Assembly: GCA_039683575.1 (NCBI GenBank)
Contig: JBDKRC010000235.1
Coordinates: forward strand, 4,100 to 68,099
Reading direction: 5' to 3'
DNA length: 64,000 bases
Source: Armatimonadia bacterium
GTDB taxonomy: Bacteria > Armatimonadota > Zipacnadia > Zipacnadales > UBA11051
Shown: positions 1 through 64,000 of the stretch, piece after piece
How the letters are laid out: every line of letters starts with the position of its first letter
Numbering within the stretch: position 1 is the stretch's first letter
The notes under the pieces: model-generated
Seen by the model: the letters and a program-made list of their open reading frames with translations, nothing else
Told to the model about the DNA's origin: nothing
Database searches by the model: none
Translations under genes and position numbers: made by a program

Positions 1-3000
1 CAGCAGATATCGTAGTCTCCATCTGTCAGCCGCTCAAGTGCGGCCAGAACGCTCTCACGATTCTCCTGTTGCACGAGGCCCTTGCTGGCGACTAGGCGCT
101 GCAGTTGCAGCCACCAGTAACGCTGGTCCGGACGTGCATCATCGCCTCCGGCCGCGTCTTCACAACAGGGCAGGAACACCTCGACGAGATGGTCTAGGCC
201 ATTCTCGAGTTGTAGCCGCGCCTCGTCCAGATAGTAGTCCGGCTGGCGGGCGAGCTTGCACTCAAAGAGCCGCGCGTTGAGCTGCAGCCGTCCGTCCTCA
301 CTCCGGAGAACCACTAACCAGAGAAGGTCGGGGCGCGTAGAGGTAAGTGAAGTGTCGAACCAATGTTGGTATGCGTCAAGGGAGATCAGCTGGTCGCAGA
401 TGGCGTCCGCTGGCGCATGTAGGAGCTTCCTAGTCAGGGCGTATGCCATAAAGTCGTGAATGTGCTGTCCGAGCCCCGTAGCTCGTACCAGCGACAGGCC
501 GGACAACTGCTGGGCTTCTCGCAGCACGCTCTCGGCCACCGTGTCGTAGGTGGCTGCGTCCCAGCCGCCGTAGAGATCCCTGATGGCCGGCTTGAGTCGG
601 CGCAGAATGTCACTCAGCCGGAACTGCTCGGTTGAGACAGTGTAGTTTGCTTCTCCGTGGGAGCCGACCCCGGATCCGAACCCGATGATCTCGCGCACGG
701 CGGCGCCGGAGGCGGCGTCCCCATCTCCCGCCCTACAGGACAGCAAGCGCTCGTCCACGCATGGGTCAATGCAGACGACCCAGTCGGCTCTCTGATGTAG
801 CCCGTCAACCACTGTCTGCCACGGCGCATAGTCTCCGCTACCCATCACCAGGTGATGGGCCTCGGGTACCGCATCGGGATGGCGCAACCGCGCCATGATC
901 TCCGTGTACTCGCTACCTAGCAGGAACTGGCGGTTACTGAGCACCCGCTCGCGACGCAGCATCTGTCCCGGGTCACGACTGGCACAGAAGGGCTTCTCTA
1001 GCACGGGGAACTTGAGCGTCCTCTTGAGCGCGTAGTACTCGGGGACCGTCTCGAACCTGCCGCCCTCGTCACCAGCGGCCATGAAGCCGTTCAGGATAAC
1101 GACGTCGACATCCAGGCTGGCAAGCAGCGGCAGGAACTGTTGCTCCCGCTCTCGTCTCTTCTGCCCATCGCTTCGCGCCGTCGCCAGCAGGCGGTGTGCC
1201 GCGGAAAGCTCGACACTCCGGTAGTGTTTCAGCGAGGCCTGGCTTTCGGCCGCTTCCCAACGGGCCCGCCACTCGCTGAGCCACGTTTTCACTTCGCCTT
1301 CGTCACCGGACTCGCTGAGGATGGTCACAGACAGGGCATAGGGTGCCCTCCCCGGATCGCGCTTGTCGCACACCTCGCGCAGGTAGCCGTCGAGTGCCGC
1401 GATGAGTGGCTGCACGTCGCGGTTCTGGTACACCGCAAGGCTCAGGCCGTCATCGGCTTGTGGGTGCAGCTCCCGGTAGTCGCTCAGGATTCGCCTGATG
1501 AGAGTTGCCTCCCGGCTCTCACGAAACAGCTCGGCATCAGGGATGTCCTCCTCCTCGAAGGCGTCATAGCGCAGCAGCAAGCGGGTCGTCAGGCTGGCCT
1601 CACCAGGCTCTACGCACCCCAGCCGGTGCACAAACCCTTCGCCGCTCACGCTCGTGTCAAGCTTGCAGTCCTGGTTCACCAGCAGGCCGCAGAGCGGCGT
1701 GTACAGGGAAGCCAGATCGAGGTAGTTGCCCCAGACGATGTTGCGGAAGGATCGTGTGCCTGGAGCCCGCAACTCCCGGGCCGCCAGCCGGGGGAAATAC
1801 ACTCGCAGGTACTGGGCCTGCGCCTGGATCATCTCCAACAGCGCTGGATGAAGCAGCGTGACAATCGCGGAGGGTTCGAAACGCTCCCAGAACCACTCGT
1901 TGTCGTCGCGTTTGCGGTCGGCGATGAGGAGGAACGCGCGGAAGAGGAGCGGCCCGAGGAAGCTATGGCGCCCGGTCTCGTCGTGCAGGTAGTAGCGGGC
2001 CGCCTCGCGGTATGCATGGCTCAGAGGCTGCCAGGCGTCCAGCAGGGCCGCGTGGAGCCCGTGGTCACGCGCGTGCATCAGGAACTGCACGTACTGGCGC
2101 CCCAGCTCCTCGATCCGCCACAGCAGAGGGTCACTGGCGGGAAGGCCCGGAGCGTCGAGGAGGTTCAGAACGCGGCTGTCAGGGCTCTCCAGGCCCTGCT
2201 GCAGCACGCGGGTCGTCTCCTCCGCGTCCTTGGCCAGCATAAGCTCTTCGTAGTATGGCACCGTGAAGACAGGCACGTGGCACACCAGCGGATCCGCCAT
2301 TGCTCCCGCCGCCCATTCCAGCATCTCGTCTGCGATGCGGTAGGGATGGATCGCCGGGAGGCGCCAGGCGAACTGCCGCTCCACCGGCTTGCCCAGTCCA
2401 TCCCCATCGATGCTGACAGAGAAAACGAGCGAAGGCTCGGCGCTTCCCGCTGGCACACACCTGACCCAATCGCCGGTCAGCGCCACCTCCAGAGCCACCC
2501 CCCGGTCATCTCCCACCAGGTTGCTTAGCTCCAGACCGTCACGCAGCCATTCCTCGACACCGCCGAGGAAGCGGGCCAGCATCTGCCCTGCGTTCCACTC
2601 CTGGTCCTTCTTGGTGTCTCCCCCCAGGTCGTGCTTGAACTCGCTTGTGCGGATGCTAAGGCTCACCAGTGCTTCATGCGGCACAAGCCCTGCGCCTGCA
2701 GCCTCAGCCTTGTAGCTCTCCAGGGTCCGCCAGAGGCCCGTCAGCAGAACGTCGAGTGGGCCCCCGCTAAGCTTGCTCACCGTGTCGCGAGTCCTGGGCT
2801 TGCGGGGGCCCTTGAACCCGAGAATCTCATCGCGGATCGCCACGTAGTCGCAGCCCAGCAGGCGACCACGCAGTTCCGCACGGTTGCTCTGCGCGTACTC
2901 CTGAACTGCCTGCACGAACTGCCGGTTGTCCGCGAAGTCGCCCTTGGCGTCGGGAGAGAACCAGTCCTGTTCCGGCTGGTTCCCTTTCTCCTGGAGAAAC

Positions 3001-3776
3001 GCGTCGATGGCTCTGAGTGCCTTGTCGCGAGGGCGTGCCTCCATGAAAGCATCGTAGGAGTAGAAACCGACTGCGTCATCGAGATATGGGCCGAAAGAGA
3101 CGTGGCTGCCGAAGCGGTAGCCTGTGAAATGTGGCAGCCTGTGCAGACCGAGCGAGCGTAGCAGTAGTCTCTCAGCGTCACGACCATCCTGGCAGGCCGC
3201 CAGGTCCATCGTCTCCAGCAGGCTGCTAACTTGCAGAATGTCTGCCAGTCCCCGATCTACCAAAGGCTTGAGTACCTCGTCGAAACGCTGGTACGTGTCC
3301 GTCTCGTAGGCGATATGCGCGCCGGTCAGAACCTCCCGCACCCAGGGCGTGAAGCTGCCCTCCATTTCCTGCCCCCACACCACCTCCGGGCCGCAGTGGT
3401 GAAAGTCTGCGAGGCCGCTGCGGTCGGTTATCAGGTCCACCCCCACCAGGACGGTCAAGGGACCTAGTCCGTTGCGGACCGCCGTCAGGCTGCCCTGGTA
3501 CTCACACCATTCATCTCGCTCCTCGATCCGCGCCGCTGCGCTTCGCTCGGCTTCTCGAACCGGCTGCCCCCACTGCTTCCGCAGCTCTCTGGCTATCTTG
3601 AACAACGGCCGTGGGAGCCCTGGGCCTGCCAGCCACTCGTCCTCCAGCAGCCGGCCGACTTCCAGTGTGGCCTCGGCGGGCAACGCCGGAATGACCACCA
3701 GGACAGCGTCATCCGTTGCCTGTCCGGCGGCCTGATCGCGGATGTAGCGGCATACCGAACGCGCGAAGAGCTTCAT
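1..3776 (-). CDS. Large uncharacterised protein, partial (at least 1258 aa; 3' end beyond window start). Last gene of the defence operon.
   Basis: Minus-strand frame with ATG at 3776-3774 overlaps the TGA stop (3775-3773) of the upstream gene. The track lists no stop-bounded minus ORF in this frame between 1 and 3776. Hand translation of the segments checked (3776-3701, 1199-1131) gives an uninterrupted sensible protein (MKLFARSVCRYIRDQAAGQATDDAV...). The 462-aa plus-strand ORF at 1140-2528 is its antisense shadow. No family recognised. Confidence 0.6.
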   Translation of the reverse strand, partial: MKLFARSVCRYIRDQAAGQATDDAVLVVIPALPAEATLEVGRLLEDEWLAGPGLPRPLFKIARELRKQWGQPVREAERSAAARIEERDEWCEYQGSLTAVRNGLGPLTVLVGVDLITDRSGLADFHHCGPEVVWGQEMEGSFTPWVREVLTGAHIAYETDTYQRFDEVLKPLVDRGLADILQVSSLLETMDLAACQDGRDAERLLLRSLGLHRLPHFTGYRFGSHVSFGPYLDDAVGFYSYDAFMEARPRDKALRAIDAFLQEKGNQPEQDWFSPDAKGDFADNRQFVQAVQEYAQSNRAELRGRLLGCDYVAIRDEILGFKGPRKPRTRDTVSKLSGGPLDVLLTGLWRTLESYKAEAAGAGLVPHEALVSLSIRTSEFKHDLGGDTKKDQEWNAGQMLARFLGGVEEWLRDGLELSNLVGDDRGVALEVALTGDWVRCVPAGSAEPSLVFSVSIDGDGLGKPVERQFAWRLPAIHPYRIADEMLEWAAGAMADPLVCHVPVFTVPYYEELMLAKDAEETTRVLQQGLESPDSRVLNLLDAPGLPASDPLLWRIEELGRQYVQFLMHARDHGLHAALLDAWQPLSHAYREAARYYLHDETGRHSFLGPLLFRAFLLIADRKRDDNEWFWERFEPSAIVTLLHPALLEMIQAQAQYLRVYFPRLAARELRAPGTRSFRNIVWGNYLDLASLYTPLCGLLVNQDCKLDTSVSGEGFVHRLGCVEPGEASLTTRLLLRYDAFEEEDIPDAELFRESREATLIRRILSDYRELHPQADDGLSLAVYQNRDVQPLIAALDGYLREVCDKRDPGRAPYALSVTILSESGDEGEVKTWLSEWRARWEAAESQASLKHYRSVELSAAHRLLATARSDGQKRREREQQFLPLLASLDVDVVILNGFMAAGDEGGRFETVPEYYALKRTLKFPVLEKPFCASRDPGQMLRRERVLSNRQFLLGSEYTEIMARLRHPDAVPEAHHLVMGSGDYAPWQTVVDGLHQRADWVVCIDPCVDERLLSCRAGDGDAASGAAVREIIGFGSGVGSHGEANYTVSTEQFRLSDILRRLKPAIRDLYGGWDAATYDTVAESVLREAQQLSGLSLVRATGLGQHIHDFMAYALTRKLLHAPADAICDQLISLDAYQHWFDTSLTSTRPDLLWLVVLRSEDGRLQLNARLFECKLARQPDYYLDEARLQLENGLDHLVEVFLPCCEDAAGGDDARPDQRYWWLQLQRLVASKGLVQQENRESVLAALERLTDGDYDIC

Positions 3777-5458
3777 GCTTGCCTCTCAGCTTCCACAAAA
3801 GGGTTCTGGACCAAGGAGTCGGCGTCAGACAGCCGCACGAGGAAGCCTGCCGCCTCCAGCATGCTCATGAACCAGGCCTCGGCCTCCCCGCCGAGGGTCA
3901 GCAGACAGGTTCTGCCACACCAGGCACTGGACGCACCCAACCGCCGGTCATCGACCGCGAGACCGTAGTGAGCGAACATCAGGTCCTTGAAACCCTCGTA
4001 GGTCACGCGCTTCCCGGGTGGCAGCAGTGACAGGACTAGGTAGCGCAGCAGATGCTCGTTGAGAACGAACCGGGCGCCAGGGCCCTGGCGGGGCACGATC
4101 AGCCCCAATCGCTTGGCCACCGATAGGAAGAGCTTGTGCCCATAGCGCGTGTCTGCCTCCGGGTACAGATCGTTGGCCTGCTTACCGTTTGCTTCGACGG
4201 CATACTTCCGTCTGGCCACGGCCTCCTCGATCTCGGGATGGCGCAGCGCCTCCCGGATGAGGCGCTGTAGCCGGCTGACACAGCGCTGCGAGATGCGTTT
4301 GGCGGGCGTGGAGTCGCCGCTCGCGTCGGAGAGCGCCCACACGAACCCCAGTGGTCCAGCATACTCCCGCACCTCCGCGGCCCACTCGACATAGCGGGCG
4401 CTCTGAGCGCACAGGCTGCGCAGGAGTTGGAGGGCGCAGGCTGTCTGCATCAACTCGAGCCGCTCGATAGGGTCGACGGCCGCTGCGCAGACGTGCACCA
4501 GTTCCAGTGCAAACAGCCACCCCTCGGGCCAGCCCTCGCTCGGGCACCAGCCGCAGTCGCTGAAACGGGGCTGCCCCCCGTCGTCACAATCGGTCTGCTG
4601 CGATGTCTCCGGCTCAATAACCTGATCAATGAAGCGTGCCAGTGCTCCAACACCCTCCGGACACTGACCGGTCAGTACCCGCCGCAGGCCTACCTCCAGG
4701 GCATCGCGCACTCGCTCAGGCGAGCGTTCGTCTTCGCCGAACCCGATGTCCGCTTCTTCACACCAGCCGCGGATCTGTTCAGGGCTCTGGCGCAGCGCGT
4801 TGCAGAGCTGCAGGTACAGCACCTCGCCACCGCGCGCCACGAAGCGATGCCGTCCGACTGTGAAGAACTGGGGCATCTTCTCCGCCACTTCCGCCCACGT
4901 CGTCACCCCCCTGCGCCGAGCCTCTGTCTCGTTCCATATGGTGTCACCGGCAAGTACTTCGGGGCAGATCGGCGTGAACGCCTGAGCACACCACGTCCGC
5001 CGCCCTCCTATAGCCTGGAACCCAAGGAAGAGGTTCTCCAGCGTCTGGACTACCTCGCGCGGTGAAACGCCCTCGGGCGGCCTCAGTCTCTCTGGACTCT
5101 GTAGCTCAGCCAGCAAGCTGATGTAATGCTCTCTGTGGCTGCTGTGGCGGCTCGCAAGCTTCGATGCCCCCATAAACGCGAACAGCTTCAGGTTGAGACG
5201 CGCTCGCGGGCTGTATCGCAACGGCTGGCCCTCGGGCCAATCGCATAGACTGTCCAACCCCGGTATTGTCCTGTCGACTGGCAGAGAGGTGTTTCCGATC
5301 CGCTTTGGTGAGGCGGCAACCAGCAGCAGCTCGATCAGCAGCTCCGGAACCGTCTGGTCCGCGAAAAAGCGCCGCCCGAACAACTGAACGGCGGGGTTGG
5401 CGTCCTGGCCCTCAGCCGACAGTATGTCGAGTGGGATGCTCGGGAAGGGCGTAGGCAT
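3773..5458 (-). CDS. Uncharacterised protein (about 561 aa), translationally coupled to the upstream kinase gene.
   Basis: ATG at 5458-5456 shares one nucleotide with the TGA stop of the 1553-aa gene (TGATG). The protein reads MPTPFPSIPLDILSAEGQ... The track ORF 3773-5614 extends N-terminally into the upstream gene. No recognisable motif. Confidence 0.6.
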   Translation of the reverse strand: MPTPFPSIPLDILSAEGQDANPAVQLFGRRFFADQTVPELLIELLLVAASPKRIGNTSLPVDRTIPGLDSLCDWPEGQPLRYSPRARLNLKLFAFMGASKLASRHSSHREHYISLLAELQSPERLRPPEGVSPREVVQTLENLFLGFQAIGGRRTWCAQAFTPICPEVLAGDTIWNETEARRRGVTTWAEVAEKMPQFFTVGRHRFVARGGEVLYLQLCNALRQSPEQIRGWCEEADIGFGEDERSPERVRDALEVGLRRVLTGQCPEGVGALARFIDQVIEPETSQQTDCDDGGQPRFSDCGWCPSEGWPEGWLFALELVHVCAAAVDPIERLELMQTACALQLLRSLCAQSARYVEWAAEVREYAGPLGFVWALSDASGDSTPAKRISQRCVSRLQRLIREALRHPEIEEAVARRKYAVEANGKQANDLYPEADTRYGHKLFLSVAKRLGLIVPRQGPGARFVLNEHLLRYLVLSLLPPGKRVTYEGFKDLMFAHYGLAVDDRRLGASSAWCGRTCLLTLGGEAEAWFMSMLEAAGFLVRLSDADSLVQNPFVEAERQA

Positions 5459-8400
5459 CAGTCGACCTCCAGACGATGCTCGCTGACTGTGAACCGTTGC
5501 TGGTGGAACATACGGTTGGTCCGCAGCCGCACCAGGATCAGGTCTGGGCCGGTCTCGGGTGGGTAGGCATGCAAGAGCTGACCCTTGAAGCGCTCCAGAC
5601 GGTCGGCGTAGCACGCCTGTAGCTGCCGACTGATCTCACCTCGCTGGCGTGCCATAACGTAGTCGAGGAAAGACAGGTTCAACACCAAACACACCGGCTC
5701 AAGCCCGTGCTCACTAGTGAGTTCCAGCTCTCGCCTCTTGGCGCCACTCCCTCCGTCCACCGTCTGCAACGACAGGTCGAAGTCACTCGTGGGCACCGAG
5801 GTCAGGACAATCTGGGCGCTTTGGCGCACCTGAGACGAGCGACGGCTCAAGGTCATATGCAGTCTCTCATCAGGCAGAGGCCCCTCGGGCAGGCGTACAC
5901 CGGTAAGGTGCTCTTGCAGCACCTGGAATAGCCGTGTCTGCAGGAGCTTGCGCTCACGGTAGTCCAGTTGGGTCGCCTGCTGCCATGCGGCATGCCGGAT
6001 GATCATGGGCGAATCGAGGTATGCCGTGAGGTAGCGCTCGCTTTCATCTTCGTCAAAGGCGTAGAGGAAGAACAGGACCCGGCGAGCCTGCTCGCGAGCA
6101 ACCGCCTGCGCCTCCTCCTCCGTGATCCCCCTACCGGCGCCCGCGTCGCATAGCTGTTGGAAGACATCCTGCAGTCCCTCGATCACCAAGGGGGTATTGC
6201 GTGTCTCTATCGACTGCCACAGGCGGCGTTCCCACGCCGCACAGAGCCGACGGCCGAACCCTTGAGCCCGCGCCAGGCGCACGGCCTGCAGCTGCAGGGC
6301 CGGGAGATCGATGTTCCTTCCGTCGTCGCCGAAAAACCTGTTGAAGAACATATATTCCGGTCCCGGCGAGGAGGCCGATCTGGCGACCATCGAGGCCGCC
6401 TGCGCACAACTGAGCCCGGAGGTCAGCATATATGCCAGGTGAGCCGACGCCTGCCGGAGGGTGAGACGCGCGCCGTACTCATACATACGGCGGTATGCCA
6501 GCAGAAGACGCTGGGTTACGAGACCGGGATGCTGCTGCAACAGTGCGGCATTCTGACGGATGGGGCATCCGCTTCGGCATGCCTTCCCCTCGCAGTCATC
6601 CCAGTTCGCGGGCTCCAGGAGACGGCGGAACAGCCTCTCCACCAGCGGGAGGTTGTCCATCTTGGAAAGGTTGATGATCTGTAGCGGGACCCCGTGGAAG
6701 TGCAGTGGCCTTGGTCCCGCCTGCTCCAGCGCGGTCAGAAGTGCGCTCTCGGTCTCCCGCCAGTCCGCCTTCAGCGCCTGCTCGTGCTGCCGGAAGGTCT
6801 CCAGCAAGGTACCGCTGTTCGAGACCAGCAGGAAGCGAGGCCCCCCCGCGGCCAGCATCTCCGCCAGCAACTCCGCACGCTCTTCCCCGTCCCACTCGCT
6901 TAGGTCCTTTACGAGCGACGTGTCCAATGCTTCGACTTGGCTGTCTTCCCTGCGTTCTAGGGGCGCCTGCAGCGGGCGATGGAGGTGCTGGTTGCGGAAC
7001 CGCTTCAGGCATTGCAGCAGGATGATGGACTTGCCGTCTCCAGCGTGGCCCGTTAGGACCACATGTGTCCGTGTTTCTCCTAGCAGAAGCTCGTTGATGA
7101 CATCCGCCAGAGGGTGGGCAACCTGTACCGATCCGAACAACGGGTTGGTCGCCTGCGACTCGGCCAGAGAGTTCTTGCTGCCACCCCGGCGACAGTGCAG
7201 GCTGTTGAGGTAGGCAACGAAGGCGTTGCCCTCAGGCTGCTCCTGTTCGAGCTGCGGGCCGGAGAACGGTGCAATCTGCTCGGGTTGATCACCGCGGGCT
7301 ATTTCAGTCGGGGCTTCCCGGTCTGTGCGGGTTGGTTGCACGTCTCGTATGGGGGTGAGAGCCGCTTCCTCGCGTTCGGGCACTCCAAGGGGCGCCAGAT
7401 CGGCCGCGGGTGTCTCAGCGCTCGCTTCGACCTGCTCTGCTTCGACCTGCGGAAGCGCTCGTTGCAGCGCCCGCAGCATCTCGGCGGCAGTGCCGAAACG
7501 CTTGTTGGCTTCTGTGGCTACAGCCTGGGCGAACCATAGCTCAAGCTCCGGGCCGAGGGCGCGTCGCTCCGGCGGCAGCGGCGCCGGCTGCACGCCAACC
7601 TGCAGCTGCGTGTACGGCGTCCGCCCACAGTACCACTCGAAAAGGGTCACTCCGAGAGCAAACAGATCTCCCTGTTCGCAGTAGTCGCGATCTTGCCCCG
7701 ACCGCAAGTCCGGCGGCACGTAGCCCTCAGTGCCCTGGTATGGCGCAATCTTCGGGAAGCTGGCGCATCCAAAGTCCACGATGACTGGCAGCCGGCTGTC
7801 GGTAAGCAGGATGTTCTCAGGCTTGATGTCGTTGTGCAGGATGGGCTCAGCACCGTCGTCGCCCCGGTGGCCATGCAGGGCCGCCAGCGCTTCCAGGAGC
7901 TGTGTTGCCCAGGCTGCGAACTGATCAAGGTCAGGCAGTAACCCGGCGCTGATCTCGTTCCGCAGACTCCGCTCGGAAAGCCGCTGGAAGGCGATGTAGA
8001 AGCGTCCGTCCCCTTCCCAGGTGCTGTGATTCTCCACCCGGACGATCCCGGGGTGGTGCACGGCTCCGGCAAACTGCTGCTCCTCGAGCCCGTGCCACTG
8101 CGGCACATCTCGGCCAAACAGCTTCACGACCACCAGTCGGCCTCTTGGGCCGACAGCCCGGTACAGTTGCGCCTCTACCCCCTGCTTGATGAGACACTCG
8201 ATCTCGTAGAGGTCATTGCGGGTGCCTGGCTCCAGGACCGGGTTCAGCACGGGAAGCCGCGGTGGGGTATCGTCGCCAGCCAGGCGCGCAAGCACTGCCG
8301 CTGCCGTAGCAAGACGCTGGGAGGGTTCTTGACGGACCAAGTCCGAGACCAACGCGCGCGCCCGTGCGGACACTCCCACCAGGGCCTCCGCTTCAACCTC

Positions 8401-10119
8401 GGCCAAGCCCCCGCCGGTCTTCTCCAGGTCCGTCGAGCAGGCAAACGGCGGCCTGCCCGTAAGCAGCTCGAAGAGAACCACCCCGAGACTGAACAGGTCG
8501 GCCGCCTCAGTGAGGTCCCCTCCGTAGTAGACCTCGGGGGCGATGTAGGGTGATCTGGGCAGTCTCTCGGCGTCCAGAATCACCGTCTGATGCTCCTCCT
8601 CCAGACGATAGGAAAGGTCGAAGTTGGTCAGCTTCGGCACCCCGCCAGCCATCACGACGTTCTCGGGGGAGAGAGCACGATGGATCACGTCTCGCTCGTG
8701 ACTTGCCTGCAGACCCTGAAGCACTCCCTCTGCCACTGTGAGAGCGTCTTGTTCCTGCAGCGGTTCGCGATCCTGAAGCCGGTCTCTAAGCGTTCCACTC
8801 TCCGACCAGTCACTGCCCTCAACCAGGTAGCCCATCTCGCTGGGAATGCGCCAGACCTTGAGAATGTTCGGATGATCCCCGATGGCCAGCACAGATTCGA
8901 GCGCCCCTTGGGCTCGTCTCCAGAGCTCCTCTCTCTCCTCCCCCGAGCCGGGCGGAGGCGGGAAGAACACGCGAAGGCGGCTCAGTCTGCGGCGCCCAGC
9001 GCCGGTTGGCCGGGCAATCACCTCGGCGCGGTCCTCACTCTGGTACAGCCGCTCCACCACCTCATACCCGGGGAACGCGTAGTCGCGGGGCGGGTTGGGG
9101 GTGGTGAGTTCCTCCAGGTAGTCACAGAAGGCCTTGACCTGCGCTTCCTGCAGAATGGTTCCCTTGCGTTCGCGTTGCCGCTTGAGGTAGGCGATCAGTG
9201 ACTTAGTGCCATCGAAGGTAGGATTGCTGGTAGTCGTGTCCGGGTCTGCAGCCCCGTTCACGGTGGCTTCAGGGTTCGTCAGCACTACGACCGACTCCAC
9301 GAATACTTCGGGGAATATGGCGAAACCACGGTCGTACATCCCACGAAGCAGCTTGGCCTTGTGCGAGTTGCCAAGGTGCGGATCGGGACGACACGAGGAA
9401 CGGTTCAGCAGCCAGGAGTAGGGACGAATGTCGATCTGCCCGCTCCAATGCTTCAGTTCCACCACGTAGATACCGAACGGGCACACCAGGATCAGATCAG
9501 TCTCAAAATAGCGATTGGACTGGCGGTCGTGGATCTGACGGTTTGCCAGGGCATAGCCAAGTTCCTGGGTAGTCAGGCGCTTGCAGATGTCCTCGATCGC
9601 CGCGGCCTCGTGGGGGAATGCCCCGGGTGATGTCCCAGTCACTATGGTGCCCGCGGGGCCGCCAGCCGCATTGCTCCCCTCCCTGACAGTCGTCAGGCGG
9701 CTGATGATCTCATAATCGACCCGTTGGCGGGTTGCCTCCACTTGAAGAAAATCGAATACTTCGCCGTCCAGTTGAGCGTGGCTTACGAGCTCGCTGAGAG
9801 CTGCCGGCGAGCCAACGGAGGTGGTGCGAGCCAACTCAGCTTCCTTGCCATCACACGGCACAAGTTCCCAAAAGCTGGAGCTGCGGAGGTGGAAGAACGG
9901 TGCCAGCGGCCGGTCTCGATCATTGGGCCCGGCATACGTGGCGAATACCTCGGTGAAGCACTCCCGGAACTCTGCGTTGAAGAACACGCATCCGTCCCGG
10001 ACGCGCCCCCTCCGGATGAGCTCAATCACGGCCAGCATAGCTAAGTACTTGTGCGGCTTGAACATAGGGCCAGGCTGCCCCAGATCCCTGAGCTCGCTGA
10101 TGAAGTCGTCGATGGACAT
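5458..10119 (-). CDS. PglW-like multidomain protein: N-terminal uncharacterised domain, NERD nuclease-related domain, pseudokinase, Ser/Thr protein kinase, P-loop NTPase (1553 aa).
   Basis: NERD-like block LILVCPFGIYVVELKHWSGQIDIRPYSWLL. Kinase-like domain 1 lacks the catalytic Asp (VIHRALSPENVV, NFD instead of DFG, but APE present: SPYIAPEVYYG). Kinase domain 2 has VVVKLF (beta-3 Lys), HNDIKPENILL and DFGCA. Walker A is VVLTGHAGDGKSIILL. 14-bp gap to the upstream cysteine desulfurase. Confidence 0.8.
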   Translation of the reverse strand: MSIDDFISELRDLGQPGPMFKPHKYLAMLAVIELIRRGRVRDGCVFFNAEFRECFTEVFATYAGPNDRDRPLAPFFHLRSSSFWELVPCDGKEAELARTTSVGSPAALSELVSHAQLDGEVFDFLQVEATRQRVDYEIISRLTTVREGSNAAGGPAGTIVTGTSPGAFPHEAAAIEDICKRLTTQELGYALANRQIHDRQSNRYFETDLILVCPFGIYVVELKHWSGQIDIRPYSWLLNRSSCRPDPHLGNSHKAKLLRGMYDRGFAIFPEVFVESVVVLTNPEATVNGAADPDTTTSNPTFDGTKSLIAYLKRQRERKGTILQEAQVKAFCDYLEELTTPNPPRDYAFPGYEVVERLYQSEDRAEVIARPTGAGRRRLSRLRVFFPPPPGSGEEREELWRRAQGALESVLAIGDHPNILKVWRIPSEMGYLVEGSDWSESGTLRDRLQDREPLQEQDALTVAEGVLQGLQASHERDVIHRALSPENVVMAGGVPKLTNFDLSYRLEEEHQTVILDAERLPRSPYIAPEVYYGGDLTEAADLFSLGVVLFELLTGRPPFACSTDLEKTGGGLAEVEAEALVGVSARARALVSDLVRQEPSQRLATAAAVLARLAGDDTPPRLPVLNPVLEPGTRNDLYEIECLIKQGVEAQLYRAVGPRGRLVVVKLFGRDVPQWHGLEEQQFAGAVHHPGIVRVENHSTWEGDGRFYIAFQRLSERSLRNEISAGLLPDLDQFAAWATQLLEALAALHGHRGDDGAEPILHNDIKPENILLTDSRLPVIVDFGCASFPKIAPYQGTEGYVPPDLRSGQDRDYCEQGDLFALGVTLFEWYCGRTPYTQLQVGVQPAPLPPERRALGPELELWFAQAVATEANKRFGTAAEMLRALQRALPQVEAEQVEASAETPAADLAPLGVPEREEAALTPIRDVQPTRTDREAPTEIARGDQPEQIAPFSGPQLEQEQPEGNAFVAYLNSLHCRRGGSKNSLAESQATNPLFGSVQVAHPLADVINELLLGETRTHVVLTGHAGDGKSIILLQCLKRFRNQHLHRPLQAPLERREDSQVEALDTSLVKDLSEWDGEERAELLAEMLAAGGPRFLLVSNSGTLLETFRQHEQALKADWRETESALLTALEQAGPRPLHFHGVPLQIINLSKMDNLPLVERLFRRLLEPANWDDCEGKACRSGCPIRQNAALLQQHPGLVTQRLLLAYRRMYEYGARLTLRQASAHLAYMLTSGLSCAQAASMVARSASSPGPEYMFFNRFFGDDGRNIDLPALQLQAVRLARAQGFGRRLCAAWERRLWQSIETRNTPLVIEGLQDVFQQLCDAGAGRGITEEEAQAVAREQARRVLFFLYAFDEDESERYLTAYLDSPMIIRHAAWQQATQLDYRERKLLQTRLFQVLQEHLTGVRLPEGPLPDERLHMTLSRRSSQVRQSAQIVLTSVPTSDFDLSLQTVDGGSGAKRRELELTSEHGLEPVCLVLNLSFLDYVMARQRGEISRQLQACYADRLERFKGQLLHAYPPETGPDLILVRLRTNRMFHQQRFTVSEHRLEVD

Positions 10120-10132
10120 ACCGAATGGCTCC

Positions 10133-11287
10133 TCAAGGTCTGGTCGAGGTCAGCGCGACCGCCGTTGCCAATTCGCCTACCGCGACGGACACATCTTCCG
10201 CAGTGTTGTAGCGACCGAATGAGAGACGAATCGTCTGTTCCGCCTGGGCCCGCGGGAGCCCCATTGCCAGTAGCACGTGGGATGGCGCCAGAGTGCCTGT
10301 GCCGCAGGCCGAGCCCTGGCTGATGCAGATGCCGCTCGCTCGGGAGATGACCAAGTCTGAGGCGCTACCATGGATCGTGATGCTACTGGTCCCAGGCAAC
10401 CGCGGAGCACCTGTCCCGTTGACGGCCATACAGTCCAGACGCCCGGCCAATTCCGCCTCAAACCGGTCGCGCAACGCAGCCGTACGATTGGGCTCAGAGG
10501 CGAGGTCGGCGCTGCAAAGGCGGCAGGCTCTCCCGAAACCGACTATGCCTGGTACGTTCAGCGTGCCAGGGCGCAGACCGTCCTCTTGGCCTCCGCCGAA
10601 CTGCAGCGGCGTTAGCAGCGAGCGCATCTCGCCGTCACGGACGTAGAGAGCGCCGACCCCTTTGGGCCCATAGAGTTTGTGCGCGCTGAAGGAGGCCAGA
10701 TGCACTGGTAGCGCATGCAGGTCCAGCGGGACCTTGCCCAGCACCTGGGCGCCATCCGTGTGCATAAAGGCACCGCACCTCCTGGCCAGCTCGCCTATCT
10801 CCGCTACCGGCTGAACCGTCCCAACCTCGTTGTTACCACCCTGCACGGAAACCAAGAGGGTCTTCTCGTCGATCAGAGACGCCGCAGCCTCAAGATCCAC
10901 ACTGGCGTTTCGGTCCACGGGCAGCAGGACCACCTGAAAGCCCTGTTCGGCCAGATAGTCGCAAGGCCCAAGGATGGACTTGTGCTCCACCGCGGATACG
11001 ATGATCTTGCGCCGACCGGGGTTAGAGCGAGCCAAGCCCAGCAGGGCCAGGTTGTTGCTCTCTGTGGCCCCGGAGGTGAAGATGATCTGCCCCGGGCTAC
11101 AGCCGGCCAGCGCAGCAACTGCTTCGCGGGCGGCCGCCACGGCAGTAGCGGCAGCGCGCCCCATCACGTGCGGGCTGCCGGCATTGCCGAACTCAGTGGT
11201 CAGGAAAGGCAGCATCGCCTCCACGACCTGGGGGGCGCAGCGCGTAGTGGCGTTACAGTCGAGATAGACAGGCGCCTGTCGTTGCAT
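10133..11287 (-). CDS. Cysteine desulfurase (class V aminotransferase; IscS/NifS/DndA/SspA-like).
   Basis: PLP-lysine motif SAHKLYGPKGVGALYV, N-terminal VYLDCNATT, and GSACGTG near the C-terminal active-site Cys region. Likely start is the Met of MQRQAPVYLD. Confidence 0.85.
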   Translation of the reverse strand: MQRQAPVYLDCNATTRCAPQVVEAMLPFLTTEFGNAGSPHVMGRAAATAVAAAREAVAALAGCSPGQIIFTSGATESNNLALLGLARSNPGRRKIIVSAVEHKSILGPCDYLAEQGFQVVLLPVDRNASVDLEAAASLIDEKTLLVSVQGGNNEVGTVQPVAEIGELARRCGAFMHTDGAQVLGKVPLDLHALPVHLASFSAHKLYGPKGVGALYVRDGEMRSLLTPLQFGGGQEDGLRPGTLNVPGIVGFGRACRLCSADLASEPNRTAALRDRFEAELAGRLDCMAVNGTGAPRLPGTSSITIHGSASDLVISRASGICISQGSACGTGTLAPSHVLLAMGLPRAQAEQTIRLSFGRYNTAEDVSVAVGELATAVALTSTRP

Positions 11288-11358
11288 ACAGCAAGTCCTC
11301 AAGGAGATCTCCGCCAGCCTGGCGGGTGCCCACCACGGTTAGCTCCCGATGGGTTCCT

Positions 11359-12189
11359 TCAGAGAGCGCAGATCAGGCAGCCCCGATCTGCGCTGTCGTC
11401 CGCATCGTCGAGTACCTCGCCAAGCGAGACACCGGCGCGGAAGCCGCCTGCACGTTCGCGACGCTGCTCGAACTCAGCCTCGATCTGTGCTACGCGTTCC
11501 GGTCGCGAGAGCTCCTCCAGGCTTTCACCCTGCACCCAGGTGTAGCGCTGTCCTGTGTCAGTGTCGGCCTTCTCATACTCCATCGCCTGCTTGAAGAGAC
11601 CCGGGTGTTCTCTCATCAGCCCAACCCACTCGCGGCGTTGCTGGAAGAAGCAGAAGTAGCACCCCGAACGCGAGCGCCAGCGGTAGTAGTCTGGGAGGCC
11701 CAGGCCGCTCTCCTCCAGTATCCGCAGCACACCGGCTCTGTTAATGCCCTCCTCGATGAACGGGAAGCACGCGACTATGTTGGGCTTCGTTGACAGATAG
11801 CCCTTCCTGTGCCGCTCGTCTGCACGAATGCCCACGTAGGTGACGGCGGGGGTCTCACCGATGAACTTCTCAAATGGCTTCAGTTTGAGATACTCCGTGC
11901 ACCACCGGATCTGCGGTGATGGCAGATAGCCACGACGTATGCTGAGGAGGTCATCGAAGCCCATCCCGTCGTGCTTCAGGCGGATGATCGGTCTGCCGAG
12001 ATAGACTTCCAACCGGTCGAGGTAGTCGTACGTCTCGTCAAGCTCCTTGTCCGTATCACAGAACACGTACTCCATATCCGGCATGCGGTCACGCAGGTGG
12101 ATGGCCAGCGCTGTGCTGTCCTTGCCGCCTGAGAGCGAGAGGATATGCCGGGTGTTTCCGGCTTGCTGAGGCGTGCCGCTGTCACTCAT
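11359..12189 (-). CDS. PAPS-reductase-family ATP pyrophosphatase (DndC/SspD/BrxP-like, short form about 276 aa).
   Basis: PP-loop motif ILSLSGGKDSTALAIHL, with C-terminal Cys pairs (CYFCF, CLIC). Start taken at MSDSGTPQQ, overlapping the ATPase stop by a few nt. Confidence 0.75.
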   Translation of the reverse strand: MSDSGTPQQAGNTRHILSLSGGKDSTALAIHLRDRMPDMEYVFCDTDKELDETYDYLDRLEVYLGRPIIRLKHDGMGFDDLLSIRRGYLPSPQIRWCTEYLKLKPFEKFIGETPAVTYVGIRADERHRKGYLSTKPNIVACFPFIEEGINRAGVLRILEESGLGLPDYYRWRSRSGCYFCFFQQRREWVGLMREHPGLFKQAMEYEKADTDTGQRYTWVQGESLEELSRPERVAQIEAEFEQRRERAGGFRAGVSLGEVLDDADDSADRGCLICAL

Positions 12190-15100
12190 CTTCTGTGGTG
12201 TCTCCGATCTTGCCCGCGGCAAGCTTGAGGGCCGCCTTCACGACATGTGCAGGCAGCTTCGCTATCGCGGGATTGAGCGCTTTCATGATCTTGTCCGACA
12301 GAGCCTGCGCGCGCTGCATCTCGGCGGGCAGGAGTTCCGGCAGGTCCAACGTGGTAACCGAGGCGCTCCGCATCGTAGCGGCTGCGCTTCTCAGCAGAGC
12401 CCCCACCATCTCCGCTGCTTCCGGGAAACGCTTGCGGTCGAGGTCGCTCCAGTTGCGTGGGGGGCGTTGAGCGACAAGCGCAAGCACCGTCTCGACCCCC
12501 TCAGCTGTGTCGTCGACCTCCTGCATACGCGCCAGCAGAGCCGCTAACCGAGGTTCTCTCACCCACGGCCGTAGGCGGTCGCCGAGGCCTCGCAGCTCAT
12601 CCCAGCCCGCCTCCCCTGCTGGTAAGTTGCAGGCGCGTAGTAGAGTGTCACGGGCCGAGGCGATGGCTGTAGGCGCGACTGCCCCCCATTCCCGAAGGCA
12701 CCCGTTAAGGCGCTCAAAGAACTTCTGCACCTGGCCGGTTTCCGTCTCGTCAGCCCCGAACGCAGGGAAGCCCAGCGCGCCAGGGAGATCCGCGAAAAGC
12801 AGTTGCTCCGGGGATCGTGCCGCGGCAAAGGCCTCGCGCAGAGCAACTACCGGCGCGCTCAGTTCCTGAGTGTGCCAGGCCAGTTCCGGGAGGCTGCGCA
12901 CCATCCGGAACAAGGCCCGCACCACCGGCAGAGTCGCTGAGTTCACCTGCAGACTGCGAGCCAGTCGCCCTACCACCTCCGCGCGGGCGCCTGTAACCTG
13001 CCCACCCGCTATGGCGTACAGCTCCGGCCTGCGCATAAGCACTTCGAAGTCCGCGATGCCGACCTCCGGAAGGAATGTGCCTTCGCGGTACAGTGTCGTC
13101 TCATCTGGGTAAGCCAGCATAAAGGCACACAGCAGCACCGGGTGCAGGCCCTCTGGTACGCCAATGGGCGGGGCGGCCAAGCCGGCGAAGAGTCCATCGA
13201 GTTGGACCGGCTCCAGCCCATCGGCCAGAATCTGCCGGTCTAGGAACTCCCAGACCGAAGCGAGAGCAGCATCGCTCGTACGGTCGGGAGGGTGGAAGCC
13301 CCAGCGGCACGAGTCGTCCTCTCGGTGCAAGCCGGTGACCAGAAGGACGGACTCGTACATGCTGCGCTCAGGAGGGTAGCCTTCAAGCCCCAACAGGGGC
13401 TCCCCCGCTCGCGTCAGCATCCTCTCGATCAGGTTGCGGCGGGCAGCGGTTGCGGCCGCGGACAGAGTCCTCCTTGCGATGAGCTCGTTGCGGATGCGTG
13501 GTGACTTGGGGAAGAGGCTGTCACAGACGTCTGAGACCAGCTTGGACACGTCAGTGGGTGTGCGGACGGCCTTCTGCTGTCCGCCCCAGAACCAGAGACA
13601 CTGGCTGCCACGCGGCGCCGGCCGTGGATCCAGGAGGCCATCGAGGTCCCGCAGCAATACCTGCTCCGCCTCGCTGATGCGGATTGAGATCTCTCGACGG
13701 GCCACTCGGTCGTCGCGAAGCTCTGGGGTGTTGTCCCAGACCCAACGCAGCGCAGCTAGCTCCTGAACAGCCGCTCGCAGCTCACCTATCTCTTGCGGCA
13801 CCGCCACCAACAGGTCGTGCCGCGCCCCGGCACCGGCCGTGGCGACGGCGACGAACTCATCAGACCGCTTGAGCGAATAGGCCAGGCACACTGCGACGTG
13901 GGCGGGGGCCGTCTCGGAGGCTTTCCAGTCCAGAGACAGTTCAGATGGGTCGTCGAGGTAAGCCACGGCCAAGTGCCGCAAGGCGCCAGTCTCGAAGCTG
14001 TGCCGGCGTGCGACCAAAGGACGCGGGGGCAGGTAGTGCCTGATGTTCTCCGCCAGGCTGAGCCTGTCCCGCGTGTGGGTAGCGCCCTGCTCAAGACGCT
14101 CATCGATGTCGACGTCACTGCCTTCCCAGATCTGAAAGGCGTCTGTGAATGTGCGGAACGTCAGGACAGACTTCTCACGCAACTGAGCGAGGCTGTCTTC
14201 TAGTTTTGCCGGCGGCTTGGTCTGGTCTGAGAGAACGAGTGAAAGTACCTGCTGATGGGCCTGTAGGTGGCTGAACTCGCCCAGAGCATTGAGGATCCCC
14301 GTTGACTTCACGAGCGCCTTGTGGAGATCGGTCAGGTCGCTTCTGCGGTCAAGCACGTCCACAGCCTCAAGCCAACGCTTCGCCTGCGGGTGCCGGTACA
14401 GGCCGGTCCCGAAGTTCGCGACGAAGTAGTCGAAAAGGTCAGGTAGCCGGACGAAGGCAGGCGTCCCCCCCTCCGCTGTGTGAGCCCGGAGAAAGTCCTG
14501 CAAGGCATACGGTTCCTGGCTGCTCAGATAGGCGAAGAGAGAGCGTTCGTTCTGCGCAAAGCGCCGGAACAGGTAGGGCAAGGCCACTAACGTAACGGGA
14601 TGGAGTGGATAGGCTCTGACGGCCAGGCGCTCGAAGTCGCGGGGGGGCATCCCCGGAGGAGCGACGACTGGTGCGGCGGCGCGCGCCACCGCCTGCACTC
14701 GCTTCGCCAGTGACGCCGGCAGTTCCCGCCCGGTCGGCCGGAGAGCGCTCGCGATCATCCGCACAACCTGATCAACCGGCTCGAGGAACGGAACGTCGTG
14801 GAAGCGCCCGCCTATCTTCTCCCATTCGCGACGGGTTACCGCATCCAGGTGCTGGCCGTATTCCTCGAACGCCTGATGCAGGAAGCCGAGGAAGAGAACT
14901 GGCTCGACGCCGCTGCGGCTGGCGTATTCGGCGAGTTCCTGCAGCACGAACACATCACCGCGCCGAGGGTCTCGGGCTGCGTACTCGAAGAGCTTGCCCA
15001 GCTCGTCAACAATGACTAGGAGGCCTGTGTAACCTTGTGCTCGGGCAACAGCGGCCAGCTCCTGCAGGGCACCGACGACGTCCCGGCTGTCGGCAAAGGC

Positions 15101-15610
15101 CCCCGCTTGCAGGGCCTTCAGCAGCGCGGCCAAACGCTTCCTTAGTCGCGCGGTAGCGGCGCCCTCCAGCCCTGCGATAGCAGCCAACATGCCCTGTAGC
15201 AGGCAGGCCGCAGCCGGAGCCCGCCGGGCCGTCACCAGCACTGGCAGCATAGTGCCGTTGCCATTGGCGCGAAGGCATCCTTGAGCAAGAGTCTCGGCGA
15301 GGTCGGGGGCAGCCAGCAAAAGCTTCTGCCTCGCCTGGTCCCCTGCGGCGTCTTTGAGGCAGAGCAGGCGCGTCAGGAACACGGCGAAGGCTGATTTGCC
15401 GACGCCATAGGGGCCGGTAATCGTCCAGGCTCGCGCTACGGAGCCCTCACTTAGCCCCTCTGCGAGACGGTGCAAGGCCTGCCGTGCATTGGCCGTCAGG
15501 ACATAGTCGCCGTTAGTACCGTTGCCGCGCGCATCCTGCTCGAGGCTAACCGACCGCAGGAACCTACGCCCGACCTCCACGTACTGATCCAGCGACTTCT
15601 GCATCTCCAT
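12182..15610 (-). CDS. Large P-loop ATPase, SspC/BrxC (PglY)-like (1142 aa).
   Basis: Walker A WTITGPYGVGKSAFAVFL (about aa 68) and Walker B GLLVIVDELGKLF (about aa 200), then a roughly 900-aa helical body. Its start shares one nt with the stop of the upstream gene. Family assignment is by architecture and context, not by alignment. Confidence 0.6.
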   Translation of the reverse strand: MEMQKSLDQYVEVGRRFLRSVSLEQDARGNGTNGDYVLTANARQALHRLAEGLSEGSVARAWTITGPYGVGKSAFAVFLTRLLCLKDAAGDQARQKLLLAAPDLAETLAQGCLRANGNGTMLPVLVTARRAPAAACLLQGMLAAIAGLEGAATARLRKRLAALLKALQAGAFADSRDVVGALQELAAVARAQGYTGLLVIVDELGKLFEYAARDPRRGDVFVLQELAEYASRSGVEPVLFLGFLHQAFEEYGQHLDAVTRREWEKIGGRFHDVPFLEPVDQVVRMIASALRPTGRELPASLAKRVQAVARAAAPVVAPPGMPPRDFERLAVRAYPLHPVTLVALPYLFRRFAQNERSLFAYLSSQEPYALQDFLRAHTAEGGTPAFVRLPDLFDYFVANFGTGLYRHPQAKRWLEAVDVLDRRSDLTDLHKALVKSTGILNALGEFSHLQAHQQVLSLVLSDQTKPPAKLEDSLAQLREKSVLTFRTFTDAFQIWEGSDVDIDERLEQGATHTRDRLSLAENIRHYLPPRPLVARRHSFETGALRHLAVAYLDDPSELSLDWKASETAPAHVAVCLAYSLKRSDEFVAVATAGAGARHDLLVAVPQEIGELRAAVQELAALRWVWDNTPELRDDRVARREISIRISEAEQVLLRDLDGLLDPRPAPRGSQCLWFWGGQQKAVRTPTDVSKLVSDVCDSLFPKSPRIRNELIARRTLSAAATAARRNLIERMLTRAGEPLLGLEGYPPERSMYESVLLVTGLHREDDSCRWGFHPPDRTSDAALASVWEFLDRQILADGLEPVQLDGLFAGLAAPPIGVPEGLHPVLLCAFMLAYPDETTLYREGTFLPEVGIADFEVLMRRPELYAIAGGQVTGARAEVVGRLARSLQVNSATLPVVRALFRMVRSLPELAWHTQELSAPVVALREAFAAARSPEQLLFADLPGALGFPAFGADETETGQVQKFFERLNGCLREWGAVAPTAIASARDTLLRACNLPAGEAGWDELRGLGDRLRPWVREPRLAALLARMQEVDDTAEGVETVLALVAQRPPRNWSDLDRKRFPEAAEMVGALLRSAAATMRSASVTTLDLPELLPAEMQRAQALSDKIMKALNPAIAKLPAHVVKAALKLAAGKIGDTTEDE

Positions 15611-16562
15611 TATGAGCCATTTCCTGCGCCGAAGTAGCGATCAAGCAACGCCAAGGCGTCGAATTCGCGACGGCGGTAGATCTGCTTCAGGCCTGCCGTC
15701 TCATCAACAGAGACTGCGCCGTCGGTCAGTTCCTCGAGCTCCTCTACGTACTCGATGAGGCTGTTCTCATCCAGCTTGAAGGCCTGACCGGGACTTCCTT
15801 TTCCGTACAGGCACTGCTGGATGCCCAGTGTGCTCTGGGTCTCGCGAGTACGACTGAAGTGCTGGTCAAGGGCAAACGCAAACACGGGCGCCGGCAGCGA
15901 CGGCTTCGGGCCGATGCCAAAGGCGTACAGGTCTCCGTCAGCAGATGGCTGGATCAGCCGGAGGGATAGCAGGGGACAGTCGAAGCTCTCCTCGGGCAGC
16001 GCTTCTCCGATCTCGGCGCGCGGGGCCGCATAGGTGCGAAGAAAGCAGTCGAAGTCGCGGGACAAGGACGAGCGCGCAACCTTCAGCGCCCCCTTCTCTG
16101 CAACAGAGGCCAGATGGTCTACAGCTTCACGCCGGGTGAAATCGGGACGATGGTAGTGACAGAAGAGCAGCTGCCACGTGGTGCAGACACTTGGGTTTGA
16201 GACCAGCATCCAGTGGATGAGCCAGAGGGAGGCGTCGTCCTCAAGGAATGGGTCCCAGCCTTCTGGCAACAGCAGAAGGCGCGCCATAGGTGTGGGCTGC
16301 AGTGGCTGCGCTTTGCCTCGCGGCGCACCCGGCACCGGTTCTATGAGCTGCGTCACTGTGCACCAATGTCTTATGCTCTGCACCATATTCTTGCCCACCC
16401 CCAGGTGAACGAGCGCATCCTCATCGGAGAAGATGGTTGCCCGCTGCTCGACGCCCCTTACCCCCTTCTCAAGCCAACCATAGCGGAAAGCAAAGGTCTG
16501 GTGGCCGGAGAAACGATAGGACACCTTGCCCTGCGTGGTCTCATTACTATCGGCAATGATCA
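15610..16562 (-). CDS. SspB-like DUF4007-type protein (first gene of the operon).
   Basis: The conserved block SYRFSGHQTFAFRYGWLEKG resembles the GHETF..RYGWL signature I associate with DUF4007/SspB. A GGAG RBS sits 9 nt before the ATG at 16562 (MIIADSNE). The track ORF extends to 16734 with a less likely upstream start. Confidence 0.5.
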
Positions 16563-17641
16563 TCTCGTCAGCTCCGGGACGGGGCTTGCCTGCCGCAGCA
16601 GCTAGGGGGAGGTAGACGGTCGTGCAGAGACCGACGGGGAAGAACGGTGTATCCCCCTCGTAGACCGCAACCTCGGCTGAAGAAGGCGCAATGGCTGTTT
16701 CGACGGCTGTCGAGCCCGGACCTTCCTCTCCCATGCACTCCAGGTAGCGTCACGCGCCACATACTCGCTCAGCAATCTGGGACAGCTTCCTCCGTCCGCG
16801 TCAGAGCTCGGGAACGCGCGAACTCAGCAGAGTCACAATGGATGGTGTCCGGCTCCTCATACAACTCACGCGCTACGCGTAAGCAGTGAGGCTCACAAGC
16901 CCACGCCGCCGCCGAGCCGGAACACCTCATCGTCCACCGTGGCGGTCTCACGGCACTCGCCAGATCGTGCTATCGGTGTCTCGCCCTCGGCTTGGGTGAC
17001 TGGGCCGGCGGGCAGCGCAGGGCCGACCGAGCCGCAAGAGCCCAAGATGGGCACTACCGCCCCGTGACGAGGAATTCTGGCCTGTCTGGGGTCGAGGCCA
17101 TCCCGAGGATCCACGGCCACCCTCGGCTTCCCAAGTTACCCAACCCGAGGATTCTCGGCTTCCCTCGGCTTGGCCCGCACTCCCCCAGGCGCCCCACTAG
17201 AACGCCTGGCCCAGGCCGCACACATGGGCGGAACGGGGGCCCCGGACCGGCGGCCCAGGGAGCCCGATCCCCGAGAAATCCAAGGTCAACCGATGCTCCT
17301 CCTGGGCCAGCCCGAACACACCCTCCATCAGAATCACCACTCAACGTCCCTACCGGCGTCCGGAACGGGGCCCCAAGGCCTGGTCCCCCGGGGGCCTGAT
17401 CCTGCAGGGCATGCCACACACAGCAGCGGCCGGATTCCGTCAAGACATACTTCCGCCGGCCACGCAAGCGGTTGCGTCGGGTCCTCTTTGGCCTCCTATC
17501 CCCCCGGGGGTCTCGGCGGCGGGGGGAGGTGGAGTCCCGATGGGACCCACACCGTCAGAACCTCGAGACGAAGGGGTGAGCCAGCCCCATTCGTCGCAGT
17601 GTGACGACGGCGGAGAGGCCCCGAAGTGCCATCCGACCGAT

Positions 17642-17677
17642 CCCCCTTGGCCGCCGGCGTCGTGAACCCACCCGTGG
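17642..17677 (+). promoter_or_regulatory. Conserved promoter/operator motif, copy 1 (CCCCTTGGCC-N-CGTGAACCCACCCGTGG).
   Basis: Matches the 8-copy consensus CCCCTTGCCCACG-N6-7-CGTGA(A/G)CCCACCCGTG, immediately upstream of the start at 17680. Confidence 0.6.
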
Positions 17678-17679
17678 AT

Positions 17680-18153
17680 ATGACAACCACGCACCCCCCA
17701 ATCACCAAGACCGGATGCACCGCCTGTGGGCACCGCGAAAAGCCATCGGCCATCTCCGACAATATGGCCAGGTTCACGAACAGGGACGGCCGCACGGACC
17801 GCTGCCTGCGCCGGTGCGGCATCGAGGTGCCCTTGGGCACCAAGGTGCTGCTGTGCCGCCAGCATGCTGTCACGCTGGAGCAGGAGCTGACGACGGAGTA
17901 CGGCTCTGCGTGCCCTTATGTCCGCCCGCTGCCGCACAGCGAGGTTGTGGTCGGGTTGGATACCCGACCCAGCATGGCGGAACTGACCACCTGGACCGGT
18001 GACCCGTTCCTACCGACGGCAACCCTCGGGCCGGAGTACCAGCTCTTCGGCAGACACCGTGCGCGGCGGGTGTCGGTGGAGTTCGAGGGTCGAGAGTTCA
18101 GTGGCGTGTGGCTGCCGGACTGTCAGGACCTCGTCCGGCTCCGGGCGGGGTGA
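17680..18153 (+). CDS. Hypothetical protein (157 aa).
   Basis: ORF begins MTTTHPPITKTGCTACGHREKP, 3 nt downstream of motif copy 1 (leaderless-like). Confidence 0.45.
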   Translation: MTTTHPPITKTGCTACGHREKPSAISDNMARFTNRDGRTDRCLRRCGIEVPLGTKVLLCRQHAVTLEQELTTEYGSACPYVRPLPHSEVVVGLDTRPSMAELTTWTGDPFLPTATLGPEYQLFGRHRARRVSVEFEGREFSGVWLPDCQDLVRLRAG

Positions 18154-18160
18154 CACCGAT

Positions 18161-18197
18161 CCGCCTTGCCCGACGACACCCGTGAACCCACCCACAG
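18161..18197 (+). promoter_or_regulatory. Conserved promoter/operator motif, copy 2.
   Basis: CCGCCTTGCCCGACGACACCCGTGAACCCACCCACAGG, directly before the ATG at 18199. Confidence 0.55.
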
Positions 18198-18198
18198 G

Positions 18199-18525
18199 AT
18201 GGAGGTAACGACCGTGCATGACGATACCCAGACGCCGACCGTCTTCAGGACATACCCGGATGGTGAGGTGGCGGCCCTCTTCCCGACGATCCCGGCAGAC
18301 CCGAATGGCAACTGCTCGTCATACGTCCATGTCGGGCAGCACGGGGCCGCCGACCCGCACCACCTGATCTCCCGCACCCGCCCGGCGACGCCGGACGAGT
18401 ATGCGGAACTCACTGCAGAGTTGGAGGCCATCGGGTACGCCGTCCGGCCCGTCAGGAGGATGACCCACCGAATGGTCGAGGAGCGGCGGGTGACTACCGA
18501 GCCCCCTTGCCCACGCGGGTCGTGA
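18199..18525 (+). CDS. Hypothetical protein (108 aa).
   Basis: MEVTTVHDDTQTPTVFRTYPDGEVAALFPT..., preceded by motif copy 2. Confidence 0.45.
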   Translation: MEVTTVHDDTQTPTVFRTYPDGEVAALFPTIPADPNGNCSSYVHVGQHGAADPHHLISRTRPATPDEYAELTAELEAIGYAVRPVRRMTHRMVEERRVTTEPPCPRGS

Positions 18526-18536
18526 ACCCACCCGTG
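18502..18536 (+). promoter_or_regulatory. Conserved promoter/operator motif, copy 3.
   Basis: CCCCTTGCCCACGCGGGTCGTGAACCCACCCGTG, followed by GGAGGTG and the ATG at 18555. Confidence 0.6.
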
Positions 18537-18554
18537 TTCCGGAGGTGATGACGG

Positions 18555-18950
18555 ATGAGCCGGCCACTGCTGGATGACGAGATGAAGGCCAGGCTGCCCG
18601 AGCTGTACTCGCAGGAGGACTTGACAGACCCGATCGTGCAGGTGCTGCTGCTCGGGGCCACCGGATGGGTGTGGGCCATCACCGAGTACTCCGATGTAGC
18701 ACCTGATGGGTGCGAGCATCTTGCGTTCGGGTGGGTGTGCGGCGACTACCCCGAACTGGGCTACGTCCCGATGGACGAGCTCGACGAGTTGAACGCCGAC
18801 TGCCTGGAGGGGTTTGGGTACGTCTGGGTCGACACGACCTTCACCCCCCGCCCCCTCTCCCAAGTACGGGCCGAGGCAGAGGACATCCGCCGACGCCTGC
18901 GGGAGGAGTTGGAGGCCGGGGAGCATCAGGTCATCAGGGTTCGGGGCTGA
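18555..18950 (+). CDS. Hypothetical protein (131 aa), acidic.
   Basis: MSRPLLDDEMKARLPELYSQEDLTDPIVQVLLLGATGWVWAITEYSD... A GGAGGTG RBS lies upstream. Confidence 0.5.
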   Translation: MSRPLLDDEMKARLPELYSQEDLTDPIVQVLLLGATGWVWAITEYSDVAPDGCEHLAFGWVCGDYPELGYVPMDELDELNADCLEGFGYVWVDTTFTPRPLSQVRAEAEDIRRRLREELEAGEHQVIRVRG

Positions 18951-19003
18951 CGCCGGAGGGTAGGGCCCATCGAGCCGATCAGCCCGAGAACCGAACGGAG
19001 GTG

Positions 19004-19465
19004 ATGAAGATGCTGAGCGCCGCCACTTTCGGGTCGTTGCTGGAGAGGGGCGATGTCCTCGTGAAGGACGGCGATGCCTACCGTCCCCTGGCCGCCAATG
19101 ACGCACATCGCCGGATGTACGTGCGCCTGTCGGATGGCACCCACGTGATGCTGGCGTTCACCGGCGGCGGCACCGACGGGCCCGGCGCCGCCCCGCAGCG
19201 GGTGAGGATCGACATCGGTGGCTCCGTGGCCGACGCCGTCAGGGACGCTAACGTGGCTGCGGCGCCGTACACGAGCGTGGTCGGCTCCTGTCTGAAGGCC
19301 TACGTGCTGTTCCTGGTCGGGGTGGCGGTCGTGGGCATGGCGGCGGTGGCGCTGTTCGGTGACTACGGCCAGCCGGGGCTGCTCGCGAGGTACCCCTTCC
19401 AGTCAGCCGTGATTGCCGCCATCGTGATCTGGATCGTCATCGCCCGGAGGCGGCGACGTCGGTGA
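19004..19465 (+). CDS. Small membrane protein (153 aa).
   Basis: GGAGGTG sits 0-1 nt before ATGAAGATG. The C-terminal half is hydrophobic (VLFLVGVAVVGMAAVALF...VIAAIVIWIVIARRRRRR), consistent with two TM helices. Confidence 0.5.
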   Translation: MKMLSAATFGSLLERGDVLVKDGDAYRPLAANDAHRRMYVRLSDGTHVMLAFTGGGTDGPGAAPQRVRIDIGGSVADAVRDANVAAAPYTSVVGSCLKAYVLFLVGVAVVGMAAVALFGDYGQPGLLARYPFQSAVIAAIVIWIVIARRRRRR

Positions 19466-19480
19466 CGGTCCCCCGCGGTC

Positions 19481-19514
19481 CCACTTTGCCGGACGGGGGA
19501 CGTGAACCCACCGG
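19481..19514 (+). promoter_or_regulatory. Conserved promoter/operator motif, copy 4 (more diverged).
   Basis: CCACTTTGCCGGACGGGGGACGTGAACCCACCGGCTC, upstream of the start at 19544. Confidence 0.45.
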
Positions 19515-19543
19515 CTCAACACCACGCCGGAAGGCGTCGAACG

Positions 19544-19855
19544 ATGACCACCTACTGCGACGCAGAGGGCTGCGAGAACGAGGCCACCGAGGTCGTCCCG
19601 GTCTCCGTCGGCGAGAATGCCGTCGAACATCGCCGCTACTGCTACCCCTGCTCCGCGGCGTGCCACACGGGGGCACAGCACGCGCGCTTCCGGGCGATCC
19701 GGCGACTGACGGCCCATATGGATTCGCTCAAGAAGCAAGGGTTCGTCACCGAGGCGGGCGTCATCTTCATGGCGCTCCAGAAGCTCGATACTGCGACCGA
19801 CCCCGGCGAGGAGGGGGTGGGGCCGCCGCCCCTCGATGGTCCGGGAGATCAGTAG
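19544..19855 (+). CDS. Small Cys-rich (zinc-finger-like) protein (103 aa).
   Basis: MTTYCDAEGCENEATEVVPVSVGENAVEHRRYCYPCSAACH, with two Cys clusters. Confidence 0.45.
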   Translation: MTTYCDAEGCENEATEVVPVSVGENAVEHRRYCYPCSAACHTGAQHARFRAIRRLTAHMDSLKKQGFVTEAGVIFMALQKLDTATDPGEEGVGPPPLDGPGDQ

Positions 19856-19860
19856 CCGAC

Positions 19861-19895
19861 CCCCCTTGCCCACGGGTGGGGTGAGCCCACCCGTG
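19861..19895 (+). promoter_or_regulatory. Conserved promoter/operator motif, copy 5 (perfect 10-bp inverted repeat CACGGGTGGG / CCCACCCGTG).
   Basis: CCCCCTTGCCCACGGGTGGGGTGAGCCCACCCGTG, followed by AGGAGG and the ATG at 19913. Confidence 0.65.
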
Positions 19896-19912
19896 AGCAG
19901 GAGGTGATCAGG

Positions 19913-20872
19913 ATGCACGAGCGTGTGACACTGACGGACCGTGACAGCCGTGCCCGGCTCATGCGGCAACACGTCGAGGCCGTGGCCCGCTCGATCGTCG
20001 AGGACCACGATGGCGACGAGGTGTTCGCCCGCTACCTCAGCCTGACGAAGCACGTCCACCACTACAGCAGCGGCAATCGGATGTTGATTGCCTGGCAGGC
20101 ACCGGACAGCCGCTTGGTCGCATCGAGGTCGGCGTTCGACGCCGTCGCCAAGGGGCAGGGGCACGAGGGCCGTCAGTTCTCGAGTCGCAGGGGCAGACGC
20201 TGGACGCAGCACGTCACCATCGCCGCCGGGTCGAGGGCCATCTGGGTGTGGGGACCGACGAGGCGGAGCCGCTCCGTCGTGACCACCGACACCGAGACGG
20301 GCGAGGAGACACGGGAGGTCATCCCATTCACCGGCTTCATCCCCGTCGATCTTTGGGCCATCGAGGATGTCCGCTATGCCGACGATGGCGAGCCAATGGA
20401 GCCGCCGGACTTCGTACAACCCATAGAGGACGAGGCGCTGTACCACTCGCTGCTCGCGTTTGCCGAGGACAAGGACATCGAAGTGTGCGAACGGGGCCTC
20501 AACGGGGCCCGTGGCGTCTCGATGGTGGGCCGGATCGGCCTGCAGGCGGGCGACCATTGGTCCCTGCGAATCGGGCCGCTGATCCACGAATTGGGCCACG
20601 AGTTGATGCACGACGTCCACGCGCGGCTGACCGAGCCGAACTACCTGCACGAGCACGAGGCGGAGGCGGTGGCGACGGTGGTGCTGGGCTACCTCGGACA
20701 CCCCACGGCGATCTCTGCCAGTTACCTTAGGAACTGGGGTGCGTCCCCCAGGAACGTTGTCGCCTCGATGGATCGGATCGCCTCCTGTGCGGGAGAGATC
20801 GTGGAGTTCATCGAGCGACGGACCGAGGTGTCGGTCGAGGTCGCACGGGCGACCTCACTGGCGGTGGCCTGA
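19913..20872 (+). CDS. ArdC-like antirestriction protein (N-terminal ssDNA-binding-like domain, C-terminal zincin HExxH metalloprotease domain).
   Basis: N-terminal YSSGNRMLIAWQAPD resembles ArdC_N. C-terminal HELGHELMH matches HExxH. An AGGAGG RBS lies 9 nt upstream of the ATG. Confidence 0.55.
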   Translation: MHERVTLTDRDSRARLMRQHVEAVARSIVEDHDGDEVFARYLSLTKHVHHYSSGNRMLIAWQAPDSRLVASRSAFDAVAKGQGHEGRQFSSRRGRRWTQHVTIAAGSRAIWVWGPTRRSRSVVTTDTETGEETREVIPFTGFIPVDLWAIEDVRYADDGEPMEPPDFVQPIEDEALYHSLLAFAEDKDIEVCERGLNGARGVSMVGRIGLQAGDHWSLRIGPLIHELGHELMHDVHARLTEPNYLHEHEAEAVATVVLGYLGHPTAISASYLRNWGASPRNVVASMDRIASCAGEIVEFIERRTEVSVEVARATSLAVA

Positions 20873-20890
20873 GCGGTGGCGAGGTGGGCG

Positions 20891-21238
20891 CTACTCCCTC
20901 CCACCCGCCGCCTGCAGCATCCGCCGCAGTTCGGCTGCGATCGCCTGACGCACGTCATCGTCGGGCAGCAGGCCTCCACTGTACAGTGCCGCCGGCGGCA
21001 GCAATCCGACGGCCACGTACACTGGCAGACCGTGAGCCGTATCCCACAGTGGCCAGATCATCTCGCCCTCGACGAAGCTCGTGACTGGTTGGCCCCACAG
21101 CTTACGTGCCGCCCGTGCTACCAGTCCCTCATCCAGCCCCAGCCGCACCTGTATCCAGTGGTCCGTGGGGTTCGCCCCCCGCTCCGCCCGGACCTCATCG
21201 GGTGTCGCCGGTCTCAGTTCGATACCTCGCTCACTCAT
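20891..21238 (-). CDS. Hypothetical protein (115 aa), convergent with ardC-like.
   Basis: MSERGIELRPATPDEVRAERGANPTDHWIQVRLGLDEGLVARAARKLWGQP..., with ordinary composition. Confidence 0.4.
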   Translation of the reverse strand: MSERGIELRPATPDEVRAERGANPTDHWIQVRLGLDEGLVARAARKLWGQPVTSFVEGEMIWPLWDTAHGLPVYVAVGLLPPAALYSGGLLPDDDVRQAIAAELRRMLQAAGGRE

Positions 21239-21312
21239 GTCATGGCCTCCTCTGGTCAGTCGTATGCACCCTTATACCGATTGCCCCACCCATCGACCTA
21301 CAACCGACCGAG

Positions 21313-21347
21313 TCCCCTTGTCCACGGGCGGCGTGAGCCCACCCCTG
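21313..21347 (+). promoter_or_regulatory. Conserved promoter/operator motif, copy 6.
   Basis: TCCCCTTGTCCACGGGCGGCGTGAGCCCACCCCTG, upstream of the ATG at 21375. Confidence 0.55.
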
Positions 21348-21374
21348 GGCATCACCCTGACGGGGAGGACGGAC

Positions 21375-21635
21375 ATGAGACGCATCCTGATCGTCTGGCA
21401 CGATCTCGACCACAGCCGCACCGCACATGAGTTCGCCACCGCCGAGGAGGCCGAGGCCTGGCTCAGGGACGTGCTGCAGGAGTACTGCCCGCACGAGGAG
21501 CTGGAACGGGGCGGCTACACGCCCGACGGGATCGGTATGTTGGGGCTGTATCAGGGGGAGGGTCTCGACGACGTCGGCTCGCTCGATGTCTACATCGACG
21601 GCATCGGCGTCGGACCGGAGGCCCTCCGTGAGTGA
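21375..21635 (+). CDS. Hypothetical protein (86 aa).
   Basis: MRRILIVWHDLDHSRTAHEFATAEEAEAWLRDVLQEYCPHEE... Confidence 0.45.
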   Translation: MRRILIVWHDLDHSRTAHEFATAEEAEAWLRDVLQEYCPHEELERGGYTPDGIGMLGLYQGEGLDDVGSLDVYIDGIGVGPEALRE

Positions 21636-22089
21636 GCATCGACGGCTCCTGTTGGGCCCTTGGCCGCCCGAGAACTGGCGGCGGGACGATCGCATCCCGC
21701 TCATGTCCCTCCGCAAGGATCTGCTGTACTGCTTGTTGTCGCGGTGTGGCGAGGTCCTGCCTTGGGAACTGCCGGCGATGACGCCGACAGAGGTGCTGTG
21801 CCGGCTGAACGCGGCGGGACCTCCGCTCGACGACCGGGCCATCCCCGTGATCGAGGGGGTCCTCGAGGCAATGTACCGCGACGGGATCGTGGGACGCATC
21901 CCGCCACCAAGGGTCGGCGAGGCCGCATCCTACGTGGCCCGTGACGCCGCTGAGATGGACCTGCCACGGGGCAAACCGGTGATGCTCCTGCACATGAGGG
22001 ATGGCGTGGAGCGGTCACTGGCTCTGGGGGCCGTCGGCGTCGCGGTGGACGAACTGGCCGATGAACCGACGGCACCACACGGAAGGTGA
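21628..22089 (+). CDS. Hypothetical protein (about 153 aa), GTG start overlapping the previous stop.
   Basis: VSEHRRLLLGPWPPENWRRDDRIPLMSLRKDLLYCLLSRCGEVLPWELPAMTPTEV..., with an 8-nt overlap with the upstream gene. Confidence 0.4.
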   Translation: MSEHRRLLLGPWPPENWRRDDRIPLMSLRKDLLYCLLSRCGEVLPWELPAMTPTEVLCRLNAAGPPLDDRAIPVIEGVLEAMYRDGIVGRIPPPRVGEAASYVARDAAEMDLPRGKPVMLLHMRDGVERSLALGAVGVAVDELADEPTAPHGR

Positions 22090-22382
22090 GCGGGATGCCC
22101 ACGGTCATAGGGCACACGCCGGACGGACGGGAGATCATCCGCCACGACCCCTCTGAGGGCTGCCGCTACCGCTGCCTGACCTGCGGCAACTGGCTGGCGC
22201 GGCGCCGCGAGGTCAGGGGGCACTGGGCCCTGTACTCGGACGGGCACAGCGTGTACGCGGACCGCGCGGGACGGACGTACCATCAGACGGTGGAGGGGCT
22301 GCATCGGAGGGACTGGCCGACTGGCAGTGCCGACCAGGCCGACGGGACGGAGGCCGATGCTCCCGGTGCCACCGGCGGATAG
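22086..22382 (+). CDS. Small CxxC protein (about 95 aa).
   Basis: MPTVIGHTPDGREIIRHDPSEGCRYRCLTCGNWLARRRE... (zinc-ribbon-like). A GGAAGGTG RBS lies upstream. Confidence 0.4.
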   Translation: MSGMPTVIGHTPDGREIIRHDPSEGCRYRCLTCGNWLARRREVRGHWALYSDGHSVYADRAGRTYHQTVEGLHRRDWPTGSADQADGTEADAPGATGG

Positions 22383-22403
22383 GGGTGGGCTGGTAAGGAC
22401 CGG

Positions 22404-22440
22404 CCCCCCTTGCCCACGAACGGCGTGAGCCCACCCGTGG
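22404..22440 (+). promoter_or_regulatory. Conserved promoter/operator motif, copy 7.
   Basis: CCCCCCTTGCCCACGAACGGCGTGAGCCCACCCGTGG, then GAGGAGG and the ATG at 22465. Confidence 0.6.
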
Positions 22441-22464
22441 TCATCACACCCGAGGAGGCGGGGC

Positions 22465-22947
22465 ATGTCCAGATCGTTCAAGCAGAGGTTCCGTAGGGAC
22501 GTATCCGACCTGCTGGCGTCCATCTCGGTGGACCCGGAGCCGCGCCGCACCCTCGTCAGCTGGCCGCTGTTCGACGCCCTCGTCGAGATCGAGGCGGAGG
22601 TCAACAGCCCCCGCACGAACTGGCACCTGGTGGCGGCCCTGACTGGGGCGAAGAGCTACATCGTGACCGTCCCGTATGGCCGCTCCTGCGATGACCCCTT
22701 CTGGGCGGAGGAGCGGGCGGACGATGAACCCTCCATCTACGGGATTCTCGATGGCCTGCACTTCCGTGCGGCTATGCGGGTGGGCGTTCTGGCCTCCGGC
22801 CTCTCGGTGTTCGGCGGCACCGCCGACGGCGTGGAGATCCGGCACGGGGAGGTCGACACGCAGGCGTCACCCGGCAGCCCGACCCTGCGGCTGATCGCGG
22901 CGGAGCGTGCCCGGATCGAGGCGGACCCCGCGGACGACGGGGGATGA
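22465..22947 (+). CDS. Hypothetical protein (160 aa).
   Basis: MSRSFKQRFRRDVSDLLASISVDPEPRRTLVSWPLFDALVEIEAEVNSP... Confidence 0.45.
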   Translation: MSRSFKQRFRRDVSDLLASISVDPEPRRTLVSWPLFDALVEIEAEVNSPRTNWHLVAALTGAKSYIVTVPYGRSCDDPFWAEERADDEPSIYGILDGLHFRAAMRVGVLASGLSVFGGTADGVEIRHGEVDTQASPGSPTLRLIAAERARIEADPADDGG

Positions 22948-22995
22948 ACCGGACCAGATGGACGGTGGGCGTAGCACGAACGACAGGAGACATCT

Positions 22996-23613
22996 ATGAG
23001 CGACCACGATGATGTGTATGAACCCGACGCCGACCCGAAGAACCTGTTCGAACGCCACAGGGCCTCCGGCGAACCGCTGAGCCAGGCCGATGTTGCCGCG
23101 ATCATTGCGGCGGGTCTCGCCGGGAAAGACGAGTTCGACATGACGGGCGGTGGATGCTACCTACACGCCCCGACGTTCCCGGACCCCGACGCCGACACCG
23201 GATCACGGGACCTGCCCCGGCCGCGGGATATGGCCACGGCCGCGGCGTTCCGCGACTGGCTGAGCGGCGAGGTGGACTGGTGGTGCGGGGAAAACGGCCT
23301 CGCCCCCCACGGCGGGGGGGAGAACCTCGGCGACCTGTACCGCGAGTTCGACGTGGCGGATGTGTTCTCAAGGATCGGCGTGACGGCGATTCCCGCCTAC
23401 GACGAGCAGACGCTCTACCTCGTGGGACCGGACGCGGCCTGGATCGCCGCCACGGGGATCGAACTCGGGGGCGAATCGGAGACGCTGTGGCAGGACCCGC
23501 TGGGCAGCCTGCGACTGGACGTACCCGTGAACGAACTCCACACCTACCGCGACCGCCTGCTGCGGCTCGCCGGCGAGATCACCGCCGTCCTGGATCGGGG
23601 GGAGGGACTATGA
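22996..23613 (+). CDS. Hypothetical protein (205 aa).
   Basis: MSDHDDVYEPDADPKNLFERHRASGEPLSQADVAAIIAAGLAGKDEFDMTGGGCYLHAPTFPD... Confidence 0.45.
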   Translation: MSDHDDVYEPDADPKNLFERHRASGEPLSQADVAAIIAAGLAGKDEFDMTGGGCYLHAPTFPDPDADTGSRDLPRPRDMATAAAFRDWLSGEVDWWCGENGLAPHGGGENLGDLYREFDVADVFSRIGVTAIPAYDEQTLYLVGPDAAWIAATGIELGGESETLWQDPLGSLRLDVPVNELHTYRDRLLRLAGEITAVLDRGEGL

Positions 23614-23813
23614 CCGGTACCGTCCTCGACCTGAACGACTTCGGGTCATTCTGGCTGCTGACAATCGCTGCCGAGCGTCGGATCGTGGAGCAGCCCATCG
23701 AGCCCCGTCATATGCGGCACCTGGTCGAGGGGGAGGGGCTGGAATCACCGTACGACCTTGAGGGACGGGAGGTCCAGGTGAGCGACGACGGCATGGCGAT
23801 CCGGCTGATGTGA
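23610..23813 (+). CDS. Small hypothetical protein (67 aa).
   Basis: MTGTVLDLNDFGSFWLLTIAAERRIVEQPIEPRHMRHLVEGEGLESPYDLEGREVQVSDDGMAIRLM. Its ATG overlaps the upstream stop. Confidence 0.35.
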   Translation: MTGTVLDLNDFGSFWLLTIAAERRIVEQPIEPRHMRHLVEGEGLESPYDLEGREVQVSDDGMAIRLM

Positions 23814-23854
23814 GATGGGAGGCACAGGTGACCACACAGATTACCCAGGAGGAA

Positions 23855-24337
23855 ATGATGCGGACAGCGTCACACCGGCTGGCCCTCGCCATCGGGTTCG
23901 ACCGCCCATTGAGCATCGAGGACGTGGAGGAGATCTGCGACCAGGGCATCGCCGATAGCGGAGACTTTCTCCCCGACCCCGAGGACCCGACGGCACATAC
24001 CTACTGCGGCGACCGCTGGGCGGTCGAGTACAGCACCGGGCGGCCACGGCTGGTGGAGGCCATCGAGGTCGGCCCCCACCCCATCGGGCCTGCCACTGCG
24101 AGGGCCGAGCGGGCGTTCGCCCTGATCATCGACATGGTCGATTGCGTCGGCCCGCCGATGACCCAGGACTGCGTAGACCGGATCCGCAGGGAGAGCTGGG
24201 GGGATAGGTTCGGAAGGGCCGCCCAGAGCGATGCCACGGACCAGTTGTTGGACCTGATCTATCGTGACGGGGATGCCCCCGATTCCGAGCGGACCGTTCC
24301 CACCGAGGAGGTGGATCAGAATGAGGAAGAGCGATGA
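23855..24337 (+). CDS. Hypothetical protein (160 aa).
   Basis: AGGAGGAA lies directly before ATGATG (MMRTASHRLALAIGFDRPLSIEDVEEICDQGIADSGDF...). Confidence 0.4.
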   Translation: MMRTASHRLALAIGFDRPLSIEDVEEICDQGIADSGDFLPDPEDPTAHTYCGDRWAVEYSTGRPRLVEAIEVGPHPIGPATARAERAFALIIDMVDCVGPPMTQDCVDRIRRESWGDRFGRAAQSDATDQLLDLIYRDGDAPDSERTVPTEEVDQNEEER

Positions 24338-25568
24338 GCCGCAGGTGGCGGTAGACGCCTCGGAGGAGCGGAAGCGGAGGGCGGAGGAGCGGCTCGTCGC
24401 CGCCTCCAAGATCCGCTGGACACCGAGGGAGCTATCCGAACGTATGGCCGCACAGGTGGTGGGCCAGCAGGACGCCCTCCGCACGATCTCGGTGGCCGCC
24501 ATACAGCACGTGGCCGCACGGGTGCGGAGGATCGCCAGTACGATGCCCCCCGTGCAGCCCACGCGGATTGATCCCATCCTTTGCATCGGGGGCCCCGGAA
24601 CAGGGAAGATGCTGACATGTAAGGTGTTGGGGCTGCAGTTGGGAATCCCGTACCACATCGCCGACGCGGGCCGCATCACCGCCGAGGGGTGGCAGGGCCT
24701 CGGACTGTCGGAGGTGCTTCACCCCCTGCTGACGCAGGCGGCCGGGTACATGGACTACGCCCGCTGCGGGGCGGTCTGCCTCGATGAGATCGACAAACTC
24801 AGGAGGGCAGACATGACCTCACATGGCGGCCGTGATATCTCGGGGGGCGATGCCCAGAACGTCCTCCTGAAGCTGCTCAACGGAGACGTGGTGCAGTTCG
24901 AGGTGTTCGGCGGCCCCAACGGGACCGGCCGGACCATGATCACGTTCCCGACGGATCACCTGCTCGTGATGGCGGCGGGGGCGTTCGAGGGGCTGGAATC
25001 CGTGGTGCTGGATCGCCTCCGGGGTCGCCGGCGGATGGGCTTCGGCGGCGACGATCGCAGGCCGGACGAACTCTCACCGTCGGAGTTGCGGCGGATGGTG
25101 ACCCGCGAGGACCTGCAGACCTACGGTCTCAGGCGGGAGATCTGCTCGAGGTTCGGCCGCATCGTCGTCTTCGACGACCTCGATCGGCGAGCCCTGCGGA
25201 GGATTCTGCTGGAGACGCCGGAGGGGCCATTCTCCACCGTACAGGCACTGGCCAGGTCGCAGGGCTTCCGATTCGATGACTTCCCTCCCGCCCTGATCGA
25301 GGCCATCCTCGACCGCTGCGGCGGTGATGCACGGCGGCTCGCGGGACTCGTGTCACAGGCGACGGAGGCGGCGTTCTACTGCGTACCCGACAGGATCAGG
25401 GCGATGGGCCGCCGGGCGACCGACGGTGAGGTGGTGGTGGGCCTACGGTCGGATAGCCTCGACAACGGCTATCATACGGTCAGGGTCGAACAGCCGGTGG
25501 GCGTGGACGATGACGAGGACGTCGCCCTTCCGCAGCCCCGCCGGGCCCGAACCGCGAGGGGCGGGTGA
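24321..25568 (+). CDS. ClpX/HslU-like AAA+ ATPase (415 aa).
   Basis: ILCIGGPGTGKMLTCKVLGLQLGIPYHIADAGRITAEGWQGLGLSEV...CLDEIDKL...ISGGDAQNVLLKLLNG lines up well with the ClpX Walker A, Walker B and sensor region. A GAGGAGG RBS lies 9 nt upstream of the ATG at 24321. Confidence 0.7.
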   Translation: MRKSDEPQVAVDASEERKRRAEERLVAASKIRWTPRELSERMAAQVVGQQDALRTISVAAIQHVAARVRRIASTMPPVQPTRIDPILCIGGPGTGKMLTCKVLGLQLGIPYHIADAGRITAEGWQGLGLSEVLHPLLTQAAGYMDYARCGAVCLDEIDKLRRADMTSHGGRDISGGDAQNVLLKLLNGDVVQFEVFGGPNGTGRTMITFPTDHLLVMAAGAFEGLESVVLDRLRGRRRMGFGGDDRRPDELSPSELRRMVTREDLQTYGLRREICSRFGRIVVFDDLDRRALRRILLETPEGPFSTVQALARSQGFRFDDFPPALIEAILDRCGGDARRLAGLVSQATEAAFYCVPDRIRAMGRRATDGEVVVGLRSDSLDNGYHTVRVEQPVGVDDDEDVALPQPRRARTARGG

Positions 25569-25823
25569 TCCGTCCCGTCCGCGTTGGGACGTGGTCGGGT
25601 GTCGCTGATTCGGAGCTGGCCAGCAGGGCATCGCAGGTCCCGCTGAGGTAGCGTTACAGAGATGATCCGGGCACCCCGCGCCGACGTGGGTACGGACTGG
25701 GGAGGCCGTTGCATACGACGTCCAATCCCACATGAGACTTTCGCCTTGGGCCCGGGCATCGTATGATAGACCGCGGCAATGGACCCAAAGCCGATTGCCA
25801 GCAACTGGAGGAGGTACCCGCAG

Positions 25824-26618
25824 ATGCCGAACCGACCATCCGAGGGCGAGCCATCGACAGCACGAGCCGTTCCCGTGCAGGGCCTGGAGGCTTGCCCCGA
25901 CCGGAGACGTGCCGTCGCATACCACGAGGCGGGGCATGCGGTGATGGACTGCCTGAGAGGGCGCAGCTTCAGGTGGGTGAGCATCGTCCGCACGGACGCC
26001 TACGCCGGACAGGTTCAGGGGTACGACCTCCCCAAGTGGTTCGAGCCTGACATGGCCTCCGGCCCGGAGTATGACGAGGTGATCGAGACCCTCGTGCTGG
26101 GTCTGCTGGCGGGCGGTGTCGTCGAGGAGGAATACATAGGGATACGGCCCGAGCCATGGTCAGTGCAGAGCGACCTGGAGAAGGCGGTGACGCTCGCCGA
26201 GTGCCTCAGTGGCAGCATCGAGGACACCGAGAACTATTTGGACGAGATGAGGGAACGGGCACGAACGCTCCTACGGGAACACTGGACCGCGGTTGAGACC
26301 CTGGCGACCGCACTCCTGCAGCGCCCGAAGATGAACGGCAGTGCGGCATGCCAGATCATCGAGGCGGCACTGCCAGCGGCGGCGAAGGAGGAGGCCGCAC
26401 GACGCCGTAGGGTATGGGGACGGATCGCTCAGCGAATGGGCAAGGACAGGGCGATCGAGGAGCGTTCCCAAAGGGCGCGGAGGCACTCTGCCTTGGAGAA
26501 CGAACTCCTGAAGGTGCTGAATGAGCACCTCCGCGACCACCCCATGGAGCGGGACGACGTGCTGGCCGTGCTGTGGCATATGGGAGGGCGCGTGCGGGAG
26601 GCGTACAGGTCGGCCTGA
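25824..26618 (+). CDS. Stand-alone FtsH-type (M41) zinc metallopeptidase domain protein (264 aa), no TM or ATPase domain.
   Basis: RRAVAYHEAGHAVMD matches the FtsH HEAGH zinc site (FtsH has AYHEAGHA). A GGAGGAGG RBS lies 9 nt before the ATG at 25824. It immediately follows the ClpX-like ATPase. Confidence 0.6.
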   Translation: MPNRPSEGEPSTARAVPVQGLEACPDRRRAVAYHEAGHAVMDCLRGRSFRWVSIVRTDAYAGQVQGYDLPKWFEPDMASGPEYDEVIETLVLGLLAGGVVEEEYIGIRPEPWSVQSDLEKAVTLAECLSGSIEDTENYLDEMRERARTLLREHWTAVETLATALLQRPKMNGSAACQIIEAALPAAAKEEAARRRRVWGRIAQRMGKDRAIEERSQRARRHSALENELLKVLNEHLRDHPMERDDVLAVLWHMGGRVREAYRSA

Positions 26619-26780
26619 CGGGCGCCTGGCGTCATAGGGTTCCGCTCGTTCACGGCGTCTCATCTCATAATCTCATCGGCGAGGCGGATGAAATGCAGGG
26701 CCGTTATCCGTCCCACGTGGTCGGACCGCGGCCTTTCCACGGGCCCATGGCCGTACGGTGGTGGGGGTGGTGAGGCAGCC

Positions 26781-27050
26781 TCACACCGAGGCCACGTCAC
26801 CATCGAGGCGCCATCCCCTCAGACCGACAGTGAGGCCCCCGTCGTCGGGATTCCCACTGTCGTAGGCGTCGAGGAACAACGTTCCGAGCGGACCATCGGT
26901 GTCGCCGAAGCGCACCGACGCCGCCTCCCCATCCGCCAGGGCCTCCACGGCCCTCACGTCGTCGGGTTCCGGTGCCAAGTTCGGGAACAACTCCAGCAGA
27001 CCGCCGCGGCGGGCCGCGGCAAGCACCTGCTGCAGGGCATTGTCTACCAT
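26781..27050 (-). CDS. Small acidic hypothetical protein (89 aa).
   Basis: MVDNALQQVLAAARRGGLLELFPNLAPEPDDVRAVEALADGE..., with GGAG 6 nt upstream. The overlapping plus-strand ORF 26688-27251 is Arg-rich junk. Confidence 0.35.
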   Translation of the reverse strand: MVDNALQQVLAAARRGGLLELFPNLAPEPDDVRAVEALADGEAASVRFGDTDGPLGTLFLDAYDSGNPDDGGLTVGLRGWRLDGDVASV

Positions 27051-27496
27051 CGGTCGTCTCCAGTGCTCGTATCCGCGGTGGGCACGGCGGGCGGTCGTCA
27101 CCCCGGTGTGGCCGAGGGGCTGATCAGGGCGCGCCGCATACCTTTCCTGTTCGCCGCGACGTCACGTTGTCCTCCGTCCGTCCAACCCGGCCGGGCATCC
27201 GATGAGGAGCACCCAACTCTCCCGCGATGCCGGACGATCGGCTGGACGTGATGGGCCATTCATTAAGTCGAATCGATTATGGGCACGAATCTTCGCTCTA
27301 GGCGGTTGTTCAACTGCGGTGGGGACTGGGATCATCGCCACACCAGGCGGGGCCTGGAGCGCAGCCACGCTCTTGTGACGGCACATCTGAGCGGGGGCTC
27401 GGGGGCTGGCAGTTGAGGGCTACCCGCCAGTCCTCCGCCCCGCCCGTTCGCGACGATCTGGTTCCCGTCCGGCGCGCCATCAGCGGTATTCGACAC

Positions 27497-27703
27497 TCAG
27501 TTCAGCGGCCAACCTGCCATCTTCACGTCTGAACACCCGGTCGCAAGGTGACGCCCTCCTCGTCCCAGAAAGGACCTCTCCGCATCGTGGATGTCCAGGT
27601 TCACCAACGTGCTGCCATCGTCCGACACCCTGGCAGACACCCCATCCAGTTGCACCGTATCCCCGTCCTTCAGTATGAATTCGTCCCCTTCCCTGTATGC
27701 CAT
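27497..27703 (-). CDS. Small hypothetical protein (68 aa).
   Basis: A GGAGGAG RBS lies 8 nt upstream of the ATG (MAYREGDEFILKDGDTVQLDGVSARVSDDGSTLVNLDIHDAERSF...). Confidence 0.4.
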   Translation of the reverse strand: MAYREGDEFILKDGDTVQLDGVSARVSDDGSTLVNLDIHDAERSFLGRGGRHLATGCSDVKMAGWPLN

Positions 27704-27801
27704 GTTGAACACTCCTCCAGTTGGTCCCTGTGCCTGCAGTGGCCCCGCCGCCACCCGCGATGTCCAGGCCCGTTCGGCGGTGCTCCGCCCGGCTGGGGCC
27801 A

Positions 27802-28068
27802 TCATTCGTTCGCGGTCGGGGACTCGCGCGGGGTGCCGAGTTGAACCAGATAGCCATCCTTGGGTTCGAGGACGAACTCGGCGTACTCGGCGCCGCAGCC
27901 GTCGCACCGGACGTACAGCGTCTCCTCATCCTCATGGAACACCTCCCGCATAGACCAGTCCTGAGTCGTCTCGCTGGTGTTGCTGACCGCAAACTCCACC
28001 ATGTTGCGGCATACCGCGATCAGGTCCTGCTCGCCGCAGGCGGGGCACGTATCGATGGGCTTGCTCAC
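27802..28068 (-). CDS. Small zinc-ribbon protein (about 88 aa).
   Basis: Two CxxC pairs (CPACGEQD ... CDGCGAEY). A GTG start is preceded by GAGGGAGA. Confidence 0.4.
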   Translation of the reverse strand: MSKPIDTCPACGEQDLIAVCRNMVEFAVSNTSETTQDWSMREVFHEDEETLYVRCDGCGAEYAEFVLEPKDGYLVQLGTPRESPTANE

Positions 28069-28130
28069 GTCATTCACTCTCCCTCGCAGGTATGTGCACA
28101 GGCGGGATGACCGGTCGGCTCCCTTGAGAT

Positions 28131-30677
28131 TCAGCCAGCCACCAGCGCATCGTCGCAGCCGAATTCGCAGGCGTACTCCGGCGGATCCAGGGCGATCGCG
28201 TCGTAGCAACTTCTGTCGCCGTCCCAGTAGCCACCGCCCTCGTCGAGAGCGTTGCCCTCAAAACAGTCCACGGGATCATTCCAGTAGTCGTTCGGATCAC
28301 CAAGGTAGGCATCGACGTCATGTATCCTACGTTCGTAGCAACGGCCCCAGTCGCAGAAGGTCCGCCCCACCATGGATGCGATCGGGACCTGAAGGTCCGG
28401 GCCTACCGACCCGTGGCAGATGTCATCACGACATACCGAGTCCAGCGGGCCTATCAGGCTGATCGTCACGGGGATGCGTCCGAGGGCAGAGAGCCTGGCA
28501 GGACCGCTGCTGTCGTGACTGTATCGCAGGATCGCCGCCTGCTCAGGATCTTGGTCTCCGGGTCGCTGCCCGAAGTGCCGGACGCGCTCCTGATGGTCCC
28601 GCGTGGCCATCGCCCGCAGTTCGTCGGCGATATGGTCGAGGCGGGCGTATTCGAGGACGGTGCAGACGACGCTCACGGGATGGTAGGCGTTGGGCCAGGA
28701 GTGGGCGTCGCAGTGTCGCAGTTCCTCTTCCAGGTGCTGAACCGCGCGGCGGCACACGTCGCAGACGCCTGCCGTGTCGCGCTCGTCTCCACCCCCAGGT
28801 GCAACGCCGTGAGTACGGCAGCATCCCGGAACTCTGGCAGGCCGAGTGTTCGCGGCGTCTGGGGCAGGATCCAGCAACTCGCCCTCGATCCACCATTCCA
28901 CGCTCCCATCGGCCCACTCGACGGCCGGGCCGTCCGCACGGTGGCGCCGGCCGCGCGACCACCACATTCGTGTTCCGTCGGGTGCCTCCACCGCCGGGCC
29001 ATCGTCGCGGTGCAGCCTGCCTTGGCGACACCACATCCGGGTACCGTCGGGCAGGATCGTAGCCGCGCCATCCTCGCGGTGGGCGCGCCCGTCGCTGTAC
29101 CAGCGGTCGGTGCCATCCGCCGACTCGACTCTGATGAGCATGCCATCCAGGAACCACCTGTTGTACCCGTCGCCGTGTTCGATGGCTGGCCCGTCCTCGC
29201 GGTGGCGACGTCCGCGCCGGTACCACTCTCTCGTACCGTCGGGCCGCTCGATCGCGGGCCCACCCACACGGTGCCGACAGCCCTCGAGGTACCACTCCAG
29301 GGTGCCGTCCGGGCGCTGTACCGCCGGGCCATCGTCCCGGTGAAGACGCCCGTCACGATGCCAGCACTGGCTACCGTCCGGACCGTCGACCGGGCCGACG
29401 GCGGGATCACTGCAGCGAGGGCCATCCGCACGCCCAGAGCGTGGGATCCGGGCTGGTATCCGAACGACATAGACGACGACGTCGTCCTCGATTGTCTGAT
29501 CCGGGTACAGGCCCTCTATGTCAACGGGGATGACTCCCAGGTCGTGCAGCCCGGCGGGCTCCTCCAGGTTGTCGGCGCGGCGGAGTCTCACCGGCGAGAC
29601 CCATACGTCCGCGTCCGGGTCCGCCCAGTCGTCGCTGCATCGCCACGTCATCATGGCCAGCGTGGCCCGCGCGGCCTCGTCCTCCAGCCCCCTCGCGATC
29701 AGTACGTCGCAGACCTCGTCCAGCCTGTGGTACCCCTGCGGGCGGCCGTGGCCCTGCCAGAGGTCCGTTTCGTATACCAGGGACACGGCCGCACGTCGGC
29801 AGGCCGGGCACATCGGGTGAGCCAACTCGGCCGCTTCGCCACCGTCTGCCAAGTGCGGCGACGCTCCATGCTCCAGGTGAGGGCAGTGCGTCCTGATCCC
29901 CCCGTCAGCGGTCGGTATGCCGCGGGCGTCCGGCCCCGGTGCTGGACGTCCGTCGATCCACCGTTCGGCGTCCCCGCCCACCCGTTCCACGGCGGGGCCG
30001 TCGACGCGGTGGCGCCGACCGTGCGAGAGCCAGATCCTGGTACCGTCGGCCATCTCAATGGCCGGGCCATCATCCCGGTGAAGCACACCATCCCGGCACC
30101 ACATCCGTGTCCCATCTGCGAGTTCCACGGCGGGGCCATCCTCGCGGCCGATGATCCCATCCGGACACCAACATCGGCTGCCATCAGGCTCCAACACGGA
30201 TTGCAGGCGTCCCGCCAGAACCCACTTCCGCCCCCCATCCGGGTACTCGATGGCGGGGCCGTCGTCCCGGTGCGGCTCGCCCCCCTGGTACCAAGCGTAG
30301 TACCCCCAGAGCGTCTCAACGGCCGGGCCATCGTCCCGATGCAGTTCCCCGTCGTGATACCATTCGCGCCCCCCGCGGGCATACTGCACTGCCGGGCCAT
30401 CATCCCGGTGGCAGACGCCATACCGGTACCACCAGGTGCTGCCGTCGGACCACTCGATGGCAGGGTGGCCTTCACGATGTGGCACCCCGCGCCAGCACCA
30501 GTAGGTCGACCCATCCCGATCGATGATGGCGGGCCCCTCCTCGCGATGGGGAAGCCCCGCCCTCAGGTGCAGTATGGAGACCGCTCCGGTCATATGATCC
30601 CCGATGTGTACCTGCTCACTTGGTGCCTCGATCACCTCGACCAAGGCGATGTTGCTGATCCGCGCGTTGCCGATCAT
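28131..30677 (-). CDS. MORN-variant repeat protein (848 aa) with two blocks of about 23-aa repeats.
   Basis: More than 20 tandem units of the type W..dG..HReDGPAvE.pDGt.eWw.rG (e.g. HREDGPAIEHGDGYNRWFLDGML; HRDDGPAVEAPDGTRMWWSRGRR). A GGAGG RBS lies 8 nt upstream of the ATG at 30677. The 903-aa plus-strand ORF 28320-31031 is the shadow. Confidence 0.65.
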   Translation of the reverse strand: MIGNARISNIALVEVIEAPSEQVHIGDHMTGAVSILHLRAGLPHREEGPAIIDRDGSTYWCWRGVPHREGHPAIEWSDGSTWWYRYGVCHRDDGPAVQYARGGREWYHDGELHRDDGPAVETLWGYYAWYQGGEPHRDDGPAIEYPDGGRKWVLAGRLQSVLEPDGSRCWCPDGIIGREDGPAVELADGTRMWCRDGVLHRDDGPAIEMADGTRIWLSHGRRHRVDGPAVERVGGDAERWIDGRPAPGPDARGIPTADGGIRTHCPHLEHGASPHLADGGEAAELAHPMCPACRRAAVSLVYETDLWQGHGRPQGYHRLDEVCDVLIARGLEDEAARATLAMMTWRCSDDWADPDADVWVSPVRLRRADNLEEPAGLHDLGVIPVDIEGLYPDQTIEDDVVVYVVRIPARIPRSGRADGPRCSDPAVGPVDGPDGSQCWHRDGRLHRDDGPAVQRPDGTLEWYLEGCRHRVGGPAIERPDGTREWYRRGRRHREDGPAIEHGDGYNRWFLDGMLIRVESADGTDRWYSDGRAHREDGAATILPDGTRMWCRQGRLHRDDGPAVEAPDGTRMWWSRGRRHRADGPAVEWADGSVEWWIEGELLDPAPDAANTRPARVPGCCRTHGVAPGGGDERDTAGVCDVCRRAVQHLEEELRHCDAHSWPNAYHPVSVVCTVLEYARLDHIADELRAMATRDHQERVRHFGQRPGDQDPEQAAILRYSHDSSGPARLSALGRIPVTISLIGPLDSVCRDDICHGSVGPDLQVPIASMVGRTFCDWGRCYERRIHDVDAYLGDPNDYWNDPVDCFEGNALDEGGGYWDGDRSCYDAIALDPPEYACEFGCDDALVAG

Positions 30678-30747
30678 CCGCTCAGCCTCCTTCGCCGCCC
30701 ACCCGTGCGGCACGCCGCCGCACCTCGTATTGCCCCCACACCGAGTC

Positions 30748-32025
30748 TTATACGCATGTGCCACCGGGACATATCTTCTCATGTCCGTCGGGGGGCGGCG
30801 ACGGAATCCCATACCTGCTGCGGGCCCCATCCGACCACGGGATGTCCGCCAGCCGCTCCCGCCAGTCCCGCAGCAGGAAGTGTGCCGGGTACTCCAGGCC
30901 GAACGCATGGCTGCGCCAGGCGATCGCCTCCAGCAGGTGCCGGTGCCTGTCTGAACCTGCCGCGAGCAGCAGCAGGCTCCTCAGGCCCTCCTCGGTCTCA
31001 TCGGCGTCGCCCGTCCTGGGGCGGTAGGTGACCACGGCGGGGATACCGTGGTCGGCCAGCAACCGGACCTTCTCGGTGTCGTTGGGGACCGGCCGCGCCC
31101 GGATCCCCGCCGCGACGTTCTCCCACTCCTCCGGCGTCCGCGGCCACGGGATGCACCCCAGCAACGCCTCGATCCGGGCCGGATCAGGCTCGATCGGCCC
31201 CTCCCCATCGGGCTCGCCCACCGAGGTGGCCGCGACCGCCCTCATGTCACCGCGGTTCGTCCGCCAGACCTGACAGTTCGCCATGAAGCGTGAGCGGGCG
31301 CGTTCGTCATAGAAGATGCCGTCGAGGTCGGTCACGTTGGTGGTGATGATCGTGGCGAGCCGCCCCTGGTAGCGCTCGTCGATTAGCCTCCCCCAGTTGC
31401 GGACGGCCTCGGATGTCGGAGACTCCGTTCCGAGGTCGTCCACGACCAGCAACGGCGTCTCCAGGAGGCCGTCCCACTCCCTGCTCCTCATCCAAGCCGG
31501 CTCGAAGGTGACGGCACCGAGGCATCGAAACAAGCTGTCAGCGGCGATGAACCGGGCGTCCTCGTTGCCACTGACTCGGGCGTAGGTAACCAGGACGAGC
31601 CCGGCGATGCAGGTCTTCCCGGCCCCGACCGGGCCCACGATGACCACGTTGCGGCCGCCCCGGACGTTGCTCTCCAGCCCGGCGAGGTACGACAGGACGT
31701 CGTCCGCGATGTCGCCCGGCAGGTCTTCCAGCGTCGGGTTTCGCGAACGGACTGGTATCTGGAACCTCCCACCGTACCGTTCCATCCGGGCGCCCCAGTG
31801 TGGGCACCAGCGCGGGTTATCCAGCGGGCAGGGACGCTCGGTCGCCTCAGTTGCGGGATCCGGCGGGTCGTGTGGTCTGCTCGAGTTGGGCGGCAGACGG
31901 TACTCACCGCGGCAGTACGCGGGATCGAAGGGTTGCTTCAGTTCGACGAACCCATCTTCCCGGGTGTAAGTGGGCCAATCGTTGAGGATCAGGGGACACA
32001 TCTGATCTGGTGCCCATGTGCTCAT
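30748..32025 (-). CDS. DnaC/IstB-like AAA+ helicase-loader ATPase with a C-terminal extension (425 aa).
   Basis: Walker A RNVVIVGPVGAGKTCIAG, Walker B LLVVDDLGTE, and sensor block RLATIITTN. GGAG lies upstream. Confidence 0.7.
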   Translation of the reverse strand: MSTWAPDQMCPLILNDWPTYTREDGFVELKQPFDPAYCRGEYRLPPNSSRPHDPPDPATEATERPCPLDNPRWCPHWGARMERYGGRFQIPVRSRNPTLEDLPGDIADDVLSYLAGLESNVRGGRNVVIVGPVGAGKTCIAGLVLVTYARVSGNEDARFIAADSLFRCLGAVTFEPAWMRSREWDGLLETPLLVVDDLGTESPTSEAVRNWGRLIDERYQGRLATIITTNVTDLDGIFYDERARSRFMANCQVWRTNRGDMRAVAATSVGEPDGEGPIEPDPARIEALLGCIPWPRTPEEWENVAAGIRARPVPNDTEKVRLLADHGIPAVVTYRPRTGDADETEEGLRSLLLLAAGSDRHRHLLEAIAWRSHAFGLEYPAHFLLRDWRERLADIPWSDGARSRYGIPSPPPDGHEKICPGGTCV

Positions 32026-32039
32026 CGGTCTTCACACTC

Positions 32040-33260
32040 CTACAGCCGATTCGCCAGTTCCCCCAGCAACTGGCGTCTCCGTCGGTTATCTTCCCTCACC
32101 TGCCGCAGGTCCTCGGCGGTCTCAGACCGCCTCGGCTCCCCGGAGGTGGTGCCGGTTCCCGGTTCGATCCGGCGATGGCCGAATCGCGTCCGGGAGTTGC
32201 GAATCACGTCCAGCACGTGTTCCCGCCCCTCGCGGAGGGCCGCGACCAGGCACGGGACGATCTTCTCCCGTAGCCCCTTATCCGTGTAATAGTCAGTGAA
32301 GATGGTGATCATGTCCGAGGCCTCGCGGGGGGTAACGACGGAGCGGTACTTCCGGGCCAGGGAGGCGGTGAGCCCGGCCCGACGCAGCAGGTCCTCGACC
32401 TGCTGCTCATCAGCCGGGGCATCGGTGGGGGCGGGAGACGCGGAGTGGTCCCCCCGCCTGGGACCCTCGCTGCGCTCGGGCCCGCTCACGACGGCAGACG
32501 GGGATGAGGTCCTGAGGTCGTTGCTCTCAGACTCGCCGTTGTCGTTGTCGTTTCCGTCGTAGTTCGAGTCCGAACGACAGGTCAGGTCGTCATCACCGGC
32601 CGTGGACGTGACGGGGGCGGCGAAGGCCGCCGCCGGAACGTCTGATGATGATTCCTCTGATAGATTCTCTGACCTAACGTCTGAACAACGTCTGACGGAG
32701 GGCACGAAGCCCTGAGCCTGTTGGGCTGAGGGCACTTCCGTCACCCCGTTTTGGGAATCTTCCACCCCATTTCGGGAATCCGTCGCCCCGTTTTGGGAAT
32801 CGATCACCCCATTTTGGGGAGCGGGATTCCCATTTTGGGAACCGAATTCCCCGTTTTGGGAAACCGGATCTCGTTGTCGGGAACCGACGGTCCGCTCGGC
32901 CGACGCCGCTGATTGGCCGTGCCAACCCTCGAAGTCGGCCACCAGCACCGACCCTCCATCGAGGGTGACCAGCCCACGGGCGGTCAGCCTGGTGAGGTCT
33001 GCGCGGACGTGATCGACGCGGATGCCGAGGTCCGCGGCGAGATCGGGCAGCGGCCGGATCACCTGCCCTGGCACCAGCCGACCGTTGCGGTCCGCCCCTC
33101 GCCAGGCATTGGCCAGCAGCGTGATGAACAGGTACCGCTGACGCCAGGTCAGCCCCGACATGCGGGCGTCATGTAGCAGGCCGGGGGTCAGCGGAAAGAA
33201 GCCGCCCCTCCTGGCGGTCTTGCGGTCATCACCGTGACTGGGGGAATCGTACGTGGGCAT
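32040..33260 (-). CDS. Replication-initiator-like protein: winged-helix N-domain, internal low-complexity SQNG repeats, conserved C-terminal domain (about 406 aa).
   Basis: N-terminal ...LTWRQRYLFITLLANAWRGADRNGRLVPGQ...RADLTRLTARGLVTLDGGSV. A GAGAGGAG RBS lies 7 nt before the ATG at 33260 (MPTYDSP). It sits directly upstream of the DnaC-like gene. Confidence 0.5.
   Translation of the reverse strand: MPTYDSPSHGDDRKTARRGGFFPLTPGLLHDARMSGLTWRQRYLFITLLANAWRGADRNGRLVPGQVIRPLPDLAADLGIRVDHVRADLTRLTARGLVTLDGGSVLVADFEGWHGQSAASAERTVGSRQRDPVSQNGEFGSQNGNPAPQNGVIDSQNGATDSRNGVEDSQNGVTEVPSAQQAQGFVPSVRRCSDVRSENLSEESSSDVPAAAFAAPVTSTAGDDDLTCRSDSNYDGNDNDNGESESNDLRTSSPSAVVSGPERSEGPRRGDHSASPAPTDAPADEQQVEDLLRRAGLTASLARKYRSVVTPREASDMITIFTDYYTDKGLREKIVPCLVAALREGREHVLDVIRNSRTRFGHRRIEPGTGTTSGEPRRSETAEDLRQVREDNRRRRQLLGELANRL
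32740..32890. repeat. Coding tandem repeat, about 7 units of 21 bp (CCCCGTTTTGGGAATC-like), encoding [S/E]QNG[x]3 repeats.
   Basis: Visible as cgttttgggaatc / catttcgggaatc / cattttggggagc / cattttgggaacc / cgttttgggaaacc periodic units. Confidence 0.7.
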
Positions 33261-33311
33261 CTGGGTCTCCTCTCGTCCCCGGGGTGGCATCGCTCCTCTG
33301 GCTGTGCGGCT

Positions 33312-33354
33312 GGGAGAGGGGTGGAGGAGACCCGGGGGGTCGACACCCCTCTCC
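33312..33354. promoter_or_regulatory. Perfect 12-bp inverted repeat (GGGAGAGGGGTG-N19-CACCCCTCTCCC) about 50 bp upstream of the replication-initiator start. Operator, origin element or terminator.
   Basis: Read directly from the sequence. Confidence 0.45.
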
Positions 33355-33577
33355 CGGCTGTCGCCCGCCCCCGGGGGCCTATTCCCGAGGCGTGGTGGCG
33401 ACATCCAACCATCAGTAATGGGGATCTGACCCTTCGACCTGCATCCGGCGGTCGACCAGGACGGAATCGGTCAGCTTAGCATTGGATCCGGGCACGGGAA
33501 TGGTTGCAGAAAGGTCAGTGTTGGGATGCGCTGCGTTGGAGATCGGGGGGATGGAGGGCGACTCGGAGGCGGAAGGC

Positions 33578-34594
33578 TCAGGCCCGATGCTCTCGCTTGC
33601 GGCGATTGGCCTGGAGCAGTTGGACCTGCCGCTCCAACGGCAGAGCGAAGAAGAGGTGGATGGCCAGGTCCACGACGTCCGAGAGCCGGATGTGTCGACC
33701 GAGGGCGCGGGAGCCCAGCAAGGAGAGCTGGGTGATGTGGGTGATGCTCGATCTGCGGAGGGCGAAGGTTCGGGCCTGGGACGCGCCGCGGCGGCCCAGC
33801 AGTTCGGCGTGGTCGAGGACTGGGCTGGTCCGTATGGCGACCGCGACGATCTCCGACAACCTGATGTGACGGCCGGTGCGCTCCGACAGCGTCCTGGAGA
33901 ACACCCGCAGCGATCCGATCGCCTCGGAGGACAGGTAGTACAGTCGGGGTACGACATCCTGAGGGTCTTGGATGGCCGAGGCGCGACCGACCTCATCGCC
34001 AGGCCCCGCCGACTGCGGCGTCACCTCTTCGGGCATGTGCCGACGGACGAGGTCCGGCACTAGCGTCACCACGAGCAGGTCCGGGGCACCGGCAACACCG
34101 CGGTCGGGCGGGAGGCCGACGGCCTTCAGCGGCTTGATGATGTCACCGATGACGTCACAACGTCCTGCCCTCGAAGGCACGACGAGGATTCTCGTTGCCT
34201 GGAGACCAGCAAGTCGTGGGGGGCTGGCCACCACGACACGATCATGATCTGCCAGAAGCCGCTCGATCAGTCGTGTGAGAAGTTCCGCGACCACATCGGT
34301 GCCATCGGCATCATCTGTCGGGCTCGGTCTCACGGTCAGCGCGCTGAGCCCCGGCACGGCGGAGGACGCCGTCATCTGACTCACATCAGCAACTCCATCG
34401 GCCAAGGCCGTCAGCAGTGATGGCAGGTCGCACGTCCCCGCACGGCCCCGCTGCCGGGACCGCGGCGGTCGTGGAGTCAGGTCGAGCAGGATGGTCCTGA
34501 GGCCGGCCCACGCGCAGGCCTCGGCGAGGTCGTGCGCCGTCGCACACTGGCCCTTCCGCGAGCGGCAGGAGGTGAGGATGAGGAGTTGGCCCAT
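33578..34594 (-). CDS. ParA/MinD-like partition ATPase homolog with a degenerate Walker A (338 aa).
   Basis: N-terminal QLLILTSCRSRKGQCATAHDLAEACAWAGLRTILLDLTP aligns with ParA [22 protein letters not shown]...RVLLIDLDPQ but lacks GKT. Possibly a pseudo-ATPase. Confidence 0.4.
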   Translation of the reverse strand: MGQLLILTSCRSRKGQCATAHDLAEACAWAGLRTILLDLTPRPPRSRQRGRAGTCDLPSLLTALADGVADVSQMTASSAVPGLSALTVRPSPTDDADGTDVVAELLTRLIERLLADHDRVVVASPPRLAGLQATRILVVPSRAGRCDVIGDIIKPLKAVGLPPDRGVAGAPDLLVVTLVPDLVRRHMPEEVTPQSAGPGDEVGRASAIQDPQDVVPRLYYLSSEAIGSLRVFSRTLSERTGRHIRLSEIVAVAIRTSPVLDHAELLGRRGASQARTFALRRSSITHITQLSLLGSRALGRHIRLSDVVDLAIHLFFALPLERQVQLLQANRRKREHRA

Positions 34595-34657
34595 GGGGTG
34601 GTTACAGGTGCCCGCAATGATATGATGATATGGTTACGACGTCGCCCTTTTCGCCGC

Positions 34658-35764
34658 CTACGAGCCCCGCTCCTCCCGCCTCGAGGCGGCGATCGGGGGC
34701 GGTCCCGGTTGCCCCGGGCTGACACCAGAGATCGCCTCCAACGAGGGGCGCAGGGCGAGCCCGATCGCCTTCGCCAACAACGGTGGGACGGCGTTCCCGA
34801 CCTGAACCATGGCCGAGGCCATCTCACCGGAGAAGCGGAAGCTGTCGGGAAAGGACTGCAGCCTGGCCATCTCCCGTGCCGAGATCGTCCGCGGCAGTTC
34901 ATAATGGATGTGCGGCGCGCCGTTGTTGTGCTTGATCGTCGGGGACGGCAGGCCGATGCGGAGCCGGCGCCAACTGCCGGAGTAGCCATCGTACAGCGTC
35001 TCCCCGGGGGCGACCCGCGCCAGACGCATCTCCATCTCGGATGTGTGGCGGGTCCATTCGTGGTTGGTGGCGGGATCCCTGGGGCGGCCCTTGAGATCGT
35101 TGATGGCGCACTCCACGGGAATGAAACGGCGGCGGGACAGCAGCGGCAGTGGCCGGGGGTTGGGCCGGCCATATCGATTGGCAACGATGAACAGCCTTCT
35201 TCTCATCTGGGGGACGCCGAACTCGGCGGATTCGAGCATCATCACGGATCCATCCGGGTAGCCGATGCCAGCTAGGCCGTCGAGGATCCGCTGGATGCGC
35301 CCCCCCTGCTCGATGCTCAGTAGTCCTGGAACGTTCTCCATCACCAGGAAGTGCGGGCGCAGGATGCCCGCGACGCGGAGGAACTCCTGGTACAGGTGCC
35401 CGCGGGGGTCGGCCGGGTCACGTTTCCCCGCCGTCGAGTGGCTCTGGCACGGCGGCCCGCCGCAGATGACGTCAGGCGGGGCACCTGGGAAAAGCGCCAG
35501 AAGGTCATACTCGCTCAGATCCTCGATGAGCCCGGTGTGCAGCCGGGTGCCGGGAAAGTTGTTGGCGTAGGTGGCGTAGGCATCGGCGTCGGCCTCGACC
35601 GCCAGCACGGGTTCGTAACCCGCCATACCGAACCCCAGGCTCAGCCCACCGGCGCCGGCGAACAGGTCGACGACGCGGTAGGTCGAGCCCGTGTCCACCT
35701 GAGAGGTGTCCACCCACTCGATGTCGCTGCCCTCATAGCTCCTAAACTTTGGCGTTTTCTGCAT
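34658..35764 (-). CDS. dcm: DNA cytosine-5 methyltransferase.
   Basis: Motif I VVDLFAGAGGLSLGF, motif IV GGPPCQSHS, motif VI ENVPGL. Confidence 0.9.
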   Translation of the reverse strand: MQKTPKFRSYEGSDIEWVDTSQVDTGSTYRVVDLFAGAGGLSLGFGMAGYEPVLAVEADADAYATYANNFPGTRLHTGLIEDLSEYDLLALFPGAPPDVICGGPPCQSHSTAGKRDPADPRGHLYQEFLRVAGILRPHFLVMENVPGLLSIEQGGRIQRILDGLAGIGYPDGSVMMLESAEFGVPQMRRRLFIVANRYGRPNPRPLPLLSRRRFIPVECAINDLKGRPRDPATNHEWTRHTSEMEMRLARVAPGETLYDGYSGSWRRLRIGLPSPTIKHNNGAPHIHYELPRTISAREMARLQSFPDSFRFSGEMASAMVQVGNAVPPLLAKAIGLALRPSLEAISGVSPGQPGPPPIAASRREERGS

Positions 35765-35822
35765 CGGCCTCGTGGCGCATATATGTAAGGTAGAGGTGGA
35801 ACCTCGGCTGACTCTTGCTGCC

Positions 35823-36242
35823 TCACGGTGAGGCGTCCTCGGGGAAGAGCCGCCGCAACCGCCGCCCCAGCTTCACGGAGTTCCTCGTCTCGCACTCCCA
35901 CACTATCACCACACGCCAGCCCAGCCGCCGTAGTTCGCGCTGGTTCTCACGATCAAGCTCGATGTTCCGCTCGAACTTCGCCAACCAGAACTCGCTGTTC
36001 CGCATCGGTCGTTGGGTATGGCAGCAACCGCCGTGACGGTGCCAGTAACAGCCGTGCACAACGACCACCGTCCCCCATCTCGGCAGGACGATGTCCGGAC
36101 GGCCGGGCAGGTCCCGCCGATGGAGCCGGAACCGCAGGCCCATCTCGTGGAGCATCCGCCGAACGATCAGCTCCGGCCTCGTGTTCCTGGAGCCGACGGC
36201 GGCGAGTCTCCTGCTGGATATCTCTGGCGACTCGTGACGCAT
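35823..36242 (-). CDS. vsr: Very-short-patch-repair endonuclease.
   Basis: TRPELIVRRMLHEMGLRF...DIVLPRWGTVVVVHGCYWHRH...EFWLAKFERN matches Vsr. Adjacent to dcm. Confidence 0.85.
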   Translation of the reverse strand: MRHESPEISSRRLAAVGSRNTRPELIVRRMLHEMGLRFRLHRRDLPGRPDIVLPRWGTVVVVHGCYWHRHGGCCHTQRPMRNSEFWLAKFERNIELDRENQRELRRLGWRVVIVWECETRNSVKLGRRLRRLFPEDASP

Positions 36243-36443
36243 GGTGGAGTGGATACCTTGCCTTGGGCAGCCTCCCCCGTGTCATCTTAGCCGTGGTGCC
36301 GCCGACCCGCAAGTGCATCGGTGTCCGTGCGGAGGCACATCAGTCTCCACAAGGGGCAAGTTGGCGAGCCTGGTGCTATTGCTTTCGCCCGGTGAAGCCT
36401 CTACAATCGCTTATGTCCGAAGTACAGGGAGGATTCGCCTGCT

Positions 36444-36641
36444 ATGAGCGATCACAAGGACGAGAGGGTCGAGGCCGAGAGATTGTGGCGCACCCATATC
36501 GAGACGGCCGAGCCGCTCGATCAGGACGAGGTGCGTTTGGTCGTGTTTCACGGCTTTGCCAAGGAGGAGGACTGGGATGATCGCGGCGGAAACCTCTTCT
36601 GGCACACTGCCACCTGGCCTGATCCCGACGCCATCGAATGA
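36444..36641 (+). CDS. Small hypothetical protein (65 aa).
   Basis: MSDHKDERVEAERLWRTHIETAEPLDQDEVRLVVFHGFAKEEDWDDRGGNLFWHTATWPDPDAIE. GGGAGGA lies upstream. Confidence 0.35.
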   Translation: MSDHKDERVEAERLWRTHIETAEPLDQDEVRLVVFHGFAKEEDWDDRGGNLFWHTATWPDPDAIE

Positions 36642-36663
36642 GATCGCATCCCCGTCGTCCTCC

Positions 36664-37633
36664 TCAGTCATCACGGTGCCGCACCGACCTGTACGGCAGG
36701 TGCAACATCGCCGCGGCCGCCTTCTTCGTCTCCTCGCCCCGCCGGTCATAGCGCACCGTGGAAGTGATCTGCCGGTGGCCGGCGTGATTCATACAGGTAG
36801 ACATATCCGTCAAAGACAACAAAGTTGACAAACATGTGCGGCGCAGATCGTGAGGGGTCAGGTCACGCACTCCAGCCTGGCGGACCCTCCGCTTGAGCAT
36901 CCGGTAGATGGCCCGGTCCGACAATCGCACCCCCACCTGCATCCTGCCAGCCTTGTCGACTGGGCAGAAGAGCCGGCCCGGCTCATCCCCGCGGACCGCG
37001 ATGTAGTCTTCGATGGCGTCCCGAGCCCCATTGTCGAGGTAAATCGCGCGCTCAGCAAAACCCTTCCCAGTAACCACGAGTTCAGAAGTCTCCGGCCGGT
37101 AGCTATCCAGTTTCAGTGACGAAACCTCGGCCCGCCTCAAGGCCCCGGCGAACATGAGACCGATCAGGGCCACGTCCCTGATGCCGGCGGGGCCCTCGTC
37201 CCTCAGGCAGGCTTCCACCAGTGCGCCGATCTCCCCTGACGTGACAGCCCGCCCCGCCAGCAGTCGTGATCCCCGCACCGGTCGTACGTCACGGATTCGC
37301 TGGTAGTCATCGCTGGAGATGAGCTCCAGCCCCCACGCCGCCCTTGCCACGCCACGGATCGCATGAAGTGTGGCGTTGATGGTCGCAGGCGCGTAGCCCA
37401 GCTCCACGAGCTTCGTCCGCACGGCCGCCACGTGTTGGTAACGAAGTCGTGCCCAGTCCAGCCCCAGGAAGTCCCGGGTCCCCGCCGTCAGTTCCGCCAC
37501 CTTACTCAGTTTGCCCGCCATTGCCCGTCTCCCCGTCGGCGCCAACGACGCCAAGTACACCAGCGCGGGATGCTGATCCGGCGGCAGTTCCCCCCTCTGC
37601 ATCTCCCCACGAACGCTAATGATTTCGTTCATC
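36664..37633 (-). CDS. int: Tyrosine site-specific recombinase (phage-integrase family).
   Basis: C-terminal catalytic region ...LTPHDLRRTCLSTLL...HRQITSTVRYDRRGEE (R-H-R-Y). A GAGGAGG RBS lies 10 nt upstream of the ATG at 37633 (MNEIISVRG). Confidence 0.85.
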
Positions 37634-37703
37634 GGTCCGATTCGCCTCCTCAAAGCCGCTGAAGATTGGGGGCTGAGAATGGTGATTCTCGACCCCAATG
37701 ACT

Positions 37704-37737
37704 GGGTGGGTTCGCAGACCCTGCGGGCAAGGGGGGT
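37704..37737 (-). promoter_or_regulatory. Conserved promoter/operator motif, copy 8 (minus strand), upstream of int.
   Basis: The reverse complement reads CCCCCCTTGCCCGCAGGGTCTGCGAACCCACCC. Confidence 0.55.
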
Positions 37738-37848
37738 CGGTGGATACGCATAGCCATGACCGCCAGTATTGCCGCGTCTTACAAGCTGACTGCTCACGTC
37801 TCCCGTCTCATGTCATGTCGCCGGGCGTCCAGGCCAAACCCATATAAG

Positions 37849-37952
37849 GCTCCCTGCAACGGGGCTGTTGATCCTGATGTGGCGAGGCCGGGCAGCCGGA
37901 TGGCGACGACCAGCCAGGGATCTCTTCCGTGGCCTCCCGTTGCAGAGGGAGC
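37849..37952. repeat. Imperfect inverted repeat pair (GGCTCCCTGCAACGG ... CCGTTGCAGAGGGAGC) flanking about 75 bp between int and the methyltransferase gene. Candidate recombination (att) site or element boundary.
   Basis: Read directly. The local region is also lower in GC. Confidence 0.35.
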
Positions 37953-38011
37953 TGCGCTATGCGTTCAGCGAAGCGAAGTTCGTCGGTTGCTACGCCCGTG
38001 AAGGAGAGCGA

Positions 38012-39128
38012 GATGGTCGTCGGCTTCCCCGCCGCCGCTGTGGCAGGCAAGCGCGGGAGCTACCAGATCATCTGCGGCGACGCCGGGGAGGTGGTCCCGA
38101 TGCTGCCGCAGGTGCACGCCGTGGTGACATCGCCACCCTACTGGGGCAAGCGGATCTATGGGGACTCGGGAGTCGAAGTCGGCCGCGAGGGGAACGTCGA
38201 GCAGTACATCGAGACCTTGGTCAGCATCTTCACGTCGATCCCGCTCCACCCGCGTGGTTCGATCTGGGTCAACATCGGCGACAAGCGCGACCCACGGAAC
38301 GGTGGCCTGCTGGGCATCCCGCACCGCCTCGTCACTGCTATGATGCAGGCGGGGTTCATCCTGGTGGACGACAGTGTCTGGGCCAAGGGGATCGTTGGGG
38401 TGGACGGACGGACCCAAGGCGGATTCCTGACCGAGCCGGCGCGACACAGACTGAACGGCAATGCCTTCGAGCCGATGTACAGGTTCGTTCGCACGCGCAG
38501 GGCCAGCGATGCCTGGACTGACGTATATGCGGTGGCTATCCCCCGTCAGAACGTCCCCGACGTCCGCTACCTCCCCGAAGACCTGATGACCTGTCACACC
38601 TCCGTCGAGGGCCGCTGCCTCCCCAATGTGTGGCTGATCCCGATGGGCCAGACTAGCGAGAAGCACTTCGGTGTGTTTCCGGTGAGCCTCGTGGAGCGGT
38701 GCATCGCCATGGCCTGCCCCATCTGGGTCAATGGAGATAACTCCCTGGTTGAGAGGCGAATCGAGATGGTGCCCTACATCGAGGGTCGCGGCTCGGACCG
38801 CTATATGGGCAAGCGCTCTTTGGTGGCCGCGGATGATGGCGGGGAGATGCGTGCGATGTGCGGGCGCAATGACACCGGCCACGATTACGTTCCTCGCAAG
38901 CCGGTCACGCTCGGTTGGACCGAGTGCGACCCGGAGGGGCAGGCCGGAATCGTCCTGGACCCCTTCTGTGGCACGGGCACGACCGGCGTGGCGGCGCTGA
39001 AGCTGGGGCGCTCCTTCATCGGCATCGATCTCTACGACGCGTACTGCGAGATCGCCCGTGGCCGCTGTGAGGAGACGCTGCACTTCCTTAACGAGCACGG
39101 GCTGGATCCGCTGGCACTGATGCGGTGA
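38012..39128 (+). CDS. Beta-class N4/N6 DNA amino-methyltransferase (orphan, no cognate endonuclease seen).
   Basis: Motif IV VVTSPPYWG precedes motif I VLDPFCGTGTTGVAA (beta-class order). A GGAG RBS lies before the ATG at 38012. Confidence 0.75.
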
Positions 39129-39292
39129 GTGGGTCCGTCGTGAGCACCACGCCCGACATGTGGAGCGGACCGAGTAGACCTGTATAAGGGAATCGTGTTG
39201 GGCAGAGGCGTGGACACCGACTTGGCGCACTGGGACGACGCAGCATGGCGTCTCCTCTCACGCAATCAGCATAACCTAAGGAGCAATGAGCT

Positions 39293-39643
39293 ATGGAGCA
39301 CAAAGCCACGTTGTACGTCCCGGCGCCGGAGTTCGACGCCGTGTGCCGGGAGTGTAACCGCGAGCAGAACAGCGACGACGGAACTCTCTTCGATGAGGAG
39401 GTCCATTTCGCCAGTGGCACGATGATGGCGGTACAGGTGTGCCCCTCGAAGGGTTCGACTGTCTGGACCCAGGGTGTGCTCTTTGAGCGCGCCAACGACG
39501 GGGGCTTCTATGAAGTCGGGTGTACCGGCGTGAGAGACGACATAGGCGGAGAGTACATCGTGTACGAGGGCGACGATGAGTACGTCGTCACGGTGGTGCG
39601 TGCCAAACAGGACCGGGAGCGCCGCGTCGGGCTTGCGGTGTAG
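39293..39643 (+). CDS. Hypothetical protein (116 aa).
   Basis: AAGGAG lies 8 nt upstream of the ATG (MEHKATLYVPAPEFDAVCRECNREQNSDDGTLFDEE...). Confidence 0.5.
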   Translation: MEHKATLYVPAPEFDAVCRECNREQNSDDGTLFDEEVHFASGTMMAVQVCPSKGSTVWTQGVLFERANDGGFYEVGCTGVRDDIGGEYIVYEGDDEYVVTVVRAKQDRERRVGLAV

Positions 39644-40275
39644 TCGTCTCAGGCCAACTAGGGAGCGGTCGCTGTGGACTCGGACTAGATCTGCGTCGAA
39701 GACAGCATCTTCAGGAACAGATGCCCCCACTGTTACGAGTGCCGGAGCCACCATCGGACATGTAGCGCCCTGACGGCGATTGACGTAGTATCCAAAAAGA
39801 GATGAGCGGCTCGCTGACATGGGGCCAGATGGGTGAACCGGGGTGTCCCGGCTGGATACGGACGGAAGAGCCCGACACGCCTTCCGAGACGCGGCATCGG
39901 AACGCCACGGTGGAGCGACGCCTGGCATCGCCGCTTGTGATTCAAGAATGACCCAATGTGACGGCGGAATCCTGTTTTCAGCGCACGCTGGCAACAGGGC
40001 TTGCCAACGACGGGGCCGCTCACATTCAACATGAGACGCTGCGGCGTACAATGGCTCCAGATCGAAGGCCTCGGCCGAGCATGAAGCGCGACACGGTTGT
40101 GGGGGGATGTGTCCACCGAGGGTGATGGCGTGCGGGGCTCGTGCTGCGGGATGACGCCACCGCCACCCCCGATTGCATATGAGGAATCGTCCTTTCGTGG
40201 TACGGGCCCACGACGTAACATCCCTCCAGACATCGAGGCCGTCGGGGCCCCAGAGACATAAGGAGAAAAACCAGA

Positions 40276-40830
40276 ATGGCTAACCCAACCAGTCGCAGTC
40301 AGAAGCCCACATCGCGATCGACCGAACCGTGGCGGGTGGACACGGAGGCGGCCTTCGTCAACTCGGTGTCACCTACGCCCGACGGCTCGGCCCTGTCGGT
40401 GCGTTTCGGGCTCGTGAGGTTCTACTTGGTTCCGCAGGGGGCAGAGGCTGCCGACGTGGCGACGCTCGGAGAACTGGTGCGCGAACTCTGCGGCGTCAGC
40501 CGGACCCGCGGCGCGCCCATCTACGTGAAGCTCTGGGATCCCCGTGGCCGCCCTCCCCGCAAGTTCACTGAACTGTCCAAACCACCTCAGACGGAGAGGT
40601 GGGCCCGGCTGGGTCTCATCGCTGCCAGCCTTGAGCACCAGCCCTTGGGGCATTGGTACGAGTTGGTCCTGACGACGTTAATGGTCGAGCACGGGGGCAC
40701 ACTTGGGGCCCGTGTCAGGGCCGGCGACGCGGTACATCTCGTGATTCGAGTTCCTGAGGATGAGGGCTGCCGTCGATTGGCAGAGGTCGTTGTTGCCAAC
40801 GTTCAGGCAATATGCCGGACGATCGCGTAA
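40276..40830 (+). CDS. Hypothetical protein (184 aa).
   Basis: AAGGAG lies upstream (MANPTSRSQKPTSRSTEPWRVDTEAAFVNSVSPTPDGSALSVRFGLVRFYLVPQG...). Confidence 0.5.
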   Translation: MANPTSRSQKPTSRSTEPWRVDTEAAFVNSVSPTPDGSALSVRFGLVRFYLVPQGAEAADVATLGELVRELCGVSRTRGAPIYVKLWDPRGRPPRKFTELSKPPQTERWARLGLIAASLEHQPLGHWYELVLTTLMVEHGGTLGARVRAGDAVHLVIRVPEDEGCRRLAEVVVANVQAICRTIA

Positions 40831-41442
40831 CGCCGACCGCCGGCGTGCCACGAGCCGTCCCAAGCACAGGCCGCACCGGCACCGCATATGCGGGCCGGAT
40901 CACGACGGAGATGGTGAGCATTATGAGCACGCTCTTTGCGGGGACGTACGAGGATACTGTCCAGGGCCGGGCGACCCGGCTGCTGGCGGGCGTGGCCCAG
41001 GTCGTGGAGTTGCACTTGGGTTCGAGGAGGACGACGAGAACAAGGTCGGCTGTATGATCGACCTGCACCGGATCGAACGGGACGATCTGCCCGAGGACCA
41101 GCGGTCGCTGTGCGACGAGCTGCGGGCGTACTTCGGGATCGAGTAGGAGCGCAGGGGGGAAGAGCCGGGCACACCACAGGACGCACGCCACGGCGTCGCT
41201 TGGGCGGGCCGACATCACGATGAGAAGGTGAAAAATGATGCCCAATGCATATGAGTTGCAGTTGAGGTCGCCCCCTACGGGGCGCAAGAACGGCGACGGG
41301 TCCGCGAGTCAGATTCGCGAACCCGTCAACAGGGGGGATGGTTGAGATCCGTCCCGTGGATCGTATACACCGGAGTCAGGGCTATGTCAAGGCCGCCGGG
41401 CAGAGGCCGCCACGGGATGCGGGCAAAAGGCCTTCGCACACT

Positions 41443-42096
41443 ATGAATATGAAGGGGATCACCCCGATGCTCAACGAGAACCTTGCCGCAGGAGTCAGGG
41501 CGGTGCCGACGCCGCACACGCAGCGGCCGCCGGGGATGACGGAGATGACGGAGATGACGGAGACCGTCATCAGGACGCCCGAAGGGGCCTACAGCACCAG
41601 GGATGAGGTCCAGGTGGCAGGCTGGTACGTGGATGATGTTCGCGTACCGGTCGCACACGAAGACGAGTTGCGTACCGAGCAGTGGTATGTTGACGATGAT
41701 GGTGCCCCGATCGCCCTGGACGGGGAATTGCGGGTTGAAGAGTGGGCCGTTGACGACTACGGGGACCCCATCGCAAGGGAACTGGACCTCGAGTGGGTCG
41801 AGCTCTACATCGATTCCAGCGGGAAGCCGATCGGCGAGGTCGATGAGTGCGTCGAAGTGCCCGCCCACCGCGGCGACAACTGCCAGGTATGCGTCCGGCG
41901 GGGTCGGTCGACCCAAACCGTCCCAGCCACGTCGCTGGCCTCCGGCGCGCAGATCGTCGGTGTGATCTGCCCCGACTGCGGCTCCACTGTAGCCTGGCGT
42001 GATGGCGCTGGCATTGTGGCGGAGTGCGAGTGTGGTGGCCTGATCTCCATGGCCTCTATCATTGCGAGGCCTTCGGCCAACGCGAAGGCTGGATAG
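41443..42096 (+). CDS. Hypothetical protein with internal repeats and a C-terminal zinc ribbon (about 217 aa).
   Basis: Three repeats (GWYVDDVRVPVA / EQWYVDDDGAPIA / EEWAVDDYGDPIA), then C-terminal CQVC...CPDCGS...CECGG. Confidence 0.4.
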   Translation: MNMKGITPMLNENLAAGVRAVPTPHTQRPPGMTEMTEMTETVIRTPEGAYSTRDEVQVAGWYVDDVRVPVAHEDELRTEQWYVDDDGAPIALDGELRVEEWAVDDYGDPIARELDLEWVELYIDSSGKPIGEVDECVEVPAHRGDNCQVCVRRGRSTQTVPATSLASGAQIVGVICPDCGSTVAWRDGAGIVAECECGGLISMASIIARPSANAKAG

Positions 42097-43653
42097 CGGC
42101 TTGCTGCGGGAGGCCCGGGCGGATGCCCGGTGATCCGCCCGGACCTCCGTTCAACGAGCCGAGCAGCGCGCCGTGCGCGAGTATCCCGAATGCGTACCGC
42201 CGGAGCGTATCGCGTCGGTTTCGCCGACAGGGATGGCATTGCATCCCGTGCACACATGGTTACTGAACATACCTACTGCCATCCAGACTGCGGCACGACA
42301 GACCAAGGGGAGTAACCGGGCAAGGCCCAAGTGGAACGGAGACGCATACCGTCCGTTCCATCGGCGGCCAAGCACCAGATGATGCACGGCGCAACGCAAC
42401 GGGTCGATCTGGCACACGATGATCCGGCGCATACCACGGTGCGGTTCGGGCACGAAGGAATGATCACCAATGGACAAGACAGCGTGCAACACGCGGGGAG
42501 ATGATGTCCGCAGGCCGACACTTGACAAGCCGATCGTTACGATCGAAGTCGCCCACCCCGCGAGGGAGGTGCCCGATGATGACGCTCCGTTCGAGCACGC
42601 CCTACGCATACGGATTCGCGGATATGATCTACTACTGCTGGCTCTGTGACCGCATCCCCCTGACCATGGAAGAGCGGCACCCGAGCTTCCTGTTCAAGGC
42701 GCAACTCGTCGCCCCTGACTGCGCGATGTACGGCATCCCCGACTACTGGATGTCACCGGGATCGACTTCCCGGACGGGTGCGATCACACCAATGGGGCGG
42801 ACGAGCTCTGCTTTGGCCCCCACGGCTTCAGCGACGTTGTGCTTCGCCTCGTCTCCGAGTTGCGGGCCGAACCGTGGGATGCCAACCTCACAGACGAACA
42901 CCGAAGGATGCCCTGGGAGGACACGCCTGGGATGCGAGAGCTGATTGACAAGTTGGCAGGGCTACGCTACCCGGCAATGGCCACCGAAGAGCACCGGCAT
43001 CGCACTGGCGGGCTCTGATTGCCCGTCGCTCTGCGAAGTGCTTCTGCCTGCTGGGCCAACTGGGACTGGTGAACGTGACAATCTCCGAGATGCAGCATCT
43101 ATATCAGACCGCGATGGCGCCGATTGTCGGCGCAGCACTGGCTGAGTTCCTGAGCGGGCAGAGCCGCCGAGCGGTGCCATCCTCCAGCTACGCTGCATCG
43201 GAGACCAGTCGTTCCGCCTATGCCGATAGCCAGAAGACAACAGCCTTTGCCGTATGCGTGCTCGCTCTCCGCTTGTGTCTCGCCTCCCTCTACTATGACC
43301 AGCATGATCAGCATGATCAGGGTCGCTGCTTCAAGCGACTCGATCTCTTGCCCGCCATCTCGCAGGAATGGTGGCACTGTGCGTAGGCACTCCATCGCGG
43401 CCACATCCGGACCGCTGAGCGTCCTGCGATGGCCCGCCTGATCTCTGCCTGTTGGCGCCATCCATCGCAGTGTCATCGCCGCATTTGCGTTGCTAATATG
43501 CGCTGAGAAACTGGCTCACGTGTTCAGGCGCGACCACTCTCCCTGCGCGGCTATGCCCGAATGGATTCCGCCACAAAGAAGACGCGAAGGCCTCCTGCGC
43601 GGTAAACTGGAGACGGCGGATGCCGCCTAGCCATACACCGGTCAAGGACAGCA

Positions 43654-45117
43654 ATGCGTTGCGCCATCTACATCAGGGTTTCCACTGAAGAGCAGGCCCG
43701 TGACGGCCTCTCTCTCGATATGCAGAGACACCGCTGTGAACAGGCCGCGTTCGCAGCAGGGGCGGCGAGTATCGAGCACTTCTGCGATGACGGCTACTCC
43801 GGCACTAGGTCAGACAATCGTCCGGCGCTGCAGGGCTTCCTCAGCCGCCTCTCTGAGTTCGACGTGCTCTACGTCTGGAAGTTGGATCGGCTGGCGCGAT
43901 CGGCGAGGGATTGGCATAACATCATGCACGTCCTCGCGGCGGCTGACGTAGGGTTTGTGAGCATATCGGAAGCGATCGACGCCCACGGGATTGTCGGCAA
44001 GGCCACCCTTGGCATCCTGGCGAACGTTGCCGAGCTTTTCGTCGACATACTGCGAGAGAATGTGAAGGCCGCGCTGGCGGAGCGCACACAGCGGGGGCTC
44101 ACGCTGGGCCCCGTACCCTTTGGCTATCAGCGCGGTGCCAAGGGTGACCCAATCCTGCCGGATCCGCACACCGCACCAATCCTGCTAGAACTCTACCAGC
44201 GTTACGCCGAAGGGGAGACCATCGCCGGCCTTGCCAAGTGGTTGACGATCGCCACGAAGCGATCTACCCCTTGGGCGCCGACGGTGGTTCGGAAGATGCT
44301 GACCAATCCCGTGTACGCCGGACGCATCGTTCACAATGGGGAGGTGTTGGAGGGACTACATGTTGCCATCGTGCCCGATGACGTCTGGCGGGCGGCACAG
44401 GCACGCTGCCGTGAGAGCCAGCGGGTACATCCACCCGCCCGTCAACGGTCGCTGGCTCCGGTGTACCGCTGTGGCTTCTGCGGTGCAGCGGTTATGCGGC
44501 ATACTGGCAACCAAGCCTGCTATGGGTGCAGTGTACGCCAGTACGCGCCGCCGGCAGACCGTCACGCTCCTCTGTGGGTACCCATTGTGAAGGTTGAGCA
44601 CTACACCTGGGAAGTTGTCAGGTGGCTGACTTCAGATGAGGCCGCAGACATTGCACACCGTCGTCAGCAAGTACAGGCCACCGGCAAGCACAAAGGAGGC
44701 CGGACGGTGCTATTGACGGCAGAGCGAGACGAGATGATCTCTGCCATAGCGTACAATCTGGAGGCAGCACGGCTGGGCGCCGTTCCGGTGACGATCTTGA
44801 TAGATCAGAACCGACCTCTGCAGGCTAGGCTGGGGCAGATCGACACGGAACTCGCCCGTCTCGTCTATGATGAGCCAGACCCAGTCCCCCATCTATCGCA
44901 GGGCGAGCTTCTGGCCTTAGTGCAGTCTGCGTCCGCGGAAGAGCAGCGTTTGTTCCTGCGCAGTGTCTTTGACCGAGTGGAGCTATTCCCTGACCGTATG
45001 CGGTTCATCCTACGGTCGGCGGGGCTACCCCCTCTTGTGGCAGAACTGCCAAGATACTACGCCCCCGGACGTGGCGTATCCCCGCCCCTCGCGCTCCACG
45101 CAGACCCCCCTACCTGA
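43654..45117 (+). CDS. Large serine recombinase (serine integrase).
   Basis: Resolvase catalytic domain IYIRVSTEEQ (nucleophilic Ser) and DRLARS, followed by a recombinase domain (W..V..MLTNPVYAGR) and a C-terminal Cys-rich (CGFCG...CYGC) zinc-ribbon/coiled-coil region. GC is about 60%, lower than the upstream DNA. Confidence 0.9.
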   Translation: MRCAIYIRVSTEEQARDGLSLDMQRHRCEQAAFAAGAASIEHFCDDGYSGTRSDNRPALQGFLSRLSEFDVLYVWKLDRLARSARDWHNIMHVLAAADVGFVSISEAIDAHGIVGKATLGILANVAELFVDILRENVKAALAERTQRGLTLGPVPFGYQRGAKGDPILPDPHTAPILLELYQRYAEGETIAGLAKWLTIATKRSTPWAPTVVRKMLTNPVYAGRIVHNGEVLEGLHVAIVPDDVWRAAQARCRESQRVHPPARQRSLAPVYRCGFCGAAVMRHTGNQACYGCSVRQYAPPADRHAPLWVPIVKVEHYTWEVVRWLTSDEAADIAHRRQQVQATGKHKGGRTVLLTAERDEMISAIAYNLEAARLGAVPVTILIDQNRPLQARLGQIDTELARLVYDEPDPVPHLSQGELLALVQSASAEEQRLFLRSVFDRVELFPDRMRFILRSAGLPPLVAELPRYYAPGRGVSPPLALHADPPT

Positions 45118-45264
45118 AGTGACGCGCCTAGCAGGATTCGGGCCTGTTCCTGCAGAAGATCAGACCTCGGCACAGGGTCGTGGCGGGCGGCGTCAGCCGG
45201 TTGCCTACGCGCCGTGTCGCCAAGGTATGCCTCAGCAACCTAGACCCCAAGGGAGACCTCTGAT

Positions 45265-46299
45265 ATGGCCAAACGCAATTTATCAATGATTGAATACTTC
45301 AACAAGATGGCAAAGAACTGGGTCCCGCTGCTGACCTTCCAGGGCAACTCGCTCGCTGAATTCGAGGACTGGCAGGCCAAGGCCAGCGAGAAGTTTTTCG
45401 AGCTTCTCGGCGACTTTCCCCAGTCGGTGGATTCGGAGCCGGAGATCATCTACTCCATCGAAGAAGATGGGATCATCCGCGAAAAGGTAATCTTCGACTC
45501 CGAGGAGGAGATGTCCGTCCCGTGCGTAGTCCTGCGGCCGACCGATATGGAGGCCGACGGCACCAACGCCGCAATCCTGTGCAGCCACGGCCACGGGCCG
45601 TACGGCAAAGAGCCTGTGGCCGGCAACAAGTCCAGCGCCGGGCTGCGCGAGCAGATCGCCGCCCACCAGTACAACTATGGCGAGATCATGGCCCGTGCGG
45701 GGTATATGACACTCTCGCCCGACCTGCGTGTGTTCGGCGAACGTTCCGACGGCGGCAACCCCTACCCCGGCCGCGACCGTTGCAACGTGCAGTTCCTGCG
45801 CGGGGCGATGTGGGGCGTGTACACGCTGATGCTCAACATCTGGGACATGAAGTGCTGCGTAGACTACCTGCAGTCGCGCGCTGAGATGAACCCCGACCGC
45901 ATAGGCATGATGGGCCTGAGCCAGGGAGGCACGATGACGACCTTCGCCACGGCCGCCGAGCCGCGGATCAAGTGCGCCGACATCATCGGCTACCTGATCC
46001 CGTGGGAGCACCTTGCCATCAACCGGGCCAACTGGTGCGGAAGCCAGATGATTCCCGGCGTGTATCGCTTCTTTGACGTGCCGGATATCGCCGGCCTGAT
46101 CGCCCCGCGCCCACTCCTCATCGAGATGGGCGTACAGGACAGCGGCTTCTTCATCGAGGAGCAGTTGAAGGCGTTCGACCACCTCAAGCGGATCTACGAC
46201 GCGGCGGGCGCAGGCGAGGACCTGTGGCAGGACATGCATCCGGGAGAGCATGCGTTTGCCAACAACAAGGCGCACGAGTTCTTTGGGAAGTATCTGTGA
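45265..46299 (+). CDS. Alpha/beta-hydrolase-fold esterase (dienelactone-hydrolase/acetyl-esterase-like, 344 aa).
   Basis: Nucleophile elbow GLSQGG, a CSHGHGPYG block, and C-terminal DSGFF...HPGEHAF. GC is about 55%. Confidence 0.6.
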   Translation: MAKRNLSMIEYFNKMAKNWVPLLTFQGNSLAEFEDWQAKASEKFFELLGDFPQSVDSEPEIIYSIEEDGIIREKVIFDSEEEMSVPCVVLRPTDMEADGTNAAILCSHGHGPYGKEPVAGNKSSAGLREQIAAHQYNYGEIMARAGYMTLSPDLRVFGERSDGGNPYPGRDRCNVQFLRGAMWGVYTLMLNIWDMKCCVDYLQSRAEMNPDRIGMMGLSQGGTMTTFATAAEPRIKCADIIGYLIPWEHLAINRANWCGSQMIPGVYRFFDVPDIAGLIAPRPLLIEMGVQDSGFFIEEQLKAFDHLKRIYDAAGAGEDLWQDMHPGEHAFANNKAHEFFGKYL

Positions 46300-46338
46300 G
46301 CGAAGGAGATCAGCACGCACTGCCCATGGAGGAAGACT

Positions 46339-47562
46339 ATGCCAAACGAGCACGCCACCGGCACCAGACGGCTCAGGGGAGAGGCAGTCATCGCCTGCGC
46401 ATTGGCGTCCGCGTTCCTTCTGCTCTCCACCGCTCGGACGCAGGCCCAGCAGGCCGATGTCTCCAGTCTCTGGGTTAACGACAATAAGGGCGACGACAAT
46501 GCGACTGGTGACCGTGCGCATCCTCTGAAGTCGATCTCGGTTGCCTTGTCCAAGCTATCGGAACCCCTGCTGCACGGGGTGACCATCCACTGGGCCGGCG
46601 GCACGATCCTGTCCAGCGGCGGCAGGTGGATGCTTCCGGATCGCCTGCAACTTATGCTCCGCATGCTCCCCAGTGCGGGCGTGCGAATCGTCGGCGAACC
46701 CAACGAAGCGGGAGCGCTTCCGGTGCTGGCGTTCCGGGGTGATCCACTGGTTGATGTTGTCGAGGGCAACTGGTGGCTGGAAAACTTGCAGATCGGCAAC
46801 GGCAATTACGCTTGCGGTTTGAGGGCAACGGGGCCCGGGGTGGTGCGCCTCAGCAACGTGACGTTCCGCATCTATACCAACAGCGGCTGTGCCATACAGG
46901 CCCGTCGAGGCGGTCTGGTCGAACTCAGCGGCGCGATCAAGATCAATGAACACCTCCACGACCAAGCACCCCCTGACAGCTTTGCCAGTATCGTGGCGGA
47001 GTACTCCGGCATCGTCCGCTACGTCGACAGCGACCATAGTTCGCTCGATATGGGCAACGGTCAGTTGTCGACCAGCTACTATGGCGTGATCGAGCTCGGG
47101 GCCAAGGACGTGCGCGTCACAAGCTGGGGCGGGCAGAGCAACTGCGTCGCCATCAATGACAGTGGCCGCATCGACTTCCATGGCTCAACGATCCGACTGT
47201 GTGCCCGCCTCAAAGGCAACACACCTGTCGGCCTTGAGGACGATGGGCATGTGCTGGGCGAGGGAGCTCACTTGATCATCGAGGGTGACAACAACAACGC
47301 CATCGTTCTCCAGAAGAACAGCGCCTTCGGATGCACTACGGTCGAACTAAGAGGGCCTATCCGGACGGCGGTCAGTGCGATGAGCGGATCCACCTTTCAC
47401 GGCGGCTTTCTTGGCGACATCGGAAGTGTGGACGTCGACACGGGTGCCTGCGTTGCAATCGGCGAGGTCCAGGGGCGCATCACCGGGCAAGTGACTGCCA
47501 TCCGTGGCGGCACAGTCGTCCTTCCAGGAGGCAAGGTCATATTTGGTCAGGGCGGCCTCTAG
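46339..47562 (+). CDS. Secreted right-handed parallel beta-helix-like protein (407 aa).
   Basis: Signal peptide (VIACALASAFLLLSTARTQAQQ), then WVNDNKGDDNATGDRAHPLKSISVAL and Gly/Asn-rich repetitive strands. Confidence 0.4.
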   Translation: MPNEHATGTRRLRGEAVIACALASAFLLLSTARTQAQQADVSSLWVNDNKGDDNATGDRAHPLKSISVALSKLSEPLLHGVTIHWAGGTILSSGGRWMLPDRLQLMLRMLPSAGVRIVGEPNEAGALPVLAFRGDPLVDVVEGNWWLENLQIGNGNYACGLRATGPGVVRLSNVTFRIYTNSGCAIQARRGGLVELSGAIKINEHLHDQAPPDSFASIVAEYSGIVRYVDSDHSSLDMGNGQLSTSYYGVIELGAKDVRVTSWGGQSNCVAINDSGRIDFHGSTIRLCARLKGNTPVGLEDDGHVLGEGAHLIIEGDNNNAIVLQKNSAFGCTTVELRGPIRTAVSAMSGSTFHGGFLGDIGSVDVDTGACVAIGEVQGRITGQVTAIRGGTVVLPGGKVIFGQGGL

Positions 47563-47585
47563 GCGCCCGACCGGGCCTCATCGCT

Positions 47586-47818
47586 CCCCGCCGCTGCTGA
47601 TCGAGATGGGCGTACAGGACAGCGGTTTCTTCATTCAGCGCTTGCTCAAGCAACTGGCGGCGTATGACTACCTGAGGTGCATCGCAGATGCACCTCATAG
47701 CGCATCTATGACGCGGCGGGAGCCGGCGAGGACCTGCGCCAGGACATGCCCCCAGTGAGCACGCGTTTCTTAACAACAAGGTGCACCAGTTCTTCGGAGA
47801 GCACTTGTCGAGCGTCTG
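47586..47818 (+). pseudogene. Degenerate copy of the 3' end of the 45265-46299 hydrolase gene (frameshifted, with indels).
   Basis: ccgctgctgatcgagatgggcgtacaggacagcgg is nearly identical to 46108-46160. Downstream, atctatgacgcggcgggagccggcgaggacctg...aacaacaaggtgcaccagttcttcgg is a diverged homolog of the gene end. It contains the perfect palindrome GAGGTGCATC-GCA-GATGCACCTC at about 47672-47694. Confidence 0.7.
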
Positions 47819-48112
47819 ACCACTGAGCAGTCTCCCACGTCGGGGCTTGGCCGCCGGCCACGGTTCAGCACCACTACTGAGGAGCTACTTATGTCGCGGT
47901 CCGCACCCGCTGGGATGAGAATGCGCAAGATGGTGGCTGATGTCGGCGGCCGGAGCGGAGTCCGGGCGAACTAGACTCCGCCGCCTGTCAGGCGAACCTG
48001 ACACCCGCCGACTCGATGGTTTGGTGCCCGCCAAGGCGGCCCTGCCCATCTTTCCATTTCTTTGCCGTTGCCGTTACCATCCTCGCCGTTATTCTCAGAG
48101 GAGGTTCGTCAC

Positions 48113-49610
48113 CATGGATCGACTGACCGTTTCGCGCCTTCTGACCACGCTGTTGTCGATGGCGCTGCTCTCAACCGGATGGGCCCTGCCGTGTAGACAG
48201 TGCGGCGCTGGACCTGCAACCGTGGCCCAACGTCGGGCAGACTGCGGTGCGGTGGCACCGACCAAGGCCGTTGCGTACGCTGAGCCCGAGGTGGCCTGGG
48301 CTGGGCGGCCGCCGGCCGTCGGAATACGAGTGGCGCAGGCGGTTCCTGTCCCCGTCCCTCCGGTCGCACCGGTCACGCCGGCGGCCGGCCAGAAGGGTAT
48401 GCCATGGGAGCGGGCGGGCACCGCTGTGGGGCAGGAGATTGTGGGGCCCGACGGGGGCAAGATGGTGTGGGTGCCCGCCGGCAGCCTCCTGATGGGGTCA
48501 GACGAGAAGGACGCGCCTACCGATGAGAAGCCTGCACACCTGATGAAGCTCACCGGGGGCTTCTGGCTGGGGAAGTACGAAGTCACGATCGGACAGTACC
48601 GGGCCTTCTGCCAGGCGACGGAGAGGCGGTTCGGTTCCGACACCAGCGCCCCACCGGATCACCCCATGGAGGGACCGAGTTGGGATGAGGCAGCCGCTTA
48701 CTGCCAGCATTTCGGTCTTGTGCTACCCACGGAGGCGCAGTGGGAGTACGCGGCGCGAGGCGCTGACGGAAGGCGGTATCCATGGGGCAACGAGTGGGAC
48801 GCGAAGAAGTGCTGTAATGGTGCGAACAGGGGTACGGGAAGGGTTTTGACTCTGGCCGTGGGCAGCGTTGAGGCGGACCGTAGCTGGTGCGGTGCGGCAG
48901 ACATGGCTGGGAATGTCCGTGAATGGTGCGCGGACTGGTATGGCGATGCCTACTACGCGCAATCGCCTCCAGAAGACCCCAAAGGGGCCGGCAACGGCGA
49001 GTTCCGAGTCCTCCGGGGTGGTTCTGTTGAAGCCAACGGCGAGAGCTATTTCAGCGCATGGCGCCGCGGGCGGTGTCGTCCGGATATGCAGTACTTCTCC
49101 ATCGGGTTCCGTTGTGTGGCTTTGCCGTCCCAACCGATGCTCGATGGCAGTGACGTTGTGGTCGAGGGCGAGAGCTACACCAGTATTGCCCAATCCATGG
49201 CGCGGGGCAGCGATGCGGCCGCCTCCGGAGGGGCCTATGTCGGCATTCCGCTGGCTGAACCGCACGCGGCAAGAGAAGCTGCAACCCAGGACACGGGCAA
49301 CTGCGCGTATACGGTCGTGATCTCCACTGCCGGGGAGTACCGTCTGTGGGCGCGGGTATGGTGGACAGATTCCTTCGGCAACTCATTCTACCTGAGGCCG
49401 CCGGACAAGAAGATCATCGTGCTCGGCCAGGATTCGACCTTCCAGAGCTGGCACTGGGTCCGCGGCCCGTCATTGCACCTTGACGCGGGTCCAGTGACCA
49501 TCGTCGTTCAGAATCGCGAGGGTGGTACCCGGCTTGATGAGTTCCTGCTGACGACGAAGACAGACTACGTGCCGATCGGCCCCCTGTCAGAGACCGCGCA
49601 GAACAACTGA
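48113..49610 (+). CDS. Secreted FGE-sulfatase (SUMF1/formylglycine-generating-enzyme family) domain protein with a C-terminal extra domain.
   Basis: GGFWLGKYEVTIGQYRAFC...NVREWCADWY...FRVLRGGS...IGFRCV are typical of PF03781. Signal peptide after the Met at 48113 (MDRLTVSRLLTTLLSMALLSTGWA). Confidence 0.75.
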
Positions 49611-50045
49611 GTCACCGCGAGAGCAGGGCGCCTACACTATCGCGGTGCTGCAGTTGCGCCCATGTCACCGGCACAGATCGTCACCGCTGCCTCTCCGGGC
49701 GGAGTGAGCGTTGCGGGGCACAAAGACCACGCAAGCAGGCAACACGCGGCTGGCCGACTGCAGAACCGCGGAGGCCCCCAGGCTGTATTGGACCAGTTCT
49801 GAGGTCAGCGCCTGATCGCTCCCCGCCCGCTCCTGATGGAAATGAACGCGCAGGACAACCGTGTCTTCATCGAGAAATGGTTGTATAGCGTTCAATTATC
49901 TGAAGTGCCACCCGTGGAGCGCCTTGATGAGGCTATCGGCGCTGGCGGAGGTCTCTCGCAGCACCTGCACCCGGACGACCGTGTTAGCCTGACAGTAGGC
50001 GGAGTGGCCTTGTCTGCGGCACATCCAGGTCTAGGAGGAAACCAA

Positions 50046-52433
50046 GTGAAGAACGTAATTCTGGTTCTGGTCCTGACGCTGTGCTCCCTGTGTCTCGTCG
50101 CGCACGCACAGACGGTCACCCTCGATTCTCCACGAGAAGTCCGTATGTCCGAGGGCACAAAGGTGTGCGAACAGGCGGACAAACTCTTGGATGAAGGCAA
50201 GCCCTCGGAGGCGCTAAAGCTATACCAGCAGGTGCTGACCTTCCTGCCAACCTCCCCCCGGGCAAAGGCCGGGGTCGCGGAGTGCAAGGTGCTGTTGGCG
50301 GCCACGACACCCGTGGCGGGGGGCCAAGTTTCGACTGGGGCCAGCCACTATCCCACCAAATACATCCGGTTTCCTCTGCCCCCACAGGGAACTAGAACGT
50401 TGCTGTTGAGCTTCGCGGCGAATGCGGCGGGGCAGTATACGATCATGGAAGTGGATGTTGACGGGAATGGCAAGATCGAGACCGCGGAGCGGCGGCAGGG
50501 GACTGCGCGAACGTACCAGAACTGTGAGTTCAGCGGGGCCGACCTGGGAGAGTTCGCGTTGCCACCAGGACCGGCTGGAAAGGTTTCGATCACGACCAGT
50601 TGGTCTCACGCGGCGCAGCCCGGCAAGCCCGTGGTTGACCAGTTCAGCGGGAAGTGGCAGTGGCTGTCGCCTGCGGGGCAGGATACGTGGAGCTATGCCG
50701 GGACGTGGCTGGGGCGTTTCAGTCTGGACAACCTCAATCAGGGCAGCATCTATGGGGAGAAGGCTGCACTGAGGCCGTACCCGCAGTTGGAGGGGGTGGC
50801 GGCAGGACAAGCGATAGTGCGGGTGCAAGGCGTGAGTGTTCCGTGGGGAACCGCGACGAACTGGCTTAAGAACGGCGCGCAGTGCGAAATGAAGCTGAGA
50901 GTGACGGATGAGAAGGGGACTGCAGTCCATCAGGGGGCTCTGCAGGCTGGGTCAAACGGGCTTTTTGAGACGACGGTGACGCTGCCCGGAGGAAAGTATG
51001 TGGCAGAGGTTCGCACCGATACGGGGCCGATAGCGGGCGAGGTCGCCGGGACGGTTCCGTTTGAGGTGAAGGCTTCGCTGGCGGCGACACAGAGGACGGG
51101 GCTCAAGGGACCTGTCATGAAGGTTGGCCGGCGGATCTTCAAGGACGACGCCGAGGGCACTGACAACTACAGCCTCATGTCGTGGGTTCAGGATTTCAGG
51201 GAATGCTGCGCCAGCGACTATGTGTTGCCCGAAAAGAGCATGCTGGTGGTGCGGCCACTGGATAATGTACAACTGACGGATGTGCAGTGCATCGCTCTGG
51301 CGGAGGAGCTGGCAACCGTGCAGGCGCCGGTGGGGGTGCAGATGTATGGACAGAAGGAGTTGACCATCAAGGGAATAACGGCACTGGCGAAGGTGCCGAA
51401 CCTGCGTTCGCTGGCCTTGATGCGATTTGACAACCTGGACGACAAGGCCTGCGAGACGATTGCCACGGCAAAAGAGCTGCGGTTCCTGTGGCTGAACCAG
51501 AATGCGAAGATCACGGACCAGGGAATCCAGTACCTGGGCGCTCTGCCTGAGCTGGGCTATCTCAATATTGGGGATACGCCCGTTGTTGGGTCGGGTCTGA
51601 AGGCGCTGTCAGGCTGCAATAAGCTCGACCGGATCTATGTCGGGTCGGCGGCTTTCAAGGACGCCGCGCCTTTGGGGGCCTTTACGTCGGTGCGGGAGTT
51701 AGCCCTGTGGGGGGCGAAGGACACGACGGGCCTGGAGGAACTGCGTAACCTGCAGCGGCTGAAGTGGCTCAGCGTTCATGGCATTGACTGCCCTCCGGAC
51801 AAGCTCAAGTTCCTCTCCGAGCTTCCTGAGTTGATGAACCTCTCGATCCAGGGCAACCAGTTGCTGACGGATATTAGTACCACGCCTATCCCCCAGATTA
51901 CACGTCTGAAATACCTCAGTCTGCGAGACTGCCGTAACCTGGCTGCGGGGCTAAACTCTCTGGGAGGGCTGCGAGCCCTCGACAGCCTGGATCTGCAGGG
52001 TTGCCGTTCGCTTGACGGGACGGGCCTGAAAGTGCTCACCGGTGCGCCGATATTCTGGCTGGACCTCAGCGGGTGCGAAAGCATGAAGGACGCCGGACTG
52101 AGCGAGGTGGGCAGCCTGACGCAGGTTAACCAACTCGAGGCCGACGGGACAGGGCTGGGCGACGGGGCGGTGGCGCAGTGGCAGGGCTTGGCGAGTATGA
52201 CGCGGCTTGACGCCTATAACACACCGCTTACGGATGCAGGAATGGAGGCCTTGGCGCGGCTCCCCGTACGCTACCTGGGCCTGAACGGGTGCAAGGCCAT
52301 TACCGACAAGGGATTAATGGCCCTGACGCGCTCGGACAAGCTGCAGTCGGTGGGGGTAGGCGGTACGGCAGTGACAGACGCAGGGATAGCAGCGGCGCGG
52401 CAGGCCAAGCCGCAACTGCAGATCAGCAAATAA
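50046..52433 (+). CDS. Secreted leucine-rich-repeat protein with the conserved N-terminal module (paralog 1, about 795 aa).
   Basis: AGGAGG lies 8 nt before GTG. Signal peptide VKNVILVLVLTLCSLCLVAHAQT, then SPREVRMSEGTKVCEQADKLLDEGKPSEALKLYQQVLTFLPTSPRAKAGV. The C-terminal half has LRRs (LRSLALMRFDNL..., LRFLWLNQNAKITDQGIQYLGALPELGYLNIGDT...). Confidence 0.6.
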   Translation: MKNVILVLVLTLCSLCLVAHAQTVTLDSPREVRMSEGTKVCEQADKLLDEGKPSEALKLYQQVLTFLPTSPRAKAGVAECKVLLAATTPVAGGQVSTGASHYPTKYIRFPLPPQGTRTLLLSFAANAAGQYTIMEVDVDGNGKIETAERRQGTARTYQNCEFSGADLGEFALPPGPAGKVSITTSWSHAAQPGKPVVDQFSGKWQWLSPAGQDTWSYAGTWLGRFSLDNLNQGSIYGEKAALRPYPQLEGVAAGQAIVRVQGVSVPWGTATNWLKNGAQCEMKLRVTDEKGTAVHQGALQAGSNGLFETTVTLPGGKYVAEVRTDTGPIAGEVAGTVPFEVKASLAATQRTGLKGPVMKVGRRIFKDDAEGTDNYSLMSWVQDFRECCASDYVLPEKSMLVVRPLDNVQLTDVQCIALAEELATVQAPVGVQMYGQKELTIKGITALAKVPNLRSLALMRFDNLDDKACETIATAKELRFLWLNQNAKITDQGIQYLGALPELGYLNIGDTPVVGSGLKALSGCNKLDRIYVGSAAFKDAAPLGAFTSVRELALWGAKDTTGLEELRNLQRLKWLSVHGIDCPPDKLKFLSELPELMNLSIQGNQLLTDISTTPIPQITRLKYLSLRDCRNLAAGLNSLGGLRALDSLDLQGCRSLDGTGLKVLTGAPIFWLDLSGCESMKDAGLSEVGSLTQVNQLEADGTGLGDGAVAQWQGLASMTRLDAYNTPLTDAGMEALARLPVRYLGLNGCKAITDKGLMALTRSDKLQSVGVGGTAVTDAGIAAARQAKPQLQISK

Positions 52434-52452
52434 CTGTGGGGAGAAGCCTGAG

Positions 52453-54075
52453 ATGAAGAAGATCGTGCTTCTGCTGCTCGTGGGGATACTTGGTGTCATT
52501 GTGACTGCCCAAGCACAGACGGCGACTGTTGATTCCCCGCGTGAAGTGCGCATCGCGGAAGGCACCAAGCTTTGCGACCAGGCGGACAAGCTACTGGCGG
52601 AGGGGAAGGTGCAGGACGCTTTGAAGCTGTACCAGGCGGCGCTGAAGATCCTGCCGACTTCGCCGCGGGCGAAGGCCGGAGTGGAGAAGGCGAAGGGGGC
52701 GGCGGCAGCCCCGCAAGCCACGGCACAGCCGACGCCACCAGCCGCGCCCCCCCTCCCGCCACTGCCTCAGGAAGATGTGCCCGTGCCGCCGCAGACACAG
52801 GGTGCCTGCCCTCCGGAGGCGCTGGCGTGGCCAACGGTGATGGCGACCAAGCTGCAGGACCAGATTCCGTGGAAGGCATTCTACTGCAGTGTGGGACAGT
52901 ATGGCGGCGGGCTGGAGCGGGCCGCCCAGGCCGGACTGCGCGTGTGGGGTAGCTGGACCAATACAGCGATGTGGCTGCAACAGCCGCTTTCGGACCAATG
53001 GCTGCTGACGGTGGAAGTGGGATACCCTAAGGAAGACAAGAGCGGTCAGGCGGCCATCTGGCTCAATGGGCCAGGCCACGGGACCTCGGTCAAGGCGGGT
53101 TACTGCATCCAGGTGGGCCGCACCGAGGGAGCCATGTACGGACCAGGGACGACGGGACGCTTCACTGTCGCCCCGCCGTTCGCTGCCGAGAGCTATCACA
53201 TTGTCAACGTGCTCCGCAAGGGGCCGCAGTTCAGCTTATGGCTGGATGGACAGGAGATCGGCAGCTTTGAGGATACCGCGTCACTGTCCGGGCCGCTGTA
53301 CTCCCGTATTGGCATCGGGGCACTCGGCGGAAGCGAGGTATACTACCGGAACCTGCGGATCCAGGCAGTGCCACCGACTCCGGCTGCCCTCACTGAGATG
53401 AGCAAGATGCCAGCCGCACCCGCGCCGACCACGCCGCCCGCTCCGAACGGTGAGTTGCTGGCCGAAGTGAAGATGGATGGCCAGAATCCGGACTGGCACA
53501 TCTCGATGCCGCAGTCCACGTTCTGGAGGGGAGACCGGGTCATTCTCTGTGGCACATCGCCACGACTGCTCTGGCAGAAGGGGACAACCCAGGACTTCGC
53601 TTTCGAAGCAGACGTCCAGTACGTGCCCAGAAAGTACCCGGACCCACTGATGGTGCCGGAGGCGCAGCCAGACCGTTACTTGGCGACAGGCGCGGCGGAA
53701 GCGGAGTTGTTCATGTTCGTAAGGTTCGCTTCCGTGGTACCGATTGACCCTAAGGACGAATACCAGCCGCCGCCCGGCGCAGGCTGGCACTTCAGTTTCA
53801 ACCAGCAGGACCACCGTCTGGTGTGGAGAGATGCGGAGGGACGCCAGGGCGAGGCAACCAGCGTCCCCGCCTTCTGCCCCTTCGGCGGCAACAGATACAC
53901 GGTTCGAGTGGAGGTGCGACACGATCTCATTAGAGCCTATGTGAATGGGGCGCTGGTGACGGAGACGCCGCTGGGGGATCACTCGTGGCCGGCTAACCAG
54001 AAGGCTTTCGCGGCTGTCGGTAATTTGTTTGAAGGTGTCACCGTCTACGGCGCCCGCATCTATGCTCTGCAGTGA
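52453..54075 (+). CDS. Secreted DUF1080 (3-keto-disaccharide-hydrolase-like) two-domain protein with the conserved N-terminal module (paralog 2, 540 aa).
   Basis: Signal peptide MKKIVLLLLVGILGVIVTAQAQT and the SPREVRIAEGTKLCDQADKLLAEGK...LPTSPRAKAGV module. DUF1080-like endings VYYRNLRIQA and TVYGARIYALQ. Confidence 0.55.
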   Translation: MKKIVLLLLVGILGVIVTAQAQTATVDSPREVRIAEGTKLCDQADKLLAEGKVQDALKLYQAALKILPTSPRAKAGVEKAKGAAAAPQATAQPTPPAAPPLPPLPQEDVPVPPQTQGACPPEALAWPTVMATKLQDQIPWKAFYCSVGQYGGGLERAAQAGLRVWGSWTNTAMWLQQPLSDQWLLTVEVGYPKEDKSGQAAIWLNGPGHGTSVKAGYCIQVGRTEGAMYGPGTTGRFTVAPPFAAESYHIVNVLRKGPQFSLWLDGQEIGSFEDTASLSGPLYSRIGIGALGGSEVYYRNLRIQAVPPTPAALTEMSKMPAAPAPTTPPAPNGELLAEVKMDGQNPDWHISMPQSTFWRGDRVILCGTSPRLLWQKGTTQDFAFEADVQYVPRKYPDPLMVPEAQPDRYLATGAAEAELFMFVRFASVVPIDPKDEYQPPPGAGWHFSFNQQDHRLVWRDAEGRQGEATSVPAFCPFGGNRYTVRVEVRHDLIRAYVNGALVTETPLGDHSWPANQKAFAAVGNLFEGVTVYGARIYALQ

Positions 54076-54134
54076 CAATCGCAGGCGCACGCAGCAGCTG
54101 GTAGTGCAGAATGCTAGACTTGGGAGGCAGCCAG

Positions 54135-55850
54135 ATGAGGAAACCAGTTCCGTTTCTGATGTTGGCGATCTGGTTGGGATGTCTCGTCGCATACGCGCAG
54201 ACAGTGACCATTGATTCGCCACGCGAGGTGCGCATTGCCGAGGGTACTAAGCTTTGCGATCAGGCTGATGGGCTGGTCGCGGAGCGGAAGTATGCGGAGG
54301 CTCTGTCACTATATCGTGACGTACTGAAGATTCTGCCTACTTCGCCGCGGGCGAAGGGCGGGGTGGCGGCTTGTGAGGGGAAGTTGAAGGAGGCGGCGGC
54401 CGCGCCGAAGGCGGTCGTGGAGACGCCAAAGCCAGCGCCGGTGGCACAGGCGGCACCGCCAGCGGCGCCGCTGGCAGTGCCGGTGGCAATGGCGTCGCCG
54501 ACGGTGCAGTTAGGGCGACGGTTATTGCCTCCCAATCCCGATGACTATGAAGCATACAGCATGTTCGGCGAGATGCTTGACTGGACTAAGTCCACCGTCA
54601 GCCAGTATAAGAAACTTCCCGAGGGCAACATGCTGATAGTCACGGCCCATGGCTGGGACCCGGGAGGCCAGTTGGAGGACGGACAACTGGTGACGCTGGT
54701 GCAGGAGTTGCGCGAAATCAGGTGCCCGGTGGTGCTGACGCTGCTGAAGCAGACGAAACTGACTACGGCGGGATATGCGCAGTTGGCGGGATTGCCGAAC
54801 GTCGTGGCCCTGGCGGTGCAACAGTGCGCGACGGTGGATGATGAGGTTCTGGCGAGTTTCGCCAAAATACCGGCGCTGCGTTCGCTGATGCTCAATGAGT
54901 GCCACAAGGTGACTGATGTGGGGGTCAAGCGGCTGGCGGCGCTGCAGGATCTGCAGTATCTGAATGTGGCCAAGTGTGAGTTGGTTACGAGTGAGGGCGT
55001 GAAGGCGCTCAGCGCGTGTCCGAAGCTGGCGTCGCTGAACTTGTGGGGGACGCAGGGGTTTGCTGACGTTACGGCACTGACTGGGCTGACGTCACTGCGG
55101 GCGCTGGTGATGTTTTCAAAGCTGGACTCCAAGACACTGCCCGAGCTTGGGAAGCTGAAGAAGCTGCAGACACTAAACATGTCGGGGAACAATTTCGAGC
55201 GAGATTACAGCTTCCTCGCAGCTTTGCCGGAGTTGGAGACGCTGACGATAGCTGACGATCATATGCTCAGCGATATCGGCAAGAGCGATCTTGCGGGATG
55301 CAGGAACCTTAAGAGCCTGTCGCTGCCGAACTGCGGAGGGTTGACAGGCAGCGTGGCGCCCCTGGCGGCTCTTACCCAACTGGAGTCACTTAGTCTGAGC
55401 TACTGTCAGGAATTCACTGGAGAGGGGCTGCGGGAGTTAGCGGTGCTGCCGAAGCTGGAGGCACTTAGCATAACTGAGGCGTCGAAAGTCGGCAGTCCAG
55501 CGCTGGGCGAGATTGCCGCGCTGACGCAGTTGAAGTCGCTCAACCTGTGGAACTGCGACCTCTCTGACGCCGGGTTGGCGCAGTTGGCATCCCTGAAGGG
55601 ACTGCAGAAGGTCGGTTTGGCGGGCAAAGCAATAACGGACGTCACTTTGCAGTTGCTGGGAGGATTACCTGCTCTAGAGGAGGTAAGCCTGCGCGATACC
55701 ATAGAAGTCACTGACGCGGGGCTACTGGCACTAGCGCAGGCACCCGCAATGAAAAGGGTAGCCATACGGTACAGCAAAGTGACGCCAGCAGGCATCGGAG
55801 CGGCTAAGGCGGCCAAGCCCGGCCTTGTAACCGAAGTGATAGCGCCGTAG
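54135..55850 (+). CDS. Secreted leucine-rich-repeat protein with the conserved N-terminal module (paralog 3, about 572 aa).
   Basis: GGAGG lies 8 nt before the ATG. MRKPVPFLMLAIWLGCLVAYAQT, then the SPREVRIAEGTKLCDQADGLVAERK...LPTSPRAKGGV module. LRRs (LQYLNVAKCELVTSEGVKALSACPKLASLNLWGT...). Confidence 0.6.
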   Translation: MRKPVPFLMLAIWLGCLVAYAQTVTIDSPREVRIAEGTKLCDQADGLVAERKYAEALSLYRDVLKILPTSPRAKGGVAACEGKLKEAAAAPKAVVETPKPAPVAQAAPPAAPLAVPVAMASPTVQLGRRLLPPNPDDYEAYSMFGEMLDWTKSTVSQYKKLPEGNMLIVTAHGWDPGGQLEDGQLVTLVQELREIRCPVVLTLLKQTKLTTAGYAQLAGLPNVVALAVQQCATVDDEVLASFAKIPALRSLMLNECHKVTDVGVKRLAALQDLQYLNVAKCELVTSEGVKALSACPKLASLNLWGTQGFADVTALTGLTSLRALVMFSKLDSKTLPELGKLKKLQTLNMSGNNFERDYSFLAALPELETLTIADDHMLSDIGKSDLAGCRNLKSLSLPNCGGLTGSVAPLAALTQLESLSLSYCQEFTGEGLRELAVLPKLEALSITEASKVGSPALGEIAALTQLKSLNLWNCDLSDAGLAQLASLKGLQKVGLAGKAITDVTLQLLGGLPALEEVSLRDTIEVTDAGLLALAQAPAMKRVAIRYSKVTPAGIGAAKAAKPGLVTEVIAP

Positions 55851-55879
55851 TAGGTGAACTAACAGCAGGGCCTGGGGAT

Positions 55880-56270
55880 GCCGGCGGGCAGCGGTAACTC
55901 TAAAAGTGACCATGGCTGGTACGCCTTCAGCCCTGACAGCAAGAGGCTGATCGGGGGACAGCGGTGCGGACAGAAGTGGCGGGTAGTGGTAGAGATCCAG
56001 CCGGGGCCGGAGTACGACGCCATCGGCGTCCTGGGCGTCCTGGGCGGCAGCAACCCCTCCAAATCGCCAGCGTGTTTCAGCCCCGACAGCCGCCGCGTGG
56101 CGTATGCCGAGCAGCACGGGGCAAGTGGTTCGTCGTGCTCGACGGCGCTCCCGGCCCCGCGTACGATGACTGCTTCGGCCCGGTGTTTCCGCCGAACGGC
56201 AAGCTGGATTACTTGGCTGTAGAGGACGGCGTGCTGTATCGTGTCTCAGCGCTACCCCACGGCGCCTAGC
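55880..56270 (+). pseudogene. Frameshifted fragment of a PD40/WD40-like beta-propeller repeat protein.
   Basis: Two frames carry repeat units (WYAFSPDSKRL / CFSPDSRRVAYAEQHG in one frame; KWFVVLDGAPGPAYDDCFGPVFPPNGKLDYLAVEDG in another) that match each other (KWRVVVEIQPGPEYDAIG). Confidence 0.35.
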
Positions 56271-56304
56271 GCGCCGGGAGATCACATCGAAGGAGCGAAC
56301 TGCA

Positions 56305-57942
56305 ATGAGCAGGGCTACCATCTACCTGGTCATGGCCGTATGGTTAGCGGTTATGGTCGGTGTTCACGCGCAGACAGTGACGCCGACTTCCCCCCGTGAA
56401 GTCAGAATCGCCGAGGGGATCAAACTGTGCGATCAGGCGGACAAGCTACTGGCGGAGGGGAAGGCTCAGGACGCTTTGAAGCTGTACCAGTCGGCGCTAA
56501 AGATCCTGCCGACGTCACCGCGCGCGAAGGCCGGGGTAGAGAAGGCGAAGGCCCCCCCGGCGGCGCCCGTAGCCGTTCCAGCGCCACCGGCCGCCGAAAC
56601 CGTGCCAGTGCTGGAGCCGCCCAAGCCACCGACCCTCCCGCTGCCGCAGGATGAGTTTGCTGTTCCACCGGAGACACAGCAAGCCTGCCCCGCCGAGGCC
56701 TTGGCGTGGCCGACTGTAATGGCGACGACGTTGCAGGGGAGGATTCCCTGGCACGCCTTCTACATCTACGCCGGGCAATATGGCGGCAGCGTCAAGCCAG
56801 AGGGGCAGGCGGGACTGAGGGTCTGGGGCTCTTGGACCGACACCGCGCTGTGGCTGCGCCAGCCGCTTTCGGAATACTGGCTGCTCACAACTGAGGTGTG
56901 CGTCAAGAAAGACGACGGCATCTGTTTCCCGTGCTTTTGGCTGAGTGGCCCGGGATACGGCAATGCCCTCGGAATGCCCTACTCAGTGTCAATGACCTGC
57001 TCCGAAGGGTCTGTCACCGGCGGCGGGCGCACGGGCAAGTTCCGCATGCCCGAGGGCGTGAAAGAGGGAAGCTACTACACTCTCAACCTGCTGCGACAAG
57101 GGTCGCACTTTTCGATGTGGGTGAATGGTCAGCAGATTGGTGAGTTCGATGATGCGACTCTGACTGGCCCCCAATACAGCCATATAGCGATCGGCGCTCA
57201 GGGTGCCCCGGAAAAGGGCGTCTTCTTCCGGAATCTCCGCATCCAGGCGCTACCCCTGACGGCCGAACAGGCTGTGTCACTGGCGACGCCGCCGCTGTTG
57301 CCGGAAGCGACGACACCGCCCGCCCCCAACAAAAAGCTCCTGCAGGAACTTAGCCTCGACGGGCGCAGTGAAGGCTGGACATTTCCGCAGCCTCAGAACA
57401 TCTATTGGAAGCATGACAAGGCTGTGCTTGTGGATTCAGCTGCACGCCTGCTGTGGCAGACGGGGCTGACAGAGGATTTTGCTCTCGAAGTGGATGCCCA
57501 ATACCTCCCGAAGGTCTTCCCTACTCCGCTGATGCTCCCGGACAACCTGCCTGACGCCTACCTGCTTACCGGTGCCGCCGAAGGTGAACTGCAGTTGCAC
57601 GTGGGCTTGGGTGATGTAGCACCCACCGGTATGGACGGAGCAGACTTGCCCTCGCGGTGGCTCTTTATCTTCAACTCGTCCGGCAACCGGCTGGTGTGGA
57701 CGGGTGCCAATAAACAGGAGCAGAAAGCTTCCTCCCCGTACTTTGGCCCCACCAATGGCAACAGATACACGCTACGAATGGAGTTCCGGCGTAACGCCAT
57801 ACGCGCCTTCATCAACGGCCGACTAATGTTCGAGTCCGCAACCACCGATCACCCGTGGCTCCCGGGAACCAAGGCTTTCACGGGCCTGGATCAGGTCTAC
57901 GATGGCATCGTCATCCACGGCATGCGGATCTACAGTCTGTAG
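56305..57942 (+). CDS. Secreted DUF1080-like two-domain protein with the conserved N-terminal module (paralog 4, 545 aa).
   Basis: AAGGAG RBS. MSRATIYLVMAVWLAVMVGVHAQT plus the module. Collinear with paralog 2 (VFFRNLRIQALP ... HGMRIYSL). Confidence 0.55.
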   Translation: MSRATIYLVMAVWLAVMVGVHAQTVTPTSPREVRIAEGIKLCDQADKLLAEGKAQDALKLYQSALKILPTSPRAKAGVEKAKAPPAAPVAVPAPPAAETVPVLEPPKPPTLPLPQDEFAVPPETQQACPAEALAWPTVMATTLQGRIPWHAFYIYAGQYGGSVKPEGQAGLRVWGSWTDTALWLRQPLSEYWLLTTEVCVKKDDGICFPCFWLSGPGYGNALGMPYSVSMTCSEGSVTGGGRTGKFRMPEGVKEGSYYTLNLLRQGSHFSMWVNGQQIGEFDDATLTGPQYSHIAIGAQGAPEKGVFFRNLRIQALPLTAEQAVSLATPPLLPEATTPPAPNKKLLQELSLDGRSEGWTFPQPQNIYWKHDKAVLVDSAARLLWQTGLTEDFALEVDAQYLPKVFPTPLMLPDNLPDAYLLTGAAEGELQLHVGLGDVAPTGMDGADLPSRWLFIFNSSGNRLVWTGANKQEQKASSPYFGPTNGNRYTLRMEFRRNAIRAFINGRLMFESATTDHPWLPGTKAFTGLDQVYDGIVIHGMRIYSL

Positions 57943-57996
57943 ATCAGGCAGAAAGCCATTGCCGTCGCTGCCACAACGTACAGAGGGAGAACACCG

Positions 57997-58242
57997 ATGA
58001 CGAAGGCGACGCTCTTCTTAAGTGTCATACTCTTGCTCGGTGCGACTGTCGTTAGTTCCGCTGAGACCGTCACCGCGACATCGCCGCGCGAAGTGCGCAT
58101 CGCGGAGGGAACGAAGCTGTGCGACCAGGCCGACAAGCTGCTGGCGGAGGCGCAGGCGCAAGAAGCTATGAAACTGTACCAGCAGGTCCTGACCTTCCTG
58201 CCAACGTCCCCGCGGGCGAAGGCGGGTCGGTCAACCTGCTAG
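57997..58242 (+). pseudogene. Truncated fifth paralog of the N-terminal module family (81 aa), ended by an in-frame TAG that aligns with a Glu codon of the paralogs.
   Basis: MTKATLFLSVILLLGATVVSSAETVTATSPREVRIAEGTKLCDQADKLLAEAQAQEAMKLYQQVLTFLPTSPRAKAGRSTC*. GCG AAG GCG GGT CGG TCA ACC TGC TAG GAG AAA CTG AAG aligns with the paralog-3 sequence GCG AAG GGC GGG GTG GCG GCT TGT GAG GGG AAG TTG AAG (TAG versus GAG). The same frame continues into the hydrolase 3'-end fragment. Confidence 0.6.
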
Positions 58243-58371
58243 GAGAAACTGAAGCAACAGCCGACGGCGTGTACCGCCGCAGCCAGGCCGGCCTTTGTGC
58301 TGCCGCCTTCAACCAGCATTTTCGAGGCTGCCATAGAAGGCAACTTGACGTCCTTGCGCGACTTCCTGGAC

Positions 58372-58584
58372 ATAGCGGGTCTCATCGCCCCGCGCCCACT
58401 CCTCATCGAGATGGGCGTGCAGGACAGCGGGTTCTTCATCGAAGAGCAACTGACAGCCTTCTCGCACCTCAAGCGCATCTACGACGCCGCCGGCGCGGGC
58501 GAGGACCTCTGGAAGGACATGCACCCGGGGGAGCATGCGTTTGCCAACAACAAGGCGCATGAGTTCTTTGGGAAGTACCTGTAG
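58372..58584 (+). repeat. Copy of the 3' end of the hydrolase gene (about 93% aa identity over the last 70 codons), in frame with the truncated paralog upstream.
   Basis: DIAGLIAPRPLLIEMGVQDSGFFIEEQLTAFSHLKRIYDAAGAGEDLWKDMHPGEHAFANNKAHEFFGKYL* matches DIAGLIAPRPLLIEMGVQDSGFFIEEQLKAFDHLKRIYDAAGAGEDLWQDMHPGEHAFANNKAHEFFGKYL*. Confidence 0.8.
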
Positions 58585-58872
58585 AGCATCTCATGCGATG
58601 ACGGCTGTCTCATAGGCGCTGACAACGAACATGCTCTCGAGTAGAGAGGCCCATGCGCTTTCTCGGCCCACGCCTCCGTTGCTTCCTGGTGCCGAAGCCT
58701 CACCTCACAGGGCTGTGGCCACCCCGGCGGAGAGGGGGGAGTGCTGGTCGTGCCTGTCCACGCATCCCTCGATCCGTTCGATGGCCGCCTTCGTGGCGGG
58801 GAGACCCGCGCCTGACGTCCTATTGCGTGATGTCGTACGGGCGAAGCCATGCTTCATAATGGAGGATTTGCG

Positions 58873-60441
58873 ATGAAACCTGCCCTGCTCCACTATCTCC
58901 GCGTCGCCATGATCCTACTCTGCGCCGGCTGTCGGACGGGGCCGCTTGGCGCACAGTCCTCGCCCAGACTGGTTGAGGTGTATCTTTCGGACATCGGGGC
59001 CGCATCGCTGCCGGCCGAACCATCACGGTATCACGAGAATAGCAGTTTCTACGGGCGTCAGATGACTATCAACGGCAAAGAGTACGCCCGGGGAATCGGG
59101 ACTCATGCGCCGTCGAAGATCACGTATGACCTCGAAGGTCTGGGTTTCACCCGGTTCCGGGGGGTGGTGGGAGTTGACCAGGAGACGGCTGAGGAGCCCG
59201 GGGGCAGTTGTGAGTTCGTCCTGATCGGAGATGGTAACGAGATATTCAATAGTGGCGTGGTCAGGAAGGTCGACGTGGGCGTAACCGTGGACGTTGACGT
59301 GCGTGGTATCACGGAACTGCAGTTGGTCGTGACGGACGCGGACGATGGCGATACGTGTGATCACGCAGACTGGGCTGATGCGCGTCTTCTGAGGCCCGCC
59401 ACCGCCACTCCGCCTCTGCCGCCAAAGGGCCATCAGCCTCCGGTCAGCAACCCACCGAGTTCTCCCCGCCTGCTCACCGATACGCTGCGGGAACTCAAGG
59501 TCCTGGTCGTGTGCATCGATCCCCCCGTCAATTCTGCCGACGGGAAGCGGCTGCACGAGGTGGCCCGCTGGAATGATCCCCGGCAGCTTGCGGACCAGTA
59601 CATCGCCGCTCTTCGTGGGTGCAGCAAGGGCTATCTTCGCTACCGTATCGTTGACTGGGTAGACTGCGACTACTTCCTCCTACAGGCAGATGGTTTTCGC
59701 TACCCAACCGCCGAAGCCTACCTTACCGCCCTCCGCGGCCAAGCCATTCACCGGCCTGATGTTGCCGGTCTTCGTAGGTTCATCACAGACGGCGTCACCT
59801 ACCATTTCAACAATCCCCGAAGCATCGCGCAGCGCGTGGCGGACGGCGAGATAGATGAGGTCTTCGTGTTCAACCCATGGGGTGCCGGCGGGTTCGGCGA
59901 GGCCAACATGGCCGGTCCAGCCCCATTTGGCATCAATGGGTCCATCCGCATCGTGCCGGAAACCGGACGCAACATCGCCGTCATGGAGTTCAATTATGAG
60001 AGAGGCGTTGACTGCATGCTTGAGAATTTCTGCCACCGCACTGAACGCAGCCTAAGTCGCGCATATGGGCTTTTTGGTCGGCCGGCGCCGCAAGGAACGC
60101 TTGACAACTGGCAACGCTTCAGTGCCTACGACAAGATCATGCCAGGGAATGCAGCCGTAGGGAACTGTCACTTTGCCCCCAATAGCGCATCAGACTATGA
60201 CTGGGGGAACAAACGAATGGTGCCAAGTTCATGCGACGACTGGCTATTGAACTGGCCGGACTTGCGGGGTATCCGGCGGGAGGTGGACTGCTCCGAGTGG
60301 GGCGGCGGCGACATGCGCCTGCATCACATCTGGTGGCTGAACCATCTGCCGTGTGCACGCGGCACAAACCCTGACGGTTTGGAGAACAACTGGTGGAAAT
60401 ACGTGGTCGATCTCGATGGTTATGCCGCCCACCCACGGTGA
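58873..60441 (+). CDS. Lipoprotein with an N-terminal NPCBM/NEW2 carbohydrate-binding-like domain and an uncharacterised C-terminal domain (about 522 aa).
   Basis: GGAGG lies 8 nt before the ATG. Lipobox LLCAGC. NPCBM hallmarks: ...YARGIGTHAPSKITYDLEGLGFTRFRGVVGVDQE...CEFVLIGDGNEIFNSGVV...LQLVVTDADDGDTCDHADWADARLL. Confidence 0.7.
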   Translation: MKPALLHYLRVAMILLCAGCRTGPLGAQSSPRLVEVYLSDIGAASLPAEPSRYHENSSFYGRQMTINGKEYARGIGTHAPSKITYDLEGLGFTRFRGVVGVDQETAEEPGGSCEFVLIGDGNEIFNSGVVRKVDVGVTVDVDVRGITELQLVVTDADDGDTCDHADWADARLLRPATATPPLPPKGHQPPVSNPPSSPRLLTDTLRELKVLVVCIDPPVNSADGKRLHEVARWNDPRQLADQYIAALRGCSKGYLRYRIVDWVDCDYFLLQADGFRYPTAEAYLTALRGQAIHRPDVAGLRRFITDGVTYHFNNPRSIAQRVADGEIDEVFVFNPWGAGGFGEANMAGPAPFGINGSIRIVPETGRNIAVMEFNYERGVDCMLENFCHRTERSLSRAYGLFGRPAPQGTLDNWQRFSAYDKIMPGNAAVGNCHFAPNSASDYDWGNKRMVPSSCDDWLLNWPDLRGIRREVDCSEWGGGDMRLHHIWWLNHLPCARGTNPDGLENNWWKYVVDLDGYAAHPR

Positions 60442-60717
60442 TCTGGCATTGGAGGGGCCGCAGCGTCAGCGCCCGAGGTGGGATCACCGCTAGGTCACGA
60501 CCCGCTGCGTTACGCAAGGCGCACGGGGCTGCGCTTCGGTTGCGGAACCGGGCCGAGTGTAGGCTGCCAGGATCTTGTTGCTGCGGCCGAGGACCATATT
60601 GGCGGGTTCTTGGCCCACACACTATCTGCCGGGCGCCAATCGAAGGCGGATGCAGCGCCAACACAGTGGCGTCGGCTATTGTCGTTAGGTGACTAGACAG
60701 TACCCAACATCTACAAG

Positions 60718-60949
60718 TACTTTGACGTCCCAGACATTGCCGGGCTGATCGCGCCACGGCCGCTGCTGATCGAGGCCGGTGTCCAGGATAGCGGGTTCTT
60801 CATTGAGGAGCAGTTGGCGGCCTTTGACCACCTCCAGCGCATTTATGACGCGGCTGGGGTTGGCGAGGACCTGTGGCAGGACGTGCATCCGGGGGAGCAT
60901 GCGTTCGCCAACAATAAGGCGCATGAGTTCTTTGGGAAGTATCTGTAGA
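60718..60949 (+). repeat. Most diverged copy of the hydrolase 3' end (about 77 codons, ending KYL*), abutting the convergent SWIM gene. Candidate original attB-side remnant.
   Basis: YKYFDVPDIAGLIAPRPLLIEAGVQDSGFFIEEQLAAFDHLQRIYDAAGVGEDLWQDVHPGEHAFANNKAHEFFGKYL*. Confidence 0.75.
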
Positions 60950-60955
60950 TCGGCG

Positions 60956-61873
60956 TCAGCGGCGCGTCTTCGCTGAGGGGACGTCTTCGGCGGAGCCTTC
61001 GGGCAGGAAGACCTGCATCCCGGTCTCGGACGCGCGTGGGTAGATCGCCTCAAGGGCTGCCTGCAGCGGTGTCTCGCCCCGCCAGAAGGGAAAGTTGCCC
61101 AGCCGCCGGGGCAGGGCGGCGGGCACCGTCGGGACGCGGACCTCTCCGAACAGGTCGTCCGGCAGCGCCTCGCCGTGCCAGAAGTCTGGAGGGCTCGTCG
61201 GCAGCGGCTCTTCAGGCAGGACCGGCGCCGGTTCGGGTTCCTCACAAACACCGAGACCGGCCGGGCCGATCAGTTCGACGAGCCCGTCGCGCTCCATCCC
61301 GCGCAGTCTGAAAATCAGGAAGGGATCACGGTCGAACTCCTCGCCCAACAGATAGTAGACGGCGGCGATGTGTTTGCAGGGGTTGGACCAGTCTGGACAC
61401 GAGCACTGGGTCTGCAGATCGCTGACCGGGTTGGGAAACAGAGACAGCCCGGCCTCGGCGAAGACGGTCTCAATGTCCTGGGGCATCTCTCCGGCCAGCA
61501 GCCGCGCGGCGAAGATGGCCTGGCTGGCCAGGCGTTCGCCCACTTGTGCCCACTCCTCATGCGACAGCGCCTTGACGGTCACCACCACCTTGTAGGGCTT
61601 CCTACGCGAGCCCTGCACTTCGGCGGTCACGAGTCCGCGGTCAATGTCAACGCTGAGCACCTGGCCTCCGCGCGCATAGCGCTTGCCGCGACCCAAGCGT
61701 GCGCCCAGGTCAAAGCTCTCCAGGACCGCGATCCACCGCTTGGCCCACCAGTTCCTGGCGAAGGAGCCTCGCTGGGCATGAGCCTTGATCCCGCCGTCAG
61801 CAGCCAGCGGCTTGGACTCTGGAAACTTCGGGTAATGGTCATCCCAGTGCGAACGCATGGCAATTCTCCTCAA
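60956..61873 (-). CDS. SWIM zinc-finger protein (SNF2-helicase partner).
   Basis: SWIM CxCxnCxH motif CSCPDWSNPCKHIAAVYYLL. Confidence 0.75.
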   Translation of the reverse strand: MRRIAMRSHWDDHYPKFPESKPLAADGGIKAHAQRGSFARNWWAKRWIAVLESFDLGARLGRGKRYARGGQVLSVDIDRGLVTAEVQGSRRKPYKVVVTVKALSHEEWAQVGERLASQAIFAARLLAGEMPQDIETVFAEAGLSLFPNPVSDLQTQCSCPDWSNPCKHIAAVYYLLGEEFDRDPFLIFRLRGMERDGLVELIGPAGLGVCEEPEPAPVLPEEPLPTSPPDFWHGEALPDDLFGEVRVPTVPAALPRRLGNFPFWRGETPLQAALEAIYPRASETGMQVFLPEGSAEDVPSAKTRR

Positions 61874-62457
61874 GACGAAGCCGGCTGACCGCCCGCCTGT
61901 CGCTCGAACAATATGATGGACCGGTCAGCCGCCAGCGCCTCGGGTCTGAGCGTGAACTCTGCGTGCTGCCGCAGATGCGGTGGGTCGCCACACCTGAGCA
62001 CCCAGCATTCGGGCTTGCCCGGCCTCGGACAGTCATTGAACAGGCACAGGCGACCCCGATAACGGTCCGTACCCGGCTCCATGAGGAAGACGTCAACCAT
62101 GTGCTGAGCGATGCTGTGGTTGCCGGCTTCCAGGTACCGGCTGACGGCCACGTTCCGTGCCCGTTGCAGCGCCTTCAGGCAGGTTAGGTCGCTGACCCAC
62201 ACGGCCAGGTCCAAGTCGTCACAGGGGCGAGTGACCTCCCCAAAGTGGCGGAGGCGGCGGGCGTATGGAGGCTGCATGACTGGCGGGGCCGCCACCGAGC
62301 CGAACAGCAAGATCCGCTCCACAGCGCCGATCTGCGCCATAGCTCTCGCGACCCAGTCGGCAACCTCCCGCAGGCGGCGGTTGCGCTCTCGGTTGTACCG
62401 GTCTTCCGCCGCGATCTGCGCGACCAGGTTGGAATCCGCTCCTCGCGCGCCCCGCAT
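61870..62457 (-). CDS. Minimal nucleotidyltransferase (Pol-beta superfamily) domain protein.
   Basis: G[S/G] motif ERILLFGSVAAP, then the acidic pair DLDLAV. Lies between the SNF2 and SWIM genes with 4-nt overlaps. Confidence 0.45.
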   Translation of the reverse strand: MRGARGADSNLVAQIAAEDRYNRERNRRLREVADWVARAMAQIGAVERILLFGSVAAPPVMQPPYARRLRHFGEVTRPCDDLDLAVWVSDLTCLKALQRARNVAVSRYLEAGNHSIAQHMVDVFLMEPGTDRYRGRLCLFNDCPRPGKPECWVLRCGDPPHLRQHAEFTLRPEALAADRSIILFERQAGGQPASS

Positions 62458-64000
62458 CTACTCCGCCACCGCCCCTTCGCCCAGCGCGAACAGCCCCTTG
62501 AGTTCGTCCGTCGACAGCTCGGTCAGCCAGGCCTCGCCCGTACCGACGACCTGCTCGGAGATGGCCTGTTTCTTCTCGATCATCTCGTCAATCCGTTCCT
62601 CCATCGTCCCGGCGCACAGGAACTTGTGCACCTGCACATCCCGCGTCTGACCGATGCGGAACGCGCGGTCCGTCGCCTGGTTCTCCACCGCCGGGTTCCA
62701 CCAGCGGTCGAAGTGGAAGACATGGTTGGCACGGGTGAGGTTGAGCCCGGTGCCTCCCGCCTTGAGTGACAACACAAACAATGGCGGTCCGGCCTCCCCC
62801 TCCTGGAAGCGCGCAACCATCTCGTCGCGCCGCTTCTTGGGCACACCGCCATGCAGGAAGATGACCTCCTGCCCGAAGGTCTCCTGCAGGTGCCGCACCA
62901 GCAGGTGCCCCATCTCGGTGAACTGGGTGAAGATCAGCGCGGCCTCGCGCATGGCCAGGATCTCCTCAACCATCTCCGTCAGACGCGTCAGTTTCCCCGA
63001 GCGGCCGGGGATCGGCGAGTTGTCGCCGAGGAAATGTGCGGGGTGGTTGCACACCTGTTTGAGCCTCGCCAGCGCCGCCAGAACCAGCCCCCGGCGCTCC
63101 ATGCCGCCCTTCCCCTCCAGTGCCGCGGCCACTTCCCCGGTGACCGCCTGGTACAGCGAGGCCTGCTCCTTGGTCAAAGTGCAGAAGACCTTCATCTCCA
63201 TCTTCTCAGGCAGGTCGGCAATGATCGAGCGGTCGGTCTTCAAGCGGCGAAGGATGAATGGTGATGTCACCCGCTTGAGCCGCGCGGCGGCGTCCGGTCC
63301 ATAGCCGGCTTGAATGGGCAGCAGGTACTGCTCTCGGTATGATTTCTGGCTGCCGAGCAGTCCGGGGTTGAGGAACTCCATCAGCGACCACAGGTCGCCG
63401 ACGTTATTCTCCACCGGCGTCCCGGTCAGTGCGATGCGGTAATCGGCTGGCAGGGCACGGGCCGCGCGGGACTGCTTGGTTCCTGCGTTCTTGATATTCT
63501 GGGCCACGTCGAGGATCACGCCCGCCCACTTCACCTGCTGCAGGTGCGCCAGGTCGCAATGCAACAGCGCATAGCTGGAGACGACCAGGGCGTGCTCCCC
63601 CGCGGCGGTGACGAACGCCTCGCCCTTCTGTCGCTTGACGCCATGGTGCACCATCACCGGAAGGTCAGGCGTGAACCGCGCGGCCTCCCTTTGCCAGTTG
63701 CCCACCACGGACGTGGGGCAAACCAGCAGCACGGGCTGCTTCCCATTCGACGCCCATTCCCGCTGGATCAGCGCCAGCGCCTGCAGCGTCTTGCCCAGGC
63801 CCATGTCATCGGCCAGGCAGGCGCCGAATCCCCATTGTTTGAGGAAGCTGAGCCACGAGTACCCGCGCAGTTGGTAGGGGCGCAGGTCGGCGCGTAGGTC
63901 GCCCGGCGGCGACAGAACCTCGAAACTCGCCGAGCCCTGAAGCCGCCCGAGCAGCTCGCCCAGCCACCCGCTGGCCGCGACGTCACTAACCGGCAAGCCG
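62458..64000 (-). CDS. SNF2/RAD54-family helicase, partial (N-terminus beyond the window end).
   Basis: DEXDc segment LRPYQLRGYSWLSFLKQWGFGACLADDMGLGKTLQALALI, Walker B-like LDVAQNIKN, and HELICc FVLSLKAGGTGLNLTRANHVFHFDRWWNPAVENQATDRAFRIGQTRDVQVHKF. The apparent TTG start at 63996 is just an edge effect. Confidence 0.85.
   Translation of the reverse strand, partial: GLPVSDVAASGWLGELLGRLQGSASFEVLSPPGDLRADLRPYQLRGYSWLSFLKQWGFGACLADDMGLGKTLQALALIQREWASNGKQPVLLVCPTSVVGNWQREAARFTPDLPVMVHHGVKRQKGEAFVTAAGEHALVVSSYALLHCDLAHLQQVKWAGVILDVAQNIKNAGTKQSRAARALPADYRIALTGTPVENNVGDLWSLMEFLNPGLLGSQKSYREQYLLPIQAGYGPDAAARLKRVTSPFILRRLKTDRSIIADLPEKMEMKVFCTLTKEQASLYQAVTGEVAAALEGKGGMERRGLVLAALARLKQVCNHPAHFLGDNSPIPGRSGKLTRLTEMVEEILAMREAALIFTQFTEMGHLLVRHLQETFGQEVIFLHGGVPKKRRDEMVARFQEGEAGPPLFVLSLKAGGTGLNLTRANHVFHFDRWWNPAVENQATDRAFRIGQTRDVQVHKFLCAGTMEERIDEMIEKKQAISEQVVGTGEAWLTELSTDELKGLFALGEGAVAE

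What the first reader, a model, noticed from the sequence alone, without database searches (positions are those of the whole stretch)
1..16750. Seven-gene operon joining an Ssp/Dnd-type phosphorothioation module to a PglW-like kinase and two large unknown proteins: candidate novel BREX/Ssp-hybrid defence system
Seven minus-strand genes are packed with 1-nt (TGATG) or 4-nt (ATGA) start/stop overlaps or gaps under 75 bp.

The first four have the order and domain content of sspB-sspC-sspD-sspA: a DUF4007-type protein, a 1142-aa BrxC/SspC-like P-loop ATPase, a short PAPS-reductase PP-loop enzyme, and a cysteine desulfurase.

The canonical SspE or DndFGH/SspFGH effector is replaced by a 1553-aa NERD, pseudokinase, kinase and NTPase protein, which is a hallmark of BREX type 2 (Pgl). 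It is followed by a 561-aa protein and a protein of at least 1258 aa with no motif I can recognise.

BREX type 4 uses a PAPS reductase (BrxP), and BREX type 2 uses PglW with a methyltransferase. A sulfur-modification module wired to a PglW-like kinase is not an arrangement I know as described.
Basis: partly seen in the sequence, partly recalled or inferred. Interest (0 to 1): 0.9.

Follow-up and report, generated by a model that had tools for sequence, protein, structure and literature searches.

The report
Ssp phosphorothioate defence with kinase-fused SspF
This operon is a DNA-phosphorothioation restriction-modification system (SspABCD plus an SspFGH-type restriction module) whose SspF subunit also carries a sulfur-reading domain, a nuclease and a tandem kinase. 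It is a recurrent, experimentally untested variant of a known defence system, not a new BREX/Ssp hybrid.

Summary
The seven tightly packed minus-strand genes are real. Genes 1-4 are sspB, sspC, sspD and sspA.

The last three genes are not unknown. The C-terminal 590 aa of the 1553-aa protein is an SspF core. The 561-aa protein matches SspG. The protein of at least 1258 aa matches SspH, has a conserved PD...ExK nuclease motif, and is cut by the window edge before its HerA/FtsK motor.

The unusual part is the SspF subunit. It reads: sulfur-binding domain (SBD, closest to SBD-Hga bound to PT-DNA, cavity residues conserved), NERD nuclease (intact), pseudokinase, active kinase, SspF core.

The same gene order recurs in 22 related loci from several phyla. 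There SspF occurs as core only, SBD-core, NERD-kinase-core or SBD-NERD-kinase-core. The nearest relative, another Armatimonadota MAG, lacks the kinase insert.

No PglZ, PglX or BrxL is present.

A wHTH-NERD-pseudokinase-kinase fusion to "DndF" was described computationally in 2024, and SBD-kinase fusions were noted in 2023. I found no experimental work and no explicit link to Ssp.

Verdict: a variant of a known kind, of moderate interest.

The parts
15610..16734 (-). sspB (DUF4007 protein). The true start is probably near Met58, because residues 1-73 lie outside every SspB/DUF4007 profile.
   Evidence: Pfam DUF4007 9.7e-84, residues 75-368. PADLOC SspB 1.5e-88. 73% identical to SspB of locus L006.
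12182..15610 (-). sspC (BrxC/PglY-related P-loop ATPase, 1142 aa). Walker A is GPYGVGKS at residue 66.
   Evidence: PADLOC SspC 1057 bits, full length, versus BrxC 955 bits. Motif position.
11359..12222 (-). sspD (PAPS-reductase-family PP-loop enzyme). The SGGKDS motif is at residue 31. The likely start is the ATG at 12189.
   Evidence: PADLOC SspD 3.1e-109, full length; BrxP only 2.8e-8. Pfam PAPS_reduct 9.6e-9..
10133..11302 (-). sspA (NifS/IscS/DndA-type cysteine desulfurase). It has the PLP-lysine motif SAHKLYGPKG and the Cys-loop GSACGTG.
   Evidence: Pfam Aminotran_5 4.4e-78. PADLOC SspA 2e-135. Motifs.
5458..10119 (-). sspF-type gene encoding a 1553-aa five-module protein: SBD, NERD, pseudokinase, kinase, SspF core. 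It is identical to GenBank MEN6643977.1, 'MAG: protein kinase [Armatimonadia bacterium]'.
9685..10119 (-). Module 1 of SspF (residues 1-145): sulfur-binding domain (SBD), a reader of phosphorothioate DNA.
   Evidence: AF2 model pLDDT 88. Foldseek top hit 8H0L, SBD-Hga bound to PT-DNA: E 3.7e-10, TM 0.74-0.83. phmmer versus 8H0L 1.2e-17. H23, K24, P74 and H77 align with the Hga cavity residues H25, K26, P76 and H79 and are kept in 20-22 of 22 relatives.
9250..9624 (-). Module 2 (residues about 166-290): NERD PD-(D/E)xK nuclease with an intact catalytic set.
   Evidence: Pfam NERD 1.3e-12. D208, E221 and K223 are invariant and E206 is kept in 21 of 22 full-length relatives.
8266..9087 (-). Module 3 (residues about 345-618): pseudokinase. 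The HRD aspartate is Ala482 and DFG reads NFD.
   Evidence: Pfam Pkinase, 2 stretches. The HRD position is Asp in only 2 of 22 relatives.
7405..8232 (-). Module 4 (residues about 630-905): predicted active Ser/Thr/Tyr kinase.
   Evidence: K666, D764, K766, N769 and D782 are invariant in 22 of 22. The closest named family for residues 191-751 is NCBIfam MAD6: 349 bits, below its 460 cutoff. PglW scores 178 bits.
5461..7239 (-). Module 5 (residues 961-1553): SspF core. It comprises a P-loop NTPase (Walker A G1024-K1030-S, with Asn1101 at the Walker-B position), a large helical lid with a Cys-rich insert, and a C-terminal alpha+beta domain.
   Evidence: PADLOC SspF 7.8e-27 and four further SspF profiles; DndF only 0.0045. 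46-57% identical to 600-800-aa proteins. AF2 pLDDT 84. Motifs.
3773..5458 (-). sspG-type gene (561 aa).
   Evidence: PADLOC SspG 3e-14 plus three more SspG profiles, C-terminal 160 aa only. 47-53% identical, full length, to the gene in the same position in L002, L005 and L006.
1..3776 (-). sspH-type gene, first 1258 codons only; the 3' end lies beyond the window. A PD-(D/E)xK nuclease motif (D1150 ... E1172-x-K1174) is at window 249-335. About 500 further residues, including the HerA/FtsK ATPase, are expected from orthologues.
   Evidence: PADLOC SspH 1.3e-17, residues 983-1234. Alignment with four complete orthologues of 1765-1794 aa shows a conserved RPD...ECK motif and a Walker A about 150 aa past the cut. 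Orthologue Pfam hits are DUF87/HerA/TrwB; PADLOC gives DndH 1.4e-59.

Best explanation
The locus is a phosphorothioate (PT) based restriction-modification system of the SspABCD-SspFGH kind.

Modification (by homology): SspA mobilises sulfur from cysteine. SspD activates it with ATP. SspB and SspC select and process the sites. Together they write single-strand PT marks on the host chromosome.

Restriction (by homology): the F-G-H proteins form a complex whose main nuclease is the PD-(D/E)xK domain of SspH. The complex is driven along DNA by SspH's HerA/FtsK motor, which lies off the window, and it damages DNA that lacks PT.

The special feature, shown here, is that the F subunit has an N-terminal sulfur-binding domain with an intact sulfur cavity. 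Between that domain and the SspF P-loop core sits an inserted cassette of an intact NERD nuclease, a pseudokinase and an active kinase.

Inferred mechanism: the SBD reads PT on self DNA and keeps the complex off. On unmarked DNA the F subunit licenses SspH cleavage. The NERD nuclease and the kinase then act either as a second effector layer or as a phosphorylation switch on the complex.

Which steps rest on what: the gene and domain identities and the synteny are shown. The PT chemistry and the restriction of unmarked DNA are carried over from characterised SspABCD, SspFGH and DndFGH. The direction of the SBD signal and the kinase's substrates are inference.
For: - Full-length, high-scoring SspB/C/D/A matches.
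- The F core, G and H match several SspF, SspG and SspH profiles each. Orthologous H proteins carry HerA/FtsK and match DndH at 1.4e-59.
- The RPD...ECK motif in H is conserved.
- The SBD is supported by both fold and sequence, with the cavity residues conserved. Its closest solved relative, SBD-Hga, binds Ssp-type hemi-PT CpsCA (PMC10602919).
- The operon is tight.
- The order sspB-C-D-(A)-F-G-H recurs in all 22 related loci examined, from Bacillota, Atribacterota, Chlorobiaceae, Spirochaeta, Kiritimatiellae, Verrucomicrobia, Gammaproteobacteria, Thauera and Armatimonadota, whichever form F takes.
- At least 22 clusters at 50% identity hold the full five-module protein.
- SspFGH restricts non-PT DNA and is toxic without SspBCD (PMC8092258).
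- DndFGH nicks while translocating, and PT represses its ATPase (PMC11662687).
Against: - Nothing here is experimental.
- The SspF, SspG and SspH profile matches cover only parts of the proteins: the first half of the F core, the last 160 aa of G, and about 250 aa of H.
- The H motor domain is outside the window.
- In one related locus, L004, sspC and sspD look fragmented while F, G and H are intact. If real, that sits badly with strict PT gating.
- Known SBD-nuclease fusions attack PT-DNA rather than spare it.
Confidence: 0.75

Rival explanations
1. PT-activated rather than PT-inhibited. The SBD senses PT, and binding switches the F subunit ON, as PT stimulates SspE and DndI, or as SBD-nuclease type IV enzymes cut PT-DNA. 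The kinase and NERD modules would then fire in response to PT status, for example against foreign DNA carrying a different PT pattern, or as an abortive-infection trigger.
For: - All characterised SBD proteins are PT-dependent nucleases. The closest one, Hga, is an SBD plus PD-(D/E)xK enzyme that restricts PT-DNA.
- SspE and DndI are PT-stimulated.
- G5 has an intact NERD nuclease directly after its SBD.
Against: - The protein sits in one operon with a PT writer, so PT-triggered cleavage would be self-destructive unless it is sequence-discriminating.
- Most relatives are SBD plus F core with no nuclease in F at all, which points to a regulatory reading role.
- Canonical SspFGH and DndFGH are restrained by PT, not activated by it.
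Confidence: 0.15
2. Two independent neighbours. SspABCD is an orphan or epigenetic modification module, and F-G-H is a stand-alone DndFGH-like counter-invader system that does not use PT and merely shares a defence island.
For: - Rakesh et al. argue that DndFGH is commonly decoupled from the Dnd modification genes (PMC10853773).
- 84% of sspBCD loci lack a known partner.
- L004 appears to keep F-G-H with a broken sspC and sspD.
Against: - The start and stop codons overlap or lie 13 nt apart across the A/F boundary and throughout.
- The order is conserved in 22 loci from distant phyla.
- A PT-reading domain is fused to F in the majority of close relatives.
Confidence: 0.07
3. One reading: a novel BREX type 2 / Ssp hybrid in which a PglW kinase replaces the Ssp effector and works with two unknown proteins.
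For: - The NERD / pseudokinase / kinase order is the same as in the N-terminal half of PglW (PADLOC PglW 1.8e-52; PMC12839542).
- SspC is a BrxC/PglY relative.
Against: - No PglZ, PglX, BrxD, BrxHI or BrxL is present in the operon.
- The PglW match stops at model position 790 of 1403.
- The C-terminal half is an SspF core, not PglW's wHTH and inactive-STAND half.
- The kinase region scores higher against MAD6 than against PglW.
- The two 'unknown' proteins are SspG and SspH homologues.
Confidence: 0.03

Closest known systems
SspABCD-SspFGH of Vibrio anguillarum FF-93 (Wang et al. 2021, mBio, PMC8092258)
   Same: - The modification genes sspB, sspC, sspD and a cysteine desulfurase are followed by a three-gene restriction cassette.
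- F has a Walker A motif.
- H has an FtsK-like C-terminus, seen here in the orthologues.
- PADLOC's SspF, SspG and SspH profiles hit the three proteins.
   Different: - Canonical SspF profiles are about 525-600 positions long and start at the P-loop core. Here F is 1553 aa, with an SBD, a NERD nuclease and two kinase domains in front.
- The matches to the canonical profiles are partial and moderate (E 1e-14 to 1e-27).
- Related loci carry two further conserved genes after H. The Vibrio three-gene clone did not need them.
DndF variants with fused wHTH, NERD, inactive and active S/T/Y kinase (Rakesh, Aravind & Krishnan 2024, NAR, PMC10853773; restated in PMC12839542)
   Same: [quoted passage not shown]
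- Their DndF core features are seen in G5: a canonical Walker A, Asn in place of the Walker-B Asp, a large helical lid with an optional Zn insert, and a fast-evolving alpha+beta domain.
   Different: - That work does not mention SspF/G/H or pairing with SspABCD, and it does not call the fused wHTH a sulfur-binding domain.
- G5 matches the PADLOC DndF profile only at E 0.0045.
- I could not verify that their data set contains this family. The supplement held has no such data.
- My fold searches place the P-loop nearer STAND/ORC ATPases than kinases, and only weakly.
PglW of BREX type 2 (Pgl)
   Same: NERD nuclease, then pseudokinase, then active kinase, in a protein of about 1500 aa that belongs to a modification-based defence system.
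   Different: - PglW's C-terminal half is an RNAP-alpha-CTD-like domain, three wHTH domains and an inactive STAND domain. G5's is an SspF core with an intact Walker A.
- G5 has an N-terminal SBD.
- The partners here are Ssp proteins, not PglX, PglZ, BrxD or BrxHI.
SBD-containing PT-dependent nucleases Hga, SprMcrA and ScoMcrA (PDB 8H0L, 7CC9, 5ZMO)
   Same: - G5 residues 1-145 have the same fold and the same sulfur-cavity residues.
- Hu et al. [quoted passage not shown]
   Different: Those enzymes are single-chain type IV nucleases (SBD with HNH or PD-(D/E)xK) that attack PT-DNA. Here the SBD is part of a multi-subunit system encoded together with the PT writer.
MADS protein kinase MAD6 and MAD8 (NCBIfam NF047741; PADLOC mads_6 and mads_8)
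   Same: - G5 residues 191-751 match MAD6 end to end (349 bits, E 4e-104; PADLOC mad6 4.5e-60).
- The HerA part of an orthologous H protein matches mad8 at 1.9e-17.
   Different: - The score is below the MAD6 equivalog cutoff of 460.
- From my own knowledge, MADS is methylation-based and MAD6 is a separate protein. Here the module is fused into SspF of a PT system.

Membership tests
SspABCD (PT modification module) | SspB: DUF4007 protein | tested here: met
   Pfam DUF4007 9.7e-84; PADLOC SspB 1.5e-88.
SspABCD (PT modification module) | SspC: BrxC-related ATPase of about 1100 aa with a Walker A motif | tested here: met
   PADLOC SspC 1057 bits over the full length; GPYGVGKS at residue 66.
SspABCD (PT modification module) | SspD: PAPS-reductase-family PP-loop enzyme | tested here: met
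   PADLOC SspD 3.1e-109; SGGKDS at residue 31.
SspABCD (PT modification module) | SspA: cysteine desulfurase | tested here: met
   PADLOC SspA 2e-135; Aminotran_5 4.4e-78; PLP-Lys and Cys-loop motifs present.
SspABCD (PT modification module) | Produces single-strand PT (for example CpsCA) in DNA | not testable with these tools
   Needs LC-MS/MS or PT-seq.
SspFGH (PT-based restriction module) | SspF: P-loop protein with Walker A, homologous to the SspF profiles | tested here: met
   Five PADLOC SspF profiles, best 7.8e-27, covering the first half or so of the core. Walker A is invariant in 22 of 22.
SspFGH (PT-based restriction module) | SspG homologue encoded directly after F | tested here: met
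   Four PADLOC SspG profiles, best 3e-14, C-terminal 160 aa only. The position is conserved in every related locus.
SspFGH (PT-based restriction module) | SspH: large protein with an FtsK/HerA-like C-terminus | tested here: inconclusive
   SspH profiles hit residues 983-1234 (1.3e-17). The C-terminus is cut off by the window. Four complete orthologues, 27-57% identical over the shared part, have DUF87/HerA domains.
SspFGH (PT-based restriction module) | Adjacent to sspBCD | tested here: met
   Same operon, 13-nt gap between sspA and F.
SspFGH (PT-based restriction module) | Restricts non-PT DNA and is toxic without modification | not testable with these tools
   Known for the Vibrio system only (PMC8092258).
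BREX type 2 (Pgl) | PglW, full length: NERD, two kinase domains, then a wHTH x3 and inactive-STAND C-terminal half | tested here: not met
   Only model positions 9-790 of 1403 match. The C-terminal half is an SspF core.
BREX type 2 (Pgl) | PglZ phosphatase and PglX methyltransferase in the system | tested here: not met
   None of the seven proteins has a PglZ or PglX match in Pfam, PADLOC or NCBIfam. The nearest methylases are more than 18 kb away, beside an integrase.
BREX type 4 | BrxP (long PAPS reductase, often fused to DUF4007), PglZ and BrxL | tested here: not met
   SspD matches BrxP only at 2.8e-8, versus SspD at 3e-109. No PglZ or BrxL.
DndFGH | Sequence membership in the DndF/DptF, DndG/DptG and DndH/DptH families | tested here: inconclusive
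   DndF scores 0.0045 only. There is no DndG hit, and no NCBIfam Dpt hits. However, an orthologous H C-terminus matches DndH at 1.4e-59.
Sulfur-binding domain (Pfam PF26340 DNA-SBD_ScoMcrA) | SBD fold with a hydrophobic sulfur cavity (His-Lys on helix 2; Pro and His on helix 4) | tested here: met
   Foldseek 8H0L E 3.7e-10; phmmer 1.2e-17; H23, K24, P74 and H77 conserved. PF26340 is precomputed on relatives P0013 and P0029.

The most novel reading that the evidence does not exclude
The SBD-NERD-pseudokinase-kinase-SspF protein turns the phosphorothioate state of the DNA it is bound to into a phosphorylation signal. Under this reading, PT reading by the SBD gates the kinase. The kinase then switches the F-G-H nuclease/motor complex, or host or phage targets, on or off.

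The real functional unit would be an undescribed nine-gene system: sspBCD(A), F-G-H, and a second, non-catalytic SspB'/SspC'-like pair that is conserved just downstream of H in related loci.

This would be the first kinase-signalling layer, and the first dedicated PT-reader domain, shown in a PT restriction complex.
Probability: 0.25. Interest if true: 0.65.

Novelty: new variant of a known kind. Interest (0 to 1): 0.4.

Why it matters
How SspFGH and DndFGH complexes tell PT-marked self DNA from foreign DNA is still unclear. Here, and in most close relatives, the F subunit carries a bona fide sulfur-binding domain. That gives a concrete, testable answer for this branch: F is the PT reader.

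The kinase-bearing form adds a PglW/MAD6-type NERD and tandem-kinase cassette inside the same protein. This links three defence families (Ssp/Dnd, BREX type 2 and MADS) through a shared, mobile module.

The cassette's presence or absence between near-identical operons is a natural experiment on what the kinase contributes. A cultured carrier exists: Desulfofundulus thermosubterraneus DSM 16057, locus L007.

The finding is not a new class of system, and the domain architecture has already been noted computationally.

Tried and rejected
1. Finding the source contig, to complete sspH and see what follows it. The exact-protein look-up found nothing. The first genome-contig scan found no relative. 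Only the GenBank protein id and the contig length (68,981 bp) were recovered.

3. A test that SspG is a DUF4007/SspB-like triple-wHTH protein. Profile-profile comparison of 18 SspG orthologues against 15 SspB orthologues gave probability 0.8%. Not supported at the sequence level.

4. PDB sequence searches with G6 and G7 gave no hits. G5 hit only ordinary kinases, apart from the SBD.

5. Pfam and NCBIfam on G6 and G7 gave no hits. Only PADLOC recognises them.

6. Supplementary data of PMC10853773, to check whether their kinase-DndF examples are this family. The file held has no such data.

7. A promoter and terminator scan upstream of sspB, and a tRNA scan, found nothing useful.

8. The BREX reading was rejected for lack of PglZ, PglX and BrxL, and because the C-terminal half of the kinase protein is SspF.


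Full report
OBSERVATION. The seven minus-strand ORFs are present as described. Their junctions, read from the sequence, are:
- sspB/sspC: TAATG, a 1-nt overlap
- sspC/sspD: ATGAGTGA, an 8-nt overlap
- sspD/sspA: a gap of about 70 nt
- sspA/gene 5: a 13-nt gap with a GGAG motif
- gene 5/gene 6: TGATG
- gene 6/gene 7: ATGA

The last ORF is open for 1258 codons up to base 1, so it is cut by the window.

MODIFICATION MODULE. Genes 1-4 are sspB, sspC, sspD and sspA beyond reasonable doubt.
- sspB: DUF4007 9.7e-84 and PADLOC SspB 1.5e-88.
- sspC: 1057 bits over the whole length, slightly better than the related BrxC model at 955 bits.
- sspD: 3.1e-109, against 2.8e-8 for BREX-4 BrxP.
- sspA: SspA/DndA 2e-135.
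- The Walker A of SspC, the PP-loop SGGKDS of SspD, and the PLP-lysine and catalytic Cys loop of SspA are all present.

THE THREE 'EFFECTOR' GENES ARE SspF/G/H-TYPE.
- PADLOC matches residues 965-1265 of the 1553-aa protein to SspF: five profiles, best 7.8e-27 when the C-terminal 604 aa are scanned alone. DndF scores only 0.0045.
- The 561-aa protein matches four SspG profiles, best 3e-14, over its C-terminal 160 aa.
- The truncated last protein matches three SspH profiles, best 1.3e-17, at residues 983-1234.
- Aligning G7 with four complete orthologues (1765-1794 aa) shows a conserved PD-(D/E)xK motif (RPD1150 ... E1172-C-K1174; window 249-335). It also shows that a HerA/FtsK-type Walker A follows about 150 residues past the point where the window ends.
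- Those orthologues hit Pfam DUF87/HerA/TrwB, PADLOC DndH (1.4e-59) and mad8.

ANATOMY OF THE 1553-aa PROTEIN.

(i) Residues 1-145. These are 38% identical to the N-terminus of a common family of proteins of about 770 aa whose remainder is the SspF core. An AlphaFold model built with 14 such relatives (pLDDT 88) has as its top PDB match the sulfur-binding domain of Hga bound to PT-DNA (8H0L, E 3.7e-10, TM 0.74-0.83). The SprMcrA and ScoMcrA SBDs follow. By sequence alone, 8H0L is the only PDB hit (1.2e-17). The Hga sulfur cavity is formed by H25, K26, L75, P76 and H79 (PMC10602919). These align with H23, K24, A73, P74 and H77 of G5. H23, K24, P74 and H77 are kept in 22, 21, 21 and 20 of 22 full-length relatives. 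Pfam's newer family PF26340 (DNA-SBD_ScoMcrA) is precomputed on several relatives.

(ii) Residues about 166-290: a NERD nuclease with D208, E221 and K223 invariant and E206 kept in 21 of 22 relatives.

(iii) Residues about 345-618: a kinase fold in which the HRD aspartate is Ala482 (Asp in only 2 of 22 relatives) and DFG reads NFD. This is a pseudokinase.

(iv) Residues about 630-905: a kinase with K666, D764, K766, N769 and D782 invariant, so predicted active. Residues 191-751 fit NCBIfam MAD6 better (349 bits, below its 460 cutoff) than PglW (178 bits). The PglW models match only through their position 790 of about 1400.

(v) Residues 961-1553: the SspF core. It has an invariant Walker A (G1024-x-A-G-x-G-K1030-S/T), Asn1101 at the Walker-B position, a long helical lid with a Cys-rich insert, and a C-terminal alpha+beta domain.

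HOW COMMON IS IT, AND IN WHAT CONTEXT.

The protein is GenBank MEN6643977.1, 'MAG: protein kinase [Armatimonadia bacterium]', on a 68,981-bp contig.

A search of 1.8 billion cluster representatives returned at least 22 clusters (50% identity) with the same five-module layout at 1500-1536 aa. It also returned many entries of about 1340-1420 aa that start at the NERD domain.

Among the 120 closest F-core relatives, about 69 carry the SBD sequence motif and only 3 carry a kinase.

I examined 22 related loci (L001-L006; 17 more).
- Wherever the upstream flank is present, the order is sspB-sspC-sspD-(sspA)-F-G-H. In L018, sspD-C-B lie on the opposite strand.
- F occurs in four forms: core only; SBD-core; NERD-pseudokinase-kinase-core; and SBD-NERD-pseudokinase-kinase-core.
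- Carriers of the kinase form include the cultured Desulfofundulus thermosubterraneus DSM 16057 (L007), Thauera sp. WH-1 (L013), and MAGs of Atribacteria, Syntrophomonadaceae and Bacillota.

The nearest relative of the whole window operon is another Armatimonadota MAG (L006). Identities are SspB 73%, SspC 66%, SspD 70%, SspA 64%, F core 56%, G 53% and H 57%. Its F is only 762 aa, with no NERD or kinase.

Comparing segment by segment:
- G5's F core is closest to that kinase-less protein: 57%, against 37-43% to the kinase-bearing relatives.
- Its SBD is closest to other kinase-less proteins (48-52%).
- Its NERD and kinase parts are 41-49% identical to those of the kinase-bearing relatives.

The cassette therefore behaves as a mobile insert between the SBD and the core. 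This last point is inference.

WHAT IS ALREADY KNOWN.
- SspABCD-SspFGH was established experimentally in Vibrio anguillarum. SspFGH damages non-PT DNA, is toxic without SspBCD, and blocks phage DNA replication. No kinase or SBD was reported (PMC8092258).
- DndFGH forms a 2:2:1 complex with translocation-coupled nicking, and its ATPase is repressed by PT. A phage kinase can inactivate it by phosphorylation (as summarised in PMC11662687).
[quoted passage not shown] The same group later pointed out that PglW shares this tripartite arrangement (PMC12839542).
- None of these papers, as far as the text I could search shows, connects the architecture to SspF or SspABCD, or identifies the fused wHTH as a cavity-intact SBD. 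I found no experiment on it.

MECHANISM.
- Shown: the gene and domain identities, the intact catalytic and binding motifs, and the conserved synteny.
- By homology: SspABCD writes single-strand PT. F-G-H restricts unmarked DNA through SspH's nuclease and motor.
- Inferred: the SBD on F is the PT reader that restrains the complex on self DNA. NERD and the active kinase provide a back-up effector or a phosphorylation switch.

The main rival is the opposite polarity, in which PT binding activates the protein, as for SspE, DndI and the SBD nucleases. I rate it at 0.15. A merely adjacent, PT-independent F-G-H module is unlikely given the SBD fusion and the synteny (0.07). The BREX-hybrid reading is effectively excluded (0.03).

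One observation cuts against strict PT gating. In locus L004, sspC and sspD look fragmented while F, G and H are intact. This may be a long-read assembly artefact.

VERDICT. The locus is an SspABCD-SspFGH-type system with an elaborated F subunit. That architecture recurs in nature and has been catalogued computationally under the DndF name, but it has not been tested experimentally and has not been linked to Ssp. Novelty: a variant of a known kind. Interest: moderate, 0.4.

Noticed in passing
Beyond window start (not in window). Seen in L001 19496-22367, L002 21567-24590, L005 19241-22307, L006 19152-22289, and in L008, L009, L010, L012, L013, L015, L016, L018, L024, L026, L030 and L032.: Directly downstream of the sspH-type gene, nearly all related loci carry a second, divergent pair. 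One is a DUF4007-like protein of about 280 aa (Pfam DUF4007 about 1e-6; PADLOC SspB about 1e-6). The other is a protein of about 1430 aa with weak SspC-like N-terminal matches (1e-10 to 1e-12). No second SspD is present. The Vibrio SspFGH clone worked without such genes. Their role is unknown. The window operon probably continues into them.
   Followed up: partly
L004 2756-9900 (locus of P0166, 3.7-Mb contig): In this relative, the kinase-F, G and H genes are intact. However, sspC survives only as two N-terminal fragments and the PAPS-reductase call is 123 aa. Either these are long-read indel errors, or a restriction module persists without its modification module.
   Followed up: partly
window 15610-16734 (5' end, 16564-16734): The first 57-73 residues of the annotated sspB ORF lie outside all SspB/DUF4007 profiles. 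The L006 orthologue is called from a position equivalent to about residue 60. The real start is probably Met58, giving about 317 aa.
   Followed up: partly
window 32040-39128: A small mobile or restriction-modification-like patch. It holds a C5 cytosine methyltransferase (34658-35764, minus strand; PADLOC MTase_II 2.9e-94) next to two unannotated ORFs (33578-34594 and 32040-33404). It also holds a tyrosine integrase (36664-37797, minus strand) and an N6/N4 DNA methylase (37929-39128, plus strand).
   Followed up: no
window 62458-63996 (minus strand; the ORF's upstream end is 5 bases from the right edge, so the gene may begin beyond the window): An SNF2-family helicase fragment with strong matches to the C-terminal parts of DpdE (9e-124) and ZorD (5.8e-121). 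It is possibly part of another defence system lying mostly outside the window. Two small unannotated ORFs follow it (60956-62457).
   Followed up: no
window 45265-57942 (plus strand): A run of large secreted-type proteins: an alpha/beta hydrolase, an FGE-sulfatase-domain protein, two leucine-rich-repeat proteins, and two proteins with 3-keto-disaccharide-hydrolase and laminin-G domains. They are unrelated to the defence operon.
   Followed up: no
window 24264-26618 (plus strand): An AAA ATPase (434 aa) is followed by a separate 279-aa ORF with a partial Peptidase_M41 match. Together they look like a split or divergent FtsH-like pair.
   Followed up: no

What the first reader, a model, noticed from the sequence alone, without database searches (positions are those of the whole stretch)
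1..5458. Two large orphan proteins translationally coupled downstream of the kinase
Both start codons overlap the preceding stop codons (CTGATGCC at 5456-5461; GCATGAAG at 3773-3778). This implies stoichiometric co-expression with the kinase.

The protein of at least 1258 aa has no Walker, methyltransferase, HNH or PD-(D/E)xK motif that I can spot.

By position they should be the effector or target-recognition components of the system.
Basis: partly seen in the sequence, partly recalled or inferred. Interest (0 to 1): 0.7.

Follow-up and report, generated by a model that had tools for sequence, protein, structure and literature searches.

The report
SspG/SspH-like restriction subunits, not orphans
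The two "orphan" proteins are the DNA-binding (G) and nuclease/motor (H) subunits of a phosphorothioate-linked restriction module, a divergent relative of SspFGH/DndFGH; the "kinase" upstream is its F subunit with a sulfur-reading domain, a NERD nuclease and two kinase domains fused on.

Summary
Both stop/start overlaps exist (TGATG 5460-5456; ATGA 3776-3773), and the 561-aa and >=1258-aa ORFs are intact.

The proteins are not orphans, and the system is not BREX. The operon reads sspB-sspC-sspD-sspA, then the "kinase", then B, then C.

- **Kinase protein (F subunit):** sulfur-binding domain (PDB 8H0L, E=9e-28), NERD, pseudokinase, kinase, then an SspF-like P-loop core.
- **C (H subunit):** 100% identical to the first 1258 aa of a 1769-aa Armatimonadia MAG protein. 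Its missing tail is a HerA/FtsK ATPase matching DndH (7ES4, 1.5e-12).

About 40 loci from many phyla keep F-G-H plus two further genes (SspB-like, SspC-like) that lie beyond the window edge. The overlaps are conserved too.

The likely mechanism is DndFGH/SspFGH-like translocation and nicking of DNA that lacks phosphorothioate. The domain fusions were already noted computationally (NAR 2024). Verdict: a variant of a known kind, of moderate interest.

The parts
15613..16734 (-). sspB (DUF4007; DNA-binding subunit of the PT-writing module)
   Evidence: Pfam DUF4007 9.7e-84; PADLOC SspB 1.5e-88
12185..15610 (-). sspC (BrxC-like ATPase, 1142 aa)
   Evidence: PADLOC SspC E=0, 1057 bits, full length
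11362..12222 (-). sspD (PAPS-reductase family; exact start codon uncertain)
   Evidence: Pfam PAPS_reduct 9.6e-9; PADLOC SspD 3.1e-109
10136..11302 (-). sspA (cysteine desulfurase)
   Evidence: Pfam Aminotran_5 4.4e-78; PADLOC SspA 2e-135
5458..10119 (-).
9700..10119 (-). F aa 1-140: sulfur-binding domain (phosphorothioate-DNA reader)
   Evidence: An 11-sequence profile hits PDB 8H0L SBDHga at E=8.7e-28. The cavity residues H25/K26/P76/H79 of SBDHga (PMC10602919) align with H23/K24/P74/H77, which are invariant or nearly so in the family.
9277..9585 (-). F aa 179-281: NERD nuclease-related domain (D208 ... E221-L-K223)
   Evidence: Pfam NERD 1.3e-12; motif read from the sequence
8275..8982 (-). 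F aa ~380-615: pseudokinase (HRALSPEN, catalytic Asp replaced, no DFG)
   Evidence: Pfam Pkinase, two stretches; motif scan
7420..8217 (-). F aa ~635-900: active-looking Ser/Thr kinase (VVVK666, HNDIKPEN 762-769, DFG 782-784)
   Evidence: Pfam Pkinase 1.4e-51; NCBIfam MAD6 349 bits and PglW 178 bits, both below cut-off; motifs
5461..7242 (-). F aa 960-1553: SspF-like P-loop core (Walker A GHAGDGKS 1024-1031) plus a family-specific C-terminal half
   Evidence: PADLOC SspF 7.5e-27 over model positions 32-260 of 600; DndF only 0.0044
5456..5460 (-). TGATG stop/start overlap between F and G
   Evidence: the overlap is conserved in related loci
3773..5458 (-). Protein B = G subunit (561 aa), SspG-like with a DndG fold, multi-winged-helix DNA-binding protein
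3773..3776 (-). ATGA start/stop overlap between G and H
   Evidence: conserved as -4 nt in most related loci
1..3776 (-). Protein C = H subunit, first 1258 of 1769 aa (SspH/DndH-like), cut by the window edge
   Evidence: 100% identical to P0001, 1769 aa, Armatimonadia MAG. PADLOC SspH 1.3e-17 on aa 983-1234. Full length: DndH 3.9e-60, DUF87/TrwB ATPase; PDB 7ES4 DptH 1.5e-12.
3..479 (-). H aa ~1100-1258: restriction-endonuclease (PD-(D/E)xK) domain. D1134, H1138, P1149-D1150 (nt 332-327), E1172-x-K1174 (nt 263-255), Q1189.
   Evidence: Invariant in 15/15 and 31/31 relatives, including proteobacterial ones at 22-35% identity. Predicted strands place PD at the start of one strand and ExK at the end of the next. 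The region falls within the SspH model match and, in L038, within the DndH model match.

Best explanation
Proteins B and C are the G and H subunits of an FGH-type restriction module paired with the SspABCD phosphorothioate (PT) writer encoded just upstream.

Shown here:
- The operon is sspB-C-D-A followed by F-G-H.
- F is SBD-NERD-pseudokinase-kinase-SspF core.
- G has the DndG fold.
- H has a methyltransferase-like fold, a conserved PD...ExK nuclease site and a C-terminal HerA/FtsK ATPase.
- The cassette and its gene overlaps are conserved across phyla and continue with SspB-like and SspC-like genes.

Inferred by analogy with the experimentally studied SspFGH and DndFGH:
- SspABCD marks host DNA with PT at a short motif.
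- F, G and H assemble into one complex. G's winged helices and H's DNA-binding modules engage DNA. H's HerA/FtsK motor translocates, and H's PD-ExK site nicks or cuts DNA that lacks PT, which blocks phage replication.
- PT on host DNA restrains the complex. In this variant the mark is probably read directly by the sulfur-binding domain on F.
- The NERD and kinase modules on F are probably back-up or regulatory effectors.
For: - Operon content.
- F: SspF core 7.5e-27; Walker A and kinase motifs; SBD vs PDB 8H0L at 8.7e-28 with conserved sulfur-cavity residues (PMC10602919).
- H: SspH 1.3e-17; DndH 3.9e-60; 7ES4 at 1.5e-12; invariant PD...ExK plus Walker A/B; methyltransferase-like fold, as described for DndH (PMC10853773).
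- Synteny and conserved overlaps in ~40 loci.
- Function of the reference systems: SspFGH damages non-PT DNA and all three genes are essential (PMC8092258). DndFGH forms a 2:2:1 complex with binding, translocation and nicking activities (PMC10470545).
Against: - Matches to canonical SspG/SspH models are partial: the C-terminal ~160 aa of G and ~250 aa of H.
- NCBIfam DptF/G/H and Pfam do not recognise B, the F core or the N-terminal 1258 aa of C.
- The N-terminal ~780 aa of H has no assigned function, and the model is only moderate (pLDDT 70, pTM 0.55).
- The nuclease fold was not recovered by structure search.
- Four of 22 loci with a full upstream flank lack sspBCD within 10 kb, so dependence on PT is not guaranteed.
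- There is no experiment on any member of this clade.
- The roles of the SspB-like/SspC-like pair, the kinases and NERD are unknown.
Confidence: 0.8

Rival explanations
1. PT-activated logic, as in SspE. Binding of the F subunit's sulfur-binding domain to PT on host DNA switches the complex on rather than restraining it, and the complex then attacks nearby unmodified DNA.
For: SspE, the other partner of SspABCD, needs PT to stimulate its NTPase and nicking (PMC8092258). F carries a genuine PT-reading domain. All characterised SBD proteins use PT binding to trigger cleavage (PMC10602919).
Against: Canonical SspFGH and DndFGH are toxic without PT, so PT protects there (PMC8092258). Many family members lack the SBD altogether (L005, L029, L030, L033, L038), so it cannot be the core switch.
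Confidence: 0.2
2. Stand-alone 'HerA/FtsK capture' system. F-G-H plus the SspB-like/SspC-like pair recognises invader DNA by itself, independently of PT, and its adjacency to sspABCD reflects defence-island clustering.
For: Four of 22 loci (L009, L019, L037, L040) have no sspBCD within 10 kb upstream. Rakesh et al. argue that DndFGH is often decoupled from its modification module (PMC10853773). The cassette carries its own SspB-like/SspC-like pair.
Against: 17 of 22 loci have sspD, and usually sspB and sspC, directly upstream on the same strand. A PT-reading SBD is fused to F in many members.
Confidence: 0.1
3. Abortive-infection device. G and H are sensors, and the real output is the F subunit's kinase (phosphorylating host or phage proteins) and NERD nuclease (degrading cell DNA).
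For: F has an active-looking kinase (HNDIKPEN, DFG) and an intact NERD D...ExK. It resembles PglW, MAD6 and PD-T4-6 defence kinases.
Against: Several family members have no NERD or kinase modules, yet G, H and H's catalytic residues stay invariant. That points to H as the core effector and the fusions as accessories, as proposed in PMC10853773.
Confidence: 0.1
4. BREX type 2 / Pgl components. B and C are PglZ/BrxHI-like parts working with a PglW kinase.
For: The N-terminal half of F resembles PglW (PADLOC PglW 1.8e-52).
Against: There are no PglZ, PglX, BrxHI or alkaline-phosphatase hits for B or C. NCBIfam PglW scores 178 bits against a cut-off of 990. The operon encodes SspA-D, and B and C match SspG/DndG and SspH/DndH instead.
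Confidence: 0.02

Closest known systems
SspABCD-SspFGH of Vibrio anguillarum FF-93 (Wang et al., mBio 2021, PMC8092258)
   Same: A three-gene F-G-H cassette sits next to sspBCD. F has a Walker A motif, and H is ~1.7 kaa with a C-terminal FtsK/HerA-like ATPase. PADLOC SspF, SspG and SspH models all hit significantly.
   Different: Only parts of the models match: the N-terminal half of F, the C-terminal ~160 aa of G and ~250 aa of H. F carries a ~960-aa N-terminal extension (SBD, NERD, two kinase domains). Two more conserved genes (SspB-like, SspC-like) follow H. The H ATPase is closer to DndH models than to SspH models.
DndFGH / DptFGH of E. coli B7A (structures 7EXX, 7ES4; architecture in Rakesh, Aravind & Krishnan, NAR 2024, PMC10853773)
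   Different: It is paired with sspABCD, not dndABCDE. NCBIfam DptF/G/H do not hit. DndF matches only marginally (0.0044) and there is no DndG sequence hit (10% identity in the structural alignment).
PglW of BREX type 2 and MAD6 of MADS
   Same: The NERD + pseudokinase + kinase arrangement of the first ~900 aa of F (PADLOC PglW 1.8e-52, mad6 4.5e-60; NCBIfam MAD6 349 bits).
   Different: Both score below their family cut-offs (460 and 990 bits). The C-terminal half is an SspF core, not PglW's wHTH triad plus inactive STAND domain. The system has no PglX or PglZ.
Hga and other SBD-containing PT-dependent endonucleases (PMC10602919)
   Same: The N-terminal 140 aa of F is a close homolog of SBDHga (E=8.7e-28) with the sulfur cavity conserved. 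That paper noted a clade of SBDs fused to kinases.
   Different: Hga is a single-chain type IV-like enzyme that cuts PT-DNA. Here the SBD is part of a multi-subunit system encoded next to its own PT writer.

Membership tests
SspFGH (PT-linked restriction module) | Co-oriented F-G-H cassette adjacent to sspBCD | tested here: met
   sspB-C-D-A lies directly upstream on the same strand. The same holds in 17 of 22 related loci with a full upstream flank.
SspFGH (PT-linked restriction module) | SspF homology with a Walker A motif | tested here: met
   PADLOC SspF 7.5e-27; GHAGDGKS at aa 1024-1031.
SspFGH (PT-linked restriction module) | SspG and SspH sequence homology | tested here: met
   SspG 3e-14 and SspH 1.3e-17.
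SspFGH (PT-linked restriction module) | Full-length agreement with the canonical SspG and SspH models | tested here: not met
   Only aa 396-554 of B and aa 983-1266 of C align. Even gammaproteobacterial members of the clade match only partially.
SspFGH (PT-linked restriction module) | SspH C-terminal FtsK/HerA-like ATPase | tested here: met
   It lies outside the window but is present in the 100%-identical P0001: DUF87, TrwB, 7ES4 at 1.5e-12.
SspFGH (PT-linked restriction module) | Damages non-PT DNA; PT protects; all three genes are essential | not testable with these tools
   Needs phage and toxicity assays.
DndFGH / DptFGH | DndG multi-winged-helix fold | tested here: met
DndFGH / DptFGH | DndH order: inactive methylase, then REase, then HerA/FtsK | tested here: met
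DndFGH / DptFGH | N-terminal DndH modules (inactive SWI2/SNF2 domain, HTH, two beta-sandwiches, TRDs) | tested here: inconclusive
   Structure searches returned only methyltransferase-fold hits. The first 58 aa were not modelled.
DndFGH / DptFGH | Recognition by curated DptF/DptG/DptH family models | tested here: not met
   No NCBIfam hit for B, the F core or the C N-terminus. Full-length H hits only generic HerA/CedB/TraC-type models, far below cut-off.
DndFGH / DptFGH | Pairing with dndABCDE | tested here: not met
   The neighbours are sspA-D. DndC models hit SspD only weakly.
BREX type 2 / Pgl | PglZ phosphatase and PglX methyltransferase present | tested here: not met
   No such hits in the operon.
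BREX type 2 / Pgl | PglW equivalog | tested here: not met
   NCBIfam PglW 178 bits against a cut-off of 990, covering only the N-terminal half.

The most novel reading that the evidence does not exclude
The conserved five-gene cassette is a distinct PT-reading restriction machine. The cassette is F (with SBD, NERD and kinases), G, H, an SspB-like protein and an SspC-like ATPase. It would read the phosphorothioate mark directly through the sulfur-binding domain on F. It would use a reductase-less SspB'/SspC' pair as a 'reader' copy of the writer's DNA-scanning apparatus. A Ser/Thr kinase would be a second output. This logic has not been shown for SspFGH or DndFGH.
Probability: 0.2. Interest if true: 0.65.

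Novelty: new variant of a known kind. Interest (0 to 1): 0.4.

Why it matters
This result turns two "hypothetical proteins" into assignable subunits of a phosphorothioate-based defence system.

It also exposes an annotation gap. The clade has at least 321 representative clusters of the G subunit across bacteria and at least one archaeal MAG. Pfam and NCBIfam do not see it, and PADLOC's SspFGH models catch it only partially.

The variant offers a direct handle on an open question for PT systems: how FGH complexes tell PT-marked from unmarked DNA when PT occupancy is partial. Here a bona fide sulfur-binding domain is fused to the F subunit, and a second SspB/SspC-like pair is always present. Neither feature has been tested experimentally.

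Tried and rejected
- Exact-sequence contig look-ups for B and for P0001 found nothing on record. The full-length H came from the homolog search instead.
- A profile search of the B family against PDB sequences found nothing meaningful. Only the fold search linked B to DndG.
- Foldseek of the C model against the PDB gave no significant hit. The nuclease fold could not be confirmed structurally.
- tblastn of B against 72,556 plasmids gave no match.
- The supplement of PMC10853773 held as text did not list the taxa I looked for. I therefore could not verify that their 'DndF-kinase' set contains this clade.
- One literature search for MADS was too loose and returned plant papers. The MANTIS preprint proved irrelevant.
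- The BREX/Pgl reading was considered and rejected.
- I considered whether the invariant GFGSGVG block in H is a SAM-binding motif I. The model places it in a beta-hairpin at low confidence, so I left it unexplained.
Full report
**Observation**

All the relevant genes lie on the minus strand.

- The 1553-aa 'kinase' ORF (10119-5461) ends with TGA at 5460-5458. The next ORF starts with ATG at 5458-5456 (TGATG, 1-nt overlap).
- That ORF (protein B, 561 aa) ends with TGA at 3775-3773, overlapping ATG at 3776-3774 (ATGA).
- The third ORF (protein C) is open for 1258 codons to the window edge.
- SD-like GGAGG and GAGAGG sit 7 and 5 nt upstream of the two ATGs.
- Both starts coincide with the invariant first methionine of the family alignments.

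The described sequence features are therefore real.

**What surrounds it**

The four genes directly upstream are SspB (DUF4007), SspC (BrxC-like ATPase), SspD (PAPS-reductase family) and SspA (cysteine desulfurase). All have very strong PADLOC and Pfam matches. This is the single-strand DNA phosphorothioate (PT) writer. It is not BREX.

**The 'kinase' is a composite protein**

- **aa 1-140:** a sulfur-binding domain. An 11-sequence profile hits PDB 8H0L (SBDHga) at E=8.7e-28. The residues that form the sulfur cavity in that structure (H25, K26, P76, H79; PMC10602919) align with H23, K24, P74 and H77, which are conserved in this family.
- **aa 179-281:** a NERD domain.
- **aa ~380-615:** a pseudokinase (HRALSPEN, no DFG).
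- **aa ~635-900:** an active-looking kinase (K666, HNDIKPEN, DFG).
- **aa 960-1553:** an SspF-like P-loop core with Walker A GHAGDGKS. PADLOC SspF scores 7.5e-27, while DndF scores only 0.0044.

The PglW and MAD6 models match the NERD-kinase part but score well below their cut-offs.

**Protein B**

- Pfam and NCBIfam find nothing. PADLOC SspG models match the C-terminal ~160 aa at 3e-14.
- B has 664 homologs in the word-index search and 321 representative clusters in the exhaustive search. None carries a functional name.
- Distant members at 27-36% identity also hit SspG models, a few of them across the whole model.
- An AlphaFold2 model built on 45 sequences is confident (pLDDT 87.5, pTM 0.91).

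B is therefore the G subunit, a multi-winged-helix DNA-binding protein.

**Protein C**

- The window's 1258 aa are 100% identical to the start of P0001, a 1769-aa 'DUF87 domain-containing protein' from an Armatimonadia MAG.
- The missing 511 aa hold a HerA/FtsK/TrwB-type ATPase: Pfam DUF87 and TrwB_AAD_bind, PADLOC DndH 3.9e-60, and PDB 7ES4 (the DndH C-terminal domain) at 1.5e-12. Walker A and Walker B are invariant.
- Inside the window, aa 983-1234 match SspH models at 1.3e-17.
- This region contains R1148-P-D1150 ... E1172-C-K1174, flanked by D1134, H1138 and Q1189. P, D, E, K, D1134, H1138 and Q1189 are invariant in 31 of 31 relatives, including proteobacterial ones at 22-35% identity.
- In the AlphaFold model of aa 59-1258 (pLDDT 70, pTM 0.55), PD sits at the start of one strand and ExK at the end of the next. 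That is the classic restriction-endonuclease layout.

A methylase-like domain, then a REase, then a HerA/FtsK ATPase is the order described for DndH (PMC10853773). The absence of a Walker motif is simply an effect of the window edge.

**Conservation**

- Contig look-ups and a scan of species-representative genomes gave about 40 loci. They come from Bathyarchaeota, Bacillota, Planctomycetota, Acidobacteriota, Desulfobacterota, Latescibacterota, Verrucomicrobiota, Atribacterota and others. More distant members occur in Allochromatium, Caballeronia, Arsukibacterium and Marinobacter.
- A tblastn map shows F-G-H followed by an SspB-like (~280 aa) gene and an SspC-like (~1430 aa, intact P-loop) gene in every complete locus. 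In the window these two genes would lie beyond the left edge.
- The N-terminus of F varies: none, SBD only, NERD plus kinases, or SBD plus NERD plus kinases.
- sspD, usually with sspB and sspC, lies directly upstream in 17 of 22 loci with a full flank. It is absent within 10 kb in 4 of them.
- Gene overlaps are conserved: F>G -8 nt, G>H -4 nt, H>B' -8 nt in most loci.

**Mechanism**

For canonical SspFGH, all three genes are needed. The module damages non-PT DNA, is toxic without the PT writer, and blocks phage DNA replication (PMC8092258). DndFGH forms a 2:2:1 complex that binds, translocates and nicks DNA (PMC10470545).

By homology and architecture I infer the same core for this locus:

- G and parts of H bind DNA.
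- H's motor translocates and H's PD-ExK site cuts unmarked DNA.
- PT written by SspABCD marks self.

The SBD on F gives this variant a plausible direct reader of the mark. Whether PT binding restrains or activates the complex is open. The NERD and kinase modules are probably accessory effectors, as proposed computationally for 'DndF' fusions (PMC10853773), because members without them keep G and H intact.

Translational coupling is likely. Equal stoichiometry does not follow from it.

**Comparison and novelty**

- The locus passes the gene-order, Walker A, homology and ATPase tests for SspFGH. It fails full-length agreement with the canonical models.
- It shares fold and domain order with DndFGH. 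It is not recognised by the curated DptF/G/H models and is paired with ssp genes, not dnd genes.
- It fails every BREX type 2 test.
- The SBD-kinase fusion was noted in PMC10602919. The wHTH-NERD-kinase-DndF fusion was noted in PMC10853773. I found no paper that links them to SspG/H-like partners, that describes the two extra genes, or that tests this clade.

I rate it a new variant of a known kind, of moderate interest.

Noticed in passing
window 9700-10119 (-), aa 1-140 of the kinase protein: This is a genuine sulfur-binding (PT-DNA reader) domain, homologous to SBDHga (PDB 8H0L, E=8.7e-28) with the sulfur-cavity residues conserved. Pfam did not report it for the window protein. The closest relative, L043, carries only a 'faint' PF26340 DNA-SBD_ScoMcrA hit.
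   Followed up: yes
beyond the window's left edge; seen in L001 15252-20410, L002 15285-20447, L043 15306-20437: Two further conserved genes follow H in every complete related locus. One is a ~280-aa weak DUF4007/SspB-like protein, which overlaps the H stop by 8 nt. The other is a ~1430-aa protein with an SspC/BrxC-like P-loop N-terminus. No SspD-like gene follows them. Their role is unknown, and the SspFGH paper does not mention them.
   Followed up: partly
L043 20468-21958 and L002 20568-22037: A ~490-aa gene with a weak Methyltransf_23 hit follows the SspC-like gene in the two closest relatives (66% identical to each other). PADLOC does not hit it. Most other loci end before this position, so I could not assess its conservation.
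   Followed up: partly
window nt 624-779 (-), H aa 999-1050: An invariant block (WVVCIDPxVDE ... IGFGSGVGxHGEANYTxSTEQ) lies just upstream of the nuclease domain. D1008, G1032, G1036, G1038, G1041, N1044 and S1048 are conserved in 31/31 relatives. AlphaFold confidence is low here and the function is unknown.
   Followed up: partly
window 3773-5458 (-), protein B: Several cysteines are invariant across 45 homologs (C157, C219, C302-x-x-C305 in 'CGWCP', C341). This may be a structural metal site. It was not examined further.
   Followed up: no
window 30751-45114: This stretch looks like a mobile or defence island beside the Ssp locus. It holds an IstB-like ATPase (32025-30751, -), a C-5 cytosine DNA methylase (35764-34661, -), a tyrosine integrase (37797-36667, -) and a large serine recombinase (43654-45114, +). 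No tRNA gene occurs anywhere in the window.
   Followed up: partly
window 24264-26615 (+): Adjacent ORFs carry an AAA ATPase domain (24264-25565) and a Peptidase_M41 domain (25779-26615). Together they look like an FtsH-like protease split into two genes, or a divergent copy.
   Followed up: no
window 47940-55850 (+): A run of genes for an FGE-sulfatase-domain protein, two leucine-rich-repeat proteins and a 3-keto-disaccharide-hydrolase/LamG-like protein. They are unrelated to the finding.
   Followed up: no
L022 14406-15731; L028 11584-15185; L009 17773-18992: In some related loci the H gene or the B'-C' junction is interrupted by 1.2-3.6 kb of extra sequence. These may be insertions (mobile elements) within the cassette.
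   Followed up: no

What the first reader, a model, noticed from the sequence alone, without database searches (positions are those of the whole stretch)
10133..16562. sspB-C-D-A-like gene order with an unusually small PAPS-reductase and a BrxC-sized ATPase
The PP-loop enzyme is only about 276 aa, whereas DndC is about 500 aa and BrxP much larger. Its C-terminal Cys pairs may coordinate an Fe-S cluster.

The ATPase has Walker A at about aa 68 and Walker B (VIVDELG) at about aa 200, then about 900 aa of helical sequence, like BrxC/PglY.

The short overlaps between successive genes indicate obligate co-expression.
Basis: inference. Interest (0 to 1): 0.55.

Follow-up and report, generated by a model that had tools for sequence, protein, structure and literature searches.

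The report
Ordinary SspBCDA DNA-sulfur modification operon
This is a standard four-gene SspB-C-D-A system that puts sulfur into the DNA backbone; its "small" enzyme is the normal size for its family. The only unusual part lies just downstream, where a sulfur-sensing nuclease/kinase is fused to the partner restriction module.

Summary
The four minus-strand genes at 10133-16734 are real and are a canonical sspB-sspC-sspD-sspA phosphorothioate (PT) modification module. Profile matches cover the full length of each protein: SspB 1.5e-88, SspC 1057 bits, SspD 3.1e-109, SspA 2e-135.

The title claim fails. A length of 276 aa is the normal SspD size: the PADLOC SspD model has 277 positions, and the 120 best database relatives are 264-296 aa. 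The 1142-aa ATPase is simply SspC, a BrxC-family protein.

The source is an Armatimonadia metagenome-assembled genome (MAG).

The operon continues beyond the finding into an SspFGH/DndFGH-like restriction module:
- A 1553-aa protein combines a sulfur-binding domain (SBD; PDB 8h0l, E=1.9e-17, sulfur cavity conserved), a NERD nuclease, a pseudokinase, an active kinase and an SspF-like P-loop core.
- It is followed by an SspG-like gene and a truncated SspH-like gene.

In 28 of 31 related loci from about 12 phyla, sspBCD sits directly upstream of this block. The block always continues with a second, divergent SspB-like/SspC-like pair.

The fused F architecture was already catalogued computationally (Rakesh et al. 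2024). No experiment on it was found.

Verdict: a new member of a known kind, of low-to-moderate interest. The interest lies downstream, not in the finding itself.

The parts
15610..16563 (-). sspB (DUF4007, SspB). The ORF is open up to 16734 (374 aa); the probable start is Met58 at 16563 (317 aa).
   Evidence: Pfam DUF4007 9.7e-84. PADLOC SspB 1.5e-88, aligned from residue 74. PDB 6juf SspB 7.7e-36. Orthologues are 312 aa.
12182..15610 (-). sspC, a 1142-aa P-loop ATPase of the SspC/BrxC family. Walker A is at aa 66-73 and Walker B at aa 199-205.
   Evidence: PADLOC SspC 1057 bits over model positions 3-1051 of 1054; BrxC-PglY model 955 bits. Pfam BrxC_BrxD 25 bits, with no DUF499 hit. Motif positions.
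11359..12189 (-). sspD, a 276-aa PP-loop ATP pyrophosphatase of the PAPS-reductase fold. SGGKDS is at 20-25; C97, C177 and C180 are invariant; C271/C274 are variable.
   Evidence: PADLOC SspD 3.1e-109 over 1-276 of 277. Pfam PAPS_reduct 36 bits. Relatives are 264-296 aa. Cys conservation. AF2 model pLDDT 77.7, with best Foldseek hits to CysH, TtuA, NcsA and LarE.
10133..11302 (-). sspA, a class-V PLP cysteine desulfurase (DndA/IscS/NifS-like). The His-Lys PLP motif is at 208-209 and GSAC at 330-333 (numbering of the 389-aa ORF). An ATG alternative start lies at 11287.
   Evidence: Aminotran_5 4.4e-78. PADLOC SspA 2e-135 and DndA 6.5e-135. Motifs.
5458..10119 (-). 1553-aa fusion protein ('KinF'), lying outside the finding but in the same operon. 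Domains in order: SBD, NERD nuclease, pseudokinase, active kinase, SspF/DndF-like P-loop core.
   Evidence: Pfam NERD, 2x Pkinase and weak AAA_16. PADLOC PglW 1.8e-52, mad6 4.5e-60 and SspF 5.3e-26. SspF 7.9e-27 on the C-terminal 564 aa alone. 13-nt gap with GGAG after sspA.
9721..10062 (-). Sulfur-binding domain (SBD, a winged helix) of KinF, aa 20-133.
   Evidence: phmmer against PDB 8h0l SBDHga, E=1.9e-17. The SBDHga cavity residues H25/K26/L75/P76/H79 (PMC10602919) correspond here to H23/K24/A73/P74/H77. An orthologue carries Pfam DNA-SBD_ScoMcrA.
9277..9585 (-). NERD (PD-(D/E)XK) nuclease domain of KinF, aa 179-281. D208, E221 and K223 are invariant.
   Evidence: Pfam NERD 1.3e-12. Invariant columns in the 18-sequence alignment A1.
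7420..8982 (-). Tandem kinase domains of KinF. The first is a pseudokinase (HRALSPEN at 480-487, NFD at 499-501). The second is active (K666, E680, HNDIKPEN at 762-769, DFG at 782-784).
   Evidence: Pfam Pkinase 1.4e-51, two stretches. Motifs and invariant residues.
5461..7227 (-). SspF/DndF-like P-loop core of KinF, aa ~965-1553. Walker A GHAGDGKS is at 1024-1031.
   Evidence: PADLOC SspF 7.9e-27 and DndF 0.0066. Walker A invariant. No solved relative.
3773..5458 (-). SspG-like gene (561 aa from Met53 of the ORF). Its start overlaps the KinF stop (TGATG).
   Evidence: PADLOC SspG 4.5e-14, C-terminal ~150 aa only. No Pfam hit. Conserved directly after KinF in all related loci.
1..3776 (-). SspH/DndH-like gene. 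Its first 1258 codons are visible and it runs off the left end of the window. Its start overlaps the G stop (ATGA).
   Evidence: Open frame 3776..3. PADLOC SspH 1.3e-17. Full-length orthologues are 1757-1765 aa, with a DndH C-terminal match of 7.4e-59, HerA/FtsK-type Pfam hits and PDB 7es4 DptH.

Best explanation
The finding is a canonical SspABCD module for phosphorothioate (PT) modification of DNA. It is the front half of a longer PT-based restriction-modification operon.

Modification module (mechanism carried over by homology from the Vibrio and E. coli Ssp systems):
- SspA, a PLP-dependent cysteine desulfurase, takes sulfur from L-cysteine as a persulfide.
- SspD, a 276-aa PP-loop ATP pyrophosphatase, uses ATP and its invariant Cys97/Cys177/Cys180 triad to deliver that sulfur to a backbone phosphate. 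The triad most likely acts as a 3-Cys [4Fe-4S] site, as in TtuA/NcsA, or as a persulfide relay.
- SspB (DUF4007, a triple winged-helix nickase) and SspC (a BrxC-family P-loop ATPase) select and prepare the target motif.
- The expected result is sparse, single-strand PT marks on host DNA.

Restriction module (inferred from domain content and from published SspFGH/DndFGH behaviour):
- The genes immediately downstream encode it: KinF (SBD, NERD, pseudokinase, kinase, SspF-like core), an SspG-like protein and an SspH/DndH-like protein.
- On the rest of the source contig there is a divergent SspC paralogue, C2. A divergent SspB-like gene, B2, is expected before it, as in every orthologous locus.
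- The built-in SBD reads PT as 'self' and holds the F-G-H motor/nuclease complex in check.
- DNA lacking PT is attacked. The NERD nuclease and the kinase act as extra or back-up effectors.

What is shown: gene identities, motifs, operon structure and conserved linkage. What is inferred: PT chemistry, target motif, Fe-S content, and the direction of SBD control (inhibiting versus activating).
For: - Full-length, very strong family matches for all four proteins, plus a solved SspB relative.
- Catalytic motifs are intact.
- SspD size, fold and cysteine conservation are typical.
- Genes are translationally coupled or closely spaced from sspB through the H gene.
- KinF carries an SBD with a conserved sulfur cavity. 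It also has NERD D..ExK, one degenerate and one intact kinase site, and an invariant Walker A.
- SspF, SspG and SspH profile hits.
- Conserved linkage: sspB-C-D lies directly upstream of KinF in 28 of 31 related loci with at least 6.5 kb of upstream sequence. KinF-G-H-B2-C2 is present in all 33 loci long enough to show it.
- A partial C2 homologue (P0265) is annotated on the same 68,981-bp Armatimonadia contig as the window.
- Published biology: SspABCD-SspFGH damages non-PT DNA (PMC8092258).
- Published comparative genomics: wHTH+NERD+inactive/active kinase fusions to the DndF core have been described (PMC10853773).
Against: - No experiment exists for this locus or its close relatives. The PT motif and even PT production are untested.
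- Matches to SspF, SspG and SspH are partial and only moderate (89, 50 and 61 bits). The F/G/H assignment is therefore at superfamily level.
- SspC has no Pfam DUF499 hit.
- In type IV enzymes such as Hga and ScoMcrA, an SBD directs cleavage of PT-DNA. An SBD in a PT-making host therefore fits an activating (SspE-like) role as well as an inhibitory one.
- Three of six SBD-less KinF loci lack sspBCD, so the restriction block can exist without the modification block.
- The H gene is cut by the window edge. B2 and C2 are not visible in the window.
Confidence: 0.85

Rival explanations
1. The cluster is a type 4 BREX system: a BrxP PAPS-reductase, a BrxC ATPase and DUF4007, working with PglZ and BrxL.
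For: SspC scores 955 bits on a PADLOC BrxC-PglY model, and SspD gives a weak BrxP hit (30 bits). Type 4 BREX shares BrxC/SspC, the PAPS reductase and DUF4007 with Ssp systems (PMC12839542).
Against: None of the seven operon genes is PglZ or BrxL. The reductase is a stand-alone 276-aa SspD that matches the SspD model end to end. It is not a ~780-aa BrxP and is not fused to DUF4007. The downstream partners are F/G/H-like.
Confidence: 0.03
2. The cluster is an orphan, epigenetic-only PT module. Its adjacency to the kinase/F-G-H genes is coincidental clustering within a defence island.
For: About 84% of sspBCD modules in one survey had no recognised sspE or sspFGH partner (PMC8092258). The KinF block occurs without sspBCD in two Latescibacterota genomes.
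Against: There is only a 13-nt gap with an RBS between sspA and KinF, and no opposing genes. The same order is kept in 28 of 31 loci across many phyla, even though SspC identity falls to 27-30%. KinF carries a PT-reading SBD.
Confidence: 0.07
3. The SBD-bearing module is PT-activated, like SspE, rather than PT-inhibited. The SBD would anchor the complex on host PT sites, and infection signals sensed by the F core or kinase would then trigger NERD and kinase activity as abortive infection.
For: Known SBD enzymes act on PT-DNA (PMC10602919). SspE is PT-stimulated (PMC8092258). Rakesh et al. propose that NERD and the kinase are suicide back-up effectors (PMC10853773).
Against: SspFGH and DndFGH are toxic when PT is absent, which indicates that PT protects. 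SBD-less KinF variants also pair with sspBCD, so the SBD is not essential to the coupling.
Confidence: 0.25
4. The PP-loop enzyme and the desulfurase thiolate RNA or a cofactor (as TtuA, MnmA or LarE do) rather than DNA.
For: Foldseek places the SspD model among CysH, TtuA, NcsA, MnmA and LarE. A cysteine desulfurase plus a PP-loop enzyme is the standard tRNA-thiolation pair.
Against: Sequence profiles are specific for SspD (363 bits, against 36 bits or less for generic families). The enzyme is embedded between SspC and SspA together with the DNA-binding SspB. An adjacent protein carries a DNA-PT reader domain.
Confidence: 0.02

Closest known systems
SspABCD-SspFGH of Vibrio anguillarum FF-93 (Wang et al., mBio 2021, PMC8092258)
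   Same: It has the same sspB-C-D modification genes with a cysteine desulfurase. These are followed by a three-gene F (Walker A), G, H (FtsK-like C-terminus) restriction module. PADLOC SspB/C/D/A/F/G/H models all hit.
   Different: Here F carries about 960 extra N-terminal residues: SBD, NERD, pseudokinase and kinase. The G and H matches are partial. The H C-terminus of orthologues matches DndH better than SspH (197 against 79 bits). A further divergent SspB-like/SspC-like pair follows H in relatives. The desulfurase is encoded within the operon.
SspABCD-SspE of Vibrio cyclitrophicus FF75 / E. coli 3234/A (Xiong et al. 2020; SspB structure 6juf/6lb9)
   Same: The modification genes have the same families, order and sizes. 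SspB matches the solved SspB at 7.7e-36.
   Different: No SspE hit was found among the operon genes. The restriction partner is F/G/H-type.
DndF variants with wHTH + NERD + inactive/active S/T/Y kinase fused to the P-loop kinase core (Rakesh, Aravind, Krishnan, NAR 2024, PMC10853773)
   Same: The domain succession is exactly that seen in the 1553-aa protein. The wHTH equals the SBD.
   Different: That description is computational only. Here, and in 28 of 31 relatives, the protein is tied to sspBCD rather than dndABCDE, and to a B2/C2 pair. No mention of that pair was found in the passages searched.
PglW of type 2 BREX / MAD6 of MADS
   Same: NERD plus tandem pseudokinase/kinase N-terminal half. 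PADLOC PglW 1.8e-52; NCBIfam MAD6 349 bits.
   Different: Both scores are below the NCBIfam cut-offs (460 for MAD6, 990 for PglW). The C-terminal half is SspF-like. There is an N-terminal SBD, and no PglX/PglZ neighbours.
Hga and ScoMcrA/SprMcrA PT-dependent type IV restriction enzymes
   Same: Homologous SBD with the sulfur cavity kept, linked to a PD-(D/E)XK-class nuclease as in Hga.
   Different: Those are stand-alone enzymes that attack foreign PT-DNA. This SBD sits in a host that makes PT itself. Hu et al. noted an 'SBD + unknown + kinase' clade (3% of SBDs) without characterising it.

Membership tests
SspABCD PT-modification module | SspB: DUF4007 protein | tested here: met
   Pfam DUF4007 9.7e-84 over 1-288 of 288. 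PADLOC SspB 1.5e-88. PDB SspB 6juf 7.7e-36.
SspABCD PT-modification module | SspC: P-loop ATPase of ~1050-1150 aa with Walker A/B, matching SspC profiles along its length | tested here: met
   PADLOC SspC 1057 bits over model positions 3-1051 of 1054. Walker A at 66-73 and Walker B at 199-205.
   No DUF499 hit at E<=1; only BrxC_BrxD PF10923, 25.3 bits. This is a weakness of the label, not of family membership, given the full-length SspC match.
SspABCD PT-modification module | SspD: PP-loop (SGGKDS) PAPS-reductase-fold enzyme of ~270-280 aa | tested here: met
   PADLOC SspD 3.1e-109 over 1-276 of 277. SGGKDS at 20-25. Homologue lengths 264-296 aa. Fold confirmed.
SspABCD PT-modification module | SspA: PLP cysteine desulfurase with active-site Lys and Cys | tested here: met
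   Aminotran_5 4.4e-78; SspA 2e-135. HK at 208-209 and GSAC at 330-333.
SspABCD PT-modification module | Produces single-strand PT at a short motif (e.g. 5'-CpsCA-3') | not testable with these tools
   Needs LC-MS/MS or PT-sequencing of DNA from an expressing host.
SspFGH restriction module | F with a Walker A P-loop, matching SspF profiles | tested here: met
   SspF 7.9e-27 on aa 990-1553. GHAGDGKS is invariant. The match covers only model positions ~33-290 of 560-600.
SspFGH restriction module | G matching SspG | tested here: inconclusive
   SspG 4.5e-14, but only over the C-terminal ~150 residues. An orthologue gives 1.5e-21. No Pfam family.
SspFGH restriction module | H: large protein with an FtsK/HerA-like C-terminal ATPase | tested here: inconclusive
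   The window shows only the first 1258 aa (SspH 1.3e-17). The ATPase region lies beyond the window edge. It is present in orthologues (DndH 7.4e-59, TrwB/DUF87, PDB 7es4).
SspFGH restriction module | Toxic to PT-free DNA and relieved by SspBCD | not testable with these tools
   Requires expression experiments.
Type 4 BREX | PglZ and BrxL present; BrxP-type (~780 aa, often DUF4007-fused) reductase | tested here: not met
   No PglZ or BrxL hit among the operon genes. BrxP scores only 30 bits over part of the model.
DndABCDE | DndC (~450-500 aa) with a DndD ABC-ATPase and DndE | tested here: not met
   DndC models hit only a 30-residue motif (22-25 bits; NCBIfam 18.5 against a cut-off of 290). 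No DndD or DndE neighbour.
Sulfur-binding domain (SBD) of PT-dependent nucleases | Homology to a solved SBD, with the sulfur-cavity residues conserved | tested here: met
   8h0l E=1.9e-17 over aa 20-133. H23/K24/P74/H77 are identical to SBDHga H25/K26/P76/H79, with L75 replaced by A73.
PglW (type 2 BREX) / MAD6 (MADS) | Score above the curated equivalog cut-off, and cognate partners present (PglX/Y/Z or other MAD genes) | tested here: not met
   MAD6 349 bits against a cut-off of 460; PglW 178 bits against 990. No methyltransferase or PglZ in the operon.

The most novel reading that the evidence does not exclude
The locus is part of a conserved, experimentally untouched eight- or nine-gene PT defence supersystem: sspB-C-D(-A), then SBD-NERD-pseudokinase-kinase-SspF, G, H, then a second divergent SspB-like/SspC-like pair. 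It is spread over about a dozen mostly uncultured or anaerobic phyla.

In this reading, the PT mark is read by a sulfur-binding domain built into the restriction complex. The duplicated B'/C' scanner pair guides restriction rather than modification. A protein kinase and a NERD nuclease add an abortive layer.

This would be a distinct subtype of Ssp defence with a defined self-recognition module.
Probability: 0.45. Interest if true: 0.55.

Novelty: new member of a known kind. Interest (0 to 1): 0.3.

Why it matters
The flagged cluster itself adds only another SspABCD example, this time from an Armatimonadia MAG. It also corrects a false impression: SspD is normally about 276 aa.

The neighbourhood is more useful. 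How SspFGH and DndFGH complexes recognise PT as 'self' is still unclear. Here a bona fide sulfur-binding domain with an intact sulfur cavity is fused directly to the F subunit, and this fusion is conserved next to sspBCD across many phyla. That gives a concrete, mutable candidate for the PT reader. It also provides a natural comparison set of SBD-containing and SBD-less variants, and of loci with and without sspBCD.

The second SspB/SspC-like pair suggests that the scanner module has been duplicated for restriction.

Tried and rejected
Searches that led nowhere:
- Looking up the window's own KinF protein in the contig index: not on record.
- Scanning genome contigs with the G protein alone: no relatives. 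Repeating with the KinF alignment succeeded.
- Sigma-70 promoter scan upstream of sspB: none found; one terminator-like site inside sspB is at chance level.
- tRNA scan of the whole window: none.
- PDB sequence searches for SspC and for the F core: no hits.
- Literature searches for MADS/kinase, SspBCD+kinase and PptA: nothing relevant.

Ideas considered and rejected:
- Pfam DUF499 on SspC: absent even at E<=1.
- Type 4 BREX, Dnd and tRNA-thiolation readings: rejected on profile scores and gene content.
- P0088, an apparent 'SspA-kinase fusion': its Aminotran_5 piece is only an internal fragment and the NERD domain is missing. It is most likely a deletion or a gene-calling artefact, so it was not used as evidence.
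- A strict SBD-to-sspBCD correlation: rejected, because three SBD-less KinF loci still have sspBCD.

Limitation:
- The structure tool returns no coordinates, so Cys-Cys distances in the SspD model could not be measured.

Full report
**1. Observation**

- 16734..15610 (374 aa)
- 15610..12182 (1142 aa)
- 12222/12189..11359 (287 aa from TTG, 276 aa from ATG)
- 11302..10133 (389 aa)

- SspC: Walker A GPYGVGKS at 66-73 and Walker B VIVDELG at 199-205.
- SspD: PP-loop SGGKDS at 20-25, CYFC at 177-180 and CLIC at 271-274.

The junctions read as follows:
- B/C: TAATG, a 1-nt overlap.
- C/D: ATGAGTGA, an 8-nt overlap.
- D/A: a gap of about 57-72 nt, not an overlap.

The 374-aa ORF is probably over-extended. 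All SspB profiles align from residue 73-75, orthologues are 312 aa, and Met58 at 16563 has a GGAG 10 nt upstream.

**2. Identity of the four genes**

| Gene | Evidence |
|---|---|
| sspB | Pfam DUF4007 9.7e-84 over the whole model; PADLOC SspB 1.5e-88; solved SspB 6juf/6lb9 7.7e-36 |
| sspC | PADLOC SspC 1057 bits over model positions 3-1051 of 1054; a BrxC-PglY model 955 bits |
| sspD | PADLOC SspD 3.1e-109 over positions 1-276 of a 277-position model; Pfam PAPS_reduct 36 bits |
| sspA | Aminotran_5 4.4e-78; SspA 2e-135 and DndA 6.5e-135; the His-Lys PLP motif and GSAC active-site loop are present |

For SspC, Pfam gives only BrxC_BrxD at 25 bits, and no DUF499 hit even at E<=1. For SspD, DndC and BrxP models touch only a short motif (22-30 bits). 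The cluster is therefore sspB-sspC-sspD-sspA.

**3. The 'unusually small' claim**

This claim does not hold.
- The query fills the SspD profile end to end.
- In a search of 5.8 billion proteins, all 8000 scored candidates were significant, and the best 120 are 264-296 aa.
- Orthologues in 33 related loci are 243-306 aa after trimming to the nearest start.
- An AlphaFold model (pLDDT 77.7) has the PAPS-reductase/PP-loop fold. Its best PDB neighbours are CysH, then the Fe-S-dependent thiolases TtuA and NcsA, then LarE and MnmA.

- Across 34 orthologues, the invariant cysteines are C97 (RWC motif), C177 and C180.
- The terminal C271/C274 pair is kept in only about 55% of them. It is invariant within the close clade.
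- A 3-Cys cluster site of the TtuA/NcsA type is therefore the more likely Fe-S ligand set. This is an inference.

**4. What lies around the finding**

The operon does not stop at 10133.

A 1553-aa gene (10119..5458) starts 13 nt after sspA, behind a GGAG. I call it KinF. Its parts are:
- aa 20-133: a sulfur-binding domain. It matches PDB 8h0l SBDHga at E=1.9e-17. The published sulfur-cavity residues H25/K26/L75/P76/H79 (PMC10602919) appear here as H23/K24/A73/P74/H77.
- aa 179-281: a NERD nuclease (1.3e-12) with invariant D208/E221/K223.
- A pseudokinase (HRALSPEN, NFD) followed by an intact kinase (K666, E680, HNDIKPEN, DFG).
- From about aa 965: an SspF-like P-loop core (PADLOC SspF 7.9e-27; Walker A GHAGDGKS).

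The N-terminal half resembles PglW and MAD6 but scores below their curated cut-offs.

Two more genes follow:
- An SspG-like gene (5458..3773; SspG 4.5e-14 over the C-terminal part only) overlaps the KinF stop (TGATG).
- An SspH-like gene starts at 3776 (ATGA overlap) and runs off the window after 1258 codons.

**5. Relatives**

The fusion protein has at least 296 homologues of about 1350-1550 aa. The identical sequence is annotated as 'MAG: protein kinase [Armatimonadia bacterium]' on a 68,981-bp contig.

I fetched 3 + 55 loci. Forty-three of them carry KinF relatives, drawn from Planctomycetota, Verrucomicrobiota, Acidobacteriota, Gemmatimonadota, Latescibacterota, Hydrogenedentes, Desulfobacterota, Bacillota, Chloroflexota, Atribacterota and Armatimonadota. 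The remaining actinobacterial loci match only the NERD/kinase part.

tblastn mapping gave the following:
- G follows KinF in every locus that has downstream sequence.
- H, a 283-aa gene (B2) and a ~1429-aa gene (C2) follow in all 33 loci long enough to show them.
- sspB-C-D sits directly upstream in 28 of 31 loci with at least 6.5 kb of upstream sequence. sspA is present in 10 of those.
- The three exceptions are SBD-less KinF genes in Latescibacterota. Two of these loci are the same chromosome fetched twice.
- Three other SBD-less loci do have sspBCD.

The two extra genes have these affinities:
- B2 gives weak DUF4007/SspB hits (2.2e-5 and 7e-5).
- C2 gives weak SspC hits (2.8e-9). A profile-profile comparison with SspC gives 94.3% probability and E=9.8e-8 over 581 columns, including the Walker B region.
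- A partial C2 homologue (P0265, 576 aa, 'partial') is annotated on the same 68,981-bp contig as the window. The source contig therefore carries C2, and presumably the whole block, to the left of the window.

Full-length H orthologues (1757-1765 aa) have a DndH-like HerA/FtsK C-terminus (DndH 7.4e-59; PDB 7es4 DptH 5.9e-7).

**6. Mechanism**

By homology with the characterised systems, the proposed steps are:
- SspA supplies persulfide sulfur.
- SspD activates with ATP and transfers the sulfur.
- SspB and SspC select the DNA target.
- Host DNA acquires sparse single-strand PT.

Published work shows that SspFGH damages non-PT DNA and is detoxified by SspBCD (PMC8092258).

I infer that the SBD in KinF is the PT reader that tells the F-G-H complex it is on self DNA. 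NERD and the kinase would then act as additional or back-up effectors, as proposed on comparative grounds by Rakesh et al. (PMC10853773). The opposite polarity, a PT-activated SspE-like mode, cannot be excluded.

**7. Comparison with what is known, and novelty**

- SspABCD is well known, and SspABCD-SspFGH is published.
- The domain string wHTH(=SBD)-NERD-inactive kinase-active kinase-DndF core is explicitly described in PMC10853773 and recalled in PMC12839542.
- An 'SBD + unknown + kinase' clade is mentioned in PMC10602919.
- In the passages I searched, I found no description of the consistent coupling of this F variant to sspBCD plus a second SspB/SspC-like pair, and no experimental work on it.

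The flagged feature is therefore a new member of a known kind. The extended locus may count as a variant subtype.

**8. Context**

- The ssp operon has 63-65% GC.
- From about 17 to 38 kb the GC rises to 66-68%. That stretch holds mobile-element-type genes: an IstB-like ATPase, a C-5 cytosine methylase, a tyrosine integrase, an AAA ATPase and an M41-like peptidase.
- A serine recombinase lies at 43.6 kb.
- No tRNA gene is present in the window.

Noticed in passing
window 5458-10119 (-): A 1553-aa protein fuses a phosphorothioate-reading sulfur-binding domain, a NERD nuclease, a pseudokinase, an active kinase and an SspF/DndF-like P-loop core. It lies directly after sspA. It is the most interesting object in the neighbourhood and lies outside the finding's coordinates.
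   Followed up: yes
L001 21546-24599; likewise L003, L005-L010 and others (33 loci); source contig left of window position 1: A second, highly divergent SspB-like (283 aa) and SspC-like (~1429 aa) gene pair always follows the H gene. hhalign of C2 against SspC gives 94% probability. A partial copy (P0265) is annotated on the window's own contig. Its function is unknown.
   Followed up: partly
window ~17000-38000: A block with higher GC (66-68% against 63%) carries mobile-element-type genes: an IstB-like ATPase (30748-32025), a C-5 cytosine methylase (34658-35764), a tyrosine integrase (36664-37797), an AAA ATPase (24264-25568) and an M41-like peptidase (25779-26618). It is probably an integrated element abutting the ssp operon. 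No att repeats were identified.
   Followed up: partly
window 32741-32883: Five to seven tandem 21-nt iteron-like repeats (core CCCCGTTTTGGGAATC) lie inside the putative mobile element. They may be a replication origin or a partition site.
   Followed up: no
window 17637, 18497, 19856, 21308, 22400: A ~53-nt dispersed repeat (CCGAnCCCCCTTGCCCACG...GTGA(A/G)CCCACCCGTG) recurs five times at intervals of ~0.9-1.5 kb. It may be a shared promoter or operator of the element's genes.
   Followed up: no
window 28131-30908 (-): A 925-aa protein is built from a ~23-residue (69-nt) repeat of the form 'HRDDGPAVE..DG...W', with only weak DUF6745 matches. A 903-aa antisense shadow ORF lies opposite it.
   Followed up: no
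window 43654-45117 and 47940-55850: A large serine recombinase (Resolvase + Recombinase domains) is followed by an FGE-sulfatase-domain protein and two leucine-rich-repeat proteins.
   Followed up: no
PDB 21fy chain C ('PptA', 270 aa): This is the only solved structure with sequence similarity to SspD (profile E=2.3e-10). The match includes the SPQxxCT and CxxC motifs. No paper describing PptA was found, so its biology is unknown to me.
   Followed up: partly
P0088 (1345 aa, homologue of KinF): The annotated protein joins an internal fragment of a cysteine desulfurase to the kinase-F part and lacks NERD. It is probably a deletion or a gene-calling artefact at the sspA/KinF junction in another genome.
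   Followed up: partly
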